Assembly (NCBI GenBank): GCA_005798445.1 | Contig: SYJG01000071.1 | Span: 3,452-67,451 of the forward strand | Source of the DNA: Planctomyces sp. | GTDB lineage: Bacteria > Planctomycetota > Planctomycetia > Planctomycetales > Planctomycetaceae | Direction of reading: 5' to 3' | Length of the DNA: 64,000 nt | Shown here: one piece after another, positions 1 to 64,000 of the stretch | Layout: the number at the start of each line of letters is the position of its first letter | Numbering within the stretch: position 1 is the stretch's first letter | Position numbers and translations under genes: made by a program | The notes under the pieces: model-generated | The model's input: the letters and a program-made list of their open reading frames with translations, nothing else | Database searches by the model: none | What the model was told of the DNA's origin: nothing

Positions 1-418
1 GATAATGAGCGTCAATTTCCCAGGCCAAGTAGTAGACGATGTTCGCCCAAGTAGCTAACTGCGTACATTCCGCATTTCTGGAATATTGCAGGTAGAACGG
101 TGGCAACAGTCCCTTGGGGACATCAATCAACCACCGTTCAATTCCCATTAAGGCCTGTGAAAGCCGATTGCAGGTTGCCTTTTGCCCGTAGAAGAACTGA
201 GCGTGGTACTTGCAATCGTACGTTGGCAACTCGACTGTGGCTGCCAATGGTTGGCCTTCGTCAGCAGCAGCGATGTTCTTGATGACTTCACCGATCTCGG
301 CCTTGGTGAAAAATGGTGACATCAGAATGCTGTGGTAGAGCGGAGGGCCGACCTCAAGATGCATCCGAAGTTCATCCCGGAATTTCAGAAACGGCGTCTT
401 CCAGTCCGATGTTGCCAT
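1..418 (-). CDS. hypothetical protein, partial (3' end lies beyond the left window edge)
   Basis: My own minus-strand translation from ATG 418-416 (MATSDWKTPFLKFRDELRMHLEVGPPLYHSILMSPFF...) stays open for 139 codons down to base 1. It is missing from the ORF track only because its stop is outside the window. It is co-oriented with the XRE gene and 73 nt downstream of it. No family recognised. Confidence 0.45.
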   Translation of the reverse strand, partial: MATSDWKTPFLKFRDELRMHLEVGPPLYHSILMSPFFTKAEIGEVIKNIAAADEGQPLAATVELPTYDCKYHAQFFYGQKATCNRLSQALMGIERWLIDVPKGLLPPFYLQYSRNAECTQLATWANIVYYLAWEIDAHY

Positions 419-491
419 GAGGTGCTTGTCCCTTGTGCTGTTGTTCACAGTTAGGGCAAAGCATCAGCCGTGCTGCATCCGCAGCCTGGAT

Positions 492-713
492 TCAAAGACC
501 CTGCATTAAATCGGACAGGCTCATTTTGAGGGTCTTCGCGATGAGGTCGATGTTCCTCAAAGCCAAGTTTCTCTCCCCTCGTTCGATCCCACCCATGTAG
601 GTCCGGTCCAGGCCGCATTTGGCAGCGAACGCTTCCTGGGACAGACCTTCTGCCCGTCTCAGTTCTCGGACTCGTTGTCCGAAGCGTTCAAGGATGTCGA
701 CTGCTTTGCCCAT
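492..713 (-). CDS. XRE-family helix-turn-helix transcriptional regulator (73 aa)
   Basis: Canonical Cro/C1-type HTH: [52 protein letters not shown] start. The size is typical of controller- or antitoxin-type XRE proteins. Confidence 0.85.
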
Positions 714-932
714 GCTTCAAAGAGTGAGCGACAGACGACTTTCGGGCCACGGGCTATGAGTATCACTTGGAGTGAGTGGCAGGTATGCTCACGTTTGAGG
801 TTACTGCTTGACATTCACGCGAAATGGACTCCCTGCTCGTTCGAATCGAAGCGAACGGAAATGCCCCCAACCAATTCAGGCCTGACCTAATTTGTCTCGG
901 TCGAGATTTACCGCACAAAGAGATAAACCGCC

Positions 933-1670
933 ATGTCCGACACCAGCTTTCGAACTTGGATGATTCGTTTGAAAAATGATAAAGGAGCACGCCCTGAGTG
1001 GACGCGACTTCTTAGCTGGATGCTGGAGGATGAATTTGTGCGAGAGCAGCAGATCGGTCGGCAATATACGGGGCAAAACGTACTGATCGACCGTGCCGAT
1101 CACAATTACAAAGTAAAGAAGGCCGAAAACCGTGCCATGTACGGCCTCTACCATCGTTCTTGGAGTGAAAACGGCGGTTGCTTGCAGATCAACACGATGC
1201 CGGTGTTGCTGCTGTCGTACGAAGTTCCCAATCAGGGAAACCATTCGGGGCGTTGTGCCGACTTGTTAGGGCTGACTGAGAGCGGTGGATTGATCGTGTT
1301 TGAAGGCAAGCTTGGCGAGAATTCACATCCGCCAATTTCCGCGATTCTGGAAGGATTAGACTATCTGTCCTGTCTGACATCCGAAAAAACATTCAAAAGG
1401 TTGACCGATGAATTCCTTGAGTGGAAGTCGAAACGCTCGATACCCAAACGCTTCCAAAAGATTGTGCCAGATCGCTCCGTGCCGCCAAGAGTTGTTGTGT
1501 TGGCAGATGACAAGTATTTCACAAAGCATGACTCCCATTCGGACCGCAGTCCCGGATGGCGTGAGATGGTCAAACACGGTCAGAAGACAAAATCAATTAC
1601 AATGGGATTCGCTCTGGCCAAACTTGACGAGAATGGCTTTTTCTCGCCCAAAATCTCGTGGTTGATTTGA
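933..1670 (+). CDS. PD-(D/E)XK nuclease-fold protein (NucS/DUF91-like core), function unknown
   Basis: GRCADLLGLTESGGLIVFEGKLGE gives D-x12-E-x-K, followed by the helix AILEGLDYL. This layout matches NucS/DUF91-type endonuclease cores (G.iDLla.d..G.lvvvElK). ATG start. Divergent from the XRE gene across a 219-nt spacer. Confidence 0.5.
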   Translation: MSDTSFRTWMIRLKNDKGARPEWTRLLSWMLEDEFVREQQIGRQYTGQNVLIDRADHNYKVKKAENRAMYGLYHRSWSENGGCLQINTMPVLLLSYEVPNQGNHSGRCADLLGLTESGGLIVFEGKLGENSHPPISAILEGLDYLSCLTSEKTFKRLTDEFLEWKSKRSIPKRFQKIVPDRSVPPRVVVLADDKYFTKHDSHSDRSPGWREMVKHGQKTKSITMGFALAKLDENGFFSPKISWLI

Positions 1671-1688
1671 TCCAAAAAGTCTGCCACT

Positions 1689-2996
1689 TCACTTCATTTC
1701 CAACACTTCACCGTCCGCCAAGAGTTTCACATTTTGTGAGAACTCGCTGAACTTCGCCGGTTCAAACGTGTGGATTGGAATCACCATCTTGGCGTTGATC
1801 TGTCCTACCAAATCAATGATGTCTTCATAGAAAATGTGACCGCTCGTGTGGGTTTCGATCAGATCCCCGCTTGCTTCGTCAAGCTTTGCTTTCGTCATCT
1901 TCCATTCCGGTTGTTGCAGGTAACCGGTCCAGCGGGAGTACAGGCATCGCGAGCCATTGGGCAGACTGCCGCCGAAGTCGCTCTCCAACATGCTGGGGCG
2001 AAACAACATGACGTATCGAGATGGATTCGATCGGATTTCTTCCATCCCAATCCGGGCCGGGGACATCAAAGCGTGAAAACTTTCGAGTCGTTTTTTCTCG
2101 TAGGTCTGCTCGAAGAATTTTGGGAAGAAGACTTTCACTTCTTTCGTGGACTCCGGGCGAGGAATGGAAGTCTCTGAGGCGATCAGGTGCATCACGAATG
2201 CCGTGTAGGCATCAGCAATGAAGATTCGATTTGTCTTCTTCGCAGCCCGAAAGAAACCCACCAGTCGATCAACGTGCTGTGGTGAGAAAGACGCTAGCAC
2301 CAATCCAGGTGCAGACTGGATGTGTGCAGTGATCTCGTCTTCGAGTTCGTATTCATTCGGTCCACGATGATCCGTGTGGCTGATGTGAGTTCCTTCCATC
2401 AGCAGCACGTCGATGGTCCGATCTTTGACGGCTTCGATCAGTGACCTGTGCATCCCTGGTTTTCGACCGTGCATCCGCAGGTCACCGGAATAGAGAACCG
2501 TCTTGCCTTCTGCTTCGATCAGGAATGCCTGGGCTCCGTAGATCGAGTGATCCACCGAGAATGCCGTCACGCTGAAGTCACCAATCTGAACCGGTTGTCC
2601 TGCGTAGATCTTCTCGTGTCGATCACGTGGAAGGATTGGCTGTCCGGCAAACTTGGCTCCCGCTTGCATCATCTTGCTGGTTCCCACGCTGGCGTAGATG
2701 GGAATCTCGACTTGGGAATGTCGGAGTAATCCGGTGTGATCCTCATGGGCGTGAGAGAGCAGGATGGCGTCTGGCCTGCGGCCAGTGTCATCGAAAAGCC
2801 CTGGCACGTTGGGAAGCACCCCAGTCTTTCGGAGTTCCTCTGAAGGCTGTCGTCTCAGGGTTGTCGAATCGTGAGGCTCCCGATCTTCATTGAACAAGGG
2901 CATCCCCACGTCGAGGATGATCCGGCTCTTGTCGGTGGCGACTTCGATGCAGTTCCCGCCAATCTCGTGAGTCCCTCTGTGAATGGTGATTCGCAT
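1689..2996 (-). CDS. MBL-fold metallo-hydrolase, beta-CASP nuclease family (RNase J / CPSF73 / SNM1-like)
   Basis: HxHxDH motif (LLSHAHEDHTGLL), further metal ligands (FSVDHS, YSGDL) and beta-CASP motifs A-C (LLMEGTH, THTSGH, VIPIHTF). ATG start. 435 aa. Confidence 0.8.
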   Translation of the reverse strand: MRITIHRGTHEIGGNCIEVATDKSRIILDVGMPLFNEDREPHDSTTLRRQPSEELRKTGVLPNVPGLFDDTGRRPDAILLSHAHEDHTGLLRHSQVEIPIYASVGTSKMMQAGAKFAGQPILPRDRHEKIYAGQPVQIGDFSVTAFSVDHSIYGAQAFLIEAEGKTVLYSGDLRMHGRKPGMHRSLIEAVKDRTIDVLLMEGTHISHTDHRGPNEYELEDEITAHIQSAPGLVLASFSPQHVDRLVGFFRAAKKTNRIFIADAYTAFVMHLIASETSIPRPESTKEVKVFFPKFFEQTYEKKRLESFHALMSPARIGMEEIRSNPSRYVMLFRPSMLESDFGGSLPNGSRCLYSRWTGYLQQPEWKMTKAKLDEASGDLIETHTSGHIFYEDIIDLVGQINAKMVIPIHTFEPAKFSEFSQNVKLLADGEVLEMK

Positions 2997-3041
2997 ATTC
3001 TTGTCAGAACTTTCTGATGCTCTCGGTGAGTCAAAACTGCT

Positions 3042-3845
3042 TCACGCCATCTTCGTGAGATTTGCAGCGATTCGTTGATTGATGGAGAGGCAGGCCGACT
3101 TGCGGTCCATGCAGGAGATGTCGAGCCAAGTCGTGTCGATGGACTGTGATCCTCCGAAAACTTTGGGCTGAAGGCCAATCGCCCTTGCCATGAAGTCCCA
3201 GAATTCAACGGGCAGTCGTGGTTTTCCAACCTCGGTGTAAATCGGTGTGATCAGAGTATGCAGTCGCGTGCCGTCAATACTGGGAACTTCGATTCCTTGT
3301 GGGATGAGGATCAGCCACCAGTCGACGATTCCATTCGATGTCTTGGCCTCTTCGTGCCATTTTTGCCAACTCAGGGGAGCAACCCATTGGTGGTTTTGAG
3401 CAACGCTGTTGTACAACTCAAACAACAAACCCAAGAGGCCACGAACCCAATCCTCAGTTCGTTCTTGGACGCCATAGACCTGTGTCAGAATTGAGGCTGC
3501 CTGAACGATGCGGAGAATCGTTTCGGCGTCCTGCGATGCACCTGCGTCGTCCCATCGTCGACCAATCTGCTGAGCAAGCTCAACTTGACGGCGGTCATCG
3601 TGAGCTTGACTGGGCAAGATCAAAGTTCGCTCCGGTGAGAACGGGTGCAAGCCCTTACGGATACACGACCATGATTGGGGAATCCCAAACAGTTCGATTT
3701 CCAGCGTTTGCTCATACTTCGTCAGCCAATCGGGCCGGGTATCAACCTCTGCCATTGCAGTGGCCTGACAAAAGGACGACATCACCATCCCAGAAACGGT
3801 TCCGATGGTGGTCTGCAAGAATTCTCGTCGCTCGATCAACATCAT
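3042..3845 (-). CDS. hypothetical exported protein with twin-arginine (Tat) signal
   Basis: N-terminus MMLIERREFLQTTIGTVSGMVMSSFCQATAMA carries the Tat consensus RR-x-F-L plus an AxA cleavage site. I prefer ATG 3845, which is preceded by AAGGTG at 6 nt. The track ORF starts 9 nt upstream at a GTG (3854). Confidence 0.6.
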   Translation of the reverse strand: MMLIERREFLQTTIGTVSGMVMSSFCQATAMAEVDTRPDWLTKYEQTLEIELFGIPQSWSCIRKGLHPFSPERTLILPSQAHDDRRQVELAQQIGRRWDDAGASQDAETILRIVQAASILTQVYGVQERTEDWVRGLLGLLFELYNSVAQNHQWVAPLSWQKWHEEAKTSNGIVDWWLILIPQGIEVPSIDGTRLHTLITPIYTEVGKPRLPVEFWDFMARAIGLQPKVFGGSQSIDTTWLDISCMDRKSACLSINQRIAANLTKMA

Positions 3846-3902
3846 CGAAGGCACCTTAGATAACTGAGATTGTCAGCCCGTTTCTTGAACTAAGAAGCTG
3901 TC

Positions 3903-4307
3903 TTAGCTCCTCCCGGACTTCTTCATTTGTTCCAGGTTTTGATTGATCTGGATGTTCTGCAAAATTTGATTGAGTTGCAGTAACCGGTTTTCTTCTGCGG
4001 CCATGAGGATGGCCCTCTCTTCAGGACTTTTGCATCTCCACTCCAACATCGCTCGGTCGTACTCGGCTTTGAGCTGTCGATTAGTTTCTTCGTCGTACCA
4101 GGGTTTGCCAACGAGCCCCAAACCGAAGAGGAAGAAAAGTACGGTGACTCCTCCGCCGATGTACGGAAGCCAGTTCTCCGTGAACCATCTCATTCCCGCG
4201 TCTTCTGAGCCTTGTCCTTTGAAGTAACACACGACTGTCCCAGCAGCCGCCATTCCAGTGACGAACAGGATTTGGCCGAAGGTATAAACTTTGGGTTGAA
4301 AGCTCAT
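3903..4307 (-). CDS. hypothetical membrane protein (two predicted TM helices, coiled-coil tail)
   Basis: Hydrophobic segments ILFVTGMAAAGTVVCYF and IGGGVTVLFFLFGLGLVG. I prefer ATG 4307, which is preceded by AAGGAG. The track ORF extends to 4394. Confidence 0.5.
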   Translation of the reverse strand: MSFQPKVYTFGQILFVTGMAAAGTVVCYFKGQGSEDAGMRWFTENWLPYIGGGVTVLFFLFGLGLVGKPWYDEETNRQLKAEYDRAMLEWRCKSPEERAILMAAEENRLLQLNQILQNIQINQNLEQMKKSGRS

Positions 4308-4548
4308 GATTGATCGTTCTCCTTGGACGTTGGTTTTGAATGCGTTGCTCTTGTGGTTGAGAGGCCCACCATCTTTTGGTGGTCCGAAACTCATTACTCG
4401 ATGAGAGAACGCGACACGCTGCTCTGAGGCAAAGAGTTCGTCGGCTCCATCACGATTGTTTTCAATAAAAGCCGGCTCCAGGAGATCATTGGGTTGTTCC
4501 TGGCTTGTCGTCGGTCGTCACCCCGGAATTGTTGGTCCGATCTGCTTG

Positions 4549-4567
4549 GTGAATCGCAGCGATTCAC
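4549..4567. repeat. 19-bp perfect palindrome GTGAATCGC-A-GCGATTCAC in a 340-nt intergenic region
   Basis: Read directly from the sequence: 9+1+9 perfect dyad symmetry, between the deiminase-family gene and the membrane-protein gene. Confidence 0.8.
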
Positions 4568-4734
4568 GGCAAACAGCCAACGGGATTGTGCCGACTCGCC
4601 TCCCCTAAGCGGGGCCTGCGTCTCTCCGGGAGCCAGTGGCCTCTATTGATACCCGCAGCCCGTGACACAGGCGGGACAGTCATTCGGAAGAACCGAGGGA
4701 TTTCGAAGGAGTCCTGTTTGAGGCAACAAACAAC

Positions 4735-5595
4735 TCAATTGTGTTTGTTGCTGGTTTGCAGGATCGTCCAACTCGCACAGTTCAAGACCCCTCCGTCCTC
4801 AGCCAGATTCCGACAGGAAAGCGGCACGACACGGCAGTGGGGAAGTAAGTTCGTCAAAATGTCCCAAGCAACTTTATCTTCGGGGAGTCCATAAGCTGGG
4901 AGAAGAATCACGTTTCCAACCCGAAGATAATTGGCGTAATTGCCAACGGCTGAGGGTATGCCATTGCGTATTCGCAATTCCGGCACATACGGGAGACGGA
5001 CGAATGGAAGAGCGTTGGCCATCAACACTTTTTCGAGTCGTTCCGCAAACCCCGAATCAACGCCGCGATAGTCGCTAATGACGATTTGATGCTCCGTCAC
5101 GAACCGAACCATTCCGTCCGCATGTCCCACTCGATCAAACGGTTCCTTGGGGATGACGATCAATCGTTCGACCTGAAGCTCTCGTTGAAGTTCGGCACGA
5201 ATCTCACTTCGATTTCGATCGGAGTTCTCTTTGAAAAGCTTGTCCGTCACGATGGCCACAGAGCGTGTCCCCACGATGTTTCCACCGTCCATAATGAGCT
5301 TTGATCTCGTCGATCGCTTAAACAACTTCAACCTCCGAAAAACCTCCGGCTTGGTGATGAGATCCTCGTCACCGTTAAGAAGGTAGTTGGGCCTGTAGCG
5401 GAATTGGGTGAAGTGTCGTTCATTGACTTGAATCGGTGCCGCATCTCGAATCCAAATGTCTGCGGTTCCAAAAACGACAATCAGGGGGATCTCTTGTTCG
5501 ACAAGAGCGGCCTCCCATTGGCGGACGATCTCCAGATACCGCTGAGGCAGCAGGTCGGAGATCAGAACCGTGTTGGTTTCCCAGTCAGCAAGCAT
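4735..5595 (-). CDS. agmatine deiminase / peptidyl-arginine deiminase (PAD_porph) family protein
   Basis: Guanidino-modifying-enzyme family motifs appear in the expected order: DIWIRDAAP (D.W.RD.gP), MDGGNIV, VGHADGMVRF, NYANYLRVGNVILLPAYG, and a C-terminal catalytic-Cys segment EDGGVLNCASWT. At 286 aa it is shorter than typical AguA. Confidence 0.65.
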   Translation of the reverse strand: MLADWETNTVLISDLLPQRYLEIVRQWEAALVEQEIPLIVVFGTADIWIRDAAPIQVNERHFTQFRYRPNYLLNGDEDLITKPEVFRRLKLFKRSTRSKLIMDGGNIVGTRSVAIVTDKLFKENSDRNRSEIRAELQRELQVERLIVIPKEPFDRVGHADGMVRFVTEHQIVISDYRGVDSGFAERLEKVLMANALPFVRLPYVPELRIRNGIPSAVGNYANYLRVGNVILLPAYGLPEDKVAWDILTNLLPHCRVVPLSCRNLAEDGGVLNCASWTILQTSNKHN

Positions 5596-5601
5596 GATTG
5601 A

Positions 5602-5963
5602 TCAGAATCGTTCGGCGACGTACCAACGCTTTTCTGAAGCGTTCCACGTCAGCGTGTAGGTCGTGATATCTGTTAGGGGCGTCCCTGCCTTCGATTTCCA
5701 TTCGATTGCGACGTTGAACCGATAGGCTGGCCAAGTTTTCCAGTCCTCTGGGAGCTTCTCGACGTCGTCGAATGCCGCAAAGTGTGGCTCATCGGTGACC
5801 ACGCTGCGAATATCGTAGTTGATGGGGTCCAGCAATCCTCGAATTTTCGCCTTCTGGGTCGCCGCTGAGTTTTCTTGGCCCGCGATCCACTTCTTGAATT
5901 CGGTGTCAAAATGTTTTCGAGCAGCAGTCTCAGTTCCGGATGAATTGTCCGAACAGCCGCACA
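5602..5963 (-). pseudogene. 3' part of a small lipoprotein gene disrupted by IS21-family insertion
   Basis: The 120-aa track ORF starts MCGCSDNSS. Its ATG is a hybrid of the terminal A of the IS plus the TG of the target duplication. The missing signal peptide lies on the other side of the IS (8493-8540). Confidence 0.75.
5959..5963. repeat. target-site duplication GCACA (left copy)
   Basis: GCACA immediately flanks both IS termini (5959-5963 and 8493-8497). Confidence 0.85.
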
Positions 5964-5995
5964 TGTTGACGACGGTTGAAAATGGCGGCGCGGGG
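5964..5995. repeat. IS21-family terminal inverted repeat (left)
   Basis: TGTTGACGACGGTTGAAAATGGCGGCGCGGGG is the exact reverse complement of 8461-8492. Confidence 0.92.
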
Positions 5996-6070
5996 CGGCT
6001 GAAATTGGTGGCGCTGGGTTGTTGAGGATTCCTTGGGCCAAGGGAACATGATCGCGGTAAAAGCGTTGGG

Positions 6071-6853
6071 TTAGCTCGCAGGTCCGTGGTGAGGACGTCT
6101 TCGTCGTTTGGCGTCCTGAAGGCGGTAGCTTTCGCCCTTGGCCTCCAGGAGGTGGCAGCGATGCGTGAGGCGATCCAGGGCCGCTCCGGTGAGGCGTTCG
6201 CTGCCGAGCACCTCAGTCCAATTCTCGAAGGGGAGGTTGGTCGTCACGATCAAGCTGTTCCGTTCGTAGGCGGTGGCGATCACGTCGAAGAGCAACTCGG
6301 CTCCGGCCTTGCTGGCGGGAACGTAGCCCAGCTCGTCGAGGATCAACAGATCCAGCTTGCCCAATTGTTGACGGAGTCGCAAGAGGTGACGTTCCTCTTT
6401 GGCTTCCAACAACTGCGTGATCAGTTCGGTCACGCGAAAGAAGCGGACCTTACGGCCCTGCGAGCACGCGGACATTCCGAACGCCGTCGCCAAGTGAGTC
6501 TTACCGGTGCCGCTGGGGCCGACTAGCAAGAGGTTCTCGCGGCGATCGAGGTATTCCCCTTTCAGCAGTTCCAGGACCAGCGGCTTGTTGACGCTGGGGC
6601 GAGCCGTGAAGTCGAACTCGTCGAGCAGCTTCGTCGCCGGGAAGCGGGCTCCCTTCAAACGCCGCTCGGCCGCCTTGCGTTCTCGTTCGAGCAACTCCAG
6701 TTCGCACAATTGCAGCAGGAACGCCAGATGATCGGCGTTGTCTGCGGCACAGCGCTGGGCGATCTTCTCGCACTCGGCCGTCATCGTCGGAAGTTTCAAG
6801 GCTTTGAGGTGATGCTTGAGCAATACGGTGCTCTTGGTGTCGGTCGGTGTCAT
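6071..6853 (-). CDS. istB: IS21-family helper ATPase IstB
   Basis: MTPTDTKSTVLLKHHLKALKLPTM..., Walker A LLLVGPSGTGKTHLA and Walker B LDLLILDELGY. ATG 6853 overlaps the istA stop (ATGA). The 364-aa track ORF is an upstream extension inside istA. Confidence 0.92.
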   Translation of the reverse strand: MTPTDTKSTVLLKHHLKALKLPTMTAECEKIAQRCAADNADHLAFLLQLCELELLERERKAAERRLKGARFPATKLLDEFDFTARPSVNKPLVLELLKGEYLDRRENLLLVGPSGTGKTHLATAFGMSACSQGRKVRFFRVTELITQLLEAKEERHLLRLRQQLGKLDLLILDELGYVPASKAGAELLFDVIATAYERNSLIVTTNLPFENWTEVLGSERLTGAALDRLTHRCHLLEAKGESYRLQDAKRRRRPHHGPAS

Positions 6854-8340
6854 GGCGTCACCTCCGTCAGCAGAGCCTGATACGCGGAGACCTGAGTGAT
6901 CTCCACACGCACGTGAGCCAGGTGCGGTCGGCCGTCCAACGCAAACAGCGGAACGGGTTGATCGCTGCGATGCTCGACGATGGTCCGCAGGCTGTCGGCA
7001 TCGATCACGTCGATGTCCAACGCGTACTCCACCGCGTCGGTGAGCTGGGACAGTGAGAACTTCTCCAGCAATCGCAACACGCGAATGTAGGATCGCGTGC
7101 CGTTCCGTGGATCGTCCGCTTCCAGACGCCGTCGCAGCAGCGCGAAGCCGTCTGGCAACTCCCACTGCTCCAATGGCTTGGCGAAGTCGAAGCCTCCTGG
7201 CTTACGCTCCAACAGTGCCAAGTAGTGAACCGGCTCAAAGAAGGTTCGCTCACGCTCCCACGAACGCCAATGCCGAGCCACCAAACGATCCTCGAAGACC
7301 AGCCGCACTTCCTCCACCGTGGCGATCACCAGCAGCTTCCGATGCGCGTACTGCACCGGGACCGAATAGTCGTTCGTGTCGAACCGCACCAGCGATTGCG
7401 AATCGGCGGTCCCGTCGGTGATCCGGCGTGATTCAAACGTCTGTTTCGGCAACGGCAGAAACGCCGCTCGATCTTCGGCGAGCAGTTCACGCTTACTGGC
7501 GGGCTTGCCGCGTGTGCGTTGCTCCAGATCCTGCTGACAACGCTCCAGCAACTGCCGATTCAGCGTCTCCAGCGAATCGACCTCCGGCACCGGCACCAGA
7601 AAGCTCCGCCGAGCAAACCCGACCAACCGTTCGACGTGTCCCTTCTCGTTGGCTCGACGCACCAGACAGAAGTGCTCGCGGAACAGATAATGGCTCTGCA
7701 GCCGCAGGAACTCATTCGTCAGCTTCCGTTCCCGACCCTTCAACACCTCGATCACCGCGATCGCCAAGTTGTCATAGCTGATCCGCCGCGGCACTCCTCC
7801 AAGGTACTCAAACGCCCGGCGATGGCCCTCCAGAAACGTCTCCGTGCATTCCCGTGGAAACGCCTGCACGAAGATCGCTCCCGAATACGGCAGCGTCATC
7901 ACCAACAACGCCACCGAAGTCTCTTGGCCATTGAGCTTGATCTTCGCCTCGCCGTAATCCACCTGAGCTTCCCCCGGCGGATGCGACAACGGCAAAAACA
8001 CTTCCTTCCGCGACTGACGCCACTCTCGAACGGCCATCGACACCATCGTCAGGCCGCCGGAATAGCCATGCTCATCCCGCAGTCGCTCGAAGATCCGCCG
8101 AACTGTGTGTCGCTGCTTCTTCGGAGCCTCACGGTCCGCTTCCAAAATCTGCTCAATAATCGGCACAAACGCCCCCAGCTTCCGCTTCTTCCGCGGTTGC
8201 TGGAGCCGATATCCCGGCGGCTCCGCGTGAGTCAAAATCTTCTTCAGCGTGTGCCACCCCAAACCGTACTTCTGACACGCCGCACGCTGGCTCAACTCGT
8301 TCGTCAAAACTTCCCGACGAACTTCCTTCCAGAATTCCAT
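6850..8340 (-). CDS. istA: IS21-family transposase IstA
   Basis: N-terminal HTH (LSQRAACQKYGLGWHTLKKIL) followed by a DDE/rve core, with typical IstA length and istB coupling. ATG at 8340. The track ORF starts 12 nt upstream at a GTG (8352). Confidence 0.9.
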   Translation of the reverse strand: MEFWKEVRREVLTNELSQRAACQKYGLGWHTLKKILTHAEPPGYRLQQPRKKRKLGAFVPIIEQILEADREAPKKQRHTVRRIFERLRDEHGYSGGLTMVSMAVREWRQSRKEVFLPLSHPPGEAQVDYGEAKIKLNGQETSVALLVMTLPYSGAIFVQAFPRECTETFLEGHRRAFEYLGGVPRRISYDNLAIAVIEVLKGRERKLTNEFLRLQSHYLFREHFCLVRRANEKGHVERLVGFARRSFLVPVPEVDSLETLNRQLLERCQQDLEQRTRGKPASKRELLAEDRAAFLPLPKQTFESRRITDGTADSQSLVRFDTNDYSVPVQYAHRKLLVIATVEEVRLVFEDRLVARHWRSWERERTFFEPVHYLALLERKPGGFDFAKPLEQWELPDGFALLRRRLEADDPRNGTRSYIRVLRLLEKFSLSQLTDAVEYALDIDVIDADSLRTIVEHRSDQPVPLFALDGRPHLAHVRVEITQVSAYQALLTEVTP

Positions 8341-8460
8341 ATCGCTACGCACTCCTGAGTCTCCTGGTGAACCTCGTGAAGATCGGAGCTAACGCTCCAG
8401 TCTTCACTATTCACCAGACGACACGTCTGTGCGCCGCCATTTTCAACCGCCGCGATCTTC

Positions 8461-8492
8461 CCCCGCGCCGCCATTTTCAACCGTCGTCAACA
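8461..8492. repeat. IS21-family terminal inverted repeat (right)
   Basis: CCCCGCGCCGCCATTTTCAACCGTCGTCAACA is the exact reverse complement of 5964-5995. Confidence 0.92.
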
Positions 8493-8497
8493 GCACA
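8493..8497. repeat. target-site duplication GCACA (right copy)
   Basis: Identical to 5959-5963 and directly abuts the IS terminus. Confidence 0.85.
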
Positions 8498-8540
8498 AAC
8501 AAATCACAACTAGAACGCACCATCGATGCCATGTTGTCAC
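8493..8540 (-). pseudogene. 5' part (signal peptide) of the IS-disrupted lipoprotein gene
   Basis: On the minus strand, GGAGGAAGAAC is followed by a GTG start at 8540, then ACA ACA TGG CAT CGA TGG TGC GTT CTA GTT GTG ATT TGT TTG TGC. Removing the IS and one GCACA copy joins this in frame to 5602-5958, giving MTTWHRWCVLVVICLCGCSDNSS..., a short signal peptide with a lipobox-like LCG|C. Confidence 0.7.
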
Positions 8541-8650
8541 AGTTCTTCCTCCGGTTCAGTGAAATGAGAGCCGAGGATTGAACTCGTGTGAGATCAAGAA
8601 CGTCCCTGGCTTCGCTTTACCTGATACCCGAAGGAGCTGACAGGAGCGGG

Positions 8651-9721
8651 TCAACCGTGGTCGGCCAACGCCTGCAATTGGATCGCATCTTCCAAAGTCT
8701 GAATGAACAGGTCTTTTAGTTCGTCGGGTTTCTGTACTCGAACGTGGCCAGCCCATGACAAAATCCAATGCAGGATTTCACTGAGGCCATCGACCTGAAA
8801 GCTGAGGGTCAGGCTGCCGTCTTTGTGAGTTCTCGCCTTTTGAGTGTGGTGCCAGATTGTCTCGATCACGACCTTGGCAGCAGTGGGCTTGAACTTGAGC
8901 TCGATGTCGTAAGATTGATCGCCTCGAAAAACGGCCCATGCGTTCCCAAAGTAGGTCTGCAGATCGAAGTCTTCCGGAATGAGGGCAGGCTCCGCTTGCA
9001 TCCGTAATGCCTTGAACCGAGCCACGCGAAATGTCTTCGGGGCTGTCTCATCTGCCATTGTTCCGATGATGTACCACGCATTCTTGATCAGACACAGCCG
9101 ATACGGATGGAGGTTCAATTTGACCGGAGTGGGTTCGTAGGGACTTTCGTAAAGCCCGCTGATTTGTTTCCCCTGCAACAAGGCCAGTTGCACCGTCCTG
9201 ATGACTTCATGATGGCGACTATGGTCCACCAGCTTGAGGTCCAGAACGGATACCAATCGCATTGCATCGTCGATCAGTTCTTGCGTCTCCTCTTTCGAGA
9301 CCGCAGCTAGTTTTCGAGTTGCTGGGGTTGCTCCAGCCGTGACATCCATTCCCGGTGCCTTTGTGATGGCTGCTGCGAGCGAAAGTCCCAACACTTCATC
9401 ATCGGTGAGTGTCATCACTGGAAAGCGAAAGTCCGGTCGGACTCGAACAAACTGCTGGTCTCCCTCTCGGTAGTAGGGAATCCCAGCAAACCTCAAAACG
9501 TCCAGGTCTCGATAGACCGTTCTTTCTGAGTATTCGAGTTCCTCAGCGATGGCTTTGGTTGTCCATCGTCCTCGGCTTTGAACCAGTTCCAGAACTCGAA
9601 GAACTCGTGCCAGCCGGTCAGCCTGACGGACACGTCGATCTCGATCAGGCCTGTCCCGCTTATTGGGGTTCGGACCCGCAGACTTGGGCTTCGGCTTCTT
9701 CTTCGTCGGTCTCTCCGCCAT
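8651..9721 (-). CDS. WYL-domain transcriptional regulator (HTH_11 + WYL + C-terminal extension)
   Basis: Winged HTH (RWTTKAIAEELEYSERTVYRDLDVLRFAGIP) and a WYL core (HPYRLCLIKNAWYIIG...TFRVARF). The N-terminus is basic. The ATG shares one base with the stop of the upstream gene (TAATG). Confidence 0.85.
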   Translation of the reverse strand: MAERPTKKKPKPKSAGPNPNKRDRPDRDRRVRQADRLARVLRVLELVQSRGRWTTKAIAEELEYSERTVYRDLDVLRFAGIPYYREGDQQFVRVRPDFRFPVMTLTDDEVLGLSLAAAITKAPGMDVTAGATPATRKLAAVSKEETQELIDDAMRLVSVLDLKLVDHSRHHEVIRTVQLALLQGKQISGLYESPYEPTPVKLNLHPYRLCLIKNAWYIIGTMADETAPKTFRVARFKALRMQAEPALIPEDFDLQTYFGNAWAVFRGDQSYDIELKFKPTAAKVVIETIWHHTQKARTHKDGSLTLSFQVDGLSEILHWILSWAGHVRVQKPDELKDLFIQTLEDAIQLQALADHG

Positions 9722-10785
9722 TACTTTCCTCGTTCCCCAAAGGACACCCGTTGAAGGGCATCCTCAAATGCTTGTCGATGAAACGTGCGGTAGTATGCCG
9801 CTCTGTAGCTGGTGATGACATTCGCGACGTGATGTGCCCGGCAAACTGCCCAACGGCTCGCCGCGATCAGTCTTTTGAAGAGCAATTCACCGTTCAACCC
9901 GTGTCGATGTTCCAATCCTTTGAGTACGGGATTCCATAATTCGTGCTGGTCGGTCATTCGAGCTTTTGCCGCCGCCAGTACAAAACGGTAGGTCGCTTCC
10001 CAAGGAAGTCCGGCGTGCCGATGCAGAAACTTCATGATAGTTTCCTGGGACAACAACGGCAGCAGCGGCGTCATTTCGGTCTCGACGATTGGCCTCCGAA
10101 TTCTCTTGGATTCCTTTGCAAGATGTCGTTTCAAGTATTCGGAAACGACATCAGGATGAGAATTACCAATCTGGTCCAGAGCAGTCACTGATCCCAAGTC
10201 TTTGATTCGGGATGGGCACAACTGGGACAGCAGAGACCGGACAGTTGCGGATTCGAATTGGAAGACCCCGTCGGTATCACCTTCCCGAATTGTTTCAAAG
10301 ACCGCTTTCTCATTCATCTTGACTGGCGTCTTCGGGAACCGCATTCGGAGCAACTCGGGAACTGCCTCCAGTGCAGTCATTGCATGAAGTGAAACGTTGG
10401 GATGCTGAGGTGCGTCCCATGCTCCGTGATCCGATGGCATCACAACAAACTGAATCGTTGGTGGTTCGCGACTTGATGTGAGCCAGAGCCTTTGGAAATG
10501 CGTGTCGTAGCGGACAGGATCGACTTCCGAGAATCCGAGCAAGAAAAAGATGACGGAAGAGCCAGCGGCCCCAATCAAATGAAAAGTCGCCTTCTGCTGA
10601 CGGAGTTGGTCACCGTACTCGACAATGCGAACCAAGGATTCCTGAAATCCCAGCTTCCGAATGAGGCGGACCTCGGCCTCAAAGAGCGGTTCCGCCCGAT
10701 ACTTGCTCTCCTTCTCATACTTGATTCCAAGCGATAGCCGGCATCGCTCAACGATGGTATTGAAGGTCTTTTCCGAGGATTCCAT
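9721..10785 (-). CDS. truncated DNA polymerase III alpha (DnaE)-like protein, predicted catalytically inactive
   Basis: Collinear similarity to the DnaE palm/fingers core:
- IGAAGSSVIFFLLGFSEVDP matches GRGSaAGSLVaYaLkITdlDP.
- GDTDGVFQFESATVRSLLSQLCPSRIKDL matches t.gVFQlES.GMkdLikrLqPd.FeDm.
- CRAHHVANVITSYRAAYYRTFH matches [23 protein letters not shown].
- The acidic PDxDxDF motif is replaced by PPTIQFVVMP.
I prefer ATG 10785, which is preceded by GGAG. The track ORF starts at a TTG (10800). Confidence 0.6.
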   Translation of the reverse strand: MESSEKTFNTIVERCRLSLGIKYEKESKYRAEPLFEAEVRLIRKLGFQESLVRIVEYGDQLRQQKATFHLIGAAGSSVIFFLLGFSEVDPVRYDTHFQRLWLTSSREPPTIQFVVMPSDHGAWDAPQHPNVSLHAMTALEAVPELLRMRFPKTPVKMNEKAVFETIREGDTDGVFQFESATVRSLLSQLCPSRIKDLGSVTALDQIGNSHPDVVSEYLKRHLAKESKRIRRPIVETEMTPLLPLLSQETIMKFLHRHAGLPWEATYRFVLAAAKARMTDQHELWNPVLKGLEHRHGLNGELLFKRLIAASRWAVCRAHHVANVITSYRAAYYRTFHRQAFEDALQRVSFGERGK

Positions 10786-10884
10786 GTTCTGCTCCACCAA
10801 TGGTCGCTGTCGGATAGAGTGGCATGGTCCCTCGTCACGGATGGGTCAGTCCTCATTGAGAAATCTGACTTCGCGGCTCTGACT

Positions 10885-11130
10885 TCACACTCCTTGCTGA
10901 AAAATCCAGGTGTGAGCGAGGTCAACGATTTTGGCCAGAAGTTGCAGGTCATCGCGACCGAAGGAATCGGTCTGCTTCCATTCCTCGCCGTCCTTGTAGA
11001 TGCGGCTGACCGTGACGTTATGTCGCGTTCCCGCTGTCGTCTGGTTCTCCCAGATCGTGGCCTTGATCGCTCCGAGTCGAACCTCATGGATTGGTTTCTG
11101 TTTTACCGTCGCCATCGTCGTGCTCTTCAT
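10885..11130 (-). CDS. small hypothetical protein (possible PC4/Whirly-like ssDNA-binding fold)
   Basis: 81-aa ORF with an ATG start. A beta-rich core (AIKATIWENQTTAGTRHNVTVSRIYKDGEEWKQT) is followed by a helix (DDLQLLAKIVDLAHTWI). This resembles small bacterial PC4-like proteins, but the match is weak. Confidence 0.4.
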   Translation of the reverse strand: MKSTTMATVKQKPIHEVRLGAIKATIWENQTTAGTRHNVTVSRIYKDGEEWKQTDSFGRDDLQLLAKIVDLAHTWIFQQGV

Positions 11131-11290
11131 TCATAAAAAAGTGTTCGTTGTTCCTGTTGCTCATACCCTGGCGAGGGCGTCGGATTCGCTGAATCCAAAC
11201 CTTCTGCCTCTGATCCGGACTTGGACCGCTTCAATTCAAAGTGCAGCGGCTGCCTGCTGTTCCAACAGCGTGTTGGTTCTCAGGGTAAGC

Positions 11291-12067
11291 TCATCCATGT
11301 CCGTGACCGTTGGAGGTTCGGAGTTGCGAAAGTTTGAATTGCAGGTATTCATTCAACTCTTCAATAAGCCGTCGTTCTGGCAATGAGAACCATCGTTGTT
11401 GCTCAGTGAGAATGTCGATCACACCGCGATAGCTCAGTTCGCCAATGAATGGAGAACGGGGCAGGTCTTTAAGCTGCTCAGCACGAGGGATGGCAGACCG
11501 CAGTTGCACTGGATCGCGGTATTCCTGAACCAAGGGATTACCCGATGTTGGCGTCAAGAGGATCAGGACGAAGTCTCTGGGCGGAAGATCGAAGAGGACG
11601 TCTTCGGTAAACCATCCATTCTCTCGAAGTCCAACGCGAGCGTTTCGGATAAGTTGATCTGCCGGGTAACCCGCTGAGCCGTTGTTGTTGACGGTCTTGG
11701 CGGACAGGTTCGATCCATACTTCATCTCGATGAACACAGTGGTCGCTGGATTTTCCCAAGTGATGACCACATCCACTTCAGTTTGTCCCTCATCCCAAGT
11801 GAGATGATGCCGGGGATAGATGCGTTGTTTCTGCCAGAGTTCAATTCGCAGGTCACGGAAGATCTGTCGGTGAAATCTTTCCGCTCCCAAAGCTTGGTTC
11901 AGAAGATCGGGTAACCACCAACGGGGATTCAGAACTCGCAGAGTTCCGAAAAGTGTCCCCGTCACAACGTCTTCACTGGTGGGCCGCACGATCAGGGGAC
12001 AGCGAAGTTCCCCTTTCCGAGCTGGCTCACACAGACAGCCGCCTTTGCCGTTCAGTTCAGTCAGCAT
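11291..12067 (-). CDS. PD-(D/E)XK nuclease-fold protein, function unknown
   Basis: EVDVVITWENPATTVFIEMKYGS gives D-x(n)-E-x-K. The ATG overlaps the stop of the upstream Cas4-like gene by 7 nt (ATGCTGA). Confidence 0.5.
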   Translation of the reverse strand: MLTELNGKGGCLCEPARKGELRCPLIVRPTSEDVVTGTLFGTLRVLNPRWWLPDLLNQALGAERFHRQIFRDLRIELWQKQRIYPRHHLTWDEGQTEVDVVITWENPATTVFIEMKYGSNLSAKTVNNNGSAGYPADQLIRNARVGLRENGWFTEDVLFDLPPRDFVLILLTPTSGNPLVQEYRDPVQLRSAIPRAEQLKDLPRSPFIGELSYRGVIDILTEQQRWFSLPERRLIEELNEYLQFKLSQLRTSNGHGHG

Positions 12068-12900
12068 GCCATCGCCTCCTGCGGAACCTGCAATTGAACC
12101 AATTCTTGTGGCCGCAGACTCTGGCCCCGCTCACGACAAGGTTGCCGATAGGGACAAGTGGAGCAGTTCATTGGATTTTCGATGGGATAGAAGATTCCCA
12201 AATCGACAGCCCGCTGGATCGTCTGCACCAAGTCTCCCAGTCGTCCACAATCCTCTGCATAGCGACTGGTCTTGAGCCGCTGGATCTTGGGCGTCTTGGT
12301 TTTGACGAGAACCGTGTATTCAACATTCGCATCCCTGCCGAGAGTTTCCCGAACTGCGTGGACGTAGCAGGTTGGTTGGAGCGATGACTCAACTTCTGAA
12401 TCGGAGTAGGCCCGACCACTCGTCTTGAACTCTTTGACCGTGAGGTCTTCATTCGTCTCAGTGATCAGGTCGGTGATCGCAACCAGCGGAGTCTCCAGAT
12501 ACTCCCCTTGGCTGTTGTAGAGCGGCACAAGAATTCGTTGTTCAACGGCGACGATTCCTTCAGGGGGCGGTTCCTTGAAATAGAGCTCCAGTAGATGCAC
12601 GCCCTGTGCGATGCTGTCTTCTCGATTGTCGCCATCGCGATACTGAATCGTCTCGTTCAACTCCTTCTCATCCCAGCACTCGTGAAAAGCCTTCAGGACT
12701 GCTTCCGTGTCGATGGCTTCCTTCCGCTGCAAACGTTGGTGGTACTCAGCCAATCCTGCATGAACTGCTGACCCCAAAGCCAACCCGGTTCCGATGGAGT
12801 GACTGGGAATCCCCAAGACTCGTTGGAAGAAGTATTGCTGCGGGCAGCGGAGATACTGGGTGATCGCACTGTAGCTCCAGTGGGGACGAATGGTCGCCAT
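12061..12900 (-). CDS. Cas4/RecB-like PD-(D/E)XK exonuclease with four-Cys (Fe-S type) signature
   Basis: N-terminal Cys (YLRCPQQYFF), nuclease motifs ITDLI...DLTVKEFKTSG (D...ExK) and QPTCY (QxxxY), and a C-terminal CSTCPYRQPC (C-x2-C-x5-C), as in Cas4/AddB nuclease domains. Confidence 0.75.
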   Translation of the reverse strand: MATIRPHWSYSAITQYLRCPQQYFFQRVLGIPSHSIGTGLALGSAVHAGLAEYHQRLQRKEAIDTEAVLKAFHECWDEKELNETIQYRDGDNREDSIAQGVHLLELYFKEPPPEGIVAVEQRILVPLYNSQGEYLETPLVAITDLITETNEDLTVKEFKTSGRAYSDSEVESSLQPTCYVHAVRETLGRDANVEYTVLVKTKTPKIQRLKTSRYAEDCGRLGDLVQTIQRAVDLGIFYPIENPMNCSTCPYRQPCRERGQSLRPQELVQLQVPQEAMAC

Positions 12901-12906
12901 GATTCC

Positions 12907-13125
12907 TCACACTCCCTGTGGCTTGGCGGCAAGCATGATCTTCCGACACAAGTAACGGCAGATGAGCCGGTCCCATTCAGTGGGCAGGACTCGTGAAACG
13001 GTTTGAGGCGGAAAGCCTTCTTGGTCGAGCCAGTCGAGTAAGGCTTCTGCTCGCAGTTCCGCTTCAAAGAAGTCTTTGATCGCGACCGCCTCCAGCATTT
13101 CGATCCAGGCCGCTTGTGGGTCCAT
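12907..13125 (-). CDS. small hypothetical protein
   Basis: ORF with ATG at 13125 (MDPQAAWIEMLEAV...), just after the upstream stop. An alternative ATG at 13182 would overlap the upstream gene by 44 nt. Its stop lies within the GAGGAA ribosome-binding site of the next gene. Confidence 0.45.
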   Translation of the reverse strand: MDPQAAWIEMLEAVAIKDFFEAELRAEALLDWLDQEGFPPQTVSRVLPTEWDRLICRYLCRKIMLAAKPQGV

Positions 13126-13138
13126 CTTCGCCCCGCTT

Positions 13139-13705
13139 TCAACGGTTGATGCGGCTGCGTCCGTTCGTGACAGGTGCCCCATTCTTATTCAGTGCATCAA
13201 TCACGCCACCAGCTTCCCGTTTAGTGAGGTCATAGACCCCAACTCGACGACCGAGGATGCTTTCAACTCGGCCCTCCAACTGTTGCTGGGTCAGCCCTTG
13301 TCGCTTGCCGAGGTTCAACAGGTATTGAACCTGCTTGTTGGTCGCAGCGTCCTCGTTGGGAGCCTGTCCATTGCCATTGCCGTTCTGCGGAGCCTGCCCA
13401 TTAGGGCTGCTGCTGTTCGGAGCTGCGTTATCGGAGAGATTCGTAGGCGGAGCGGCCGAGCGTTGATTATTCGCCGGTGTAGGTTGCCCCGTGTCTCTGC
13501 TGCCGATGGCAGACTCTCCTTCGTACCGTGCGATCTGCTGGCTCAGAGCCTCCTCAGCCAAATCATAAAACTCTTTGACTCTCTCGATCATCGCCACGGG
13601 GTCATCGAGACCGACACAAAGTTCTCCTTCGAGATTCAGACTGAACCCTGTGGAGTTAAAATCTCGTGACAATTTCCGACTGAGTCCGACATTGACCTTC
13701 AACAT
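13139..13705 (-). CDS. hypothetical protein (first gene of the nuclease operon)
   Basis: 188 aa. The ATG is preceded by AAGGGAG, directly downstream of a terminator. It has a beta-rich N-domain, a low-complexity N/G/P/Q linker and a helical C-terminal module (ATNKQVQYLLNLGKRQGLT...LTKREAGGVIDAL). No family assigned. Confidence 0.6.
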   Translation of the reverse strand: MLKVNVGLSRKLSRDFNSTGFSLNLEGELCVGLDDPVAMIERVKEFYDLAEEALSQQIARYEGESAIGSRDTGQPTPANNQRSAAPPTNLSDNAAPNSSSPNGQAPQNGNGNGQAPNEDAATNKQVQYLLNLGKRQGLTQQQLEGRVESILGRRVGVYDLTKREAGGVIDALNKNGAPVTNGRSRINR

Positions 13706-13716
13706 GTTTGGCTCCC

Positions 13717-13762
13717 TTAAAAGAAGAACGCCTCCGTGATCATTACCCGAATCACGGAGGCG
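13717..13762 (-). terminator. Rho-independent terminator
   Basis: A 12-bp perfect stem CGCCTCCGTGAT / ATCACGGAGGCG (13729-13740 / 13751-13762) with a 10-nt loop, followed on the minus strand by TTCTTCTTTT. It sits 34 nt after the stop of the 169-aa gene. Confidence 0.8.
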
Positions 13763-13795
13763 TCGCGTTAAGGCAGCGTTTTCTCCTGGAGCAAG

Positions 13796-14305
13796 TCACT
13801 CTCCCTTAGCTTCATCGACAGCAGGGGGACTTTCACTGATGATCTCGACTCCTTGATCACTAGACTCTTTCCCAAGGGTCTTGAGCGTCTCTTGGTCGAG
13901 ACCAAGGTCGGCTACGTACTCGCTACTTCCAGGGCACTCTAGTCCAACACCTTTTGTGCCATCTGGAAATTTCATAAGTACTACTTCCTTGGGGATACAT
14001 TCACGGACGTTCGGATTTGGAAACAAACGCTTCATCAACAGTTCATCAGCCCTAAGCGTCAGTTTGACAGAACCGTTTTTGTAACGTGACGGTTTGCGAC
14101 CTCGGCCATTCACATTCTTAGCAGCCAAAACGATCAGATAATCGGGTGCTTCCGAGCTGCATCCCAATGACATTCGATCGCAGTCCCCCTCATCAAGAAG
14201 TCGTATCCATTGGATATCGACATACACATTGATGTGGCAATCTGACAGCTTTTCGATCTGCGTCCGATGAGTCCGCCAATCTTGCCTGCCTGCACTCACT
14301 AGCAT
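13796..14305 (-). CDS. hypothetical protein
   Basis: 169-aa ORF with an ATG start, an AT-rich upstream region and its own terminator. No motif recognised. Confidence 0.5.
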   Translation of the reverse strand: MLVSAGRQDWRTHRTQIEKLSDCHINVYVDIQWIRLLDEGDCDRMSLGCSSEAPDYLIVLAAKNVNGRGRKPSRYKNGSVKLTLRADELLMKRLFPNPNVRECIPKEVVLMKFPDGTKGVGLECPGSSEYVADLGLDQETLKTLGKESSDQGVEIISESPPAVDEAKGE

Positions 14306-14496
14306 TTCAACACCTCCGTATTTTGTGAAAAAAAGAATTAACTTTCACTTCACGTTAATACGTTTTGCGTTTTCCATTTATCGCTGGTGTTTTGTTTTCC
14401 ACAGACTTAATTGAGACTACTTGAATAAACACAGAGAATCACAAGACAAATCTTGATGATTCTAGGTGCGTCACGATCTAACCAAGCTGATGATGA

Positions 14497-15474
14497 TTAG
14501 ATTGCCATTTGCAGAGCGAGTTCCCAAGCTCGTTCCTTGAGACGGGCTCCTGAGCCGAACCATGCCGAATCCAATCGGTTGCTGGCTCGCTCTATTGAGG
14601 TCTTGCCGCGTGTGGAGCGGTAGTGGTCGACATACTCGGTCACCGCATTGAGGGCGGTCCAAGTCGTGTGTCGGATTGCGGGCATCTTGTGTCCAATGCC
14701 TTCCTCGAACAGACGATGAAGTTCCTGTCGAACATTTTTCGTCCGAGTTGATTCACCATCCGGTGAATCTGGATAGACCAGCTTGAAGTACTCTTCGAGT
14801 TGCCGCAGGCTGGGGTAATGACTGGCGAGCCGATTGATGCGAAGCTCCACGTCGTCGTAGAAAGACTTTGCGAGGCCAAGGACTTCCTGAGCCTGCTGAA
14901 TCTTGATTGACAGGTCACCCTTGTGAACGATGACAACTCCCTGACCTCGTCCATTCCGTTCCGCGATCGCCAACGTGTTGGCACAGACCACGCGAATGGG
15001 TGTGAAGAAGACTCGAAGCGATGAGGTTCCATCGTGGGAGTTGGACAGGAGCAGAAACTTCTCTGTGATGTCGTCCGAATTCTTGACTCGGATGTCTTCC
15101 GGCAACTTCGCCAGCATCCAAACCCGTTCCCCTTTTCCCAAAGCTCCGGCAGTGTGATACCGCAGGCTTCCATCTGCCACGAGTGCATCGAGGAATCCAA
15201 AGCATTCCCGATTCTGCACGGGCCTGTAGGTGTTTCCCACGATTCCGAGAATCGCTTTGCTGTCTTCTCTCACCACCGCCAGTTTGTCGGGGACAGGAAT
15301 GTCATTCACCGTCACCAAGCGAGTTAGCTCGACTTCGTAACCCAAGCCAGCCGCTTCGATGGCTTCGTTGGCAGTGGCTGGTTCATCAAGACGTGTTCCC
15401 AGACGGTGCCAGGGAACTTCGCCGGAGTACATCATTGCCGTCCGGCCGTTTGTGGTTGCAAGATCGTGAGCCAC
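14497..15474 (-). CDS. DUF932 (phage/plasmid-like protein, TIGR03299-type)
   Basis: Family hallmarks: PWHRLGT, LGIVGNTYRPVQNRE, GALGKGERVWMLAKL, LLLSNSHDGTSSLRVFFTPIRVVCANTL. I prefer the GTG at 15474, preceded by GGAGAC, which gives MAHDLATTNGRTAMMY... at about 325 aa, the usual family length. The track ORF extends to a GTG at 15735. Confidence 0.8.
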   Translation of the reverse strand: MAHDLATTNGRTAMMYSGEVPWHRLGTRLDEPATANEAIEAAGLGYEVELTRLVTVNDIPVPDKLAVVREDSKAILGIVGNTYRPVQNRECFGFLDALVADGSLRYHTAGALGKGERVWMLAKLPEDIRVKNSDDITEKFLLLSNSHDGTSSLRVFFTPIRVVCANTLAIAERNGRGQGVVIVHKGDLSIKIQQAQEVLGLAKSFYDDVELRINRLASHYPSLRQLEEYFKLVYPDSPDGESTRTKNVRQELHRLFEEGIGHKMPAIRHTTWTALNAVTEYVDHYRSTRGKTSIERASNRLDSAWFGSGARLKERAWELALQMAI

Positions 15475-15791
15475 TTCAGAGTCTCCAGGAATGAAAGAAC
15501 CACCGAGTTTCTTCTCGTGCTCATTACCCCTGAGAAGCCCCCGTCGCCGCCATTCGGCTTCATGGCTGGGGCACTGACCACGGACGCGGAGACATTTCAT
15601 CACCGCTCTATTCAGGGCTATTGCGACCTCAAAGACGATCACGGTGATTGCGATGATCCAGTTCGAGACTTGTGCCAATCCGAGTTCCGGCCCAAGCCAA
15701 TCTCGATGCTGAGTGATTCGTCTGTGGTTCGTCACGGAACGTACCCCGCCCTTGTTTCAGAGTTGTTTTAGCGACCAGACCTTTGGGGAGG

Positions 15792-16028
15792 TCAGGTCGA
15801 TGATTCAATGCTTGATGTCGGTGTCAGAGGGAATGCTTCCGCTAGGAACTTTCCCACATACTGGCGGATGTCCAATTGTGAGAGAGCGGCCTGGGCCTGA
15901 ACGTGGAAGTACAAATGCATTGGCAGGAAGAGTTGGAGAGTTTTGGTATCTGCTGGTTTCCTGCCGTCTTTGCCTTTGCAGAATGCTCTGACTGGCGGCA
16001 TTGCCGCATGGTCGATGGCTGTGCTCAT
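15792..16028 (-). CDS. small hypothetical protein (possible ribbon-helix-helix DNA-binding fold)
   Basis: 78 aa with an ATG start. TKTLQLFLPMHLYFHVQAQAALSQLDIRQYVGKFLAEA fits a strand-helix-helix pattern. Weak call. Confidence 0.35.
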   Translation of the reverse strand: MSTAIDHAAMPPVRAFCKGKDGRKPADTKTLQLFLPMHLYFHVQAQAALSQLDIRQYVGKFLAEAFPLTPTSSIESST

Positions 16029-16065
16029 AGATCGAATTTCCTTTTCACAGTGATTGGGAGGACAA

Positions 16066-16109
16066 CCACTTCAGGTTCCTGCTAGGAGTGAAACATTCCC
16101 CTGAAGTGG
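16066..16109. repeat. inverted repeat CCACTTCAGG / CCTGAAGTGG (10-bp perfect stem, 24-nt loop)
   Basis: Read directly from the sequence. It lies between the acidic-tail ORF and the 78-aa ORF. Confidence 0.75.
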
Positions 16110-16183
16110 TCGTCTTTCCCGTCTTTCAATGTTCCCTACTTTCGTTCTTTAACCTGTCCTGTGTCTTAATCCTGTACTTTTTC

Positions 16184-16582
16184 TTAGTCCTGTCCTGGTT
16201 TTGATTTTGATTCTTTTTCTTGTTCTAGTTTTTGTTCTGAATTTTGTTCTTTTTCCTGTCCTGTTTTTTGTTCTACTTGTTCTTTTCCTGGTTCATGTTC
16301 TTCTTCTGGTTCTGCTTTTTCATTTTGAGCGTGTTGCTCGTTTTTAAGCGGCAGTGCCGAAACGGTTTGGTGCGACTCCGTTTGTAGCTTGTCAGGGTTG
16401 TCCAGACCGTTTGGATGTTTGACAGCACTGGCTGTTTCATCATCCGCAGCAGCTTCGGCATCCCTGTCACCAATTTCATTTACCGCATCCCCATATGCTT
16501 GTATGGCTGGGAATCCAGGAGAATTCAGGCGACGTATCGAGGCTGAGCAAATCTCATAAGCAAACGAACTGTGAGCGACCAA
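16184..16582 (-). CDS. hypothetical acidic low-complexity protein (uncertain)
   Basis: 132-codon ORF with only a TTG start and no internal Met. The C-terminal half is an E/K/Q-rich low-complexity tract. An alternative frame (16273-16479) is also open. Confidence 0.3.
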   Translation of the reverse strand: MVAHSSFAYEICSASIRRLNSPGFPAIQAYGDAVNEIGDRDAEAAADDETASAVKHPNGLDNPDKLQTESHQTVSALPLKNEQHAQNEKAEPEEEHEPGKEQVEQKTGQEKEQNSEQKLEQEKESKSKPGQD

Positions 16583-16650
16583 ACGAAAACAGCCTCGTGC
16601 TCCCGAAGGAACACGAGGCTGCTTATGCGATCGTCAAACACGGTCTTGGA

Positions 16651-17466
16651 TCAGTCGGCGGAATCCAGGTTGAAGCGTGCAACGTCTTCCGAACTGATTG
16701 TGCGTTCGATCGTCGTTGCCGCCGCGGTAAACATGTGGATTAGATACCCAACTCGCCTCGTAGTCCGCTCGATCATCGCAGGGACGGTGACCTCCTCCTC
16801 AAGAATGGTGATGTTCCATTCCTGAGTGCGGGCAACAATCCATTGATAGAGGTCATCCGGATGAGGAAGGGCCGTCCCCACCTTGATCGGAAACCGTGCC
16901 CGCATCTCTTTGGACAGTCGCTCCGTCCACTCTCCTTTCCGTTTCCCTTGAGTTCTCCTCAACGTGATCGCTGAAGCGATCCAGATCGCCGGAGCTTCGT
17001 CGATCAACTTGAGCAGTTTCCCTTCTAATCTACGGCGGCGAAGAGCTCCCACTTCATCGAGGTAGACGATCACTTTGTCGCTGTCCAACGCACCGTCGTA
17101 TTGAAGAGCCTCCAACTCTTCAACGGTGACGTTTTCGCAGTCGATCGGATGGAACGAATACTCGCTTCCAGAGAGAGCAGCGAAGATTCCGTTGTGCGGA
17201 GCCCTGCCTTCGGGAACGGCCTTACAAGATGCACACTGACCGCAAGGGTCAAAAGTGGGCGTCCTGCTGGTACACACCATCGCCCGAATGCCGAGACTAA
17301 TGGTGCGAGTTTTTCCGGATCGGTTGGGGCCTGTAAACAAGGCATTGCACGGTCCGTTTGCGAGGAAGTTCAGCCAGACCTGAATCATCGCCGCGTTCCC
17401 AGCTATCTCTTTCCATCGTTCCGGGAACCATCGTTGAATCCAACTTGGGCTTGGAGACCAGCTCAT
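16651..17466 (-). CDS. AAA+ ATPase resembling the clamp-loader subunit DnaX (gamma/tau) N-terminal module
   Basis: Walker A FTGPNRSGKT. Zn-module-like CTSRTPTFDPCGQCASCKAV, compared with DnaX C...PCG.C..C. Walker B VIVYLDEVG. LLKLIDEAP compares with ALLKTLEEPP. The ATG overlaps the upstream stop (ATGA). Confidence 0.6.
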   Translation of the reverse strand: MSWSPSPSWIQRWFPERWKEIAGNAAMIQVWLNFLANGPCNALFTGPNRSGKTRTISLGIRAMVCTSRTPTFDPCGQCASCKAVPEGRAPHNGIFAALSGSEYSFHPIDCENVTVEELEALQYDGALDSDKVIVYLDEVGALRRRRLEGKLLKLIDEAPAIWIASAITLRRTQGKRKGEWTERLSKEMRARFPIKVGTALPHPDDLYQWIVARTQEWNITILEEEVTVPAMIERTTRRVGYLIHMFTAAATTIERTISSEDVARFNLDSAD

Positions 17467-18299
17467 TTCGCACCTCCCTTCTTTGTGGCAGCGAGGTCTT
17501 TCAAATCGCTGGCCACAACCGTTGTCCTGGGAGGATCAGATCGAAAATCACCGTCAGCATCGTCAGCCGGAGGCAAGTCCTTGCCTGACATTGAGGTTGT
17601 ACCTGACGATTGACGTGACGATTCAGACTTCCAACCGTCAGTGATGGGCTGCACTTGTCTTACACTCGGTTCAAACTTGAACGTCTCCAGTCGAGTCAAC
17701 TTGCAGCGACTTCCATCTTCGGCATGGCTCAGTTCGATTTGAACTCCATAGCCCAGCAGAACCGGGATGAGCCGGGCTAACCTGCGGCTGAAGATGTTCG
17801 TGAAGGTGGGGATCTCCTGAGAACATGGGATAGACCCATCCCTCTGGAGTCCCCGAAGCCTTTGCAACAGAACCACGGTTCGGTCATTGAACACCGGGGC
17901 CGTCACGTTCTTCGGCATTGAATTCGCCAAAAGTAGGATCGCCTGAACGATCAAATCTTCGTCGGTCTCGACGGCTTCAGGTTCCGTCAACCGTCGGCCT
18001 CCCTTCCGGCACTCCTCACGGATCTGTGCCATCAGGAAATCACGCTCGCTGGCCTTCAGGATGCCTCCATTGCTGATCTCGTAAAACACAGAGACCAGAA
18101 GATCCTGAAACCGTTGGCTGTCCACGGGCCATTCGGTTTGAAACCCATCACTGGGAATCAAGACGGTCGGCTCCAGATGGGTGTTGAGGAAGAACTCGAC
18201 CTTGTCTTCCTGCAACTGCGTGTAGATGTCGGTCCAACGGGACTCACGCGGTTTCCGCTTTTGACCCACCACCCCCTGATTGACGGTACCTTGACTCAT
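17463..18299 (-). CDS. hypothetical protein coupled to the DnaX-like ATPase
   Basis: I prefer ATG 18299 (MSQGTVNQG...). The track ORF begins at a TTG (18407). The 4-nt ATGA overlap with the downstream gene implies an operon. No family recognised. Confidence 0.5.
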   Translation of the reverse strand: MSQGTVNQGVVGQKRKPRESRWTDIYTQLQEDKVEFFLNTHLEPTVLIPSDGFQTEWPVDSQRFQDLLVSVFYEISNGGILKASERDFLMAQIREECRKGGRRLTEPEAVETDEDLIVQAILLLANSMPKNVTAPVFNDRTVVLLQRLRGLQRDGSIPCSQEIPTFTNIFSRRLARLIPVLLGYGVQIELSHAEDGSRCKLTRLETFKFEPSVRQVQPITDGWKSESSRQSSGTTSMSGKDLPPADDADGDFRSDPPRTTVVASDLKDLAATKKGGAK

Positions 18300-18564
18300 C
18301 GCAACTGCCTTTCGTTGGTGGCGATCTCGGGTTTGCAGGGTTGACGATTCAGTCAGCCTGAAAACTGCAAGGTTCCGAGTCGCACACCATGAAGGGCGTG
18401 CAATCAAATCCGTCGAAGCCGACCAGGACGGGGCGTCATAACTCGCTGGAGAAATAGGGCGTTGTGATTTTCATTTTTCTTTCCGCCCTATTCGCAAATC
18501 CCCGAACACTGACTATTCACTTTTGGAAAGCCGAGACTTTCAAGAATTCCAGAAACGGCTTAGA

Positions 18565-18606
18565 TCAAGCCTTCTTCCGCTCGAAGGACTGCACCAGCCC
18601 GCCTAT
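18565..18606 (-). mobile_element. remnant A of the rve-transposase gene 3' end / IS terminus
   Basis: The minus strand encodes ...GGLVQSFERKKA-stop, matching the last 12 codons (GGLVQSFERKAA-stop) of the transposases at 20608 and 30131. Nucleotide similarity starts at the stop codon. Confidence 0.7.
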
Positions 18607-18640
18607 TGGGTGGGGACCGAGCAACATTCAGAATTGCCCA

Positions 18641-19171
18641 CTAAAGCGGTGGCAATTGCAGCTTGCGGATGATGCTCATGGGCAGGAAGAGATGGTGAGG
18701 ATCATCTGACAGGGAGAGGAAGTCGTACCGCTCGTAGAAGCGTTTTGCGGCCTCGTTGATGGCATCGACTTCCACTGCTCGAATCCCGATCTTCGTCGCG
18801 AGATATTCCGCTCTTCTGAGGGCGTCGATCAGCAGGAACTCTCCAAGTCCTTGTCCCTGCAAGGAACGATCGACGGCCAGTTTTCCGATCAACACGACAG
18901 GCATGTCGATTTGAGGCAGTCCCTTGACCTGATCTGCGGGCAAAGACTCATAGGCCACCGTGTGGTTGGAAAGAGCGTAGTAGCCTTTGACGACAGTGCT
19001 CCCGGCCTCAACGAGCACATAGGTCCGAGCCAGATCCTTCTTTTCAAACTGGCTCACCTTCGTCGCAAGCCACTCGTTCAGAATCGGAATCCCGCAATCG
19101 AAGGCCGAACGGTCATGCTGCTGTCGGTCGAATGGTTCCACAGACCAGAGAGATGATGGCGAATTAGCCAC
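18641..19171 (-). CDS. GNAT-family acetyltransferase toxin (TacT/AtaT-like) of a type II TA pair
   Basis: HDRSAFDCG..LNEWL, an acetyl-CoA motif (LAVDRSLQGQGLGEFLL) and the tail RFYERYDF. The proposed GTG at 19171 overlaps the antitoxin stop (GTGGCTAA). An in-frame ATG at 19225 is the alternative start. Confidence 0.85.
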   Translation of the reverse strand: MANSPSSLWSVEPFDRQQHDRSAFDCGIPILNEWLATKVSQFEKKDLARTYVLVEAGSTVVKGYYALSNHTVAYESLPADQVKGLPQIDMPVVLIGKLAVDRSLQGQGLGEFLLIDALRRAEYLATKIGIRAVEVDAINEAAKRFYERYDFLSLSDDPHHLFLPMSIIRKLQLPPL

Positions 19172-19445
19172 GGAGTTTTCCGTAACGACGGGCTGCGGCC
19201 TTGAGGGCCGCGTTGGGTTTCGCATCAGCGTCGTCGAGTGCCTTCAAGAATCGGTTGCGATCTCGATTCGACAGACGAGTGACCTGGGCATCCTGGAGGA
19301 CTTGTCGAGCTTCTCGAACGACGGTCGAGATCGCGAACTCCGTGACCGTCTGCCCCAAAGCCGTGGCGGCGTCCTCAATGGTCTGCTTGAGTTCACTGGG
19401 GAGTCGGACATTGATCCGTGCATCATTCCGGGTGATGGTTGTCAT
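19164..19445 (-). CDS. DUF1778 (TacA/AtaR-like) ribbon-helix-helix antitoxin
   Basis: MTTITRNDARINVRLPSELKQTIEDAATALGQTVTEFAISTVVREA is the typical DUF1778 N-terminus. ATG at 19445. It lies immediately upstream of the GNAT gene. Confidence 0.85.
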   Translation of the reverse strand: MTTITRNDARINVRLPSELKQTIEDAATALGQTVTEFAISTVVREARQVLQDAQVTRLSNRDRNRFLKALDDADAKPNAALKAAARRYGKLRG

Positions 19446-19564
19446 GAACTCGGCCTTGCCTGCTGGGAGTGCTTGTGTGGCGGACAGCCACACATACTAC
19501 GTCATCGGTTCTGTGAGTCAATCTGCCACACGGAGAAGCCTGCATTTCGTCAAGCCTCGTCGAA

Positions 19565-19621
19565 TTACGCCGCCTTTCGCTCAAACGATTGCACCAGCCC
19601 GCCAACGTGCGACCTCATGCT
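19565..19621 (-). mobile_element. remnant B of the rve-transposase gene 3' end / IS terminus
   Basis: The minus strand encodes SMRSHVGGLVQSFERKAA-stop, against MVRSYVGGLVQSFERKAA-stop in the full copy. CGCTCAAACGATTGCACCAG is identical to 20621-20640. Confidence 0.75.
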
Positions 19622-19685
19622 GAAGTGGTGATGGATGGTTTTGAGCCTCTTGAACTCACCCCTGGCTTTGTTGCCATTCCAACGC

Positions 19686-20117
19686 TCACAGATTCGAGGC
19701 CAGCACGCTGGTATCCACCTGGAAGAAATCCGCCAGCGTCCGAATCAAGGTCTTGCTGAAGGGTTTCTTTCCTGCCAGAACTTCCGAAATGGTGGATTTG
19801 GGAATCCCAGTTCCACGGTGCAACTCGACTTGTGTCACTCCTTTGGCCTCCATCAAGTGCCGAAGCATGTCCGCATCTGAGGCTGGTGGAATCGAGTAAT
19901 GCAGGTCTTCGTAGGCAGCGACAAGGTCACTCAACGCATCCAGATACATCTCTTCGCCGTCGTCCATTTTCCCTTGGGTCAATAGACGGTCGATCATGGC
20001 TTGTGCCGCAGCCAGTTGGCTCTCGGATTTGATGGAGGCCAACGGACACTCCATGACCAACTCCAGGTAACTGTCGGCGACTTTACGGCGGCGATTGGTT
20101 TTGGTCCTCGTAGCCAT
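19686..20117 (-). CDS. higA: HigA-type antitoxin (XRE HTH with N-terminal extension)
   Basis: C-terminal HTH (MLRHLMEAKGVTQVELHRGTGIPKSTISEVLAGKK). It starts 3 nt after higB. Confidence 0.8.
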   Translation of the reverse strand: MATRTKTNRRRKVADSYLELVMECPLASIKSESQLAAAQAMIDRLLTQGKMDDGEEMYLDALSDLVAAYEDLHYSIPPASDADMLRHLMEAKGVTQVELHRGTGIPKSTISEVLAGKKPFSKTLIRTLADFFQVDTSVLASNL

Positions 20118-20120
20118 GAA

Positions 20121-20495
20121 TTACCGAGCCTTTCTTTTCTTCGCAGAGGAGAGTGTGAGTGAGTGACCGGCAGGAGGAGCAACGAAGCAACCACAGTCCT
20201 GCTTCCATTTATCCTCGTCGTATTCTTTGTGAGTCATCACCTTCAGAATGAAGACCTTTTGGCTGGGATACAGCACTCTCGTCACCAGCCGGTATTTGTT
20301 GCCGCCGATGTTGAAGACAACGCAATGACCGACCAAGCTGGCGGTCCCAAATTCCGCTTTCACGTCGCCCCACGAATGCCAAGACACCGCTTTCTTGCTG
20401 ACATGGGTGTACCAAGCCTGCAACGGCCCTTCCGAGTCCTGCTGACCAGAAACGATCCAAAACTGTTTCAGTCGAGCTTTACTGATGACCCGCAT
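20121..20495 (-). CDS. higB: HigB-family (RelE-fold) mRNA interferase toxin
   Basis: MRVISKARLKQFW...AWYTHV...WHSWGDVKAEFGTASLVGHCVVFNIGGNKYRLVTRVLY...VFILKVMTHKEYD is the characteristic HigB_toxin family pattern. Confidence 0.85.
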   Translation of the reverse strand: MRVISKARLKQFWIVSGQQDSEGPLQAWYTHVSKKAVSWHSWGDVKAEFGTASLVGHCVVFNIGGNKYRLVTRVLYPSQKVFILKVMTHKEYDEDKWKQDCGCFVAPPAGHSLTLSSAKKRKAR

Positions 20496-20599
20496 GTTCT
20501 CTCCCCGACCATTCCTTTATCGGCAGAGGACGCATTGTGGTTCGTAAAATACGAACTGGCAAGACAGGTTCGTAAAAAGCGAACAACCAATGGCGTCAT

Positions 20600-21700
20600 T
20601 TCCTTGGCTATGCGGCTTTTCGCTCAAACGATTGCACCAGTCCGCCGACGTAGGACCGAACCATGATCTGATCGCGGTTCAGTTTTGGAACCTCTTCGGG
20701 AATCACTTGGATTGGCGGTAAATGACCGCGTTCCATGTGACTTCGTCGTCCGTTGTAGTAGTCCACGAACTCCGAAACGACGTGGTCCAAGTGTCGCTGA
20801 CCAAACAGGATGAATCGGAAAAGGCACTCGTATTTGATGGTCTGAATGAATCTTTCGACCCTGCCGTTCAAATTCGGCGAGGCAATGGGAAGCACGTTTG
20901 TTCGGACACCTTTGGCCTTCAAAGTGGCCGTGAAATCCTTGGTGAACTTCGTGTCGCGATCGTGCATCACAATGGACGGTTTTTGTTCGCGATTCATCGT
21001 TTGATCAAGGAACACTTTCGTCTGTTCCACCACCCAAGCGGAATTCGGATGCTGGGTGGACGAAGTCACGATCACTTCGCGACTACTCAGGCACAGAAAC
21101 GCCAGCAGATACATGTCCTGCAAGCCGCGTGTCGTCACCGTTTTGACGGAGAAGAAGTCCACGGCCCAGAGTGTCTCCGCGTGCCGTTTGACGAAGTTGT
21201 CCCAGCAGTCCGATGTTCGATCCGGCCCCGGTTTGATGCCCTCTTCCTTCAGGATGTTGCGGATCGTTTGCCGACTGATCCCCTTGATTCCCAATTTGCG
21301 AATCTCGCCGACGATCCGGGTGTAGCCGAAGCCCGTAGTCTTCGCGATTTCAATGACAAGTTCCCGAAGCTCTCGTGGCTTGCGTTGACCGCCTTTCGGA
21401 TTCTTTGCCTTCTTGCCGAACTTCTCTTCGCGGCACCAGCGATAAAAAGTGGACGGTGCCACCAACGTGATGAGTTCCTCGATGGCTTGGCCCAATGCCT
21501 TTCCTAGCTTCACGAGTCTGGATCGCTCATCCGGCCTCGTGTGGACCTGACCGGGAATTCGTGCCCGCAGAATCTTGTTCTCTTCCTTCAGAAATTCGAC
21601 GTACTTCGCGAGTTCGTTGTTGCTGGCTGAGGCGATCAAGGCCAGCAGTGGGTGGAAAATCTTGCTCATTGGTGTATTGTCACAACTTCAAATGATCGAA
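20600..21700 (-). mobile_element. IS element carrying transposase copy 1 (ends approximate)
   Basis: Similarity to the remnants and to copy 2 begins at the stop codon, so one terminus is at about 20606. I could not define the other terminus or any inverted repeats by eye. Confidence 0.5.
20608..21669 (-). CDS. DDE (rve / integrase-core) transposase, IS481/IS3-like, copy 1
   Basis: N-terminal leucine-zipper/HTH region, then an rve core (LWAVDFF...MHDRDTKFT...PNLNGRVERFIQTIKYE). 353 aa with an ATG start. Confidence 0.85.
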   Translation of the reverse strand: MSKIFHPLLALIASASNNELAKYVEFLKEENKILRARIPGQVHTRPDERSRLVKLGKALGQAIEELITLVAPSTFYRWCREEKFGKKAKNPKGGQRKPRELRELVIEIAKTTGFGYTRIVGEIRKLGIKGISRQTIRNILKEEGIKPGPDRTSDCWDNFVKRHAETLWAVDFFSVKTVTTRGLQDMYLLAFLCLSSREVIVTSSTQHPNSAWVVEQTKVFLDQTMNREQKPSIVMHDRDTKFTKDFTATLKAKGVRTNVLPIASPNLNGRVERFIQTIKYECLFRFILFGQRHLDHVVSEFVDYYNGRRSHMERGHLPPIQVIPEEVPKLNRDQIMVRSYVGGLVQSFERKAA

Positions 21701-21853
21701 GGGATTTCACAATGGTTGTACCCCGCTAATGTCCCGAAGCGATGCTCCGGTGCCTGTGATTTTCTGAGTCATTGAGAGTCCGTTTCTCGATGCATTCAGG
21801 GGCTTCGCAAACGGTCTGATGGAGCAGCATCAGCGAAGCGGAGTGCGGTTACC

Positions 21854-21891
21854 AAAACCGGGTACAGATCAGAAAAGTGTACCCGGTTTTT
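21854..21891. repeat. orphan hairpin AAAACCGGGTACA-(11 nt)-TGTACCCGGTTTT, terminator-like in both directions
   Basis: 13-bp perfect stem flanked by an A-run and a T-run. It lies in the 500-nt spacer between transposase copy 1 and the TPR gene. Confidence 0.6.
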
Positions 21892-22176
21892 GCACTTTTG
21901 AGGCTTTCGCCGGGGAATCGCCGCTTACAGAAACCTCGTGTTTTCCGCGAAAAACAGGCTATCCGCAGGCTGTCCAACATGCGTCATGGCACTACGGAAC
22001 CGAAGGCGCCCGAGCAAACGGGGAGAACATCAATGGTCGCAAAACTGAAAAGCACACATCCTTCACGTCGCCTTTTTGGCGGCTTATGATGTAATTGAGT
22101 AACGCTTCGCGGACCAAGCATCGTGACGCAAATAGGTCAATTGTCGATCCGATCCATTTTCAGCAGCGCGTGAGCC

Positions 22177-23601
22177 ATGACCACTCCAGAACGTTCGTCC
22201 GGGCAGAAATTCGCGGATAGTCTGTTCAGCGGCGTCCCGTACAATGTCTTTACGTCAGACAAGGGCATGGAGCTGAAGCATCTCCAAAACATAGAGAAAT
22301 CTCTTGACAAGCATCACGAAGCGGTTGAAAGGTCACTCAGCCGATCCACGTCTCATTCTGGAGCTCTCCGGCAGCAAACCCAGTACCTGCCTCCTCCCGA
22401 AATCATCATTGACACTACCGAACTTGCGCAGTCTCAGCAGCAGGTGGCAGATCGCATTGAAGACGTGCTTAATGCACAACGCGACCTCGTCCAAGCAACG
22501 TACAGACACACCCCCCTCTTTAAGAGGATGATCAGTAACCAAGGCGTGACCCACGGGCTCCTGGACCAAGGCAACGCGCTCTCGTCTTTTACGAATCAGC
22601 ATCTCCAACAGGGCAACCACATCGCTTATCAAGCCGCAGTTCAGGCGTTCCATCAGCGAGATGCGACCGTCCAAGAATTGAGATTATCAAACGAACTTGG
22701 AGCCGAAAGGAACGATCTCCTCAGCGATGGGAACGACATTTCCATCCAGGCCGCTGTGCAAGCCTTCGAGCAACGCAGTGAGCTCATTGCACGACTTTCG
22801 CAATCGGTCGTCCAACAAGGAAACATGGTCTGCCAATTGAATGACATCCGTTCGACAATCAAGTATGAGGCAGACCAAACACGCCGACATTTCTATACGC
22901 TTTTAACTGATCTCGACACGAGCATCATTAGCTTGACGAATGACCAAGCGATTACTCGCATGTCAATGCTTCAGGCGATTTACAGATTTCAGTCAACCTT
23001 CCTGCAAAGTCATGAGCAGCTCATGCTTTCCCATCAACACGAACGGGGAATCTTGGAGCGTATTTTGGAAGCTGCCGAAATGACTGCGTCCCAAAAGGAG
23101 GCACGATACCTTTGGAAGAAGGCGGAGCGAATGCGGAAGAGCGCGGACCTCACGGGCGCGCTTGAGACGCTCCAGCAGGCCCACGATCATGACGACCAAG
23201 ACCCATTCATCTACCTGTCGCTCGGAACGATTCAGAGCACCTATGGGAACGCAGAACGCGCGGCCTCGGCCTTCGCGGAAGCAGATTCCCTTTTTGAAGG
23301 TAACGACTATTTGTCCGCCTACACATTGATGAATTTAGCGCACAATCTTCATCTGATTGGCCGCGACGATCATGCCGAGCGTGCGATGCGAAAGGCAATG
23401 AAAATGGACTTTCAGAATCCGGAAATCCTCTTCCAATACGCCAAGACCTGCTGGCACGCAAAAAAGACAGCCTCCGCACGGAAGTGCTTTGAAACGATAT
23501 TGCAAACATTTCCGAAGGGATCAAAAGTGGGAAATCTCTATCGTGCGAAGGTGGCAGTTGACGCAGATTTGACCGACATCCGAGATTCAATCGCGATGTA
23601 G
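22177..23601 (+). CDS. tetratricopeptide-repeat protein with Q-rich coiled-coil N-terminal half
   Basis: TPR-like helices in the C-terminal third (ALETLQQAHDHDDQDPFIYLSLGTIQSTYGNAERAASAFAEA...). The N-half contains an internal repeat, AAVQAF(H/E)QR. This is the only plus-strand gene in the accessory region apart from 933-1670. Confidence 0.7.
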   Translation: MTTPERSSGQKFADSLFSGVPYNVFTSDKGMELKHLQNIEKSLDKHHEAVERSLSRSTSHSGALRQQTQYLPPPEIIIDTTELAQSQQQVADRIEDVLNAQRDLVQATYRHTPLFKRMISNQGVTHGLLDQGNALSSFTNQHLQQGNHIAYQAAVQAFHQRDATVQELRLSNELGAERNDLLSDGNDISIQAAVQAFEQRSELIARLSQSVVQQGNMVCQLNDIRSTIKYEADQTRRHFYTLLTDLDTSIISLTNDQAITRMSMLQAIYRFQSTFLQSHEQLMLSHQHERGILERILEAAEMTASQKEARYLWKKAERMRKSADLTGALETLQQAHDHDDQDPFIYLSLGTIQSTYGNAERAASAFAEADSLFEGNDYLSAYTLMNLAHNLHLIGRDDHAERAMRKAMKMDFQNPEILFQYAKTCWHAKKTASARKCFETILQTFPKGSKVGNLYRAKVAVDADLTDIRDSIAM

Positions 23602-23724
23602 TCGAGTCAAGAACACTGTTTAGAGTTCATCTCAGTCGCAGGATTGTGCGTCTCCTCATGTCCAACTCGCGGGGTCCACCGCCGTTTGACGCTGTGATAT
23701 CCCGCTATGCACATCAATGTCGAT

Positions 23725-26700
23725 TTAACCAAACTTGGTATGGTAATAACGTGAGCAGTTATCCCTGAAATCATTTATGTCTCGGAAGCCGCTAAGTCGG
23801 AGTACCTCTGCATCGTATTCGAACTTCGCGGCAAATCGTAAACAGAAGAGTTTTTTGGCCTGATTTGGGTAATCCTGCAATACTCTGATCGCAAATCGCT
23901 TGTCGCTTGCGAGCCTCTCGGACACTAGCATTACGCATTCCGGATCGCTTTTGATTGCTGCGAGTATGAGATTATCATCGTCGCGCACCTCCCCAGGAAC
24001 AACATAATTCATATAGCAGTTCGCACCCATTTGAAATGCCTCGAGACAGAACTGTTTATCAGCGAATTTGCGAATTAGTGGTCCCATTTCAGACGAATCA
24101 TATAAGTCGAGCAAAAGAGCCAACACGAGGCACACATCTCTGTCGTTCTGGTGCTCGACGGAAATAACCTGAGTTATGCTCTGGAAGGTGCCCTGTTGGT
24201 TTTTGAGCCTCGGATTGTTGAAACCGTCGCGCAACCAATCACCATGTCGGTCTTGCAAGAACAGTTCTCTTGGGATTTGGCGGGATCGCAAAGCGGCAAT
24301 GATCTTCCGTTTCTGTTCGTCTCTCTCGGATGTAGTGCGAGGATCAGTGATGGTAAAGGCAGGTGGGAGAATTTCGTCTCCAAGCCTGGCTTGCGGAACA
24401 GCGGCATTGCGGGTGACGACGAGTTGAGCAGGAGGAAGCTTCACACCGAGAGTACTCTCGACCATCGCACGATATGTTGAGAGCCTTGCGTCAATGTCCG
24501 CAAGTCGATTTTCGATCGACGTTGGACCGACCTTGTGGTGTGCGTGCAGTTGCTCTTGGAGACGTTGAATCGACTTAAACGTCTCCGTTCTGACCTTGAA
24601 GAGTTCCCTGTCAGCCACTTCACGCCCCGTTTCACAAAGGTCACTGTGGCATAGTTCGGACGGAGCGGTCCACCTCATCCGACCCTCGTTTTCGTCGAAC
24701 CACTGAAAGTAGAAGACCGAATGAGTATAGAAGTTGTGCTTTGGACAAGTTTTTATTTCGCGGAACAGTTCAGGACGCTCGAGCGTCTTGTAGTTTGTGA
24801 GGAATGCCTCGGCGGTGTTGGCTAATCCTTCAGAGGACGCGTCGAATTCAGCGACTACACCGGCTCGTTCCTTCTCCAACGCCGCGATCTGCTGCATTGC
24901 GAGTTGCACCGCGTGCATTCGCACAGCGACATCTGTGCTCGGTGGGTCCGCATCGACAATGTTATTCCTTGCTGGCTGTTGGCTCTCCTTAAAGGCGTTC
25001 AAGTCCCGCAGCAAATCTTCGTCGTCAGCAACATTGGCTCGCGGTGGCTCCGGATCCACAATGCTCGCACTTCCCGGCTGTTGCCCTTCCTGCACGGCAT
25101 CTAAGTCTTGGACCAGCCGTTCGTCGTCGCCGTTGTTATCTGGCGTTTGAGTGGCAATCGCGACGCTGACGAATGTCGAAAGAACTGCATTCAAATTGGG
25201 AGCATTAGAATTTGGTGTTGGAATAGCAACGACTTCCTCTTCGTCAAGCTGTCGCTCAGCCGCTTTCTGTTCCTCTACCCATTCGTCAAGCCATCGCTCA
25301 GCCGCTTTCTCTTCCTCTTCCCATTCCTTTTCTTCAAGGCGTAACTCAGCCGCTTTCCTCAAATCGTCTTCGCCCAACTTGGCGTTGTTGCCGCCCATCC
25401 GAACCCGAATGTCACCTCTCAATTGGTAAAACCATGACTGGGCACCTTCGTCTGTCTCACATTGTCGAATGGCCGCGTCAATATCCAGGAGGGCTTCCGT
25501 CATTCTGCCGCGGAAGGAGTAGATCTTCGCACGTTGAGCGATCATTTGCGGAAAAGCAGTAGGGCACGCCTTTTCGAGCGCTCCAATTTGCTCAAGCGCA
25601 AGATCCCACTCACGCAGCTCGATGGCTGTCGCGATCACGGGCAATCGGTACGAACTCCAGTTCCGTTCGTCCTCGCCCGGCTCGAGAGATCGTCGAAGGT
25701 CGAATGCACGTATGTAATCACGTAAAGCAGCGTGCTCGTTTCCCTCACCCGCGAAAATCCGACCGCGATCGGAATGCGCCCAAAAGTTTCCGGGGTCAAT
25801 TTCAATCGCCGTTTCAAAGTCCTCCAAAGCCAGTTTGAGCATGTCGTGGCGTACATAGAATTCCCCGCGCTGGTAATAGGCCACCGCGTCCAAAGGGTTC
25901 AGCCAGAACAAACGGGCGAAATACTCAAGGCATTTGCGTACGTCTTTGTCACGGATGGCGAGATGCCAGATCATGGCGCGTTGATACCAAATGTCTGGAT
26001 CGTCCTTCATTCCCGACGCCTTCGAGAGATCTTCGTCGGCTCGTTGCTGTGTGTGCGGCAGGCGACCAAATTCGTGGTAGAGGAATTCCGCGCGCAGCCG
26101 GAGCAATTCCGGGCGTTCAAGGTCGGCGGCAAGAAGGGCTTCGACATCCGAGACTCGACAGTAATCATCCCTCACCCTTTCGATCCCCGGCAAAAGGTTA
26201 GAGTCCGCTGGTGCAAGACGGTCGAGGATCGGACGCAGCTTATACCCGCTGCCGAAGCAGTGACGTGGGTGGCGTACTTCTTCCGGAACTGTCATCGGCT
26301 TGCCCCGCAGAAAAAGCACGCTTGAGCGGTCCTCACTGACCGCTGCCGTGGTTGGAGATTGCGTGCTGAGTTGAGCGACGAGGAGAGACTGAAGGGCGGT
26401 TCGTGGAAGTTCGAGAGCCTGCAATACCCCATCATGCTCAACGAGGACTCGGACGCTGTGCGTATCGGGCACCGCAGTATCATCTATGTATCGCCCACCA
26501 AGGATCGACGGGGCACCTTTGATATCGACCCATTGGGGAGATAGGCATAGGGCACCCTCAAAGACTTGGCTTTGGTCGGTCTCGTCCAAGCATCGGATGG
26601 ACGTCAGGAGCCGCTTCAACACATCGCTGAATTTGTCGGGAAGTGAACACAACTCGCTGTCTGCGTTCGTAGTTTCTGCGATGATGGCGGGCGCGTACTT

Positions 26701-26745
26701 CGGTAGTCGCTCTCTGATGATCGAATACAGCGATGCACTCTCCAT
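23725..26745 (-). CDS. large TPR-containing protein with DUF4116-like C-terminal repeats
   Basis: Central TPRs (AVAYYQRGEFYVRHDMLKLALEDFETAIEIDPGNFWAHSDRGRIF...). An acidic repeat (EEKAAERWLDEWVEEQKAAERQLDEEE). A C-terminal LILAAIKSDPECVMLVSERLASDKRFAIRVL, which is DUF4116-like. I prefer ATG 26745, preceded by GGAGGA at 7 nt. The 1220-codon track ORF starts at a TTG with no Met for 214 codons. Confidence 0.65.
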   Translation of the reverse strand: MESASLYSIIRERLPKYAPAIIAETTNADSELCSLPDKFSDVLKRLLTSIRCLDETDQSQVFEGALCLSPQWVDIKGAPSILGGRYIDDTAVPDTHSVRVLVEHDGVLQALELPRTALQSLLVAQLSTQSPTTAAVSEDRSSVLFLRGKPMTVPEEVRHPRHCFGSGYKLRPILDRLAPADSNLLPGIERVRDDYCRVSDVEALLAADLERPELLRLRAEFLYHEFGRLPHTQQRADEDLSKASGMKDDPDIWYQRAMIWHLAIRDKDVRKCLEYFARLFWLNPLDAVAYYQRGEFYVRHDMLKLALEDFETAIEIDPGNFWAHSDRGRIFAGEGNEHAALRDYIRAFDLRRSLEPGEDERNWSSYRLPVIATAIELREWDLALEQIGALEKACPTAFPQMIAQRAKIYSFRGRMTEALLDIDAAIRQCETDEGAQSWFYQLRGDIRVRMGGNNAKLGEDDLRKAAELRLEEKEWEEEEKAAERWLDEWVEEQKAAERQLDEEEVVAIPTPNSNAPNLNAVLSTFVSVAIATQTPDNNGDDERLVQDLDAVQEGQQPGSASIVDPEPPRANVADDEDLLRDLNAFKESQQPARNNIVDADPPSTDVAVRMHAVQLAMQQIAALEKERAGVVAEFDASSEGLANTAEAFLTNYKTLERPELFREIKTCPKHNFYTHSVFYFQWFDENEGRMRWTAPSELCHSDLCETGREVADRELFKVRTETFKSIQRLQEQLHAHHKVGPTSIENRLADIDARLSTYRAMVESTLGVKLPPAQLVVTRNAAVPQARLGDEILPPAFTITDPRTTSERDEQKRKIIAALRSRQIPRELFLQDRHGDWLRDGFNNPRLKNQQGTFQSITQVISVEHQNDRDVCLVLALLLDLYDSSEMGPLIRKFADKQFCLEAFQMGANCYMNYVVPGEVRDDDNLILAAIKSDPECVMLVSERLASDKRFAIRVLQDYPNQAKKLFCLRFAAKFEYDAEVLRLSGFRDINDFRDNCSRYYHTKFG

Positions 26746-27514
26746 ACGGCGATCCTCCACGTAGGTGATCCAAGGCAATGAGGCTGCACCAGTGTGGTTG
26801 GATGTGGTTGTACTGGCTAGCGATGGTCGATTGAACTGGCTGAGAGTCGCCAGAAACGACGGGGAAATCAAGCTTGGTGCTCGCGAGGTAGATGCTGACT
26901 GGCGTAGCGGGCGGCCCGGCGTGGCTGCGCCACGCACACACCGGGGCGCGTCGTGAATGGTGCTTCCGAGTCGCACACGCTGGCACTCGTGATCGCCGAT
27001 CGTCTCGTCGGCGAGTCGATGACGCTCGGCGTCGCTCACGCCGTCGGGCGTGAGTCGTGCGGGCACCACGTCGCATGCCGCGTAGGCGGCCGCGACAGGA
27101 CGGAATGCAGCCGCGTCGGTCACGAAGGTGCCAGCGTGTCGAAAGTCCGTCCTGTCGCGGCCGCTGCCTGCGACGTGGTGCCCCTCTTCGTGTGGCACGT
27201 TCTCGGCTTTCTCAAGCCGAATCGTCGGTCGAACTCCGTTCGCCGGAATTCCGCCGGAGCCGGCGACATTGAGGCGGCGAATTGGCGATCTCGCGGCGTC
27301 GTGTGAGCGGCTCCCTGCCGTTCCTCGTTTTCTCCTGAGTGGCCTGTCTTCCGGCCCGCTCCGCCGGGCCGGTCTGTTGTCGTTCAAAGTTTCTTAAAAG
27401 CAGTCCGTCTGCTTTGCTTAACAGAAATGCTTTGTAGAAAGCTTTGTAGGCCGAGTCGCCGATGCTGAATCTTGGCTTGGGTAAGCCGAGACGTGACTCG
27501 ACTCAAGAAGAAAA

Positions 27515-27589
27515 CATCCGGCGAATGCCGATAGTCCATCCGGCAAATGCCGATACTTGGCACCAGAAAACATCCGGCGAATGCCGAGT
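27515..27589. repeat. three iteron-like direct repeats CATCCGGC(G/A)AATGCCGA
   Basis: Copies at 27515-27533, 27537-27555 and 27571-27589. The first two start 22 bp apart. Two copies are preceded by GAAAA. They lie directly 3' of the replication-initiator gene and next to a more AT-rich stretch that carries GCTTTGTAG twice (27400-27470). Confidence 0.7.
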
Positions 27590-27592
27590 GGC

Positions 27593-29080
27593 TCATGCGG
27601 CCTGATTGGTGTTGATCCCCGGCCGGTTGGCGATCCACACGGAGAACTCCGGAAACACGAAGTTCTCGCGCTCCATGCGGGACAAAGTCGCCTGCCGAGC
27701 GGCCTCGCCGGGACAGTGCGGGTCAGTGACTTTGTGGAATGTCATCAAGATCGGAAATGTCTTGTCGTAGATTTTCTTCCCTTCCGCAGAAAGACAGAAC
27801 TCCTCGAACGCCTTCGCTCGTTCTCGATCGTACTCATTTTGCCGTGCCTGCTCGGTGGCAGTGAACGCGGCTTTGTCACGTTCCCATTGCTCTCGTTCCT
27901 GCCGCTTCTCGTGAGCGTACATCCAATCGGGCGGCATCCGATTGTTCTGAATGCCGTCGATAAGAAACGCGGCCGGCGACACCTTGAAGCCGGAGAAGCC
28001 GCGCGGTTGCTCGTGCATGGCCGCGTCGGTGATCTTCACCCAACGGCTGATCGCGCCACACGAGAAGTTCTGGAACAAACGTCGGATGCCAGCCTCATCG
28101 ACACCGATCTTCTGAAGGGGTTCAAACAGTGGGTCGTCCGTGATCGCATTCTTTTGACTTGTGGTGCGTTTTGTCAGCGGTTGGCGGAAGTAGTCCCCGG
28201 CGTGGAACACGACGACGTAGGTGCCCTTTCCACGCTTGAGAAACAGGTCTTTCGGATCGGTCTGTCCCCTGCCGAGCGAAATGATCCGGTGTTGGAGCAG
28301 TTCGCGAATACAATTCGTGAGGTCGAACTTCCGCTTGTAGAGCGGACGATCGGCCGAAAATCCGAGGCCGTCGATGGTCAGGTCATCGACGTTCAGAAAG
28401 ACGCGATGGCATCGCCAGAAACGGTCCTTCAACTTCAGAAATAGCCGGCGAGCCGCCGGCGTCAGTTGGCGATACAGGTCGAGGTTAAACAGCAGATTGC
28501 CGCCGGTGGCTCGGCAGAAGCGGAAGAAGGCCGGGTTCCACTCGATCCGCCAGCAACGATCGTTGTCCACGATGCCGCCCACTCCCCCCACGGTCGGCAG
28601 CAAGATACTGAGAAACTGGAACGCAGCGTACTCGTGCTCCTGCGTCTCCGGGTTGTAGAAGCCGGAGTTCTGGTAGCTCACCGCCGTGAGCCGCACGAGT
28701 GACTCCCGCAGCATCGCGTACTGCGAACCGCCGGTGTCGAGCCCCAAGTGCTTGAGCATCCAATACGGCGTCGCGAGAAAAACGCCGTCCGCATTCGGTC
28801 GACTCAGCGTCGCCCCCAAGAGTCCCCACAAAATGAACTCGTCGATGGATTGCAGACCGAGTGCCGAGCGAACTGTCACCTCGGCCCTCTTCTTGCCGGT
28901 CGGAGTGACGAACGAATAGGACGTCCCGAAGACGGCCGACTTGAGTTTTCCACTGAGCGGCCACAGCGCCGTTTCCAACAGCGATAGTTGAGCAATCCCC
29001 TCTCGTTCGATTCCGGGGAGCCGGTAGCGATTTGTGACCGGCTTGGTCTCGCCGCTGGTGGCGTTCGTCGTACCGATCAT
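27593..29080 (-). CDS. plasmid replication initiator protein (RPA / RepA-type)
   Basis: The N-terminal region follows the replication-initiator-protein-A pattern: LLETALWPLS..., LGLQSIDEFILWGLL, PYWMLKHLGLDTGGSQYAMLRESLVRLTAVSY. 495 aa. The ATG overlaps the upstream HTH gene by 4 nt. Confidence 0.6.
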   Translation of the reverse strand: MIGTTNATSGETKPVTNRYRLPGIEREGIAQLSLLETALWPLSGKLKSAVFGTSYSFVTPTGKKRAEVTVRSALGLQSIDEFILWGLLGATLSRPNADGVFLATPYWMLKHLGLDTGGSQYAMLRESLVRLTAVSYQNSGFYNPETQEHEYAAFQFLSILLPTVGGVGGIVDNDRCWRIEWNPAFFRFCRATGGNLLFNLDLYRQLTPAARRLFLKLKDRFWRCHRVFLNVDDLTIDGLGFSADRPLYKRKFDLTNCIRELLQHRIISLGRGQTDPKDLFLKRGKGTYVVVFHAGDYFRQPLTKRTTSQKNAITDDPLFEPLQKIGVDEAGIRRLFQNFSCGAISRWVKITDAAMHEQPRGFSGFKVSPAAFLIDGIQNNRMPPDWMYAHEKRQEREQWERDKAAFTATEQARQNEYDRERAKAFEEFCLSAEGKKIYDKTFPILMTFHKVTDPHCPGEAARQATLSRMERENFVFPEFSVWIANRPGINTNQAA

Positions 29081-29649
29081 GGGAAAAGACGAGACAAGAA
29101 ACTTTTCTTCGGCTTGGCCTTTTTCTTGGCGGTCTCAGTCCCCTTCTCCGCAGGCACGGACTCGGAAGCCTTCGCCTCGAAAACGTCCGATTGCTTGCGG
29201 ACCTTGCCGTCCGGCAGTGCCAGTTGCTGCTGCAACGAGCCGATGAGAATGTTCTCCTCGCGAAGCCGTTCGCTCAGTCCGCTGATCAACTCGATTTGTT
29301 TCGAGAGTATTTCCGACTGCTGAGTGATTTGTTGATTCTTGATGTCGAGTTCCCGACAAAGCATCGCCAGCAACTCGCCGTTCCCGTCGTTCGATTCACG
29401 GGATGCGTGATGCTCGGCTGGTCTCTCCGATTCCACCGGAATCTCGCGGCGAAGAAGTTCTTCACTGATCTTCCAGGCGAAGTTTTCACCTTGCATCCGC
29501 AATCGCGTCGCGTCCTCCTCGGTCGGTTCGATTTGCTGACGATCCGGGTGATTCTTGCCCTGAATGATCGGGTAAATCACACGGCGAATCGAACTCGCGG
29601 ATTTACCGGTGAGAGTCGCCGCTTCTTTGACCGTGAGAAATTGAGGCAT
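29077..29649 (-). CDS. helix-turn-helix (excisionase/MerR-like) DNA-binding protein with coiled-coil
   Basis: N-terminus MPQFLTVKEAATLTGKSASSIRRVIY is a typical HTH_17/excisionase-type motif. It has a coiled-coil middle and a basic tail, and is coupled to the rep gene. Confidence 0.65.
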   Translation of the reverse strand: MPQFLTVKEAATLTGKSASSIRRVIYPIIQGKNHPDRQQIEPTEEDATRLRMQGENFAWKISEELLRREIPVESERPAEHHASRESNDGNGELLAMLCRELDIKNQQITQQSEILSKQIELISGLSERLREENILIGSLQQQLALPDGKVRKQSDVFEAKASESVPAEKGTETAKKKAKPKKSFLSRLFP

Positions 29650-29823
29650 CGTGGAAGAGGGGAAATGACCAGACCGAGCCTACCAGAACTAGAGTGGTTG
29701 GCAACCCGTTCCAACGACGTTCCATGTCGCGTGTCAAGAAGCCTCTTCGGTAAGTTCGCGACCATTGCCACGACGATTCCGATTGGCTTCCAGACTGCTG
29801 GCAGAACCGTGGACTGGTGAGGT

Positions 29824-30050
29824 TCCGAAAGGGGAGTGACGAGCTACCGAAACGTCTCCGAAATCCAACCGATCCGAAAACTTTTCGGGAGGATTCCAAA
29901 GACCATTCCAGACGAGGTTCCGGAATTGGTTTCAGAGTGATCTCGCGACCCTTCCACGGAAGAGGGGAGTGGTCGGTTCATCGCTTCCAGACTGGCTTCC
30001 AAGCCTCGCGGACGAACCCTGCCGGCAACATCTCCGAAGCGTTTCCGAAA
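29824..30050. repeat. cluster of short (T/A)CCGAA(A/G) repeats including the 15-bp palindrome CCGAAAACTTTTCGG
   Basis: Copies at 29824, 29846, 29857, 29873, 30032 and 30044. The perfect palindrome is at 29874-29888. GGAAGAGGGGA occurs twice (about 29655 and 29958) and CTTCCAGACTG twice (about 29783 and 29981). The cluster lies upstream of the HTH-rep operon. Confidence 0.6.
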
Positions 30051-30124
30051 GCTCACCGTGACAGTGTTTCAGGCGGAAGGGGGACGCCATTGTCTGTCCT
30101 TCTCTACAGGATCTCCGTCGTGTC

Positions 30125-31245
30125 ACTCGGCTACGCCGCCTTGCGTTCAAATGACTGCACGAGACCACCGACATACGAGCGAATTTCGATCTTGTTTCGT
30201 GACAGTTTCCGAACTGTCTTCGGACGCCTCCCGCGAATCGGTGGTAGGTGTCCGCGTTCCATGTGACTGCGTCGCGTGTTGTAGTAGTCCACCCACGACG
30301 CGACGACGTAATCCAAGTGCCGTTTGCCAAAAAGTATGAATCTGAACAAGCACTCAAATTTTATGGATTGCACGAACCTTTCGACTCTGCCGTTCAAATT
30401 GGGCGAAGCAATGGGAAGCACGTTTGTTCGGACACCTTTTGCTTTCAAAGTCGCTGTGAATTCCTTCGTGAACTTCGTGTCGCGGTCGTGCATCACGATC
30501 GACGGCTTCTTCTCACGATTCATCGTTTGATCGAGGAATTGTTTCGTCTGATCGACCACCCATGCCGAGTTGGGGTGCTTGGTGGATGATGTCACGATCA
30601 CTTCGCGCGTCGAGAGGCACAAGAACGCCATCAAATACATCTCTTGAAGACCTTTGATGGTCACCGTCTTGACCGAGAAAAAGTCCACCGCCCAAAGCGT
30701 CTCCGCATGTCGTTTGACGAAGTTGTCCCAGCAATCGGAAGTCTTATCCGGTCCAGGTTTGATCCCTTCTTCTTTCAGGATGTTGCGCACGGTTTGCCGA
30801 CTGATCCCCTTGATCCCCAATTTTCTTAACTCGCCAATGATGCGGGTGTAGCCGAACGAAGTCGTGGTCGCGATTTCAACCACCAGTTCGCGGACCTCTC
30901 GCGGCTTGCGTTGGCCACCCTTCGGATTCCGCTTCTTCTTTCCGGATTCCGCTTCGCGGCACCAACGATAGAACGTCTGGGGAGAGACGATCGTGAGCAA
31001 CTCTTCGATGGCCTGACCGAGTGCCTTGCCGAGCTTCAACAATCGTGAGCGCTCATCCGGTCTTGTATGGACCTGACCCGGAATCCGCGCTCGGAGTATC
31101 TTGTTCTCTTCCTTGAGGAATTCGACGTATCGAGCCAGTTCGTTGTTGCTCGCTGATGCGATCAACGCCAGCAGTGGGTGGAAGATTTTGACGGTCATGC
31201 TATTTTCGCAACTCGTTATTGAAGTGGAGTCTGACACATTCGTTG
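30125..31245 (-). mobile_element. IS element carrying transposase copy 2 (ends approximate)
   Basis: Same reasoning as for copy 1. Same orientation as copy 1. Confidence 0.45.
30131..31198 (-). CDS. DDE (rve / integrase-core) transposase, IS481/IS3-like, copy 2 (diverged paralogue of copy 1)
   Basis: Collinear with copy 1 from MTVKIFHPLLALIASASNNEL to YVGGLVQSFERKAA, roughly 80-85% identical by eye. ATG 31198 corresponds to the copy 1 start. The track ORF begins at a GTG (31237). Confidence 0.85.
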   Translation of the reverse strand: MTVKIFHPLLALIASASNNELARYVEFLKEENKILRARIPGQVHTRPDERSRLLKLGKALGQAIEELLTIVSPQTFYRWCREAESGKKKRNPKGGQRKPREVRELVVEIATTTSFGYTRIIGELRKLGIKGISRQTVRNILKEEGIKPGPDKTSDCWDNFVKRHAETLWAVDFFSVKTVTIKGLQEMYLMAFLCLSTREVIVTSSTKHPNSAWVVDQTKQFLDQTMNREKKPSIVMHDRDTKFTKEFTATLKAKGVRTNVLPIASPNLNGRVERFVQSIKFECLFRFILFGKRHLDYVVASWVDYYNTRRSHMERGHLPPIRGRRPKTVRKLSRNKIEIRSYVGGLVQSFERKAA

Positions 31246-31560
31246 AACAGCGCTATGTCGCTGAAATCTCCCGTCTCACGGCTCCGAATCCAACGCTCTC
31301 CATGCAGAGCATCGGTGTTTTGAAATCCGCTCACTGTGTGGCACGGAATGGGCACAGAATCCTCTAGAAACGGCCACAAATTACACTAAAATATCCAAAA
31401 GTGAGTTGGTCGAAGAGTTGTGTTATCGCAGTCTGTAAGCGCATGACTGGCTTCAACTAAGAAGCATCATTCGACCCCGCAATTGCTCTCGAAACCGGCG
31501 GCCTACGGAACCGAAGGGGGTCCGCCAATCGCGTCGGCGACTTGTTCGGGAACCGAAGGC

Positions 31561-34500
31561 TCATAGGCGGTCAATCCAACTTGGTAGTCCGGCGAAGACG
31601 TCATCCAGCACAGTGTCATCGACTTGTCGATTGATCGTGTCCGAGGCGTCCTTTTGGAAGGCATCGGTGCCCGCGTTTCCCGTCAGGGTGTCGATGCCAT
31701 CCGCTCCAGGTAGATCGAGACGCGAGCCGCCAATCAGCGTGTCGTTGCCGACACCACCAAATAGCATGTCGTTTCCTCGGCCGCCAATCAAAATGACGGG
31801 GATCGAGGCCAAAGTCGCGTCGAGTTTGTTCGCGGTGTCGCCACCGATCAGAACGATCCGCTCGATGTTTGTTGGAGTATCGGTGCCCGTGATCGCCGAG
31901 ACGATCTTCGCGCCGGTGACGACGAAGTTCGTCGCGGCTTTCTCAAACACATCATCAAAGCCGCTGCCACCGTCCAGCACATCTGTGCCGGGGCCGCCGG
32001 AGATTACATCGTTGTCATCTCCGCCAAGCACGCTGTCCGCTTTCGATCCGCCCAACAAAGTGTCGTTACCTGCGTTACCCACCAGGCTGACGGGGATCGC
32101 TGACTTCCGAGCGTCGAACAGGTTGTCACCCGCTCCACCGGCGAGTAGGAGTTGCTCGATCCCCGCCCAGCGATCGATACCGAGATCCGGCGACGTCAAT
32201 TGTGATGTGGACGTCGTGTCGATCAGGATGTTGGTTTCGCCGAATTCATCGACTCGGTCGAGCGTTCCCGCGCGACCATCGAGCGTGTCGTTTCCGACTC
32301 CGCCACGTAGCGTGTCATTACCGCCGCCACCCGTCAGGATGTCGTTGCCCGCCAAGCCGTCGAAGCAGACGCGGCCCGCGAACGGATTGACGGTGGCCAC
32401 CGAGAGTTGGTCCGCTTCCGCAGTTCCCCACAGTTTGACCACCTCAATCGTGCTTGCTGTCAGATTGTCCGTTCCCAGGCCGATCACGAGAGCGGTGAGG
32501 CCGACCTGACCGATGCTGATGCCGGTTTCAGAGACCGTATCGATGCCGGCACCACCGTTGTAGATGTCATCGCCGAGTGCTCCTGTGAAGGAGTCGTCGC
32601 CATCCCCGCCAATGAATGAGTCGTTGCCCGAACCACCCAGCAGCGTGTCGTTGCCCGCTAGACCTTGCAGTGTCGTCTTGCCCGACCAGTTGCGTGCATC
32701 CATGCGGTTGTTGAATGTCGCGATGCCGCTCAAGAAGGCGTTCTCGATGCCGACGAGCGCACTGGTTCCCGTGCCGATGAACAACGTCCCGTTCGTCGCG
32801 TCACCACCGAGCGTGACGTTCAAGTCCGCGAACTCTTGCAGGAGATCGTTCGTGCCGATTCCACCGTCAAGCGTATTGTTGCCGATGCCTCCGCCGAGCA
32901 CGTCGTCGTCGCCGCCTCCGTTCAGAACATCGTTGCCGCTACCGCCCAACAGCGTGTCATTCTTCATTCCGCCCGAAAGTGTCACGTTGCCAGTAAACTT
33001 CGAGGCATCCAACTTGTTGGCCAGGACGTCGCCACCGGTCAGCGACGCTTCGTTGATGCTCGTCAGCGTGTCGATACCCAAACCGGCCAAGGTCGTGTCG
33101 GTCAATGTGATCAGCGGCACATCTCCGACTTCGATGAGCCGATCGGTTCCGCTTCCGCCGTCGAGAATGTCATTCCCCAGCCCGCCTGTCAGGAAGTCGT
33201 TGCCGATACCTCCCTGCAAATTGTCGGCGAGGACACCGCCCAGCAGTGTGTCGTCACCATCACCACCGACCAAAGAAACGGGCAGCGCGGACTTGCGAGC
33301 ATCAAACAGATTGTTGCCCGAGCCGCCGGTCAGTTGCACGAGTTCCACGCCGGACCATTGATCGGAACCCAGACCGGCAGAGATCAACGGTAGGGTTGTG
33401 GACGTGTCGATCACCACATCGGTGTCCGTCGTCTCTTCGACTCGATCCGTGCCGAGTCCGCCAATGAGCACATCGTCTCCCGCGCCACCGATCAGCGTGT
33501 CGTTGAGCGTGCCTCCGCTGAGTTGATCGCTCCCGTCCAAGCCGGCAAAGCAGACCGTTCCTTTGAAGGCGGTCGCACCCGTAGTGACAACCGACATCTG
33601 ATCGTTACCGGACGTTCCAACCAGCTTGACCACTTCAACTGTGTTCGCGATGAGCGAGTCCGTGCCAAGTCCAATCACCAACGCTGTGAGTCCAACACTG
33701 CCGATATTGATGCCAATTTCGCTGATGGTGTCTTTGTCAGCGCCGCCGTTGTAAGTGTCGTTGCCCAAGCCTCCCGTCAGCGAATCGAGTCCCGCTCCGC
33801 CATCAAGCGAATCGTTGCCAGAACCGCCCAGCAACGTGTCGTTGCCGGCCAGTCCTTGCAGTGTTGATCGGCCGGTCCAATTGCGAGCATCCATCACGTT
33901 GTGGAACGTACCAACGCCCGCCGTCAACTGAGCCTGTTCGATGCCGAGCAGCGAATTCGTGCCGACACCGTTCAGCGTCGCGGTGAATTCGTTGCCGCTG
34001 AGCACAAAGTTCACATCACCGATGTCTTGGACGATATCGTTCGCACCATCACCGCCATCGAGTGTGTTGCTCCCGATTCCGCCGTTGAGCAGATCGTCGT
34101 CGAGACCGCCGAAGAGTTGATCGTTGCCCTTCCCCCCAAGCAACGTGTCATTCTTCGATCCGCCAGACAGCGTGACCGGTCCGCTGAACTTCGACGCATC
34201 TAGCTTGTTCGCCAGAGTGTCGCCGCCGGTCAACGAGGCCTCCTCAATGTTCGAGAGTTTGTCCGCGCCGAGTCCGGCGAGGGTTGTGTCGGTCAACGTG
34301 ATCAACGCCACGTCACCGGTTTCAATTAACCGGTCGCGACCACCGACTCCGCCGTTGAGCAAGTCGTCTCCCAGACCGCCGGCGATCGTCTCATTGAAGT
34401 CGTCGGAGCCGGTGATCGTGTCGTTGCCTTTACCGCCGGACAGCGAAACTCGTTGCAGATGCGAGTACAGACTGGGTGAAAGACCGGTCAATTTGATGGA

Positions 34501-37500
34501 GTCAGCCGCCGTGCCACCGGAGATCGTCAACGATCCAATCAACGCCGGATCGACGTCAGGTTGCAGGACGCCACCGATCTTCACTTGCAGACGCCCGGCG
34601 ACGACGGTCGCGGTGACGACTTTGGCATCGGTCGAGGCATAGTGAACCGCGATCAGTGACGTGATCTGAAACACCTGCGCGGAACTGGTGTTGTTCCCGC
34701 CGTCATCGATACCGCCGCTGTCACGGACTCGCACGGTGACGACCGCCGATCCGGTCGCGCTGGACGCTATCGAATAACTCAGCGTCCCGGTCGGGGAGAT
34801 TTGCGGAACCGCCGAGAAATAGGCGTCGTTATCCGTCGTGACGACATACTCGATCAGACTCTGTCCCGCTTCGTCGGCCGGGCCTGTGCTGGCCGCGAGC
34901 ACCCAATTCAGAACGGTCTGTGGAGTCCCGGAAATTGCGGATTGATCCGCGCCTTTCGTGAAACTCGGCGCGTCATTCACGGGCGTCACCAGGATCGTGA
35001 ACGATTGCGGATCGCTCGTGTTCGCGCCACCCGCGTCGTCGTGCAGTCGCACAGTAACGGTCGCGGTTCCGTTCGCATTCTCGAACGTCGTGTACGTCAG
35101 CGTTCCATTCGCCGAGACCGCCGGCAACACGCTGAAGAGTGAGTCATTATTTGTGGAGACGAGGAAATTCAACGCTTGAGCAGTCTCATCGGCGGGACCG
35201 GCGCTGATTCCCGTCGCCCAGTTCGTCACGGTTCGTGATCCCGCGTCTTCCAGAATGATTTGATTCGCGCCGACGGTAAAGCTCGGCACGTCGTTGACCG
35301 CATTCACGGTGATGTTGAAAGTCTGCGGCGAGCTTAGATCGACTCCCCCATTGCTGCTCCCGCCGTTGTCGTGAATCCGAACGGTGATCACGGCCAAGCC
35401 GTTCGCATTCGGGGCGGGCGTAAAGGTCAAGGTTCCATTCGCGGCGACCATCGGCAGCGTGCTGAAGAACGAGTCGTTATTCGTGGTCACGACGAAATCG
35501 ACGGATTGTCCCGCCTCATTTGCCGGTCCGGTACTGATGGCCGTCGCCCAGTTCGGCACGCTCTGCGAACCCGCATCTTCGTCGACCATTTGGCTGGAAC
35601 CAGCGGCGAAACTGGGAGCGTCATTGACGGCATCCACATGGACGATGAATGACGTCGATCGAACGACACCTCCTTCATCCTCGACGGTGATCGTCACCAT
35701 CGTCTCGCCAAATTGATCCGCGACCGGACGCAGCGTCAGCAGACGATCCGAGCCAGTTCCTTCCAAGCCGATCACGGACTGGGGTATCAAGGCGGTGTTG
35801 GACGACGTCGCGCTGACCAACAGCGAACCGGCGGGAGTGTCTCGGTCATTGACCGTCACGGGCAGCGTGATGCGCGTTGTGTCTTCATCGACGAAGACAT
35901 CCGCGATGCTCGAAATTGTTGGAGCCTCATTCGCTTCGATGATGCTCAGCATCACCGTGGCCACGTTCGAGTTCAACGCTCCATCATTGGCCGTGTAAGT
36001 GAATGAGTCCGGGCCGATGTAGTCGGTGAACGGCGAGTAGTCGAATGTGCCGTTGCCGCGCAGCATCAACAAGCCGTGAGCCGGTCCAGTGACCAGCACG
36101 GCGGACAAAGACGTGTCGTCGAGATCGCTGTCATTCGTCAAAACGCTCGTCGCGGACAGCAGCGTGTTTTGAGTCGCTGTGAAGTTGTTATTGGCGGCCA
36201 CCGGCGCGTCATTCGCGCCGGTGATCGCGACGACCAACGTCGCCGCGGAGGTCTCTCCCGCCGCGTCTCGAACGGTGTAATCAAAGGTTTCGCTCAGCGA
36301 GGTGCTGCTGGTCCGTAGCGCTTGGACGGAAGCATGGTCGTTGTTGACGACGTAGAAGAAGCTGCCGTCGGCGTTGAGCGACAGACTTCCGAAACTGCCC
36401 GGCAGGGGCGCACCAAGCGTTCCGGTGATCGCACCAAACGAGACCGCCGACACGGTCTTGGTATCTCCCGTATCGACATCGGTGTCGTTGCTCAACACGT
36501 TGCCTGTCGCATTGGATCCCAATGTCATGTTCGACACGCCTCCGGCTTCGACGGCGGTTGCCATGTCGGGGACGCCGGCGGGAGCATCATTCGTCCCCGA
36601 AACGCTGATCATCAACGATTCGGTCAGAAGATTGACACCTCCGTTCGCAATGCCTCCGCTATCTCGGATCTCAAACGTCACCAGGCCGGATCCGGTCGCG
36701 TCAGCCAGCGAACGGAGTTGGAAACCGCGCAATTCGGTCAGTGAATAATCCGTGTTCAGCAGAACGACGGTCGTGCCGTTGTTCAGCACGACGTCGCCGA
36801 CCGCCGACGGGAGCGCGGTGACTCGGTAAGTCAGCGTCTGAGCCGCTTCGTCGCTGCCGCCACCGGGGGCGTAATCGACCGCGCCGAGATTGAGCGTCGT
36901 CGCCGGCGCGTCTTCATTGACGAACAGATTGCCCAACGATCCCGCTGATCGTACAGGCGGGTCGTTGACGGCGGACACCGTCACTTGAAATGTCGTCGTC
37001 GTCGTCAGGTCATCCGTGTTGCCAAAGGTGTCGTCCACTCCGGCGTCTCGCACCGAGACGGTGATGTTTGCGATTCCCGATCGGTTGGCGGCGGGCGTAA
37101 GACGAAGGCTTCGATCCCCCGTGAGGCCCATGAGCATGAAGCTGTCGGCCGGAAAGAGAGTCGCGTTGTCCAACGAAACGACGCTGACTTGCAGTGATCC
37201 CGCCGCTGTTTCCAGATCGCCGACGGTGACCGCCAACGTGAGCGGTGTGTCTTCTCGAGTTTCCTGGTTCGCGACCGTTGAGACCGACGGTGCGTGATTG
37301 GGGTTGATGACACTGACGTCGTAGGTCCGTGATCCTTGCCCGCCCATGCCGCCGATGTCGTAGTCGAAGATCGTGACCACGGGCGCGTGCGTCGGGAACG
37401 TTGAGTAGCTGTAAGACACAGTAAATGATCGCGCCGCAGCGTCGATCGTTAGGGGCAAGACCGACCCGTCGCCGAAATCGACCTCGCCGCGCCACGGGTC

Positions 37501-40500
37501 GCTGCCCGGATCGGTGAATGTGCCACTGAGCGTGAATGGTTGCATCAGCCCGACCGACTGGCTTGGTGCTGGCAACAGCGTCGGTGCCACATTGACCACA
37601 TTGAGTTGCCGCGCCAGCCGCCCGACTCCGTCATCGCTGTCAGCCACGGTCAGATCGACGTCATACACCCCGTCATCCGTGGGTGTGAACGTGAATGATT
37701 CCTGAGTGCTGCTGGCGACAATGACTCCGTTGCGGCTGTTGACCCACGAGTAAGTAAACGTGTCGGCTCCCGGATCGATCGGCGGATCGCTGAGCGTGAT
37801 GAGCGTTCCTTCGTTGATCGGTTGCGAAACTCCGTTCGCGTCAAAGGTGGCACCATTGATCACCGGGGTTGGCGGAGCGTTGTAGATCGTCACGGCTGAA
37901 GTTGGCGACGATGTGACTCCCGCATCGTCATCGGAGACTCGAACGCGCGCGTTGTACGTCACGCCGTCGGCCGATCCGTTATTCAGGCCCAGCGAGCCGA
38001 GCTGTGTCCAGGTCAACGTCAAGCTGGAACCAGTCACGGTGCCAATTGACTCATCACCAAACATTCCGTCGCCATTCACGTCCCACGTCCGAGAGAGCGG
38101 ATCGCGCGCTCCCGCCGGATCAGTCGCTGACGACGTCAAAATGAGTGAGTCCCCTTCCGTCAGGAAGTACGGTCCACCGGCGGTCACATCTCGCGGAGCG
38201 ACGTTGTTGGCCGTAATCACCACGGTGTCGGAAGTGATGCCGCCGTCCGTATCGCGCACCGTCAGCGTGGCGGTGTAGGTGCCGTTGTCCGAGGCGACAA
38301 ACGAGAGGCTTGGCGTCGAGGCTGACGGAATGACGATTCCGTTCGAGGTCACGACGTCCCATTGGTAGGTCAATTTCAGAAGATCGGCTTCCGCATCCGT
38401 CGTCCTTGGCGACGAAAGCGTGACCATCGTGCCCTCGTCGATTGTCTGATCGTCTCCGACATCCACACGGCTCGGTGCCACGTTTGTGACGATGATGGAC
38501 TTGGAGTCCGTCACCGAAGCAGCATCCTTGTCTGTCACGCTCAGTTGAACGTCGTACGTGCCGTCGTCATCCGGGGTGAAGGTCAGCGAGGCGGTCGTTG
38601 CCGACGCGAAGACGAAAGCCGGTTGTCCCGCACGTCGCTTCGTCACGGTCCAGATTTGTGTCGGCGAATCGTTCGGGCCAGCATCGGCGACCGTGCTGGT
38701 CAGCGAGATTTCGATCCCTTCGGGACTGGAAGCGGGCGTTCCATTGATGGTCACTGTCGGTGCCAGATTGTTTGCCGTGACCAGAACCGTGTCGGTTGCG
38801 GCCGCTCCATCTTTGTCCGCCAGCGACAGCGTGACGATGTAACTCCCCTGATCGTTGGCCGTGAAACCGAAAGTCTGGCCATGCCCGTCGGCAATGGTCT
38901 GACCATTCGACGCCACGACATGCCAGGTGATCGACGTCGCGTTGAGCGCCGTGTCGGCCGCGACGGCGTCGGAATAGATCGTTGCCAAATCGAAGTTGAC
39001 GGTGGCTCCCTCATTGACCACACGATCGGCTCCAAGATTCACGGTCGGAGCCACATTGCTGACAACCAACTTGAGCGGGTCCGAATAGGTGCGATTCCCA
39101 TCGTCGGGATCGGTCGCGATCAGCGTCACCGTATAGGTTCCGTTGTCGGCGGGCGTGTAAGCCAGACTGCTCGTTGTTTGGCCGGCGAGCGGTAGCCCAT
39201 TCACCTGCCAGGCAAACGTCAGAGCACCACCGCCCGGATGCGGGTCGCGAATTATCGAGGTCAATGTGACCGACTGCCCTTCGGTGCCTCGGCGATCAAG
39301 GCCCAGATCGACCACGCGCGCTTCCGCGACGTAGGACTCCAACGTGCCATCGGAATTGAGACGAGCCGTGGCAAAGTCTCCGCTGCCGCCGGAGTTCGTG
39401 AAGCCGGTGACGACGATCTTGCCGTCGCTTTGCAGAGCCACGTCGATGGCCGCATCATCGCCGGAGCTGAAGGCGAATACCTGCTTGCCGTCGCTGTCGA
39501 AGGTGCTGTCCAAACCACCGTTCGAGTTGTATCGCGCCACAGCCAAATCGTAGTTCTCGCCGGCGCGGTAGCGTCCGACAACAATCAGCTTGCCATCGCT
39601 CCGCAAGACGCCGCTCGACGCGAAATCGTCCCCGGTCCCAAAGGCCGTCGTCTGTTTGCCGTCGCCATCGAGCGTCGTGTCCAGTACGCCGGTGGGCAAA
39701 TAACGGGCGATCGCGAAATCGTAATTCGTTCCATTCCAACTCGATCCCAGCACGATGAGTCTGCCATCGGTTTGAAGCAGCACTTCTTCCGCAATGTCGC
39801 GCGACGAGCCAAACGCGGTCGTCAGTTTTCCATCCAAATCGAAGGTGATGTCCAAGGCACCTGTCATGGTGAATCGCGCGACGGCGAAGTCGTCCGTGCC
39901 GTTCAATTCACTGAACCCGGCGACGACGATCTTGCCATCCGTTTGAATGGCCACGCTCGTGATGTAATCGTTGGTCGAACTGAAGGTGTTCGTCACTTTG
40001 CCATCCGTGTCGAAGGCCGTGTCGAGCGTTCCGTTCGTGTTGAATCGAGCCAATGCGAAGTCGTAGTTCGTTCCATTCCAAGTGCTCCCGGCGACGACCA
40101 GCTTCCCGTCCGTTTGGAGCGCCAGGCTTGCGGCAAAATCGTCGGAGCTACCAAACGGAGTCGTCACCTTTCCACCCGAACCAAAGGACGTATCGAGTTG
40201 GCCGTCGATACCGTACCGGGCGAGTGCGAAGTCGTAGTTCACGCCATTCCAACTGCGACCCGCAACCACGCTCTTGCCATCGCTCTGAATGACCACACCA
40301 CCCAGCTTGAATCTCGGATTGGTCGAAGCTCCCGGCAAGACGTGCAGTTCGGTTCCGAACGATTCTGATTTTGCCGTGAAGAACAGCGAGCCGTTGACGT
40401 TGACCAGGTTGCTGGACGACGAACTGCCGGCACCGATATTGAAATCCTGAACGAGAACGGTGCCGTCCGGCGTTCCGTTGCTCTTCCACAGTTCAATGCC

Positions 40501-43500
40501 GTTCGCCCCGTTGTTCGCGGCGAAGTAAAGAGTTCCGTTGATGTTGATCAGGTTGCTCGGCGACGAACTGTTGCCGAGCACTGTGTCGATATCCTTGACA
40601 AGCGAAGTGCCGCCAAGCGTCCCGTCGCTCTTCCACAACTCGACGCCATTCGTGCCGTCATTCGCCGTGAAGAACAGTGTTCCATTCAGGTTTGTCAAAT
40701 TGTCTGGCGCGGAACTGCCGACCACTCGGATGTCTTTCACCGGCACGGTGCCATTGAGCGTGCCATCGCTTTTCCACAACTCGTTGTCGCCCGCCGAATC
40801 CGTTGCCGTGAAGAACAGTGTCCCATTGACGTTGGTCAGCTTGTTGGGAACGGAACTCAGTTGGCCGCCGTAGTAGCTACTCCCCGGACGAATATTCTTG
40901 ACGAGCACGGTGCCATTGAGCGTGCCGTCGCTCTTCCACAGCTCGGTGTCGCCGGTTGAGTCTGTTGCCGAAAAGAACAGTGTGCCGTTGACGTTGGTCA
41001 GTCGGCTGGGGTTCGATCCAAGTGGTCCGGAGTATCCAATTCCCGGACGAATGTCCTTGACGAGCACGGTGCCGCCGAGCGTGCCATCGCTCTTCCATAA
41101 CTCGATGCCATTCGTGCCATCGTTGGCCGTGAAGAGCAGCGATCCATTGACGTTTGTCAGATTGCTGGGCGACGAACTGGCACCGAATGTCGAATTGATG
41201 TTCTTGACGAGCACGGTGCCGCCGAGCGTCCCATCGCTCTTCCACAACTCAGTGCCGTAGAGCCCGTGATTGGCCGTGAAGAACAGCGTTCCGTTGATGT
41301 TGGTCAGGTTGTTCGGTGACGAACTAAACGGCCCACCAATGTAAAAGTCTAAAAAGATATTCTTGACGAGGATGGTGCCGTTTTGCGTCCCATCGCTCTT
41401 CCACAGCTCGACACCATTGGTCCCGTTGTCGGCCGCAAAGAACAGCGTGCCGTTGATGTTGGTCAGGTTGCTCGGTGACGAACTCCCCCCCGCGCGTATA
41501 TCCTTCACGCGAACAGTTCCCGCAGCCGTGCCGTCGCTCTTCCACAATTCGACATCGCCCGTGCCGTCGTTGGCCGCGAAGAACAGCGTGCCGTTGACGT
41601 TGACCGGATTGCTCGGCGACGCGCTGTTGGTTCCCGCGTTGATGTCCTTGAGAAGCAGCGTGTTGGCAGTCGTGCCGTCGCTCTTCCACAGTTCGGGACC
41701 GTTCGTGCCGTCATTCGCTTGGAAGAGCAGCGTGCCGTTGAAATTCGCCAGATTGTTCGGCGACGAGCCGCTTGCCTCGGCCGTGTTGATGTTCTTGACC
41801 AGAGCAGTGCCCGCGCCGTTGGGGATTCCGTCGCTTTTCCACAATTCGACGCCGTTGGTTCCGTCGTTCGCCGTGAAGAACAGCGTGCCGTTGATATTCG
41901 TCAGATTGCTCGGTTGCGAGCCAAATCCATACGAGCCGTAATACGAAGAGTAAGAGGCTTGGTTGATGTTCTTGACGAGCACGGTGCCACTCAGAGAGCC
42001 GTCACTCTTCCATAGTTCTGCGCCATTGGCCAATTCGAAGGCGCTAAAGAACAGCGTGCCATTGACATTCGTCAAACTGCTGGGGAAAGAACTGGCCGCG
42101 CCTCCGCTGATGTTCTTGACGAGACTGGTCGTCGTGCCGTCGCTTTTCCACAGTTCGATGCCGTTGCTGCCATCGTTGGCGCTGAAGAACAGCGTGCCAT
42201 TGACGTTGGTCAGATAGAGGGGATTCGAATTGGGCGCATTAGGGAAGATGTCATTGACGAGCACGGTTCCCGCGTCCTGGCCGTTCGACTTCCACAATTC
42301 GACCCCTTTAGCTCCATCATTTGCGGTGAAAAAGAGCACTCCGTTGACGTTGGTCAGATTGCCGGGATATGAGCCGGGAATCCCGCTGCGAATATCCCTC
42401 ACGATCACTGTATCCCCAGCCAAGCCGTTGCTCTTCCACAACTCGTACCCCTTCGTGCCGTCCGTGGCCGTGAAGAACAACGTGCCGTTGACGTCGGTCA
42501 GATTGTTGGGATTCGAGCCATACGCAAACGATCCACCATACCCGGAATAGACAGCCGGATTGATGTTCTTGACCAGAACGGTTCCGCTGAGCGTGCCGTC
42601 GCTCTTCCACAACTCCATGCCATTGGTCGGTTCATTGGCGATGAAGAACAACAGGCCATTCACGTTGGTCAATTTATTCAGAAAAGAACTTTCCGCTCCC
42701 GGGAAGATGTCTTTGACGAGGACAGTTCCCGCCGCCGTGCCATCGCTCTTCCACAATTCGTCCCCATTGACCCCGTCAGTCGCCCGGAAGAACAGCGTGC
42801 CGTTGACGTTGGTCAGACTGGACGGTGATGAATTGCCCGGTCCTGGGAAGATATCTTTCACCAGGACGTTGCCACCGACTGTGCCATCGGTCTTCCATAG
42901 TTCCCTACCAGAGGCCGACGAGGTGGCCACGAAATAGGAGATGGCTCCCACTTGAACGAACGAAACCGGCGACGAGTCGGCCGTGTTCGGCACCGTGTTG
43001 AGATCCCGGATCGGATGAGCTTCCGCGGAACTGGTTGCGAAAGTCGTCGTGACTTTCCCGTCGCTGTCGAATGTCGGATCGAGCGTCGTGGTGGCGTCGT
43101 ATCTCGCGATCGCGAATCCGTCGCTGCCGCCAATCCCCGTGGCACCCGCGATGACGATCCTGCCATTCGTTTGAACGGCGACGCCGAAGGCCGATTCGTC
43201 CGTCGAGCCGAAATCGGTTGTGAGATGCAGGTGCAACGCCGTCACGCCAAAACCTGACGCAAAACTGCTGACTTGAGCAGCAGCGGTGAAGTCGTAGTAG
43301 CCGACGGCATCTGTCATCGAAGCTGGCTCAATGCCATTGCGGACTCCGTCGCCATTCAAATCGTCGAACACGTAGCGCCCTTCGATGCCCGGTTCAGTGC
43401 TTTCGACCAGAGCATCACCATCCAAGTCCATCACCACTCGCCCGGTGAGGACATCGGTCCCCACGGCGACATGAAATGTCTGCGTCGCCGTGCGGCCGAA

Positions 43501-46500
43501 CGGCGGAGCGAACGGACTGAGGTCGTCGTGCGCCGTTACCATCACGCGCGCTGTGCCCGTGAAGCCACCGATGGGTGTCACCGTCAACTGCTGGCCTTGA
43601 ATCCGCGTCAACAAGCCGGCCTCGCTGACGATCAACGGCGTGTCCGGTGTGTACTGCGCCGCGGGTCGAGAATCTTCCCCGCCACCCACGGGGTCGCCCA
43701 ACGTGCCGTGGTAATGTCCGGTCAGATCGGTCACGACGGTGCCGTTCGGAGCATCGAACGTGTAGTAAGCCACCAATCCCGATTCCGTTCCACTCAATCG
43801 ACGTTGCCAATTTGACTGAATCTCCGTCGCGGAAAGAGCGCGGTTCCAGAACCGCAACTCATCAAGCTGACCGTACAATGCTTCGCCGCTGAAGTAGTCT
43901 CCCCCCGGAAAGTCCTGATCTTGTCCGATCGCAAGTCCGGTGACGGACAGCGGGCTGTTTGGGCTGACCGCGCTAGAGGCCAGGACTCCATCCACATACA
44001 GACGGATGCCGTCCTCCGCGCCACGGACCACGGCGACATGATGCCAATTGCTGTCGGTCAAATTTTTGTTGGCGAAGAGCACCACGTCATTGCCGTGGTC
44101 ATCAATGACAACTTCTGTTCCTAGTACGCTAATCACAAATTCGTTGGGGCTATCCTCGTTGGTCATTGATACGACGACCTGCTCGTCCGGCCTGGATTCA
44201 GATTTCAGCCAAAATTCCGTCGTCAGATTCTGAGCCAGATGAGCCACCGCCGGCGGCAGCACGACGACTTGGTCGGTGAAGTTCAACGCCTGCGTCGAAA
44301 CGTTGACCGCTTCATGATCGCTGGTCGCCGTCAACGCCGAGGTGTAGGTCGAGATCGACAAGACCGGGAGATTCTCGCTGGTCAAAACGGGAGAAAGACC
44401 CGCTCCGTTGTTAAACGTGATCGGCACGGGGCTGGCCGTGAGATCCGACAAGCCAGCGGCGCTCACTTCATCAATGGGCCAATAACCGATGAGATTGCCT
44501 TCCGCTCCGGTCAAACGGCGCGAACGATTGTCTGCGATTTGCTGCGGAGTTCGGGCACTGCTCCAGACTCGCAGTTCATCCAGCGCTCCGATTGCAAACT
44601 TATCGCTCGCCCCGGGCCCAAAGCCGTAACCCAGGTACAGATTCGTACCCGATGTGCTCGCGATGTCTTGGTTGAACGCGGTCGAAAGCACCGCTTTCCC
44701 ATCCACGACAAACTGAAGCTGATTTGCCGAGCGGCTATAGCTCACCGCGATGTGATGCCACTCGCCCAGCGCTGGAACATATCCACTGGAAACAATGGTC
44801 TTACTTCCGAAAACCGCCTCGTTGAAGAATTCCAACCCCGTTGTCTTGTTGATGCGGACAGCCCAACCCAGATGAGTGGCGAAATTCCACTTTTCAAACA
44901 CCGGGAAGTCATCCGAACTCCAAGCGTCGATCCGAGTCCAGGCTTCCAAGGTCAGCGTGTCTGATGACGCGAGCACATCAAACTTCGCGGCGTTATTGAC
45001 ACTGGCAATGTCTGTGGTGAAGTCCAACTGCGCGAGATGTCCTGATGGGTCAGTCGGACGATCGGTGAGATTCACCACCAGCGGCTGATTGGCTGTGGTC
45101 GTCTGTGTGGCAAGCTGGCTCCCAAACGTTGGCCGGTCGGAACTGGTGTCAAAGGCCACAGCGGTTATCGGATTGTTGATCAGGCGACCAACGCCGTTCA
45201 CATCGCGGCTGAGGAATACTTCGTGCGCCGCGTTGTTCAACGGGTTGCCTGTCAGATCGACCGCGACCAGATTCGGGAACGGAGGTGCGTCTCTTCTTAC
45301 CAACCGCACCGCATCGGCCGCGACCGTCCCATCGCTGGAGACGTGCAGTGTCACCGTGATCGTTCCATTGTTGATCGACGTCGTCACGATCGTCCTCAGA
45401 TTCTGCCAGGACTTGCCATCAAACATGGTTCCGACGGGAGCGAACCGCTGATCCAGTGAAATCGGCGACGTCGCGCCGACCGGCGTTGGAGAGACATCCA
45501 AGATCGCCGCCGCCGAGCGAGAATCATGCTGCGGCCAAGTCATCTCCACGTCATAGATTCCCGCCAGCAAACCGGAGAACGTCCACGAAATTGTGTCCGT
45601 GCTCGTGCCAGGCGCGTGCAGGCGATAGTCGCCATCGAACGCAACCATGTTCGTGTCGCCGAGCCAGCCAGTCCCCGACTCCGAATAGCCCGCGTCTCCG
45701 TTGTCGATCAACCGCACGTTCGTCAGCGTTTGAATGTCGCCGACATGGTTGTTGTCGAGATTCAACTGCTCGAGTTTGCTCATTCCGGCGACTGGCGAGA
45801 TATCGCCGACATGATTGTTCGCCAGGCTCAGCACTTCCAATTGGGTCAATGGGCGCAGCCCCGCAATGGACTCCAACCCGCCTCCGGCATTCAGCCGAGT
45901 CACCGCGAAGTCGGCATTGCCACTGAGAGTGAACGAGTTGCCGACCAGCACATATTTCCCATCCGATTGAAGCGCCACACTGCTTCGGGCTTCCTCGGAG
46001 TTATTGGCGACGGAAACAACGAGCTTCCCATCGCCGTCGAACTTGGAATCAAGGCTGCCATCGGAATTGAGCCGCACAATCGCGACGTCTCCGCTGTCGA
46101 AGCCTTCGTTGTACGACGTTCCCCCCAGTACCAGCTTGCCGTCGGGTTGCACCACGACACTGTAGGCGATGTCGGACTGCATCCGGACACCCAATGTCAA
46201 CTTGCCATTGCCGCTGAAGCTCGTGTCGAGAGTCCCATCTCCATTCAATCGGACCACGGCGAAGTCATCTTTCAGGCCGTTGTTCGACGAACCAGCCAAG
46301 ACCAGTTTCCCATCCTGCTGCAGCGCCAGACTGTAGGCCAAGTCCAAGCTGTTCCCGATTGGAATACCAAGCGTCCCGCCGATACCGAAACTCGTGTCGA
46401 GACTGCCATCGGAATTCAGTCGAGCGGTCGCGAAGTCGTTGTCCGACGAGCCCGCGACAACCAGCTTGCCATCCGGTTGCCGGACGACGCTGTTGGCGCG

Positions 46501-49500
46501 GTCGGAACTATTTGACCCAATGGTGACGATTCGCTTGCCGTCGTTGTCGAAGCTGTTGTCGAGGCTTCCATCCACATTCAATCGGACGACGGCAATGTCG
46601 TCGTTCGTTCCGTTGTACGAGCTGCCGGCCAGAACCAACTTTCCGTCGGGCTGGACCAAGACACTTTGAACGGCTTCCGCTTTCACACCACTGCTGATCG
46701 AGACGATCAGTTTTCCATCACCGTCAAAGCTGGTATCGAGGCTGCCGTTGGATTGGAGTCGAACAATCGCAAAGTCGCCGAAGCCGCCGCTATTGGTGTA
46801 ACCGGCGAGTACAATCTTTCCGTCGGGTTGGATCACAACGCTATTCGCAATGTCCGTTGCGGAACCGGCTCCCACCGGAATGACCAGTTTGCCAGCGTTC
46901 CCGAAGCTGGTATCGAGACTCCCGTCAGCATTCAGACGCACAGCCGCGAAATCATCGGACGAAGTGCTGATGTTGTAGGAATACCCAGCCAGCACGATCT
47001 TGCCATCCGGCTGGATCGCAATGCTGTTGCCGTAGTCTTCGAAAGATCCGATCGGTACGACGAGCTTACCGTCCCCACTAAACGTTGTGTCGAACAGTTC
47101 GAACGGTGGCTGATCGATGCTCAGGAATTGCAAATCGGTGAGTTCCGCCAATGGCGTGACATCCGTGACCGGGTTGAAGTCGGCGCTGATCGCTTGCAAG
47201 TGGTGCAGCAACAATAGCGGAGCCAAACTGCGGATGCTGTTGTTGTCGAAGCTCAGCGTTCGCAGTTCGGCCGCGCCCGACGCCGCCCCCACGTTGTCTC
47301 CGGAAAGTTTGCGTCCCTTCTCAATCGGCTTCAGATCAACGACGTGGTTGTTGTTGAGATTCAGCTCATGCAGATTGATTGCGTCTTCCAGACCAGACAG
47401 GCTGGTTACGCCACGAGTGCTCAAATCCAGCCGAGTCATCTCCGCCAGTTCGCTGGTCACAATGGGCTGCGCGATTTGCAGACTGCCGTCGAATCGTTTC
47501 GTGAACGTCCGGCCGAGCGTTTGCGCGACGACCAGCCGCACGCTGGGATCAGCGAACGTGACGACCGGATCGAGCGTCCGCTTGAGTGATGGGCCTTGCT
47601 CGCCCGTCGGCGGCGTCAGCAGCGTGGAGCTTTCGCCCTGTCCCGCACTTTGATCGCGAACCTCAAACGGATCAGCGCGGAAGGTGTCTTTCCCCTCTTC
47701 ACCGAACAGACGGTCGAGATCGCTGTTGCCTTGGAGAAAATCGTTGCCATCGCCGCCACGCAGTTCGTCGTGATCGGGCTCTTCGTAGATCGGCCGAGTC
47801 TGTCCGGCGAACGGAGCCGCAAATGTCAGCGCGAATGGGAGAGCGGAAGGATTTGGAGTATCGGATTGAGGAGTATGCACTCGAACGAAATACGTTCCCG
47901 CATCGAAGTGCCGCAGGTCCACGATCGAATGTGACAGCGCACGCAATCCGCCGTTGGCGTCATAGACATCGACCAGAACTCCGGAACCTGACGGCGTGAC
48001 CGTGAGAGCCGTGTCGCCGGCCCCTGGCTTGGGAACACCTAGCAACGTGGCGGCACCGGCGCGCGACGGCCGCACGCTCAGACTCACGCCCGGTGCAGAC
48101 GGCAACGCAAGCCGCAGCGTCAGTCGGGTGTGCCCTCGGTTCAATGCGTCGCGCACCGCTGCTGACAACGTGATCGTGACGACGCCCGATCGTGCCGAGA
48201 GCGCAACGCTCGTTACGGTGCCGATGGACAAGCCATCGGCCGCGCTGATGAGCAAGTCCGCCTCGCTGGACAAGGCCGTGACCGTCAGCGTGCCGCCCAA
48301 TTGACTCTTGACCGTTTGCAGGTCGCTGCCAATTGTGGTCAATAAGTCGGTGACCGTCCGGTTGTTTGCCGTCACTGACGACGCGACAAATAACGATCCG
48401 TTGACCGCCGTGAGACCGCTCAAGATCGAATCCGTCGAACCCGCTGTGAGGTCCGAGACAATGTGTGTGCCATCGGCACTGCCGTCGCTGGTCCACAATT
48501 CGCGGCCCGCATGGCCGTCGGTCGCGATGAAATACAGTTGATTGCCGGCCACCACGAGGCTCTGCGGATCGGAGCCGATGATCCCGCTGCGCAACCGATT
48601 GAGATTGATCAATTGTGCCGGCTTCACACTGGGTGTCGTTAGATCAAACACCCACAGCTCGCGATCGACGACCGTGCCCGCGACAAAGACGAGCTTGTTG
48701 CCAAATCGGGTCAGTTGATCGGGGCTGACAACACTGGCGTCCTCCGCAGTTTTGAGCTCGACCGTTCCGGCGGTCGTCCCGTCGCTCACATGAAGGACGT
48801 TGTTCGATCGGAAGAACAGCGTCCCGTTCACGTCGGTCAGTTGATCGAGCGCGGCACCGAGATTTTTGACAAGCGACGTCGTGGCACCGTTCGACAACCG
48901 TAGTTCGCTGCCGTTGGTGAAATAGAGGCTGCCACCTGCCAACGCGCTCTCGGTCAAATTACCCAGCGTGTTCCCGGCGACTCCGGAAATCAACCGCTGG
49001 CTGGTGGTCGCGAGCGTTGTCGCGACCGGCAGTGCCCAGACCGCGTTGCCGGCGACTCCGATGTCCGTCGAAATGAAGGCGATCGATGCCACGGCCGGAT
49101 TGGCGGCAACCGGCTTCAACAGCACGCTGGTTAGCGAGCTGACGTTTGTGAACGACACACTGCCGGGTCCACGAACTTCCTGAGCGCTGGGCGCTGTGCC
49201 GCCAGTTGTCGGAAGCACCGACATGAGTTTATTAGCCGACGTGAAGAACAACCGTCCGCCCGCTTCTCGTAAGGCGACCGTGCCGGAGACCGCGCTCACG
49301 GTACGCACAGAATCGGACGTCGTCACGTATTCCAACAGGCTGCCGCCGGAGACGAAGAACAGACTGTTCGCGACCGCGGTCAGATTCGTCGGATCGGTGT
49401 ATGAAGTGATGCCGGATTTCACTTCTCGGGTTCCGACAACCGTGCCGTCGGTGCGCCACAAAGTCGTGGGGGACATGTCAGATAACTGCGCGCGGTAGAA

Positions 49501-52500
49501 GAGCTCTGGACCAACGACCGCTGTCGCGGAGTAACCCGCCGCGAGACTCGCGGGAAGGTTTGACGGACGGACGAGCGTAAACGTTGTTCCGCCAGCGAAA
49601 GTCACACTGCTGTCGACCAGCGTGAGCTGCGTATTCGAGTCCCGGCTTGCAATGGAATAGCCACGGCCATTGATGTTCAGAGTCCCGCGCGTCGCCCAGT
49701 CCGGCCAAGTTCCGGAACCCAGCGTGACGACTCCGGAAGTCACCGCGATCGCCCCCGTCGTGTAATTCTGGGAATCGAAGGCCACCGGGAAGCCGGTCAC
49801 GTTCGAGCTGTAGTCCACGGTCAGCACCGACGAGAGGTCGTCAGTTCGATTGAGATAAGGAAGCAGACTGGCGAGGTCGTACTCCAAGACGCCGACAGTG
49901 ACTTCGGTCCCCGGAGTGCTTCCACCGACGATCACCTGGCTGTCGTTGACTTGGCTGACATCAAATGTGGCACCCGATGGTGAGAGGACGCCATTCGTCT
50001 GGGCCGCGAGTCGAATCGGTGCCGGCGCTTCCGGTCCGACCGACAAGTAATTGCCGGGCAGGCCATCGCCCAATGTGGTGAAGCGATACCACCGCTCGTT
50101 CTGTCCCATCGCCAGCGTATAGAAGTCGGTATCCAACATTCCGTTGTCGTCGTTGTCTTCGTCTTGGAAAACGAAGGGCCGTCCCGTGGCGCGATCGACG
50201 ACGTACTCGCCGCTTCCGGTGATTGTGCGATTGGTGAGGATGTCCGGCTGCAATCCCGACGGCAGCAAGTTGTCCTGCTTGCCCTCAATGACATACACGC
50301 GGCCGGCGCGTTGCTTCACGCCATTGCGGAACGTGTCGACCAGCGCAGCACCGAGCACCAAGTCGTCGACTCGATCCCGATTCCAGTCGAGCGACGGATT
50401 GACCATTACGGAATCAATCACACCGTCGATCCCGCCGCCTGAAAGGCGCGTATTGGCCAACGACAAAGCCACGTTTTCGGAAAGATGTGCCGCATTCCAG
50501 AAGACATGCACCGTGCCGGTGATCGGCTTGATCTGCTTGATCGAATTGAGCTGAGTCAACGCGCCCGCAGAAGGAATCAGACGCGAGACCGTATCGTTCG
50601 GCGAACCAATCACCACTTGCCCCGTCGATTCCAGAATGGCCAAGTCGAACAGCCCGTCGCCATTGAAATCTCCCGCCACAGGCGACAACACGACCGCCAA
50701 CCCCGAATCCGCCGCCGAGCCTTTCAACGTGAACTGCGGCGTCGTGGCGATCGACGTTCCACCGTAATAGACCTGCACGTCGAATCCCGATGCGCCGGTG
50801 CTCGTCCCACTTTCGCTGACAGCGAAGTCGGCATAGCCATCACGGTTGAGATCGCCCAACGGGGTGACGTCCGAGACATTGCGACCGACGGCCAGACGAA
50901 CGTTGGATGTGTCGGTCAGAGATTTCGTAATCGTGCTTGCGGACGGCGTGGGGGCCAACAACACGTAGACACCCTTCGTGCCATTCGAGAACGCCAAGTC
51001 ATCCAATCCATCTCCATTGATGTCATCCAGGTCATGCCGCGTGACAAACTCGGAAGTGCTGCTGACATCCTCGAAGATTCCCAATCTGCGATTGCTACTC
51101 AGTGCGTTGCCGGCCAGTGACCCACCGTGCGCGCTGGTCCCCGCGTACAAATTGGCGAACGCCACCGTGCCGCCGGTCAGTCGGTCATGCCGTCCCTGGA
51201 CCAGAATGTCCGCGAACGCATCCCCGTTCCAATTCAAGATCAGAGCTTTTGCATCCGATTGCACGGGAACTTTGTACGACTCGCTCGGAAGGCTAAAGAA
51301 GTTCGTGCCGACCGAGCTGAGATCCAGATGCCGCGGGAAGACTGCCGCTCCGTAAATCACATTCAGCCGAATCGCGCCGGAGTTCGACAGCGTGGTCACG
51401 CTCGCAAACACCAGATCGCTGCGACCGTCGCCATCAATGTCGCCCTGACCGTCGGCCAGATTGCCTAGCCCCGTGTGAAATTGTCCGAACTCGTCCGTGC
51501 CGTCCTGTTGCCAGACGATGACATCCGCGCGGTCGGCGATATTCTCGACGCTGTCGAAATCGACCGGGCCAAACAGCACATAGCTGCGCGTTGTGCCGGC
51601 GATCAGCATGTCGGGAATGCGGTCGCCATTGAAATCGCCGATGTTCCGCCCTGTCGAAATTTTGTCGTTTGTGATCGAGCCTTCCACGCCCACTGCCTGA
51701 GTCAGCGAGTGCGTGGCCGCTCCGTCGTTCAAAGCGACTCCCGTGCGAACAGACGTCGTGGACTCCCCCAAAGGAGCGGCCAGCGTGAATAAGTAACGAT
51801 TGACGGTCGAGGCTACCGGCAGCGTGATCGGATTGTTCTGCAAGGCCCGTCCGGTGAAGACATGCGTCTGCTGACCACCGAGCGCATCGGCGATGGCGAA
51901 GTCCGCCACCGGCTTGCCGGCGAGTTGATCGCCGTTGACGTTTCCCACGCCACCAAAGAACAGCGGCTGTGCGGGTAGCATGGCCGAGTAGAACGGCAGC
52001 CCCGTCTCAACGACGATGTCCGGCACATCCAGCCACGTTGCCTGCCGTGATTCGAGACCACCGAGAAACACCTGTCCGACGACATGCTGCCATGAGCTGC
52101 CATCCTCGGCCAGTCGGTGCGTCACTTCCGGAACGACCCGGCCAATGTCCGCGGCCCCATCTCCGTTGATATCACCTAGCGCGACCCAGGGGCCGGGGCT
52201 GCTGAAGGACAACTGATTGAACAGCGTTGGGCCGGCCAGACCGCCAAAGAGCACATACGTCTTGGACTCCGAAGTCAACACCACATCAGATCGACCGTCG
52301 CCATCCAGATCACCGACGGCGAGCAGTTGAGAGTTATTCAACGTGTCAGAAGGCAGCACGAGACTGGCCCGCGCGCCGATCGTGCCACCGGTCAGCGCGG
52401 CGGCACCATTCACCACCGACACACTGCCAATATCAAAGTCATCCCTGGTGACCACGAGATCGCTGAATCCGTCGCCATTGAGATCGGCTCCCGCCACGCT

Positions 52501-55500
52501 CAATCCCAAACGGGCAGGAATTCCAGGGTCGGTGAATGTTATTGTCGAAGACAGCGACACGTTCAGCGGCTTTGATTTCACAACGAGGTCATCGACATAC
52601 AAACCTTCGAAATCATTGTTGACGTCGTCGGTCGTGTCGAAGGCGAACTGCACTTGAATTTGAGAACCGCGGTACGCGTTCAGTGACACCGTCTTGTTGA
52701 GCCATGTGCTCTGATCGCGCAGCGTGGATTCAATGACGACCTCTCGTGAAAAACTTTGGACGGCGTTATCGGAGTACCCGCTGACATAGACCGATCTGCC
52801 GTCGGGACTCACCGTCACACCGACGGCCGCCGACAGTTCATTGACTCCCCCGACTCCGTCCTTCAAAGCCGTTTGATACGTCAACGCGCCCGTCGTCAGA
52901 TCGCGATCAAATACCGCCAGGGCGCTCTCGAATGAGCCTGCCACATAGACTGATCGTCCATCCGGACTCACGGTCAGATCGTAAGCTCCGCTCAACCCAT
53001 CGACGCCGTTCACACCATCCTTGAACACCGTTTGGAAGGTCAGTGCGCCGCTCATTGTGTCGCGAGCAAATACCGCCACTCCATTGTCCGAACGGCCTGC
53101 CGCGTAAACCGAGCGTCCATCGGCACTCACCGCGATCCCCAACGTTCCCGCTAAACCATCCACACCACCCACACCGTCCTTGAACACAGACTGGAAGGTC
53201 AGCGCACCCGTCATTGTGTCACGTGCAAACACCGCCACGGCGTTGTCGCTAAAGCCAGTGACATAGATCGAGCGGCCGTCAGGGCTGATGGCGATTTCGT
53301 TGTCAGCCGCCAGACCGTCGACGCCATTGACGCCGTCGCGGATCACCGATTGCAACGTCAGCAGCCCCGTCGTCGTATTACGAGCAAACACGGCCACCGC
53401 GCTTTCATTGGCTCCCGTCACATACACCGAGGTTCCATCAGGGCTCAACGCGATCCCTTCAGCTCCCGCCAAGCCGTCGATGCCACCGACGCCATCCTTC
53501 AGGACCGTTTGGAACGTCAACGCACCGGTCGTGGTGTTGCGTGAGAAGATCGCCAGTGCGTTGTCGTTGTATCCGGTGGCATAGACCGACTTCCCGTCTG
53601 AGCTTACCGCCACGTTAAACGCTTGGGCCAATCCATCCACACCGCCAACGCCATCCTTGAAAACAGATTGAAACGTCAACGCGCCCGTCGTCGGATTGCG
53701 GGTGAAGACCGCCAGTCCGTTGTCCGCATTTCCGGTGACATACATCGACGTGCCATCGGGACTGATCGCCATGTGGAATGCGCCGGCCAGTCCGTCGACA
53801 CCACCGAATCCGTCCTTTACCGCCGCCGACGGCGAGAAGTTGATGTGCGCTCCGACATTGATCGGCGAAAAGCCGCCGCCATCTTGCGAGATCAGCACCT
53901 GCGCTCGATCAAAGGCATTCAGATTTCCTTCCGTCTGCAGCAAGTATTTGAAGGACAATTCCAGATCGACATCGGCCGGCACGTTGGTCAGATCGATCAC
54001 GGGAGACGTGGCCGTGCCACGATTGGCCTTCACCGTTGAATAGTTTCCGCCGCCGAACGGCGATTCCTCCTGGCCGTAGTACAAACTGTTGGGCGACGAG
54101 TGCGATGTCTCCGGACGGAGTGCCGGATTCGAGAACAACACCGAACGCATGGAACCAATCAAAACGCCATAGCCGGCCGCGCCGGTGTTGAGTTTCACTT
54201 GTTCAAAACTGGTCCCTTCCAGACCGGACGCCTTGATGCCGATCGTGGCCGACTGGCCGTTGTCGACATTGACGTCGCCAGTCTGCAGGTCCACGTAATT
54301 GAACCGGATGGACTGATTGAACTGCGACAGCACGGTCTCGAAGGTGACGTCAGCGGTTTGTTCGACAGGATTTCCGGTACCAGCAAAGTGCTGCACCAAG
54401 TGCCAACGAATCACGTACAGAGACGAGCCGGGATGCTGAGGATCGTCGATCGTTGCCGCGTAAACCGCATCCAACTCGTCCAGGTCGGTTCGCCAATCGT
54501 CCCACAGCGGAGCAATCGCCGCCGGGGCCAGGCCGGTGGTCAAGGCCGTGTTAGAATAGGCCGTTGTGCCACTGACGAACGTCAACAGGCCGTTCGAACT
54601 GACGAAGGCCGTCGTGTGGCTCTGGCCATAGAACTGGAATGCGAACGGCAACGTGACTTGCACGAAGTTGTCGTCAAAGCCATCCAGAATCTTGTTGCCC
54701 GGTGAGACAATCGAGCTGTGATTGTCGTCCGTGGTTGAGTACGCGGGTTGCGTCACCGTGTAACCAATGCCGTTGGAACTGCGTCCTTCGGAGAGATGCC
54801 ACAGGCCGCTTTCGTAGGTCGCGTTCGGCGGCGAGTTATTCAGCGTGAAGCCATCCAGGTCCGCGGTCGTTCCAGTGACATTGCTGAAGTCGGCGGAATA
54901 AATTGTTCCGGTCTGTCCCCACGCCGTCTGTCCTTGCAGGATATGCACCTCTCCGTGGTAATTGTCCCGCTGAGGATCGCCGATGACCAAGTCATCGGCG
55001 GTGTCTGTCGGGCCGGTCATGCGGCCGGCGTTCGCGAAGCTGAGTGGTTGGTCGATCCAGCTTGCGTTGGTGAGGATCACATCGGCGTTCGTCGTGACAT
55101 TGATCAGTCCCGAAATCTCGTGACGTCCCAGCACGATATAGACGCCCGCGTCCGCCGTGCCGCTGACGCCTACCGCCACGTCACCGATGCCGTCGCCGTT
55201 GAAGTCGCCGGGCATCAGCGTGCTGCCGCCGCTGGTCAGCGGCGCAGGCAATTGCAACGTGAACTCAACCCGCTGCAAGTTTGCCGGCGTCAGCGTCCCG
55301 TGGCCAAACGAAACGTGAGCCAGCGTTGCGGAACCTTGTTCCCGAATCGAACTGACGAAATCGGCAAAGCCATCGCCATTCAAATCTCCCACGGGGATCA
55401 CAACCGGACGTTCGGCTGAATCCGTCGCGGTCACAGTGACCGAAGCGGCGGAGGCCGGCAAGTCGATCGTCTCGCCAAGATGCTGAGAAATCTGGAAGGT

Positions 55501-58500
55501 CAACGTGTACTCGCCCATCGCTTCGGGCGCTGGGTTGTTGCCGGCCGTCGTCGGCGAGACATCGAAGGACTGTGCCGACAAATGCAGCGACTGCGTGGCG
55601 GCAGCACCCTGAGGAGTGTTCGGAATGCCGATCGCCAACTTCTGGCCGTTTGCGGTAATCAGCCAGAAGCCAATCCGCTGATCGTTCACGCTCACCGTGT
55701 TGACCAGCACTTTGGGCTGACCATTGTCCAAGCCGACCGCCACGTTGACCGCTGTTTGCAGATCGCTGATCAAATCGCTGATGGCAGGTCGCAGCTTCGG
55801 TGACAACGTGACCTGCGTCTCGAAGCCATCATCCACTTTGAGTGTGAATATCGCTATTTGAGTTTTCAAAGCGAACAAATCCGCTTCGACGATCGGGGTC
55901 GAACCAGTCAACTGCCGCGTATTGAGATTCACGGCATGAACGAAGTAGTAATCGGGAACCCCGACAAACTGCTCGACCGGCACGGGATCGAGTGTTGATG
56001 ACGAATCGGTGTCCTGACCGGCGTAGAGATACAGCTTCGGTCCGCGAAATGCGGCCGCAATTTCGGTCGCTCGCGATTCCACGAATTGCAGCGAGATCAT
56101 GTTCGCCATCAACAGCGCCGATTGCTCGCTGCCGTATTTCTTCAAGGCCGGAGGAGTCGGCAGCACGTACCAGTCACCGGAATCTCCGTAGTGGAAATTG
56201 AGCGACTTCACCGCCACCGATTGCACGGGCGTTGCGATCAGCGGACTAAAATCTTCCAGCAGCAGTGCCGCCAATTCGGGCTTGTCATTAAAGCCGCCTC
56301 GTCCCGCCACGCTGACAATTTCATAGCGGTCCGGCGGCACGGCACTTGGTCCACCGGCGATCCAGTCGGATCCAGCGTCGCCCAGCAAAACGTCGTCGCC
56401 GCCGCCGCCTCGGATGATGTCCTGTCCATTGCCGCCGTCGATCGTGTCCGCTTCCGCTCCGCTAAGTAGTCGATCGTTCCCGTCACCGCCACGGATCGTG
56501 AGGTTGGACAGCTCCGCTCGCTGCGGCCGATCTTCAGGATCGATGCCCCATTCGCTGCCGTCGATCAGGTATTCCGGATCGGCATGGACTTCATCGTCCC
56601 CGGCGCGAGTATCGATCACGTAGCTTTCGACGGACGTCGCCGTGAAGTACGCATACTGCTGTTGGAAACCGCCGGTCTTGGCGTTCTCGACGAAGTCTTG
56701 AGCGGCTGTGTCCCAAACTCGCGACGTGGCTTCATATCGGTGCAGCAGCGTGTTGTAGCGCACGGCGAAGTTGTCCGGGACCGGCTTCCCATTGAGGTCC
56801 AGATCGCCACCCAGGAACAACACCTGGTCTTCACCGGCTTGACCATCGAAGCGGTCGCTGAACGTCGGCAGATAGGTTTGCTGTCCACCGGCGGTCAATG
56901 ATCGCGCCGTCGTCTTCAACAAGGGCAAGTCGTCGGGCAGCAGTTGGAAGATGTCATTCCCCGTGCCGCCGAACATCAAATCCTGAGCCTGCCGATCGAA
57001 GCCGCCGGTGAGAACGTCATTCCCCGCACCGCCGAAGATCCAATCTTCCCACGAGCCACCCTTGAGTACATCGTTCCCTTCGCCGCCGATCAGGATGTCG
57101 CGACGCAAGATCTTGAGCGTGCTGGAGAGATTGGTGTCGAACACCGTCGAAATCAGCGGCAATTGTCCGTTGCCCGGCGCGGTGCTGACGGCGGGAAGCA
57201 ACTCATACTCGACAGGGCCGGCGCTGGTGACCGACACGAAGTACGGCGTGTTTTTGACCAAGTCTTTCAACGGCAGGCGGATCGTTGATGTCAGAGCCGT
57301 GCTGAGCGCCGTGAGGACTTGCCCAGCGGCATTGGCCAGCGCGACCGTTACGACGTTGCCGGACAGGACCGAGACGTCGATGTGTTCCGCCGCGGTCCCG
57401 GTCTCCGCGAGTTGGAACTGGAACCAATCGACGTCCCCTTCATGCAGCGCCAGTTCGTTGACCGATCCCAAACCGGCAATGTTCTCCAGGTTGTAGGCTC
57501 GGTTTTGGACGTTGTTATTGAGAACCCCTTCGGCGAAATCGGGAGTTGCGAACGCCAACTGATAGACCGTCGGGATGCTCGTTGTCTGAAGACGCAGGTA
57601 GTAAGTCGTGTTCGCCGCCAGGCTCAACCCATTTAAGTTGATGCGACCGCGGGCATCGGCCGTCGCCAGCACGGAGCTTCCACTGCGCAGCTCAAGGGTC
57701 ATGTGGTCATCGGCGGACAAGCTGGTGACCGTCAATGAATCGCCCACTTGTGGGATGCGCGGCAGTTGGAATTTGTACCAATCTTGATCGGTGGGACTGT
57801 CGATGGTCAGGCCGCTGAAGAGCTGCTTGCCGTTCAGCAAATTGGCGACTTCGACATTCAAGTTGAAGGCGTTGGCTTGCGAATCGTTATTCAGGAATCC
57901 TTGCTTGGTCTCGCTGAGGTCGGTCAGGATCGGACGGCCGGAAGTGTATTCGACACGGTCGTCTCCTCGGCCCGCGTCGACCCACACCGACTTGGTGACG
58001 GTCGGGCCGACGACGACACGATCGTTGCCGTCGAGCGCGTCAACGATGATCGCCAGGAAATCGCCTTCCGGTGGCAGCAGGCTGGTCAGTCCTTGCGATC
58101 CCACAAAGCCGAGGGCCGACGCCTGGTCATCCGCGAAGTGCAGATCCGAACGAGCGGCCTCGTTCGTATTCGTGATGAAGAATTGACTGGCATTCGCGTT
58201 GGCCGGATCGTCGATCCGCGTGAGGCTGATCGCATTCTCCGCCAACCGAGCGGACACCTTTTGGTCAAGCCCTGCCAACTTCAGCGCGGCGTTGATGTCC
58301 GCCACCAAATCACGCCGCGAGGAATTGGCCAGAATCGGTTGCTCCGCTCCGGCACTTGCCAGCGTGGAATTCCGCGTGACGGTCACGCTCACCGGTGCGT
58401 TGTTGTCGAGATGCAACACGAAGGTGGCGTCGCCGGTCAGTTGCCCATTTTCAGGAGCCGCCTCGGAACCGGTCAGAGCCACGCCGAAATAGTTGTCCGT

Positions 58501-61500
58501 GGGATTCCAGATGCGATTGCCGTTGCTGTCCAAGGCGTCGAAATCGAGCTGCACTTGGGCGTCAAACGTGAAGTTGCCGCTATTCTCGGTCAGCCGCGTG
58601 ATGAGATGATGTCCGGAGAAGACACCACCCGGCTCGGTGACGAAGTCGACGTTGATCTGATCGTTCTTGTTCGAGCCACCGTAGTACCAGACTTTGTCCG
58701 TGGACTTGGCATACGCCTTCCACTCATCGCCAGCGAGCCCGCCATCGGCTCCGGTGAAGAGTTCGCCACGACGGTTGTAAAGCCGATCGACCCGGCTGGG
58801 GTCCGTGTTCTCGTTTCCGTACAGAAAATCGAGACCGGTGCCGCCATACAATGAGTCCTGCACCGTGCCGCCGAGCACGCGATTGAGTCCGGTATCCTCC
58901 AGAGTTCGCGCCGGCAAAGCCGTGCCGTCGATCAGTCCATCGGGAATCGGATTGCCCGCCTCATCAAACGCTCCGGTGAAGTCTCCGTTGTCGTCGTAGA
59001 ACAATCCCGCTTGATCGACGAACACACCGAATTGCGTGTCGCCCGCCGGCTGCGGATCAATCGACCACGCGAACAGCGCGTTCGTGCCCTGGCCACCCAA
59101 CAGGTCGTCATGTCCTTGTCCGCCGTAGAGGATGTCGTGATCGCCGAGGTTGCCCTGTCCGGTGCCGCCGTCGCCCCAAAGTTGATCGTCGCCGGCGAAT
59201 CCGTAGATCACGTCGCTGCCGAAGCCGCCATCCAACCGATCGCGGCTGTTCGTACCGCGCATGGTGTCGTTACCCGGCCCGCCGTCGATCACGCCCACCC
59301 AATCGTCCGTCCGATCGGTGATAGACGTGAAGTCGAGTGCGTCAGTCCCCGTCACGAAGGAGATGTTGTCGTTGCCGCCCAATCCCGAGATGCGGAATTG
59401 TTCGACCAGCGGACGGCCATGCGGGTTGAGGCTATCGGGAGCAATCCGCCAAGTGGCAAACAGATTTCGCACCACACCGGGACCGGCCTGATAATCCACT
59501 TGCAAATCCGTCGCGACGGCGAGCCGTTGTTTCAACGTGATGGTGTCATTCGCCGTCGTTCCTTCGACGAGCAGAATGTCCGTCGCACTATCATCGGCTT
59601 TGTCTCGGAGCATTTCGTTGCCGCCATGCCCATCGAAGGCGTCATACGATGGAGCCGAGTAATCGGGCGACACATCCAGCACGAACAGGTCAATGCCGCT
59701 GCCACCGTACTCAATGTCGTCACCGTTCTGGCCTTCGATCCAATCGGAATCGGTGCCGCCCCACATCAAATCGTTGCCGCCGCCGCCGTACAACTTGTCC
59801 TCACCGCTGCCGCCAAACATCGAGTCGGCCGCGCCGGTCAAATCCGCGCTATCGTTGGTCGCGTAGCCCGGCCCGCGCAGATAGTCGCCAAAGATCGAAT
59901 CGTTACCGGTCTCGCCAAAGAACAAGTCCTGGCGCAGATTGCCGTACAGCCAATCGCCGCCGCCGCCGCCATGCAGTTCATCACCCTTTTCAATCGCGTT
60001 GGCAGCCACATCGAAACTCGGTGCGTAGGCCCACAAGTAGTCGATGCCCGGACCGCCCCAGAGCCGTTGCCCGACTTGACTGCCGCTCGCATCGCCCGCG
60101 TCGGCGAACAAATTGTCGGCTCCCGAATCTCCATAGAGCTGATCGATCCCCGCGTTGCCGCGCAACACATCGTCATTGGCTCCGCCGCGCACAACGTCGT
60201 CGCCGGAACCGCCATGCACTTCATCGTTCCCCGCGCCACCATCGACGTAGTCCTGATCGCTTCCGCCATCGACTAAGTCCGCTTCGCCGCCGCCGAAGAC
60301 GAAGTCGATATTCGCGCCGCCATCAATCGTGTCTTTCCCGTCGTTGATGTCGCCATCCAGCGACAACCCCGCGACGATCACCGGCACGATCCGCGGTAGG
60401 ACGTAGCCGTTGAGGCTCATCGGTTCTGAATCCGGCGCGGCCGTCGCCACCGTGAAGAGGTCCAAACTCGAAAGGTCAAAGAACGCACGACCAAACGTGG
60501 CCGTGCCGCCCCACAGGATGTCGCTCTCCGTGTCCCCTTGCAGCAAATCGTTACCGGTTCCTCCCTGCAACAAATCGATTCCCGTCCCACCGTTGAGCGT
60601 GTCTTTCCCGGCGTCGCCAAATCCATCGTCGTTCCCATCGCCACCGGCGATCGAATCATCATCCTCGCCGCCAAACAGAACATCGTTCCCGGCGTCACCA
60701 GCCAGCACATCGTTGCCTTGCTCGCCCTGCAACTCGTCGGCCCCGTCGTCGCCATGAATGACGTCGTTCTCCGTGCCGCCGAACAGCACGTCAGTTCCCG
60801 CTCCACCATTCAGCGTGTCGTTGCCCGCTTCACCGAATACCTGGTCGGTGTCGTCGCCTCCGACAATGGAATCGTTGTCCGCGCCACCATGCAGTTCGTC
60901 CTGGCCGTTGTCGCCGAACAGTGTGTCGGTTCCCGCATCGCCGAATACGAGGTCATTGCCACCGAATCCATGCAGTTCATCGTTGTCGTTGCCGCCATAG
61001 ATCGAATCCCGCGAAGCGCCGGCGGTGATCATGTCATTGCCCAAACCGCCGTCGTACCGAGTGGAGTGAGTCCCCGAGTTGCCGTTCATCGAGTCCGCGC
61101 CGGCATCGCCGAACACCAGCAGCTCGGCGCTGGCCATTTGCATCGCCGTCACGAACAACTGGTCGTCGCCCGGATTGCCGTGGACCTCGGTCGCAACGTT
61201 GGACGCAACACCGGAAACCGTGAACGTGTCGCCCGCCAAGCCCATGTAAACGATCAGTTTTTCAATCGTTTGATATGACGCGCCCCCGGCGCTTTGTCCC
61301 AAGCCGAAGAGCGTCGTGCCGGTCAGCGAGCCGGTGTTTGCCAGACCGTCGCCCGAATCATCGGCAACGAGCGTGTCGGTTCCCGAACCGCCGTTGACGA
61401 TGATCGCCGCACGCATTTGATTGAGCGTTCCGCCCGCGTCGCTTTTCAGAGTGTCGCTTTCTGGCGTGGCCTTGCTGCCGAGAAACACCGCGTCATTCCC

Positions 61501-63993
61501 CGACTGCGCGAAGACCGTGTTGACCGTGCTCAAGCTCACGTTGGTGATGGCGATGACATCCGCGTCGTTCTCACCGTTGATTTCCGCCGAGGCACCAATC
61601 AGCCGGCCGGTCGGCGTGACAAAAATCACCGAGCCGACAGGATCAGCATTTCCGAAATCACCGCGAACAAAGATCGCGCTCGAAGCGGTGACAATGCCGG
61701 CGACCGTCACGTTGTCGCCCGCGCGCAACTCGACCACACCGCTGCCGGCGAACACTTGCTTGCCAGACCCCACCAACAAGTCCTCGCCCGCCGCCGCCGA
61801 TTCGGCAACGGTCAGCCAGACGGCTCCGCTGGTCGAAGTGACTTGATTGACCTTCAGATTCCCGGCCACTTCGGTGACGAAAATACTCTGCGCCGCGGTG
61901 GCGGTCAGCAGGCCCGTCGCGGTGCCTGTGTCGATTTCCAGATTGTCGAAGAACGATCCGATGCCGCCGGTCTGAGCCGTCAGCACGACGCTGTTCGAGG
62001 TGACGTCGCTCGCCGCGTCGTTGGTGGCATCGACGATCGAATGTTGAGCCGTCAGCGTCACCAGGCCGGCGGTCGAGGTGATGAATCCGACGCGCAAGTC
62101 TCCCTTCCGTTCGGTCAGCGTCACGTTTCCGTTGGTAGTCGCATCGACTTTGCCCGCACCGGTGAGGTCCGTTGTTCCTTCGACGTGAATCGTAGTCGCG
62201 CCGTAATCGCCCGTGATCGCGATGTTGTTTCCTGCCTGAAGCAATCCGAACGCATAGTTGGCGGTGTCGCGCGTTGAACGGCCCGTCGATCCAACTCCGC
62301 GGTTCTCAGGACCGGCAGCGGTCGTGGCAATCGTCGTCGCGCCAAAGCCGGTTCGATTGACTTGAGAGGGTACGCCGACGAGCGGAACTTCGGAAGCCTG
62401 TGTGGTCGGCAGAAGCACGAGTTCGATGTTTCGCCCGGCGATGATCGAATCGCCTCGCACCGTTGTGTCGGTCACGCTGGGGTGCATAATTTCGCCGGTG
62501 AGGCTCATCCGCACATCGAATTTCGCGTTCGCTCGCAGTCCTTCGGGTTGATCCAGGTTGTGCAGCAATTGGGCTTTGAACAAGTTGCCGACACCGGGGT
62601 CTCCGACCGATCCGCCATGCGCGGTGACTTCGAGTGAATTCGAACGGACGAGTCCCGCGCCGCTCGACAGGATGTTGCCGCCGTTGTTGATGAACCGCGA
62701 CTCGCCGAGCGGATTGTCGATCAGGCCCTGCACAATGATGTCGCCCGACCCGGCCTGGACGAATTCCAGCAGCGTGGGCTGCACACCACTCCGCGTCGCC
62801 GTGAAGCTGAAGCCGCTGGCGTTGTCGGCCGCAACGTCCACGGACGGATTGACCAAACTGACGGTGCCGAGAGTGCCAAGCACCAGATCCTTCGTGGAAT
62901 GATTGATAACTGTGCCGAAGCCAAACGTGGGAGCAAATTCAAAATTCGAATTGCCAATCAGCGTGCTCGTGATGAATCGAGCCGATTGCCCGGAGTTGTC
63001 CCAACTATTCACTTTGAGTTGGGTTCCCAAATCCTCGTACATCACGCCGCTGTTGACGGTCGGCGACCCATCCGCTGCGATTTCGAGTCTCGGTCCCGCA
63101 TGCAACAGCACGGCATTGGCATTGAACGTGATTTTGCGCTCGCCGGTGAAGTTGCCGTATTCGTCGTCGCCGCCAATATCCAGAAGTCCGCCGTCGGCGT
63201 CGGCATGTTTGAGGTAGCCGCTGGAATCGATCGTGGTTTCTACGATGAGGTTCTGGGTCGTGAATAATGCCCCGGCCTCGGCAGTCACGAACGCTTGCGT
63301 GAAGGTGTCGTTGTAGGCATCCGCATTCGTTTCACCGCCCAGACTGAAGGAATCGGCCTCGGCACTGGAGTTGGTCAGCAAATGAGGCAATCGCGCGGCC
63401 ACTTCGATGCGATCGGTGCCGGTGATCTTCGCGCCGGATTTCACAAGGACCTCAGTCGGGTCGTAAAAAGAGACGCGAGACTCGGCGGCGTTGATCGCGA
63501 TGAGCGCCGATCCATCTGCCGTGGCAATGGCTTCTTGGCGCAGGCTTGGCAGTTCGGCGACGATGGACACCGTCTTTCCGGTGATGTGAGCCAGTTGTTG
63601 AATCTCGACGGTGTTTGACGCGCGAACATCCGGGGCACCGAGAACGGTTGGAGCCGTCGCATCACCGGCGATTCCCAGACCGTGGCTATCGGCGATGGCT
63701 CGGGACACGGCGTCCACGTTCGACAACGCGCGCACTTGGACATCGTCGTGCGCCGCGATCCGCGCGCTTTGCCCGACACGGGTGTTAGTTTGGTACAAGA
63801 GCGAGGCATTAGCCGTCGCGAGAGCGACGTCGATGACACCACCACCGACGGCGCTGGCTGTCGGACGTGCGCCCAGCGACGTCGTCGCGGTGACGTTGAA
63901 GTTGCCGCCGGCGTTCAAATCCGCAAAGTTTCCGACGACAGCGGTGCTCTGACCCATCGACACGGTGGTCGCGACGGCGTCTTTGATTGCCAC
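31561..63993 (-). CDS. giant mosaic surface/secreted adhesin-like protein (>=10,810 aa in window, N-terminus probably outside the window)
   Basis: One uninterrupted reading frame of 32.4 kb. The first in-window codon called is a GTG, and the frame remains open to base 63999, so the gene likely continues upstream. Recognisable modules are listed as separate features. The stop is at 31561-31563. No lipobox, PEP-CTERM or sortase signal was seen at the C-terminus (...FAGLPSWIDRL). Confidence 0.9.
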   Translation of the reverse strand: MAIKDAVATTVSMGQSTAVVGNFADLNAGGNFNVTATTSLGARPTASAVGGGVIDVALATANASLLYQTNTRVGQSARIAAHDDVQVRALSNVDAVSRAIADSHGLGIAGDATAPTVLGAPDVRASNTVEIQQLAHITGKTVSIVAELPSLRQEAIATADGSALIAINAAESRVSFYDPTEVLVKSGAKITGTDRIEVAARLPHLLTNSSAEADSFSLGGETNADAYNDTFTQAFVTAEAGALFTTQNLIVETTIDSSGYLKHADADGGLLDIGGDDEYGNFTGERKITFNANAVLLHAGPRLEIAADGSPTVNSGVMYEDLGTQLKVNSWDNSGQSARFITSTLIGNSNFEFAPTFGFGTVINHSTKDLVLGTLGTVSLVNPSVDVAADNASGFSFTATRSGVQPTLLEFVQAGSGDIIVQGLIDNPLGESRFINNGGNILSSGAGLVRSNSLEVTAHGGSVGDPGVGNLFKAQLLHNLDQPEGLRANAKFDVRMSLTGEIMHPSVTDTTVRGDSIIAGRNIELVLLPTTQASEVPLVGVPSQVNRTGFGATTIATTAAGPENRGVGSTGRSTRDTANYAFGLLQAGNNIAITGDYGATTIHVEGTTDLTGAGKVDATTNGNVTLTERKGDLRVGFITSTAGLVTLTAQHSIVDATNDAASDVTSNSVVLTAQTGGIGSFFDNLEIDTGTATGLLTATAAQSIFVTEVAGNLKVNQVTSTSGAVWLTVAESAAAGEDLLVGSGKQVFAGSGVVELRAGDNVTVAGIVTASSAIFVRGDFGNADPVGSVIFVTPTGRLIGASAEINGENDADVIAITNVSLSTVNTVFAQSGNDAVFLGSKATPESDTLKSDAGGTLNQMRAAIIVNGGSGTDTLVADDSGDGLANTGSLTGTTLFGLGQSAGGASYQTIEKLIVYMGLAGDTFTVSGVASNVATEVHGNPGDDQLFVTAMQMASAELLVFGDAGADSMNGNSGTHSTRYDGGLGNDMITAGASRDSIYGGNDNDELHGFGGNDLVFGDAGTDTLFGDNGQDELHGGADNDSIVGGDDTDQVFGEAGNDTLNGGAGTDVLFGGTENDVIHGDDGADELQGEQGNDVLAGDAGNDVLFGGEDDDSIAGGDGNDDGFGDAGKDTLNGGTGIDLLQGGTGNDLLQGDTESDILWGGTATFGRAFFDLSSLDLFTVATAAPDSEPMSLNGYVLPRIVPVIVAGLSLDGDINDGKDTIDGGANIDFVFGGGEADLVDGGSDQDYVDGGAGNDEVHGGSGDDVVRGGANDDVLRGNAGIDQLYGDSGADNLFADAGDASGSQVGQRLWGGPGIDYLWAYAPSFDVAANAIEKGDELHGGGGGDWLYGNLRQDLFFGETGNDSIFGDYLRGPGYATNDSADLTGAADSMFGGSGEDKLYGGGGNDLMWGGTDSDWIEGQNGDDIEYGGSGIDLFVLDVSPDYSAPSYDAFDGHGGNEMLRDKADDSATDILLVEGTTANDTITLKQRLAVATDLQVDYQAGPGVVRNLFATWRIAPDSLNPHGRPLVEQFRISGLGGNDNISFVTGTDALDFTSITDRTDDWVGVIDGGPGNDTMRGTNSRDRLDGGFGSDVIYGFAGDDQLWGDGGTGQGNLGDHDILYGGQGHDDLLGGQGTNALFAWSIDPQPAGDTQFGVFVDQAGLFYDDNGDFTGAFDEAGNPIPDGLIDGTALPARTLEDTGLNRVLGGTVQDSLYGGTGLDFLYGNENTDPSRVDRLYNRRGELFTGADGGLAGDEWKAYAKSTDKVWYYGGSNKNDQINVDFVTEPGGVFSGHHLITRLTENSGNFTFDAQVQLDFDALDSNGNRIWNPTDNYFGVALTGSEAAPENGQLTGDATFVLHLDNNAPVSVTVTRNSTLASAGAEQPILANSSRRDLVADINAALKLAGLDQKVSARLAENAISLTRIDDPANANASQFFITNTNEAARSDLHFADDQASALGFVGSQGLTSLLPPEGDFLAIIVDALDGNDRVVVGPTVTKSVWVDAGRGDDRVEYTSGRPILTDLSETKQGFLNNDSQANAFNLNVEVANLLNGKQLFSGLTIDSPTDQDWYKFQLPRIPQVGDSLTVTSLSADDHMTLELRSGSSVLATADARGRINLNGLSLAANTTYYLRLQTTSIPTVYQLAFATPDFAEGVLNNNVQNRAYNLENIAGLGSVNELALHEGDVDWFQFQLAETGTAAEHIDVSVLSGNVVTVALANAAGQVLTALSTALTSTIRLPLKDLVKNTPYFVSVTSAGPVEYELLPAVSTAPGNGQLPLISTVFDTNLSSTLKILRRDILIGGEGNDVLKGGSWEDWIFGGAGNDVLTGGFDRQAQDLMFGGTGNDIFQLLPDDLPLLKTTARSLTAGGQQTYLPTFSDRFDGQAGEDQVLFLGGDLDLNGKPVPDNFAVRYNTLLHRYEATSRVWDTAAQDFVENAKTGGFQQQYAYFTATSVESYVIDTRAGDDEVHADPEYLIDGSEWGIDPEDRPQRAELSNLTIRGGDGNDRLLSGAEADTIDGGNGQDIIRGGGGDDVLLGDAGSDWIAGGPSAVPPDRYEIVSVAGRGGFNDKPELAALLLEDFSPLIATPVQSVAVKSLNFHYGDSGDWYVLPTPPALKKYGSEQSALLMANMISLQFVESRATEIAAAFRGPKLYLYAGQDTDSSSTLDPVPVEQFVGVPDYYFVHAVNLNTRQLTGSTPIVEADLFALKTQIAIFTLKVDDGFETQVTLSPKLRPAISDLISDLQTAVNVAVGLDNGQPKVLVNTVSVNDQRIGFWLITANGQKLAIGIPNTPQGAAATQSLHLSAQSFDVSPTTAGNNPAPEAMGEYTLTFQISQHLGETIDLPASAASVTVTATDSAERPVVIPVGDLNGDGFADFVSSIREQGSATLAHVSFGHGTLTPANLQRVEFTLQLPAPLTSGGSTLMPGDFNGDGIGDVAVGVSGTADAGVYIVLGRHEISGLINVTTNADVILTNASWIDQPLSFANAGRMTGPTDTADDLVIGDPQRDNYHGEVHILQGQTAWGQTGTIYSADFSNVTGTTADLDGFTLNNSPPNATYESGLWHLSEGRSSNGIGYTVTQPAYSTTDDNHSSIVSPGNKILDGFDDNFVQVTLPFAFQFYGQSHTTAFVSSNGLLTFVSGTTAYSNTALTTGLAPAAIAPLWDDWRTDLDELDAVYAATIDDPQHPGSSLYVIRWHLVQHFAGTGNPVEQTADVTFETVLSQFNQSIRFNYVDLQTGDVNVDNGQSATIGIKASGLEGTSFEQVKLNTGAAGYGVLIGSMRSVLFSNPALRPETSHSSPNSLYYGQEESPFGGGNYSTVKANRGTATSPVIDLTNVPADVDLELSFKYLLQTEGNLNAFDRAQVLISQDGGGFSPINVGAHINFSPSAAVKDGFGGVDGLAGAFHMAISPDGTSMYVTGNADNGLAVFTRNPTTGALTFQSVFKDGVGGVDGLAQAFNVAVSSDGKSVYATGYNDNALAIFSRNTTTGALTFQTVLKDGVGGIDGLAGAEGIALSPDGTSVYVTGANESAVAVFARNTTTGLLTLQSVIRDGVNGVDGLAADNEIAISPDGRSIYVTGFSDNAVAVFARDTMTGALTFQSVFKDGVGGVDGLAGTLGIAVSADGRSVYAAGRSDNGVAVFARDTMSGALTFQTVFKDGVNGVDGLSGAYDLTVSPDGRSVYVAGSFESALAVFDRDLTTGALTYQTALKDGVGGVNELSAAVGVTVSPDGRSVYVSGYSDNAVQSFSREVVIESTLRDQSTWLNKTVSLNAYRGSQIQVQFAFDTTDDVNNDFEGLYVDDLVVKSKPLNVSLSSTITFTDPGIPARLGLSVAGADLNGDGFSDLVVTRDDFDIGSVSVVNGAAALTGGTIGARASLVLPSDTLNNSQLLAVGDLDGDGRSDVVLTSESKTYVLFGGLAGPTLFNQLSFSSPGPWVALGDINGDGAADIGRVVPEVTHRLAEDGSSWQHVVGQVFLGGLESRQATWLDVPDIVVETGLPFYSAMLPAQPLFFGGVGNVNGDQLAGKPVADFAIADALGGQQTHVFTGRALQNNPITLPVASTVNRYLFTLAAPLGESTTSVRTGVALNDGAATHSLTQAVGVEGSITNDKISTGRNIGDFNGDRIPDMLIAGTTRSYVLFGPVDFDSVENIADRADVIVWQQDGTDEFGQFHTGLGNLADGQGDIDGDGRSDLVFASVTTLSNSGAIRLNVIYGAAVFPRHLDLSSVGTNFFSLPSESYKVPVQSDAKALILNWNGDAFADILVQGRHDRLTGGTVAFANLYAGTSAHGGSLAGNALSSNRRLGIFEDVSSTSEFVTRHDLDDINGDGLDDLAFSNGTKGVYVLLAPTPSASTITKSLTDTSNVRLAVGRNVSDVTPLGDLNRDGYADFAVSESGTSTGASGFDVQVYYGGTSIATTPQFTLKGSAADSGLAVVLSPVAGDFNGDGLFDLAILESTGQVVIGSPNDTVSRLIPSAGALTQLNSIKQIKPITGTVHVFWNAAHLSENVALSLANTRLSGGGIDGVIDSVMVNPSLDWNRDRVDDLVLGAALVDTFRNGVKQRAGRVYVIEGKQDNLLPSGLQPDILTNRTITGSGEYVVDRATGRPFVFQDEDNDDNGMLDTDFYTLAMGQNERWYRFTTLGDGLPGNYLSVGPEAPAPIRLAAQTNGVLSPSGATFDVSQVNDSQVIVGGSTPGTEVTVGVLEYDLASLLPYLNRTDDLSSVLTVDYSSNVTGFPVAFDSQNYTTGAIAVTSGVVTLGSGTWPDWATRGTLNINGRGYSIASRDSNTQLTLVDSSVTFAGGTTFTLVRPSNLPASLAAGYSATAVVGPELFYRAQLSDMSPTTLWRTDGTVVGTREVKSGITSYTDPTNLTAVANSLFFVSGGSLLEYVTTSDSVRTVSAVSGTVALREAGGRLFFTSANKLMSVLPTTGGTAPSAQEVRGPGSVSFTNVSSLTSVLLKPVAANPAVASIAFISTDIGVAGNAVWALPVATTLATTSQRLISGVAGNTLGNLTESALAGGSLYFTNGSELRLSNGATTSLVKNLGAALDQLTDVNGTLFFRSNNVLHVSDGTTAGTVELKTAEDASVVSPDQLTRFGNKLVFVAGTVVDRELWVFDLTTPSVKPAQLINLNRLRSGIIGSDPQSLVVAGNQLYFIATDGHAGRELWTSDGSADGTHIVSDLTAGSTDSILSGLTAVNGSLFVASSVTANNRTVTDLLTTIGSDLQTVKSQLGGTLTVTALSSEADLLISAADGLSIGTVTSVALSARSGVVTITLSAAVRDALNRGHTRLTLRLALPSAPGVSLSVRPSRAGAATLLGVPKPGAGDTALTVTPSGSGVLVDVYDANGGLRALSHSIVDLRHFDAGTYFVRVHTPQSDTPNPSALPFALTFAAPFAGQTRPIYEEPDHDELRGGDGNDFLQGNSDLDRLFGEEGKDTFRADPFEVRDQSAGQGESSTLLTPPTGEQGPSLKRTLDPVVTFADPSVRLVVAQTLGRTFTKRFDGSLQIAQPIVTSELAEMTRLDLSTRGVTSLSGLEDAINLHELNLNNNHVVDLKPIEKGRKLSGDNVGAASGAAELRTLSFDNNSIRSLAPLLLLHHLQAISADFNPVTDVTPLAELTDLQFLSIDQPPFELFDTTFSGDGKLVVPIGSFEDYGNSIAIQPDGKIVLAGYSYNISTSSDDFAAVRLNADGSLDTSFGNAGKLVIPVGAGSATDIANSVVIQPDGKIVLAGYTNSGGFGDFAIVRLQSNGSLDTSFDGDGKLIVSISSGVKAEAVQSVLVQPDGKLVLAGSSYNGTNDDIAVVRLNVDGSLDNSFDNDGKRIVTIGSNSSDRANSVVRQPDGKLVVAGSSDNDFATARLNSDGSLDTSFGIGGTLGIPIGNSLDLAYSLALQQDGKLVLAGSSNNGLKDDFAVVRLNGDGTLDTSFSGNGKLTLGVRMQSDIAYSVVVQPDGKLVLGGTSYNEGFDSGDVAIVRLNSDGSLDSKFDGDGKLVVSVANNSEEARSSVALQSDGKYVLVGNSFTLSGNADFAVTRLNAGGGLESIAGLRPLTQLEVLSLANNHVGDISPVAGMSKLEQLNLDNNHVGDIQTLTNVRLIDNGDAGYSESGTGWLGDTNMVAFDGDYRLHAPGTSTDTISWTFSGLLAGIYDVEMTWPQHDSRSAAAILDVSPTPVGATSPISLDQRFAPVGTMFDGKSWQNLRTIVTTSINNGTITVTLHVSSDGTVAADAVRLVRRDAPPFPNLVAVDLTGNPLNNAAHEVFLSRDVNGVGRLINNPITAVAFDTSSDRPTFGSQLATQTTTANQPLVVNLTDRPTDPSGHLAQLDFTTDIASVNNAAKFDVLASSDTLTLEAWTRIDAWSSDDFPVFEKWNFATHLGWAVRINKTTGLEFFNEAVFGSKTIVSSGYVPALGEWHHIAVSYSRSANQLQFVVDGKAVLSTAFNQDIASTSGTNLYLGYGFGPGASDKFAIGALDELRVWSSARTPQQIADNRSRRLTGAEGNLIGYWPIDEVSAAGLSDLTASPVPITFNNGAGLSPVLTSENLPVLSISTYTSALTATSDHEAVNVSTQALNFTDQVVVLPPAVAHLAQNLTTEFWLKSESRPDEQVVVSMTNEDSPNEFVISVLGTEVVIDDHGNDVVLFANKNLTDSNWHHVAVVRGAEDGIRLYVDGVLASSAVSPNSPLSVTGLAIGQDQDFPGGDYFSGEALYGQLDELRFWNRALSATEIQSNWQRRLSGTESGLVAYYTFDAPNGTVVTDLTGHYHGTLGDPVGGGEDSRPAAQYTPDTPLIVSEAGLLTRIQGQQLTVTPIGGFTGTARVMVTAHDDLSPFAPPFGRTATQTFHVAVGTDVLTGRVVMDLDGDALVESTEPGIEGRYVFDDLNGDGVRNGIEPASMTDAVGYYDFTAAAQVSSFASGFGVTALHLHLTTDFGSTDESAFGVAVQTNGRIVIAGATGIGGSDGFAIARYDATTTLDPTFDSDGKVTTTFATSSAEAHPIRDLNTVPNTADSSPVSFVQVGAISYFVATSSASGRELWKTDGTVGGNVLVKDIFPGPGNSSPSSLTNVNGTLFFRATDGVNGDELWKSDGTAAGTVLVKDIFPGAESSFLNKLTNVNGLLFFIANEPTNGMELWKSDGTLSGTVLVKNINPAVYSGYGGSFAYGSNPNNLTDVNGTLFFTATDGTKGYELWKSNGLAGDTVIVRDIRSGIPGSYPGNLTNVNGVLFFTANDGAKGVELWKSNGQDAGTVLVNDIFPNAPNSNPLYLTNVNGTLFFSANDGSNGIELWKSDGTTTSLVKNISGGAASSFPSSLTNVNGTLFFSAFELANGAELWKSDGSLSGTVLVKNINQASYSSYYGSYGFGSQPSNLTNINGTLFFTANDGTNGVELWKSDGIPNGAGTALVKNINTAEASGSSPNNLANFNGTLLFQANDGTNGPELWKSDGTTANTLLLKDINAGTNSASPSNPVNVNGTLFFAANDGTGDVELWKSDGTAAGTVRVKDIRAGGSSSPSNLTNINGTLFFAADNGTNGVELWKSDGTQNGTILVKNIFLDFYIGGPFSSSPNNLTNINGTLFFTANHGLYGTELWKSDGTLGGTVLVKNINSTFGASSSPSNLTNVNGSLLFTANDGTNGIELWKSDGTLGGTVLVKDIRPGIGYSGPLGSNPSRLTNVNGTLFFSATDSTGDTELWKSDGTLNGTVLVKNIRPGSSYYGGQLSSVPNKLTNVNGTLFFTATDSAGDNELWKSDGTLNGTVPVKDIRVVGSSAPDNLTNLNGTLFFTANDGTNGVELWKSDGTLGGTSLVKDIDTVLGNSSSPSNLININGTLYFAANNGANGIELWKSNGTPDGTVLVQDFNIGAGSSSSSNLVNVNGSLFFTAKSESFGTELHVLPGASTNPRFKLGGVVIQSDGKSVVAGRSWNGVNYDFALARYGIDGQLDTSFGSGGKVTTPFGSSDDFAASLALQTDGKLVVAGSTWNGTNYDFALARFNTNGTLDTAFDTDGKVTNTFSSTNDYITSVAIQTDGKIVVAGFSELNGTDDFAVARFTMTGALDITFDLDGKLTTAFGSSRDIAEEVLLQTDGRLIVLGSSWNGTNYDFAIARYLPTGVLDTTLDGDGKQTTAFGTGDDFASSGVLRSDGKLIVVGRYRAGENYDLAVARYNSNGGLDSTFDSDGKQVFAFSSGDDAAIDVALQSDGKIVVTGFTNSGGSGDFATARLNSDGTLESYVAEARVVDLGLDRRGTEGQSVTLTSIIRDPHPGGGALTFAWQVNGLPLAGQTTSSLAYTPADNGTYTVTLIATDPDDGNRTYSDPLKLVVSNVAPTVNLGADRVVNEGATVNFDLATIYSDAVAADTALNATSITWHVVASNGQTIADGHGQTFGFTANDQGSYIVTLSLADKDGAAATDTVLVTANNLAPTVTINGTPASSPEGIEISLTSTVADAGPNDSPTQIWTVTKRRAGQPAFVFASATTASLTFTPDDDGTYDVQLSVTDKDAASVTDSKSIIVTNVAPSRVDVGDDQTIDEGTMVTLSSPRTTDAEADLLKLTYQWDVVTSNGIVIPSASTPSLSFVASDNGTYTATLTVRDTDGGITSDTVVITANNVAPRDVTAGGPYFLTEGDSLILTSSATDPAGARDPLSRTWDVNGDGMFGDESIGTVTGSSLTLTWTQLGSLGLNNGSADGVTYNARVRVSDDDAGVTSSPTSAVTIYNAPPTPVINGATFDANGVSQPINEGTLITLSDPPIDPGADTFTYSWVNSRNGVIVASSTQESFTFTPTDDGVYDVDLTVADSDDGVGRLARQLNVVNVAPTLLPAPSQSVGLMQPFTLSGTFTDPGSDPWRGEVDFGDGSVLPLTIDAAARSFTVSYSYSTFPTHAPVVTIFDYDIGGMGGQGSRTYDVSVINPNHAPSVSTVANQETREDTPLTLAVTVGDLETAAGSLQVSVVSLDNATLFPADSFMLMGLTGDRSLRLTPAANRSGIANITVSVRDAGVDDTFGNTDDLTTTTTFQVTVSAVNDPPVRSAGSLGNLFVNEDAPATTLNLGAVDYAPGGGSDEAAQTLTYRVTALPSAVGDVVLNNGTTVVLLNTDYSLTELRGFQLRSLADATGSGLVTFEIRDSGGIANGGVNLLTESLMISVSGTNDAPAGVPDMATAVEAGGVSNMTLGSNATGNVLSNDTDVDTGDTKTVSAVSFGAITGTLGAPLPGSFGSLSLNADGSFFYVVNNDHASVQALRTSSTSLSETFDYTVRDAAGETSAATLVVAITGANDAPVAANNNFTATQNTLLSATSVLTNDSDLDDTSLSAVLVTGPAHGLLMLRGNGTFDYSPFTDYIGPDSFTYTANDGALNSNVATVMLSIIEANEAPTISSIADVFVDEDTTRITLPVTVNDRDTPAGSLLVSATSSNTALIPQSVIGLEGTGSDRLLTLRPVADQFGETMVTITVEDEGGVVRSTSFIVHVDAVNDAPSFAAGSSQMVDEDAGSQSVPNWATAISTGPANEAGQSVDFVVTTNNDSFFSTLPMVAANGTLTFTPAPNANGLAVITVRIHDNGGSSNGGVDLSSPQTFNITVNAVNDVPSFTVGANQIILEDAGSRTVTNWATGISAGPADETAQALNFLVSTNNDSLFSVLPAVSANGTLTYTTFENANGTATVTVRLHDDAGGANTSDPQSFTILVTPVNDAPSFTKGADQSAISGTPQTVLNWVLAASTGPADEAGQSLIEYVVTTDNDAYFSAVPQISPTGTLSYSIASSATGSAVVTVRVRDSGGIDDGGNNTSSAQVFQITSLIAVHYASTDAKVVTATVVAGRLQVKIGGVLQPDVDPALIGSLTISGGTAADSIKLTGLSPSLYSHLQRVSLSGGKGNDTITGSDDFNETIAGGLGDDLLNGGVGGRDRLIETGDVALITLTDTTLAGLGADKLSNIEEASLTGGDTLANKLDASKFSGPVTLSGGSKNDTLLGGKGNDQLFGGLDDDLLNGGIGSNTLDGGDGANDIVQDIGDVNFVLSGNEFTATLNGVGTNSLLGIEQAQLTAGVGTFHNVMDARNWTGRSTLQGLAGNDTLLGGSGNDSLDGGAGLDSLTGGLGNDTYNGGADKDTISEIGINIGSVGLTALVIGLGTDSLIANTVEVVKLVGTSGNDQMSVVTTGATAFKGTVCFAGLDGSDQLSGGTLNDTLIGGAGDDVLIGGLGTDRVEETTDTDVVIDTSTTLPLISAGLGSDQWSGVELVQLTGGSGNNLFDARKSALPVSLVGGDGDDTLLGGVLADNLQGGIGNDFLTGGLGNDILDGGSGTDRLIEVGDVPLITLTDTTLAGLGIDTLTSINEASLTGGDVLANKLDASKFTGNVTLSGGMKNDTLLGGSGNDVLNGGGDDDVLGGGIGNNTLDGGIGTNDLLQEFADLNVTLGGDATNGTLFIGTGTSALVGIENAFLSGIATFNNRMDARNWSGKTTLQGLAGNDTLLGGSGNDSFIGGDGDDSFTGALGDDIYNGGAGIDTVSETGISIGQVGLTALVIGLGTDNLTASTIEVVKLWGTAEADQLSVATVNPFAGRVCFDGLAGNDILTGGGGNDTLRGGVGNDTLDGRAGTLDRVDEFGETNILIDTTSTSQLTSPDLGIDRWAGIEQLLLAGGAGDNLFDARKSAIPVSLVGNAGNDTLLGGSKADSVLGGDDNDVISGGPGTDVLDGGSGFDDVFEKAATNFVVTGAKIVSAITGTDTPTNIERIVLIGGDTANKLDATLASIPVILIGGRGNDMLFGGVGNDTLIGGSRLDLPGADGIDTLTGNAGTDAFQKDASDTINRQVDDTVLDDVFAGLPSWIDRL
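31600..34470 (-). repeat. C-terminal RTX-like GGxGxD region organised as a ~1.19-kb tandem duplication (2 full units plus a partial third)
   Basis: Unit starts: GRDRLIETGDVALITLTDTTLAGLG (about 34340), GTDRLIEVGDVPLITLTDTTLAGLG (about 33146) and GFDDVFEKAATNFVVTG (about 31960). The units are collinear and mostly identical by eye. Confidence 0.8.
34650..37300 (-). repeat. cadherin-like / VCBS-type Ig modules
   Basis: Modules delimited by (V/T)ND(A/P)P boundaries. Examples: NVLSNDTDVDTGDTKTVSAV (VCBS-type), VLTNDSDLDDTSLSAVLV...FDYSP...GPDSFTYTANDG, and three similar VNDAPSF...PNWAT.IS.GPA.E..Q...F modules. Confidence 0.65.
37300..39290 (-). repeat. ~7 PKD-like Ig-fold modules
   Basis: Modules of about 90 aa recur, ending ...DDGTYxVxLxVxDxDxxxxxDxxxIxVxNVAPT, e.g. 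TYTVTLIATDPDDGNRTYSDPLKLVVSNVAPTV. Confidence 0.7.
39330..40320 (-). repeat. delta-60-type repeats, array 2 (~6 units)
   Basis: Unit: G.LDT.FD.DGK.T..F....D.A.S.ALQ.DGK(L/I)VV.G.S.NG.NYDFA(L/I)AR(Y/F). Confidence 0.75.
40330..42960 (-). repeat. 18 tandem ELWxxDG(T) repeats (~49 aa each)
   Basis: Unit: LTNVNGTLFF.A.DG.NG.ELWKSDGT..GTVLVKDI.PG...S.P. I counted 18 ELW(K/H) cores, from GRELWKTDGT (about 42900) to GTELHVLPG (about 40340). Confidence 0.9.
43760..45035 (-). other. two LamG / concanavalin-A-like lectin domains
   Basis: TLEAWTRID...GEWHHIAVSY...LQFVVDGK...GALDELRVWSSARTPQQI and TTEFWLKSE...NWHHVAVVRG...IRLYVDGV...GQLDELRFWNRALSATEIQ are classic Laminin_G_3 signatures. Confidence 0.8.
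45660..45890 (-). repeat. leucine-rich repeats
   Basis: LTQLEVLSLANNHVGDISPVAGMSKLEQLNLDNNHVGDIQTL. Confidence 0.6.
45895..47090 (-). repeat. delta-60-type repeats, array 1 (~7 units)
   Basis: Unit: DGSLDTSFG..GK..I.......D.A.SV.(I/V)QPDGK(I/L)VLAG.S......DFA(I/V)VRLN. Confidence 0.75.
47100..47470 (-). repeat. leucine-rich repeats (internalin-like)
   Basis: LHELNLNNNHVVDLKPI, LRTLSFDNNSIRSLAPL, LQAISADFNPVTDVTPLAELTDLQFLSID. Confidence 0.6.
50290..52560 (-). repeat. long FG-GAP/VCBS (integrin-alpha-like) repeat region
   Basis: More than 12 motifs of the form GD(L/F/I)(N/D)GDG..D, e.g. DLNGDGFSDLVV, GDLDGDGRSDVVL, GDINGDGAADIG, GDFNGDRIPDMLI, GDIDGDGRSDLVF, DDINGDGLDDLAF, GDLNRDGYADFAV, GDFNGDGLFDLAI. 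Confidence 0.8.
52745..53820 (-). repeat. seven tandem ~47-aa repeats (lactonase-type 7-bladed beta-propeller-like)
   Basis: The unit (V/I)SPDG(R/T)SVYV(T/A)G..DNAVAVFARDT.TGALTFQ.VFKDGV.GVDGLAG.. repeats 7 times with a 141-nt period. Confidence 0.75.
54200..54710 (-). other. NIDO (nidogen-like) type domain
   Basis: VTLPFAFQFYGQSHTTAFVSSNGLLTF...IAPLWDDWRTD...VIRW...ATIGIKASG follows the NIDO signature (fpFyG..y..lyVstNGlisF ... iaPfwaD ... vGf). Confidence 0.5.
54930..55410 (-). repeat. FG-GAP/VCBS-type repeats
   Basis: GDLNGDGFADFV, GDFNGDGIGDVAVG and DDLVIGDP motifs. Confidence 0.6.
59000..61250 (-). repeat. RTX (GGxGxD nonapeptide) calcium-binding repeat block 1
   Basis: Dozens of consecutive nonapeptides, e.g. 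GGNDNDELHGFGGNDLVFGDAGTDTLFGDNGQDELHGGADNDSIVGGDDTD. Confidence 0.85.
61250..63993 (-). other. G/T/A/V-rich beta-helix-like region of the giant protein
   Basis: Degenerate repeats such as GNFNVTATTSLGA and VVELRAGDNVTVAGIVTASSAIFVRGD, typical of haemagglutinin/autotransporter-type parallel beta-helices. Assignment by eye only. Confidence 0.3.
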
Positions 63994-64000
63994 GAAACCA

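Follow-up and report, generated by a model that had tools for sequence, protein, structure and literature searches.

The small DnaE-like protein (mini-DnaE) encoded in a 64,000-nucleotide stretch of DNA from Planctomyces sp. (contig SYJG01000071.1; the whole stretch is referred to as the window) may be a derivative of the core of the α subunit of DNA polymerase III (Pol III α) that stands alone, has no catalytic activity and is carried as a backbone component of an ssDNA-triggered regulon on planctomycete integrative elements, a reading to which we assign a probability of about 45%. The findings that are new are the identity of the neighbouring WYL protein as a DriD/PafBC-like regulator with its key residues retained, a promoter-like motif lacking a −35 element, and the approximately 1.8-fold faster divergence of mini-DnaE compared with its WYL partner. 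The interpretation put forward in an earlier note on the same DNA is supported in part. A miniaturised Pol III α-like protein without the catalytic carboxylates, encoded beside a WYL regulator on a mobile island, is indeed found, as judged for the protein from profile alignment and fold, whereas the reported absence of the third-aspartate segment and the statement that no known module is matched need correction, and the idea of a replisome decoy gained no positive support.

The mini-DnaE reading frame extends on the minus strand from an ATG at position 10785 to a TAA stop at 9723..9721, and its translation contains all the peptide strings that had been quoted in favour of a relation to DnaE. 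The similarity is far above chance. The fingers family PF17657 (DNA_pol3_finger) is matched at 2e-15 over residues 155-292 (score 56.9, for a cutoff of 22 bits) and the palm family PF07733 at 1.4e-5 over residues 14-109, which correspond to profile positions 6-102 of 260. Comparison with Taq and E. coli Pol III α yielded values of 2e-10 with the single sequence and 1.6e-22 with the family profile, the latter being the match of the fingers to residues 649-847 of Taq α. The AlphaFold model is confident and compact (pLDDT 90.8), and the only significant PDB matches found for it with Foldseek are Pol III α and PolC, with query-normalised TM-scores of 0.63-0.77. Mini-DnaE can, thus, be confidently described as a homologue of the palm and fingers core of Pol III α.

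Catalysis by this core is not to be expected from the residues retained. In the profile alignment, P109-I-L-Q112-F-V114-V of mini-DnaE is set against P-D-F-D401-V-D403-F of the E. coli protein, so that Gln112 and Val114 take the place of Asp401 and Asp403, as the earlier note had read from the sequence, and a DxD motif is present in 0 of the 31 aligned family members. The segment of the third aspartate (E. coli Asp555) is probably retained without the Asp rather than deleted. It lies in a predicted strand (131-135) followed by a helix, within the conserved block VSVHPMTxLE, where His134 is at least 90% conserved and Glu140 invariant, and the alignment with the phrog_405 polymerase profile begins at residue 133. 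The register around Asp555 differs between the MAFFT and the manual alignment, which leave Pro, Leu or His134 opposite to it; the family alignment contains no conserved Asp in or near the strand. The three catalytic aspartates of the palm (Asp401, Asp403 and Asp555) that distinguish C-family polymerases are therefore lacking, and the fingers domain homologous to PF17657 is there. Of the signature hG[GS] ... DxD, reportedly described for the Pol-β-like nucleotidyltransferase superfamily by Aravind and Koonin in 1999, the loop is kept as I-G72-(S/A), with Gly72 invariant in the family and in the wider superfamily, and the metal-binding Dx[DE] motif is missing.

The protein starts within the palm, residues 10-30 already aligning to α residues ~318-356, and ends near E. 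coli residue ~790. The PHP domain (no match in Pfam or NCBIfam), thumb, distal fingers, HhH/β-binding domain, clamp-binding region, OB domain and τ-binding region are absent, the losses of PHP and of the clamp-binding, OB and τ-binding regions having been proposed before. A deletion of ~140 residues (α ~410-550, inner palm and thumb) separates the two palm strands, which are joined by a variable loop of ~15 residues (116-130). What remains conserved of the cleft is the GS loop, Arg99 and a remodelled nucleotide-pocket block, 'YGFNKSH'. Residues 311-330, the most conserved block of the protein, align to a block of DnaE; the equivalents in PolC, F1276, H1280 and Y1284, line the incoming-nucleotide site (PMC12592400), and in mini-DnaE nucleotide-pocket residues have changed from F to V and from Y to N.

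A protein search gave 76 matches, ~75 of them short mini-DnaEs of similar length and 38-100% identity. These same-length clusters, mostly from Planctomycetota, are part of a wider superfamily of mini-DnaEs of 340-450 residues; of the 84 representatives found below 1e-30 many are in that size range. The cluster of P0001, with 17 members, is at 80% or more identity. Contigs scanned with the full-length alignment gave almost only genuine dnaE genes, one of the patterns used being GDTxGVFQLE, and a single true member; scans of metagenome and viral contigs with the C-terminal sub-alignment found eight metagenome loci and no viral one. The module is also carried by Planctellipticum variicoloris (CP130886, at about 4.77-4.79 Mb). 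We found no description of such a family in the literature, and proteins of this kind do not appear in the two large surveys of the C family of polymerases, both having excluded fragments devoid of the active site or truncated sequences (PMC3919608, PMC12926913). With a dN/dS ratio of 0.20 for the closest pair with DNA available and a conserved family, mini-DnaE is a real gene under selection. The contrary view that it is a decaying dnaE fragment without a function of its own, suggested by the presence of only part of DnaE and by the missing catalytic residues, is refuted by the ~75 clusters of equal length with intact frames at 38-100% identity, the invariant motif blocks, the compact and confidently predicted fold, the dN/dS of 0.20 and the conserved synteny and promoter.

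The gene on the 3' side of mini-DnaE encodes a protein with the Pfam domains HTH_11, WYL and WCX, the best PDB matches of which are DriD (8tp8, 1e-17 over residues 34-346; also 7u02 and 7tzv) and PafBC. In the alignment with DriD, the R-x3-R recognition helix is kept (R67 and R71 for R37 and R41), and Y191, K201, Y217, K229, F231, R232 and F265 correspond to Y168, R178, Y192, R204, W206, R207 and Y240, the residues of DriD to which contacts with ssDNA have been ascribed (PMC10853764). Both the winged-helix, WYL and WCX arrangement with R-x3-R and the ssDNA-contact residues of the WYL pocket are, thus, found in this protein. It is a regulator of the DriD/PafBC type that, by homology, would sense ssDNA and activate transcription. 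On the minus strand the sequence G-TAATG spans 9724..9719, so that base 9721 belongs both to the stop codon of mini-DnaE and to the start codon (ATG) of the regulator, as had been noticed previously. The pairing is consistent: the WYL gene adjoins mini-DnaE in 12 of the 15 informative loci and the stop and start codons overlap at 10 of the 12 junctions examined. In a clade where mini-DnaE is only 27% identical, the WYL protein (60% identity), p120 (50%) and the metallo-β-lactamase-fold protein (MBL, 50%) are all kept. Two elements carry mini-DnaE without an adjacent WYL gene and, therefore, a strict one-to-one partnership is not universal.

A recurrent motif with the consensus cTGACCCRCCnnTGTCAG-N10-(−10 hexamer), and no −35, precedes three units: mini-DnaE/WYL, a lipoprotein gene and an operon for a membrane protein and a β-CASP nuclease (motifs A, B and C, respectively, in table 1). 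In motif A, a GAC-N8-GT(G/C) box stands at a fixed distance from a −10-like hexamer, which is weak in the window (CACTCT), also with no −35. Motif B precedes the p120 lipoprotein gene in related elements; in the window an IS21 insertion intervenes. There are three copies of the motif in the window and two to three in each related element, all matches being intergenic and on the coding strand, with none on the opposite strand in ~250 kb. Scores of 25-33 were obtained for copies with which the weight matrix had not been trained, namely those at 4680..4645 of the window (motif C, 33.0) and in the loci L093, L095 and L106. A search for σ70-type promoters at the motif sites found none. The form tGTCag-N10-(T/G/C)AnnnN is to be compared with tGTCgg(N10)tA(N3)T of PafBC (PMC8635444), and the GAC-N7-GTC box of DriD sits over the missing −35 (PMC13004042); a GTC box at fixed spacing from the −10 hexamer and without a −35 is what the motif displays. 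It matches a promoter of PafBC/DriD-type architecture, at which activation would be predicted by analogy. An RNA hairpin or terminator was considered and rejected in favour of a promoter/operator on account of the fixed N10 spacing to the −10-like hexamer, the strand bias and the match to PafBC/DriD sites; a search of Rfam with positions 8000..16500 gave no match at E up to 1. Mini-DnaE shares an operon with the WYL regulator and is apparently under its control.

The mobile-island setting recognised earlier is also confirmed. Mini-DnaE is a backbone gene of integrase-bearing elements with the common order p76, mini-DnaE, WYL, p120, p134 and MBL, with integrase and excisionase-like genes downstream in related loci, and it is surrounded by IS elements, toxin-antitoxin genes and defence cargo. 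The β-CASP nuclease is conserved together with mini-DnaE and WYL even in a distant clade (50% identity), and none of the elements examined contains a polymerase gene. For p76, which has 1417 homologues and thus a far more extensive family, a PC4/Whirly-like ssDNA-binding nature was suspected, but its model of four strands and a helix has no significant match in the PDB (best E 0.07) and the protein none in Pfam, and it is left unassigned.

Table 1. Positions in the window of mini-DnaE, its neighbour genes and the promoter-like motifs.
Feature	Positions	Strand	Description
β-CASP metallo-β-lactamase-fold nuclease	1689..2996	minus	435 aa
p270	3042..3854	minus	twin-arginine-like signal (RREFLQ); p134/β-CASP unit
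p134	3903..4307	minus	conserved; membrane protein, leading gene of the motif C operon
Promoter-like motif C	4645..4680	minus	upstream of p134/p270/β-CASP operon; CTGTCCCGCCTGTGTCAC-N10-TATCAA
PAD_porph cargo gene	4735..5595		follows p120 in the window
p120	5602..5964	minus	conserved small protein, lipoprotein-like N-terminus; normal target of motif B
IS21-family insertion (istA/istB)	6071..8352	minus	between motif B and p120; absent here in related elements
Promoter-like motif B	8620..8655	minus	overlaps WYL stop codon; TTGACCCGCTCCTGTCAG-N10-TATCAG
DriD/PafBC-like regulator	8651..9721	minus	356 aa; wHTH, three-helix bundle, WYL, WCX
Mini-DnaE	9721..10785	minus	354 aa; Pol III α palm (N-terminal part and two strands) and proximal fingers
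Promoter-like motif A	10815..10850	minus	upstream of mini-DnaE/WYL; ACTGACCCATCCGTGACGA-N10-CACTCT
p76	10885..11115	minus	76 aa, highly conserved, immediately upstream; predicted four strands and helix
Upstream element backbone	11291..15735	minus	p258, Cas4-like, p188, p169, DUF932/TIGR03299
Cas4-like PD-(D/E)XK exonuclease	12061..12900	minus	upstream backbone
p188	within 11291..15735	minus	weak RecT-like match
DUF932/TIGR03299	14497..15735	minus	upstream backbone

The proposed course of events takes into account the homologies described above, from which the sensing of ssDNA, the activation of transcription and whatever mini-DnaE may bind are deduced. Single-stranded DNA would arise from damage, from incoming or replicating mobile DNA, or from phage, and would be bound by a dimer of the DriD/PafBC-like regulator through the residues of the WYL pocket that the alignment shows to be conserved. 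Arg67 and Arg71 of the helix-turn-helix, both present as the motif is, would then read the GAC/GTC box, and RNA polymerase would be recruited to the promoters without a −35 of the three units, namely mini-DnaE with WYL itself (positive feedback), the lipoprotein gene, and the genes for the membrane protein, the exported protein and the β-CASP nuclease. Mini-DnaE would be produced in step with WYL and would be unable to polymerise. Its cleft may bind a nucleotide-like ligand or else DNA, at a 3' end or where ssDNA joins dsDNA. In this way such ends could be kept from being extended, or the ssDNA signal could be tuned, during the action of the nuclease and the envelope proteins. Against the binding of DNA ends count the loss of the thumb and of the HhH/β-binding domain, which in genuine α hold duplex DNA, and the spread of isoelectric points (5.3 to 9.4) and net charges (−18 to +9) in the family, unlike what is expected of a conserved nucleic-acid-binding surface. 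Furthermore, the faster divergence of mini-DnaE with respect to WYL is not explained by the binding of DNA ends alone.

One alternative, which we regard as unlikely, is that an ssDNA-induced dead core poisons or pauses the replication of host or invader, or lures phage proteins directed against Pol III α. Mini-DnaE is a catalysis-free homologue of the essential polymerase of the host, it evolves fast compared with every neighbour gene, as expected in a conflict, and it is found on elements bearing defence cargo (type I restriction-modification, SIR2, DUF2357 and GAP1 genes and toxin-antitoxin pairs), its own element also encoding a γ/τ/δ'-like AAA+ protein. However, the mapped contacts of α are all missing (PHP/ε, the internal and C-terminal clamp motifs and the τ-binding C-terminus), and no clamp-binding motif (QL[SD]LF-type) is conserved in mini-DnaE. 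In PADLOC 2.0, mini-DnaE, MBL, p120, p134 and p270 had no match, the WYL protein alone matching generic WYL models. The family is also not found in phage, plasmid and viral collections: INPHARED phage and PLSDB plasmid proteins gave only the fingers of true DnaE, with no match at 80% or more of query coverage, and BFVD only full-size phage polymerases. No gene-wide positive selection was seen either, the overall dN/dS being 0.2, not above 1, with dS saturated in most pairs.

Improbable to much the same degree is the proposal that mini-DnaE is an obligate co-regulator that forms a complex with WYL in a PafB/PafC-like division of labour and gates the activity of the regulator, either by opposing activation or by adding a second sensor, for a nucleotide signal or the replication state. 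It would account for the overlapping codons at 10 of 12 junctions, for an adjacency that persists down to 27% identity and for the putatively autoregulated promoter that the two genes share, and there is the precedent of PafBC, whose WYL activators can act as hetero-oligomers (PMC8635444). On the other hand, the WYL protein has the full architecture of a homodimer and ssDNA-contact residues of its own, the operator is pseudo-palindromic like that of homodimeric DriD, and the evolution of mini-DnaE is much more rapid than that of the protein with which it would be partnered. In addition, the divergent clade represented by P0070-P0073 has mini-DnaE preceded by the same type of promoter motif with no adjacent WYL gene.

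A more far-reaching idea, to which a low probability is given, is that mini-DnaE, a dead copy of the nucleotide and primer cleft of the replicative polymerase, acts as a sensor or bait of a new pseudo-polymerase class, which would detect attacks on replication or abnormal 3' ends and would gate the ssDNA-sensing WYL switch that fires the nuclease and envelope response on the mobile element, the rapid divergence being the footprint of an arms race. Less probable still, in our opinion, is the conversion of the remodelled cleft into a new metal-dependent site for making or destroying a nucleotide-type molecule. The invariant polar residues E140, Q247, E248, C315 and H318, and H134 and H319, which are at least 90% conserved, are in blocks lining the old active site, and the hG[GS] loop is retained, as is Arg99, the two features by which the triphosphate is held in this superfamily. 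However, such chemistry is not known in the Pol III α fold, the QE pair and H318 are conserved in true DnaE too and may be structural, the wider mini-DnaE superfamily retains as invariant only E38, G72, P90, R99, QE and C315, and the partner regulator resembles a sensor of ssDNA rather than of small molecules.

Coming back to the preferred reading of a non-catalytic core within an ssDNA-triggered regulon, dead homologues acting as non-catalytic parts are known in the Y, B and X families of polymerases; we know of none in the C family, which replicates bacterial chromosomes. Mini-DnaE would represent a new kind of pseudo-polymerase, of a sort set aside in surveys of that family, and it brings with it a testable circuit made up of a DriD/PafBC-like regulator, a promoter motif that is precisely defined, and a small regulon with a β-CASP nuclease as its last member. 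Responses based on ssDNA-sensing WYL proteins would be extended to mobile elements of Planctomycetota, a phylum in which, to our knowledge, almost no regulation of DNA-damage responses or defence has been characterised. A biochemical question is also posed, that of the ligand of the remodelled nucleotide cleft.

With Pol III α (DnaE1, DnaE2, DnaE3 and PolC), mini-DnaE shares the N-terminal palm helices, the hG[GS] loop, the FxRF(L/W) motif, the two palm strands and the proximal fingers with their blocks GVFQLE, YQEQIM and xxKSHxxAY, but it has 354 residues versus ~1,000-1,200 and lacks the PHP, thumb, distal fingers, HhH/β-binding, OB and τ-binding parts as well as the third-position Asp. ImuB is similar in concept, being a polymerase homologue that has lost catalysis and is kept by selection in a DNA-damage-type response (PMC6511836, PMC12926913). 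It is, however, of a different polymerase family and relies on a motif for binding the clamp and on a partner polymerase whose gene lies next to its own; with neither a clamp motif nor an adjacent active error-prone polymerase, mini-DnaE does not qualify as an ImuB-like accessory factor. CapW and BrxR are likewise wHTH-WYL-WCX regulators found on mobile, defence-rich islands and sense ssDNA (PMC11662680), as the planctomycete regulator would by homology, but they are repressors upstream of known defence operons, whereas the planctomycete promoters are built like those served by activators and, apart from the WYL protein itself, no PADLOC model matches the mini-DnaE unit.

A further likeness is that to DriD of Caulobacter and PafBC of mycobacteria, with which the regulator shares the domain order, the R-x3-R helix, the conserved ssDNA-contact residues and the GTC-containing box at a fixed distance from the −10 with no −35. 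As in the autoregulation of DriD, the box is present on the regulator's own operon (PMC10853764), and the regulon combines membrane proteins and a nuclease, as with didA and bapE. The planctomycete regulator differs in residing on a mobile element, theirs being in the core genome, and in a box of the form TGAC-N8-GTCA with a conserved CCRCC core. In the descriptions of DriD, PafBC and SiwR regulons that were consulted, there is no equivalent of a dead polymerase core as the first gene of the regulator's operon. With a DriD/PafBC-type partner and a PafBC/DriD-type promoter, the earlier statement that the locus matches no known module was too strong: mini-DnaE is a new component in a regulon of an already known kind.

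By homology, mini-DnaE is placed in the C-family fold. The fingers (PF17657, 2e-15) and palm (PF07733, 1.4e-5, profile positions 6-102 of 260) domains are both recognised above the Pfam cut-off, NCBIfam alpha-subunit models match down to 9e-19, and comparison with the Taq and E. coli alpha subunits gives 2e-10 with the single sequence and 1.6e-22 with the family profile, so that the DnaE similarity proposed in the earlier note stands well above chance. The structural comparison suggested there leads to the same result: with the AlphaFold model (mean pLDDT 90.8, built on 41 family members) the only significant matches in the PDB are Pol III alpha and PolC (query-normalised TM-score, 0.63-0.77), the next best having E = 0.13. 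All the peptides first quoted are found in the translation, and an alternative TTG start, five codons upstream of the ATG, finds no support among homologues.

The alignment indicates that the N-terminal palm helices and two palm strands are kept, along with the hG[GS] loop (I-G72-A/S...S76-S77), the FERFL equivalent (FQRxW, including Arg99) and the proximal part of the fingers, which ends near E. coli residue 790. The PHP, thumb, distal fingers, HhH/clamp-binding, OB and tau-binding regions are absent. The positions of D401 and D403 are occupied by Q112 and V114 in the profile alignment, confirming the loss of two catalytic aspartates, and the DxD is kept in none of the 31 aligned sequences. 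The segment of the third aspartate, previously thought to be missing, has its place filled by a predicted strand (131-135) and helix with the conserved block VSVHPMTxLE, in which no Asp is conserved; within this segment, Glu140 does not vary and His134 is kept in 90% or more of the members, and the alignment to a phage polymerase profile starts at residue 133. The best conserved block (residues 311-330) aligns to a fingers block of DnaE. Where F1276, H1280 and Y1284 of PolC line the incoming-nucleotide site (PMC12592400), mini-DnaE has W-A-V-C-R-A-H-H-V-A-N. On sequence grounds, the cleft is retained yet remodelled, and the features that define a polymerase are lacking, namely the catalytic Asp residues, the PHP and thumb domains and clamp binding. 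A conserved clamp-binding motif was looked for in mini-DnaE without success; that the protein is an effector or bait directed at the replisome is considered rather unlikely.

The minus strand reads G-TAATG over 9724..9719, and base 9721 is therefore common to the mini-DnaE stop and the ATG of the WYL regulator, as the earlier note had stated. Among 15 informative loci sharing a common backbone, WYL directly follows mini-DnaE in 12 (it is truncated in one and absent in two), which bears out their linkage, with an overlap of 1-26 nt at 10 of 12 junctions examined. Even in a clade with a mini-DnaE of only 27% identity, a 60% identical WYL lies 10 nt downstream, and p120 and the beta-CASP metallo-beta-lactamase-fold (MBL) nuclease (50% each) are also kept. 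A hetero-complex of mini-DnaE with WYL is judged unlikely.

The backbone runs from DUF932/TIGR03299 through p188 (a weak RecT-like match), a Cas4-like PD-(D/E)XK exonuclease, p258, p76, mini-DnaE, WYL, p120 (lipoprotein-like), p134 (membrane), exported proteins and the MBL nuclease to a variable reverse-strand gene, HTH proteins, an excisionase-like protein and a tyrosine integrase. Variable cargo is interspersed (toxin-antitoxin pairs, type I restriction-modification, SIR2, DUF2357, GAP1, IS elements), in agreement with the mobile island first envisaged; the integrase side extends past the left end of the window.

The best solved relatives of WYL are DriD (8tp8, 1e-17 over residues 34-346; also 7u02 and 7tzv) and PafBC. 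R67 and R71 align with R37 and R41 of DriD, which read two guanines of each half-site, and Y191, K201, Y217, K229, F231, R232 and F265 occupy the positions of the DriD ssDNA contacts Y168, R178, Y192, R204, W206, R207 and Y240 (PMC10853764). Many related elements also encode a 111-138-residue paralogue of the HTH domain (43-52% identical, without WYL/WCX), which might compete for the WYL operators without having a sensor; a TGACCC-type box precedes it in the related locus L004.

Comparison of intergenic regions revealed a recurring motif, cTGACCCRCCnnTGTCAG, followed after 10 nt by a -10-like hexamer. A weight matrix trained on 25 copies picks out three sites in the window, each of them on the coding strand, and two to three in each related element, with no copy on the opposite strand of either. 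Untrained copies are also found in L093, L095 and the distant L106, and a variant stands ahead of mini-DnaE in the clade that lacks a neighbouring WYL. Neither a sigma-70-type promoter at the motif positions nor an Rfam match in the region was detected. On binding ssDNA, WYL would activate its own operon, of which mini-DnaE is the first gene, and two further units. In the window, an IS21-family element lies between motif B/WYL and p120, which motif B precedes in related elements, and has probably uncoupled the p120 unit from this promoter.

Features of the window and of related loci (L-numbers)
Feature	Position	Strand	Remarks
73-aa HTH protein	492..713	-	
245-aa protein	933..1670	+	
MBL nuclease	1689..2996		
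Motif C	4680..4645	-	before p134, p270, MBL; outside training set, score 33
PAD_porph	4735..5595	-	between p120 and motif C
IS21-family element	6071..8352	-	istA (500 aa), istB
Motif B	8655..8620	-	on WYL stop codon, before p120
WYL	8651..9721	-	HTH_11, WYL, WCX domains
mini-DnaE	9721..10785	-	ATG 10785, TAA 9723..9721, 354 aa
Motif A	10850..10815	-	before mini-DnaE
p76	10885..11115	-	
p76 leader	about 11116..11180		
271-aa AAA+ protein	16651..17466	-	
278-aa protein	17463..18299	-	
rve-type transposase, first	20608..21669	-	
rve-type transposase, second	30131..31237	-	
Giant ORF	31561..63993	-	at least 10,810 aa; extends past right end
HTH-only paralogue, L004	16338..16754		downstream of MBL
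HTH-only paralogue, L088	14209..14616		downstream of MBL
HTH-only paralogue, L089	14297..14698		downstream of MBL
HTH-only paralogue, L102	15794..16189		downstream of MBL
HTH-only paralogue, L103	17087..17422		downstream of MBL

Several neighbours deserve mention. The family of p76 is large, with 1417 homologues at 70-91% identity and several members in a genome; the p76 model is a confident four-strand-plus-helix fold with no significant structural match, and in several loci the p76 leader carries a GGGTA...TACCC stem and then a T-run right before the start codon. The AAA+ protein, coupled to the 278-residue one (a pair present again in L095), resembles N-terminal Pol III gamma/tau/delta' (HolB domain, 5e-11; 1njf, 6e-6) and is the second holoenzyme-derived protein on the island. 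For the 73-residue HTH protein the matches are to 'control protein' models of restriction-modification systems (2e-23), and the 245-residue protein next to it carries a D...EGK motif of the kind that characterises PD-(D/E)XK nucleases. No methyltransferase was seen, and in other elements their slot holds unrelated reverse-strand genes. The cargo gene for a Porphyromonas-type peptidyl-arginine/agmatine deiminase (9e-29) is absent from related elements. Two rve-type (integrase-core) transposases of the same domain pattern flank a region of TPR-repeat proteins, with HigB/HTH and TacA/GNAT toxin-antitoxin pairs adjoining the first. The giant ORF, whose C-terminal 1,000 residues are full of RTX (HemolysinCabind) repeats (4.9e-64), probably encodes a secreted adhesin or toxin.

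In all 55 pairwise comparisons among 11 elements, mini-DnaE has diverged further than the linked WYL (mean identity, 40.6% versus 68.2%; median divergence ratio, 1.83). It has also diverged further than p76, MBL, DUF932 and the exonuclease; gene-wide dN/dS is near 0.2, whereas WYL has about 0.06 (window-L093 pair). This rate reflects either a loosening of constraint outside four motif blocks or diversifying selection that acts in patches. Between L102 and L089, mini-DnaE shows 77% identity with dS 0.69 and the adjoining MBL 73% with dS 1.47, and the WYL gene of L089 is reduced to its HTH; evidently, modules of these elements are reshuffled by recombination.

As read from the sequences, these data support a Pol III alpha core without catalysis that is expressed, together with an ssDNA-sensing activator, from a WYL-type promoter; the small regulon to which it belongs also includes envelope proteins and a beta-CASP nuclease, and is carried by an integrative element. 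The favoured proposal is that the retained cleft may bind a nucleotide-like ligand, a junction or a 3' end, so as to hold ends or to tune the signal, though the variable charge (family pI, 5.3 to 9.4) and the loss of the thumb and HhH domains speak against it. That mini-DnaE is a neo-enzyme seems improbable. A pseudogene is the sole alternative refuted, by about 75 relatives of similar length and a dN/dS of 0.20 in the closest pair with DNA.

These relatives come from a word-indexed search (76 proteins, 38-100% identity), are mostly from Planctomycetota and are annotated as 'hypothetical' or 'DNA polymerase III alpha subunit'; an exhaustive profile search, in which true alpha subunits start appearing around 1e-34, gave 84 representatives below 1e-30, many of 340-450 residues. 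Searches of IMG/VR, INPHARED and PLSDB gave no member of the family, and no PADLOC model matches mini-DnaE. Distant relatives of 420-430 residues (P0129, P0137, P0172) start with a twin-arginine-type signal, e.g. MTTRRDFLKAVAA, which suggests that a fold derived from a polymerase is exported.

PolC and DnaE1-3 are the only groups in two large surveys of the C family, both of which report the removal of truncated sequences or of fragments without an active site (PMC3919608, PMC12926913), and literature searches returned no description of a DnaE-like partner of WYL proteins. With other pseudo-polymerases the similarity holds in a broad sense only; ImuB has a clamp motif and a partner polymerase, whereas mini-DnaE has neither. 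The promoter motif agrees in form both with the PafBC site, tGTCgg(N10)tA(N3)T, a '-26 element' instead of a -35 (PMC8635444), and with the DriD pseudo-palindrome, GAC-N7-GTC, which sits at the place of a -35 (PMC13004042), and the mini-DnaE/WYL circuit shows, at the sequence level, the features of a DriD/PafBC-type regulon. On this reading, an ssDNA-responsive WYL regulon of an already known type has recruited a protein family for which no description was found.

Follow-up and report, generated by a model that had tools for sequence, protein, structure and literature searches.

A reproducibly assembled 48.8 kb planctomycete gene predicted to encode a giant calcium-binding surface or extracellular protein

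The window (the whole stretch of DNA analysed, 64,000 nt) is dominated by one minus-strand reading frame, open from 63999 to 31564 (10,812 codons) with its stop at 31561-31563. It occupies 50.7% of the window and runs past the right edge, on the side of the protein N-terminus. Across this stretch the remaining two minus-strand frames are broken by 396 and 269 stops, against none in the giant frame, which excludes chance. The preliminary description of an uninterrupted frame of at least 10,810 codons, open at the edge and filling half of the window, was accurate; of its span, 31561-63993, the stop end holds, while 63993 is merely the first GTG and the frame is open to 63999. Amino acid positions below refer to the visible part of the protein, in which aa 1-730 correspond to 61810..63999 and aa 10,812 is the C-terminus. 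The features are as follows.

31561..63999 (-), giant gene, C-terminal 10,812 codons and stop (open frame; gene calls of near-identical contigs)
61810..63999 (-), aa 1-730, all-beta solenoid-like module (AF2, homologues)
58813..61407 (-), aa 865-1729, RTX block 1 (HemolysinCabind, Pfam E=3.6e-62 in 13-15 stretches; nonapeptide count; local HMM)
56347..57186 (-), aa 2272-2551, RTX block 2 (Pfam, strict nonapeptide count, local HMM)
55144..55386 (-), aa 2872-2952, FG-GAP repeats (Pfam FG-GAP 32.6 bits; FG-GAP_3)
54220..54717 (-), aa ~3095-3260, NIDO-like module, sub-threshold (Pfam NIDO; BLASTP)
52717..53817 (-), aa 3395-3761, 7-bladed beta-propeller of Lactonase/SGL type (Pfam Lactonase E=9e-40)
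52576..52818 (-), aa 3728-3808, C-terminal half of an InhA-like MAM / choice-of-anchor-J jelly-roll, abutting the propeller
50611..52506 (-), aa 3832-4463, FG-GAP / FG-GAP_3 repeats, integrin-alpha-type propeller blades (domain search)
48406..49506 (-), aa 4832-5198, three degenerate ELWxxDGT repeats (NCBIfam, local HMM)
aa 5404-5442 (-), lone RTX unit directly upstream of the LRR (domain search)
47113..47481 (-), aa 5507-5629, leucine-rich repeats (LRR; Pfam LRR_4)
45856..47025 (-), aa 5659-6048, delta-60 (DUF5122) array 1, seven copies (TIGR02608 E=1.6e-104; DUF5122 E=3e-71)
45295..45846 (-), aa 6052-6235, LRR pair, then Golvesin_C-type domain (LRR_4 42 bits; Golvesin_C)
43816..44976 (-), aa 6342-6728, two LamG domains, Laminin_G_3 / pentraxin-like (Pfam E=2.8e-45, 2 stretches)
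aa 6939-6984 (-), lone delta-60 copy, bringing the delta-60 total to 14
40318..42939 (-), aa 7021-7894, 18 tandem ELWxxDGT repeats (18 by local HMM; TIGR04534)
39319..40299 (-), aa 7901-8227, delta-60 array 2, six copies (Pfam, NCBIfam, local HMM)
37618..39303 (-), aa 8233-8794, six PKD domains (PKD_4 E=5e-29; K319L-like_PKD; six HMM copies)
34900..37299 (-), aa ~8901-9700, about 8-10 Big_9/Cadherin_4/Cadherin_5/VCBS/tandem-95 Ig-like modules (Pfam/NCBIfam)
31708..34551 (-), aa 9817-10764, C-terminal RTX array of about 950 aa (HMM and Pfam)
31564..31707 (-), aa 10765-10812, acidic non-RTX 48-aa tail, ending ...DDVFAGLPSWIDRL-COOH (motif conservation)
30131..31237 (-), IS481/IS3-like transposase, 323 nt downstream of the giant stop (rve / rve_3 / HTH_32; NCBIfam)
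20608-21669, diverged second transposase copy, a relative of that at 30131..31237

The population from which the window comes was found in four other assemblies (two NCBI MAGs and two from ENA), which share 99.94-99.99% identity with it over 12.6 kb and are collinear with it, with zero indels across these common 12.6 kb. In all four the giant gene is called as a single product of 16,253 aa (48.8 kb, about 1.7 MDa), with its start codon 281-313 nt inside the contig. Contigs that carry it include SXKK01000189.1 (GCA_005779075.1; gene at about 313-49,074) and SYFL01000830.1. The window therefore holds the C-terminal 66% of the protein, and 5,441 N-terminal codons lie past the right edge. All the assemblies derive from short-read metagenome data on related samples. 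DNA repeats within the gene are at most 71.5% identical, which makes repeat collapse unlikely, and domain matches or homologues cover most of the frame (Pfam, NCBIfam, local HMMs). The proneness to mis-assembly presumed for genes of this kind is thus improbable here, given the divergent repeats, four collinear assemblies and one product length. The gene is one real, intact giant gene. A locus search with the first 500 aa in GTDB genomes and JGI metagenomes returned zero matches, and the exact 47-mer at the window edge was absent from viral contigs. Plasmid searches gave zero DNA matches, and protein matches to generic RTX only.

The mobile island had been placed about 320 nt beyond the stop; the measured distance to the transposase ORF is 323 nt, and from there a mobile-element-rich region fills the remaining window. 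No tRNA or terminator-like site was detected near the end of the giant gene, no further transposase copy was found upstream of it, and PHROGs yielded zero matches to ten unassigned ORFs of the island. The adjoining transposase has 199 relatives (best 87% aa identity), nearly all in Planctomyces, Schlesneria, Planctomicrobium or Planctomycetaceae genomes, and co-members of the 90% clusters of window proteins carry the name Planctomycetia bacterium. As rRNA and marker genes are absent from the window, the evidence for the host is indirect; judging from these protein relatives, it is very probably an uncultured Planctomycetia bacterium.

The visible protein is acidic (pI 4.19; 1,252 D+E versus 545 K+R) and contains only 2 Cys. 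Its first 730 residues match no Pfam or NCBIfam family, and homologues of this module lie deep within many other huge proteins. An N-terminal query that included part of the RTX region retrieved 884 cluster representatives at E<=1e-3, many of them through the RTX part; in 36 of the best 150 the alignment begins within query residues 1-150 and exceeds 300 aa. The AF2 model of the module (pLDDT 82) is all strand. Foldseek found nothing significant for it in the PDB (E>=0.34), the matches being weak and to beta-solenoids only; among these non-significant neighbours are the S-layer protein RsaA and the TPS domains of HMW1 and EtpA.

Three or more RTX blocks had been proposed, and RTX sequence is indeed present at aa ~865-1729, 2272-2551, 5404-5442 and 9817-10764. 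The last array, said to lie close to the C-terminus, reaches to within 48 residues of it and scores E=7.8e-57 for HemolysinCabind within the final 812 aa (Pfam). It consists of nine units of ~100 aa (aa 9874-10764; nine local HMM copies), each with 2-3 nonapeptides and an insert of ~50 aa, preceded by a partial, weaker RTX match at aa 9817-9884. Its relatives come from Gemmataceae, Pirellulales and cyanobacteria; its only solved relatives in the PDB are CyaA, LipA and serralysins, all T1SS substrates.

Between the internal RTX blocks and the C-terminal array lie propellers, repeats and binding modules, and nearly the whole of the originally proposed module list was verified. The Lactonase/SGL-type propeller has the seven blades attributed to it, with a period of 53 aa (seven local HMM copies) instead of the 47 aa first given. 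Single-sequence AF2 of aa 3290-3830 gave repeated 4-strand blades (pLDDT 55-89); it resolved the propeller only and not the putative jelly-roll halves flanking it. The blades match Lactonase, SGL, Arylesterase and Str_synth (Pfam), these enzyme profiles in part only, and they are recent internal duplicates, with 64-71% nt identity. The split jelly-roll is weakly supported: its C-terminal MAM half aligns with positions 85-163 of the 191-position profile at 29.1 bits (cut-off 26.9), an N-terminal half was not found, and joining the putative N- and C-terminal halves left the MAM score unraised. The NIDO-like module, likewise weakly supported, reaches 20.7 bits at aa 3130-3187 against a cut-off of 25, while BLASTP links aa 3101-3168 to a NIDO-bearing relative, P0230 (E=4e-5), with the motifs FxFYG...NG..TF and IAPLWDD. 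PDB sequence searches with the dark segments at aa 2950-3400 and 4470-5150 gave no match.

Both ELWxxDG arrays stand as described, with three degenerate copies (TIGR04534 76-84 bits for that at aa 5153-5199) and 18 tandem copies (TIGR04534 1035 bits, 17 stretches; 64-72% identical in DNA), as do the two delta-60 arrays, of seven and six copies, to which a lone copy is added. The LRRs, two LamG domains, FG-GAP repeats and cadherin-like/VCBS Ig modules were all detected by profile searches. NCBIfam internalin models match aa 5507-5629 partially and far below their cut-offs; the second LRR pair lies within aa 6033-6105 (domain search), and the adjoining Golvesin_C domain scores 44.5 bits against a cut-off of 31.6. 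PKD domains, estimated at about seven, number six by HMM. The Ig-like region at aa ~8900-9700 matches Big_9 (E=2.7e-39), Cadherin_4 (E=1.9e-30) and NF012211 (E=9e-41). Together the six PKD and about 8-10 Big_9/cadherin-like modules make up <15% of the visible protein and are divergent, not near-identical. The label "eukaryote-like" is apt at superfamily level only, as the adhesion-type families matched (Cadherin_4/5, Big_9, Laminin_G_3, FG-GAP_3, PKD_4) are bacterial.

The array is followed by the acidic 48-aa tail, a candidate C-terminal export or sorting signal on the evidence of its conserved motif. The motif F-x(1-3)-LP-x-W-[IVL]-[DE], placed 2-3 residues before the C-terminus, occurs in 9 of 120 relatives and in five more short fragments; the tail-profile search covered fragments of 51-99 aa, and the homologue searches proteins of up to 1.75x the query length. 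Its position is kept in other RTX proteins with a planctomycete name or a gene context of planctomycete type. Curated NCBIfam models of T1SS C-terminal targets do not match the tail. The small complete proteins with the motif (P0203, P0240, P0244, P0249 and P0268) combine an M10 protease with RTX, and all five have an Arg-rich, non-hydrophobic N-terminal leader, [LF][EQ]xRxL[LP]A. P0236 has this leader too, but begins with V. The small planctomycete RTX proteins (P0203, P0249, P0268) share with the giant both the ~100-aa type of RTX unit and the extreme C-terminal motif F..LP.W[IV][DE]..-COOH; they differ in being about 1,000 aa long, with an M10 metalloprotease as cargo and the Arg-rich leader, whereas the giant is seen as its C-terminal 66%. 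Because small RTX proteases that can be handled experimentally have this tail in common with the giant, it gives a practical way into planctomycete RTX export.

Most likely the protein functions as an adhesin or matrix fibre of the planctomycete 'giant gene' class, on the cell surface or extracellularly. In full, the preferred reading is an intact 16,253-codon gene of Planctomycetia that would encode a giant calcium-binding surface or extracellular adhesin or matrix fibre with T1SS-like export (probability about 0.6). The open frame, its full length, the domain map, the composition, the terminal motif and the taxonomic setting are results of the analysis; from the sequence we infer surface location, adhesion, export route and expression. 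In order from N- to C-terminus, the protein, strongly acidic, nearly free of Cys and all-beta, would comprise a beta-solenoid stalk, internal RTX beta-rolls, propellers (FG-GAP, 7-blade, ELWxxDGT and delta-60), binding modules of LRR, LamG and Golvesin_C/MAM-like type, a stalk of PKD and cadherin-like Ig modules, the 950-aa RTX array and the 48-aa tail. It may stiffen upon Ca2+ binding outside the cell and display many different ligand-binding modules.

It is improbable that the protein is primarily something other than an adhesin, such as a scaffold that resembles an S-layer or belongs to the extracellular matrix, or the bearer of a lactonase/SGL-type propeller with enzymatic activity on substrates outside the cell. 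RsaA among the structural neighbours of the N-terminal module, the enzyme families matched by the 7-blade propeller, and glycan binding as suggested by Golvesin_C and LamG are consistent with such a role, but the Foldseek matches are non-significant, the blades are recent duplicates that fit the enzyme profiles partly, and the diversity of binding-type modules better suits multivalent adhesion. Giant size, RTX repeats, a beta-solenoid N-terminal module and the resemblance of the latter to the TPS domains of HMW1 and EtpA would also fit a toxin of MARTX-like or polymorphic type, or an FHA-type exoprotein of a two-partner secretion system. Against this, Pfam and NCBIfam searches of the visible 10,812 aa revealed no MARTX A/B/C repeats, cysteine protease domain (CPD), effector or toxin domain, and no Haemagg_act or Fil_haemagg repeats; the RTX_toxin model NF033943 reaches 150 bits against a cut-off of 1000, over generic RTX repeats only, and the structural matches are again non-significant. 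As the domains that define them are missing from the visible part, the MARTX and TPS readings were discarded, and their likelihood is minimal; a TPS domain would lie in the N-terminal 5,441 aa beyond the window. Scarcely more probable is that the frame arose as an artefact of assembly, or that it is a decaying and unexpressed relic next to the mobile island. The short-read origin of all the assemblies from related samples, IS elements only 323 nt away, and comparable giant genes that are split by frameshifts in other MAGs point in that direction; they are outweighed by 10,812 stop-free codons beside 269-396 stops in the other frames, by the single product length and indel-free overlap in four other assemblies, by the lack of any repeat above 71.5% nt identity, and by recognisable domains throughout the frame.

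The most likely route of export, at close to even odds, is C-terminus-first by a type I-like exporter of ABC, MFP and OMP components. The exporter would recognise the conserved C-terminal tail, and the RTX array, its folding driven by Ca2+, would provide a ratchet during export. An acidic, Cys-poor protein with C-terminal RTX bears the signature of classical T1SS substrates, but these need no N-terminal leader, so that the Arg-rich leader of the small tail-bearing relatives speaks against this route. Type I secretion, as proposed from the RTX repeats close to the C-terminus, is plausible, but a match to a target model and linked transporter genes are both lacking: as already remarked for the window, ABC, MFP and OMP genes are absent from it, including the 31.5 kb downstream of the giant gene, and no transporter gene lies closer than 10 kb to any of four related RTX genes from planctomycetes or metagenomes. 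A less likely reading is that the giant surface protein takes a route of export or anchoring specific to planctomycetes, through an Arg-rich leader, the C-terminal tail or both, with the RTX arrays as Ca2+-dependent structural elements only. In its favour, every complete small tail-bearing M10 and RTX protein has the Arg-rich leader, T1SS genes are found near neither these proteins nor the giant gene, and RTX also occurs far from the C-terminus (aa 865-2551 and 5404). However, the leader is a sequence motif of the small relatives, whereas the giant is visible as its C-terminal 66%; the genes of a T1SS often lie apart from those of its substrates, and the classical signature of acidity, few Cys and C-terminal RTX stands. 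More doubtful is the stronger proposal that the giant is the largest cargo yet of an undescribed, planctomycete-specific two-signal export or anchoring system distinct from classical type I secretion. The marks of such a system would be the tail hydrophobic-F-x(1-3)-L-P-x-W-[IVL]-[DE]-x(1,2)-[LI]-COOH after RTX repeats and, in complete small members, an Arg-rich non-hydrophobic leader ending in [LF][EQ]xRxL[LP]A. Planctomycete RTX protein export is a barely studied question, and the open literature holds almost nothing on T1SS in Planctomycetota.

Planctomycetal 'giant genes' or huge proteins were reportedly treated by Reva & Tummler in 2008. The window gene, a single gene of >5 kb for a product of >5,000 aa in a Planctomycetota host, resembles them in phylum, in size class (>30 kb) and in adjoining island or mobile DNA. 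It has in common with them the domain signature of Big_9, Cadherin_4/5, HemolysinCabind, FG-GAP, PKD and LamG, which is of extracellular type (Big_9, Cadherin_4/5, HemolysinCabind) and not NRPS/PKS, and the predicted surface, adhesion and calcium-binding role. Giant genes and huge proteins of planctomycetes have been surveyed (Kohn et al. 2016, PMC5177795; Amaral & Devos 2024, PMC11573180): planctomycetes are rich in giant genes beside genomic islands, with predicted adhesion and carbohydrate binding (PMC5177795), and Big_9, Cadherin_4/5 and HemolysinCabind in proteins >5,000 aa are mostly from Planctomycetota (PMC11573180). According to the literature, giant RTX/cadherin/Big_9 proteins are a hallmark of the phylum, and the window gene is a new, very large example of them; its 48.8 kb (16,253 aa) surpass the 36,239 bp of the largest gene that the 2016 survey recorded in 29 planctomycete genomes (Kohn et al. 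2016, PMC5177795). No orthologue of equal overall architecture was present among the relatives retrieved, whose similarity is confined to the N-terminal module and the RTX regions. Apart from its size, assembly quality and tail, the gene confirms a known pattern and reveals no new one. Its product, at about 1.7 MDa, is among the larger bacterial proteins, and since the gene assembles reproducibly and its repeats are divergent, it suits the question of whether giant proteins are really made better than most genes of this size do.

The T1SS-secreted RTX adhesins (LapA, MpIBP, SiiE, FrhA) as defined in bioRxiv 10.1101/2025.09.30.679566 share with the giant a C-terminal RTX nonapeptide beta-roll, an acidic pI and Cys scarcity. 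They differ in their proteobacterial hosts, in a quoted length of 1,500-15,000 aa, which the giant exceeds, in a usual beta-roll of 120-450 aa against about 950 aa in the giant, which also has internal RTX, and in tandem near-identical BIg extenders, in place of which the giant has mostly heterogeneous propellers and a solenoid. Further marks of the class are linked ABC, MFP and outer membrane factor genes, of which none adjoins the giant on its visible side, an N-terminal retention module, which in the giant would fall within the 5,441 aa beyond the window, and an uncleaved C-terminal type I secretion signal, for which the 48-aa tail is a candidate. The cyanobacterial motility protein SwmB is similar in size to the giant protein. 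A SwmB-like protein was dropped as a candidate on the taxonomic evidence for a planctomycete, and is set apart by taxonomy alone. Very large proteins are also found in other PVC bacteria: West-Roberts et al. (bioRxiv 10.1101/2023.11.21.568195) describe giants of as many as 85,804 aa in Omnitrophota and state that Planctomycetota frequently yield proteins of >=10,000 aa. Those of Omnitrophota far exceed the window protein in size and have N-terminal peptidase and TM features, domains not seen in its visible part, with a proposed role in predation; like it, they are MAG-derived, multi-domain and predicted to be extracellular.

The giant gene of this uncultured planctomycete encodes a new, very large member of the described planctomycete giant surface proteins, and not a new kind of system. 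A six-frame scan of the window shows one minus-strand frame open from 63999 down to 31564 (10,812 codons, 50.7% of the window), with its stop codon at 31561-31563; the runner-up open stretch has 1,222 codons. The remaining two minus-strand frames carry 396 and 269 stops across the same span, and the giant frame is therefore not open by chance. The preliminary description, which reported a single uninterrupted ORF filling half of the window, was real and well read. Of its span 31561-63993, the stop is correct, but 63993 is merely the first GTG; the frame is open up to the window edge at 63999, and the N-terminus falls outside the window.

The gene is larger than could be seen from the window. 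All ten small window proteins submitted to exact look-up were present in the protein collection, and a 190-aa protein at 29077-29649 leads to four other 53.5-kb contigs with the giant gene, SXKK01000189.1 (GCA_005779075.1) and SYFL01000830.1 (GCA_005799905.1) from NCBI and two from ENA assemblies. The gene is called on all four as one 16,253-aa product. These contigs match window positions 27046-39649 at 99.94-99.99% identity with no indels, and the gene's final 8.1 kb contain a single amino-acid change. Their end coordinates place the start codon 281-313 nt in from the contig edge, which makes the gene complete at 48.76 kb, so that the window holds its C-terminal 66.5% and 5,441 aa lie beyond. 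The visible part has a mass of 1,118 kDa, which extrapolates to approximately 1.68 MDa for the whole protein. Queries from the N-terminal part gave no match in GTDB representatives, JGI metagenomes or viral contigs.

Mis-assembly caused by internal repeats had been raised as a concern. Self-BLAST of the gene detected no internal DNA repeat above 71.5% identity, which leaves nothing for an assembler to collapse, and the four other assemblies give the same product length and run collinear with the window throughout the common 12.6 kb. The gene is reproducibly assembled and mis-assembly is unlikely, on evidence that does not replace long reads. The same four assemblies break inside a 1,220-aa TPR gene (23725-27387), at window 27046-27118, and again outside the window, 281-313 nt ahead of the start of the giant gene; breaks at both ends suggest repeats or strain variation. 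On two further contigs from metagenomes or MAGs (L081 4153-13117 and L082 3-11242; one of the two is from Pirellulales), giant RTX genes each consist of two overlapping open frames separated by a frameshift, in L082 at a T-run, reflecting either sequencing error or real decay.

For the domain map, overlapping 1,000-aa pieces were scanned against Pfam and NCBIfam, and repeats were counted using HMMs iterated locally from single seeds. Residue i maps to window position 63999-3(i-1) on the minus strand.

Domain map of the visible part of the giant protein
aa 1-730, minus: family-less module
aa ~865-1729 and 2272-2551, minus: RTX blocks
aa 2872-2952, minus: FG-GAP
aa ~3095-3260, minus: NIDO-like stretch, below the Pfam cut-off
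aa 3395-3761, minus: propeller, seven 53-aa blades (Pfam Lactonase, E=9e-40)
aa 3728-3808, minus: C-terminal half of an InhA-like MAM / choice-of-anchor-J jelly-roll
aa 3832-4463, minus: FG-GAP repeats
aa 4832-5198, minus: three degenerate ELWxxDGT repeats
aa 5404-5442, minus: lone RTX unit
aa 5507-5629, minus: LRR
aa 5659-6048, minus: seven delta-60 repeats
aa 6052-6094, minus: LRR
aa 6097-6235, minus: Golvesin_C
aa 6342-6489 and 6576-6728, minus: two LamG domains
aa 6939-6984, minus: lone delta-60 repeat
aa 7021-7894, minus: 18 ELWxxDGT repeats (TIGR04534, 1035 bits)
aa 7901-8227, minus: six delta-60 repeats
aa 8233-8794, minus: six PKD domains
aa ~8900-9700, minus: Big_9/Cadherin_4/Cadherin_5/VCBS/tandem-95 modules
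aa 9874-10764, minus: nine RTX units of ~100 aa each
after the last RTX unit, minus: 48-aa tail

The module list in the preliminary description was remarkably accurate, and the corrections are small. The propeller has the seven blades reported, with a period of 53 aa and not 47, and the PKD array holds six domains instead of about seven. The NIDO-like module is tentative at 20.7 bits against a Pfam cut-off of 25; the stretch aligns to a NIDO-bearing relative (BLASTP E=4e-5) and has the characteristic motifs. The jelly-roll described as split is tentative too: the search picks up the half after the propeller (29.1 bits, cut-off 26.9), but its other half was undetected. A candidate first half added nothing to the score when joined to the C-terminal half, and in a single-sequence AF2 model the propeller alone was resolved, not the jelly-roll halves.

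Searched exhaustively with HMMER, aa 1-1000 gave 884 cluster representatives. In 36 of the best 150, the alignment covers the family-less part and begins within the first 150 query residues. The module lies 1,000-2,900 aa from the N-terminus of sufficiently long relatives, a deep position that fits the 5,441 aa of the giant beyond the window. One relative closes with an LAYTG motif that precedes a hydrophobic stretch and basic residues; if this end is read as sortase-type, the N-terminal module would not be specific to one export route. An AF2 model of the module (15-sequence alignment) is all-beta with a pLDDT of 82. Foldseek found no significant match to it in the PDB; the weak hits were beta-solenoids (tapirin, RsaA, the CyaA RTX domain, Ag43, MpAFP and HMW1/EtpA). 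Architecture beyond the N-terminal module and RTX is common to none of the relatives retrieved. Three of the protein searches covered matches up to 1.75 times the query length, with the 16,253-aa protein itself and other giants outside that range.

Type I secretion had been suggested from the RTX repeats near the C-terminus, which are confirmed as the units covering the last 950 aa. Their solved relatives are type I substrates only, and relatives are common in Gemmataceae, Pirellulales, Rhodopirellula and cyanobacteria. The visible protein has a pI of 4.19 and two cysteines in 10,812 residues. Its tail ends in ...DDVFAGLPSWIDRL; in 9 of 120 relatives the motif F-x(1-3)-LP-x-W-[IVL]-[DE] stands 2-3 residues before the C-terminus, and it recurs in five further short fragments, a positional conservation as expected of a candidate terminal export or sorting signal. 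Classical type I substrates need no N-terminal leader of the kind found in all complete small tail-sharing proteins, which is Arg-rich, non-hydrophobic and ends in [LF][EQ]xRxL[LP]A. Five such proteins (P0203, P0240, P0244, P0249 and P0268; complete, ~1,030 aa) combine an M10 protease with RTX and end in the giant's LP-x-W-[IV]-[DE] tail. This conserved tail, paired with the unusual leader in the small relatives, is a lead with some novelty. The tail matched none of the curated T1SS target-domain models. As had been noted for T1SS genes, no ABC exporter, membrane fusion protein or outer-membrane factor is encoded downstream of the giant gene within the window; transporter genes were likewise absent near the giant gene and within 10 kb of four related genes, and T1SS genes within 10 kb of P0268 and P0249, the two contexts checked. 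Openly available papers say almost nothing about type I secretion in Planctomycetota. Because the RTX units and tail speak for it, and the transporter, model, leader and literature results speak against it or complicate it, type I-like, C-terminus-first export is rated the single likeliest route, with odds that are roughly even at best.

Giant genes were found in all 29 planctomycete genomes available in 2016, frequently adjoining genomic islands, with predicted functions in adhesion and carbohydrate binding; only Fuerstia (maximum 36,239 bp) and Gimesia maris had genes >30 kb (Kohn et al. 2016, PMC5177795). Big_9, Cadherin_4/5 and HemolysinCabind in proteins >5,000 aa are mainly from Planctomycetota (Amaral & Devos 2024, PMC11573180). 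Proteins of at least 10,000 aa are frequent in the phylum, and of the 10,000 longest proteins in BV-BRC, 7,478 are gap-free and reach 10,624 aa or more (West-Roberts et al., bioRxiv 10.1101/2023.11.21.568195). Functions of giant proteins are inferred only, according to a 2025 phylum review (PMC12673574). Under a working definition of RTX adhesins (bioRxiv 10.1101/2025.09.30.679566), the protein has only the beta-roll in full and Ig extenders in part; the retention module of that definition would fall in the N-terminal 5,441 aa beyond the window. It may work like an RTX adhesin and is a possible member of the class.

Mobile DNA was correctly placed about 320 nt after the stop: a transposase gene lies 323 nt downstream.

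Features downstream of the giant gene
30131-31237 and 20608-21669: IS481/IS3-like transposase gene, two diverged copies (78.5% nt identity)
27593-29649: two family-less ORFs, 495 aa and 190 aa, 4-nt overlap
19686-20495: HigB/HigA pair
16651-17466: pol III delta'-like protein
14497-15735: DUF932/TIGR03299
12061-12900: PD-(D/E)XK nuclease
9721-10800: short DnaE-like protein, finger/NTPase parts only
8651-9721: WYL regulator
5964-8492: IS21-family element, perfect 32-bp inverted repeats at 5964-5995 and 8461-8492
6850-8352, minus: IstA of the IS21 element
6071-7165, minus: IstB of the IS21 element

In GTDB genomes, the transposase 323 nt downstream finds 199 relatives of up to 87% amino-acid identity; almost all belong to Planctomyces, Schlesneria, Planctomicrobium and other Planctomycetaceae, often in several copies and several per contig. 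The cargo at 8651-20495, which also includes a GNAT protein gene, is plasmid/ICE-like; ten unknown ORFs gave no PHROG matches, and no tRNA or terminator-like site was found in the region downstream of the giant gene. Other genes on this side code for two TPR proteins, a beta-CASP hydrolase and an agmatine-deiminase-like protein. The 495-aa/190-aa pair occurs at ≥90% identity in other Planctomycetia MAGs and keeps its order after the transposase in the four other assemblies; the 90%-identity clusters of window proteins include NCBI 'Planctomycetia bacterium' entries. From these indirect indications, in a window that contains no marker gene, the host is taken to be a planctomycete. On the 179-kb metagenome contig L081, a 225-aa gene (13388-14065) matching Pfam HH_signal, the hedgehog N-terminal signalling domain, is flanked by two giant RTX/FG-GAP/PKD genes.
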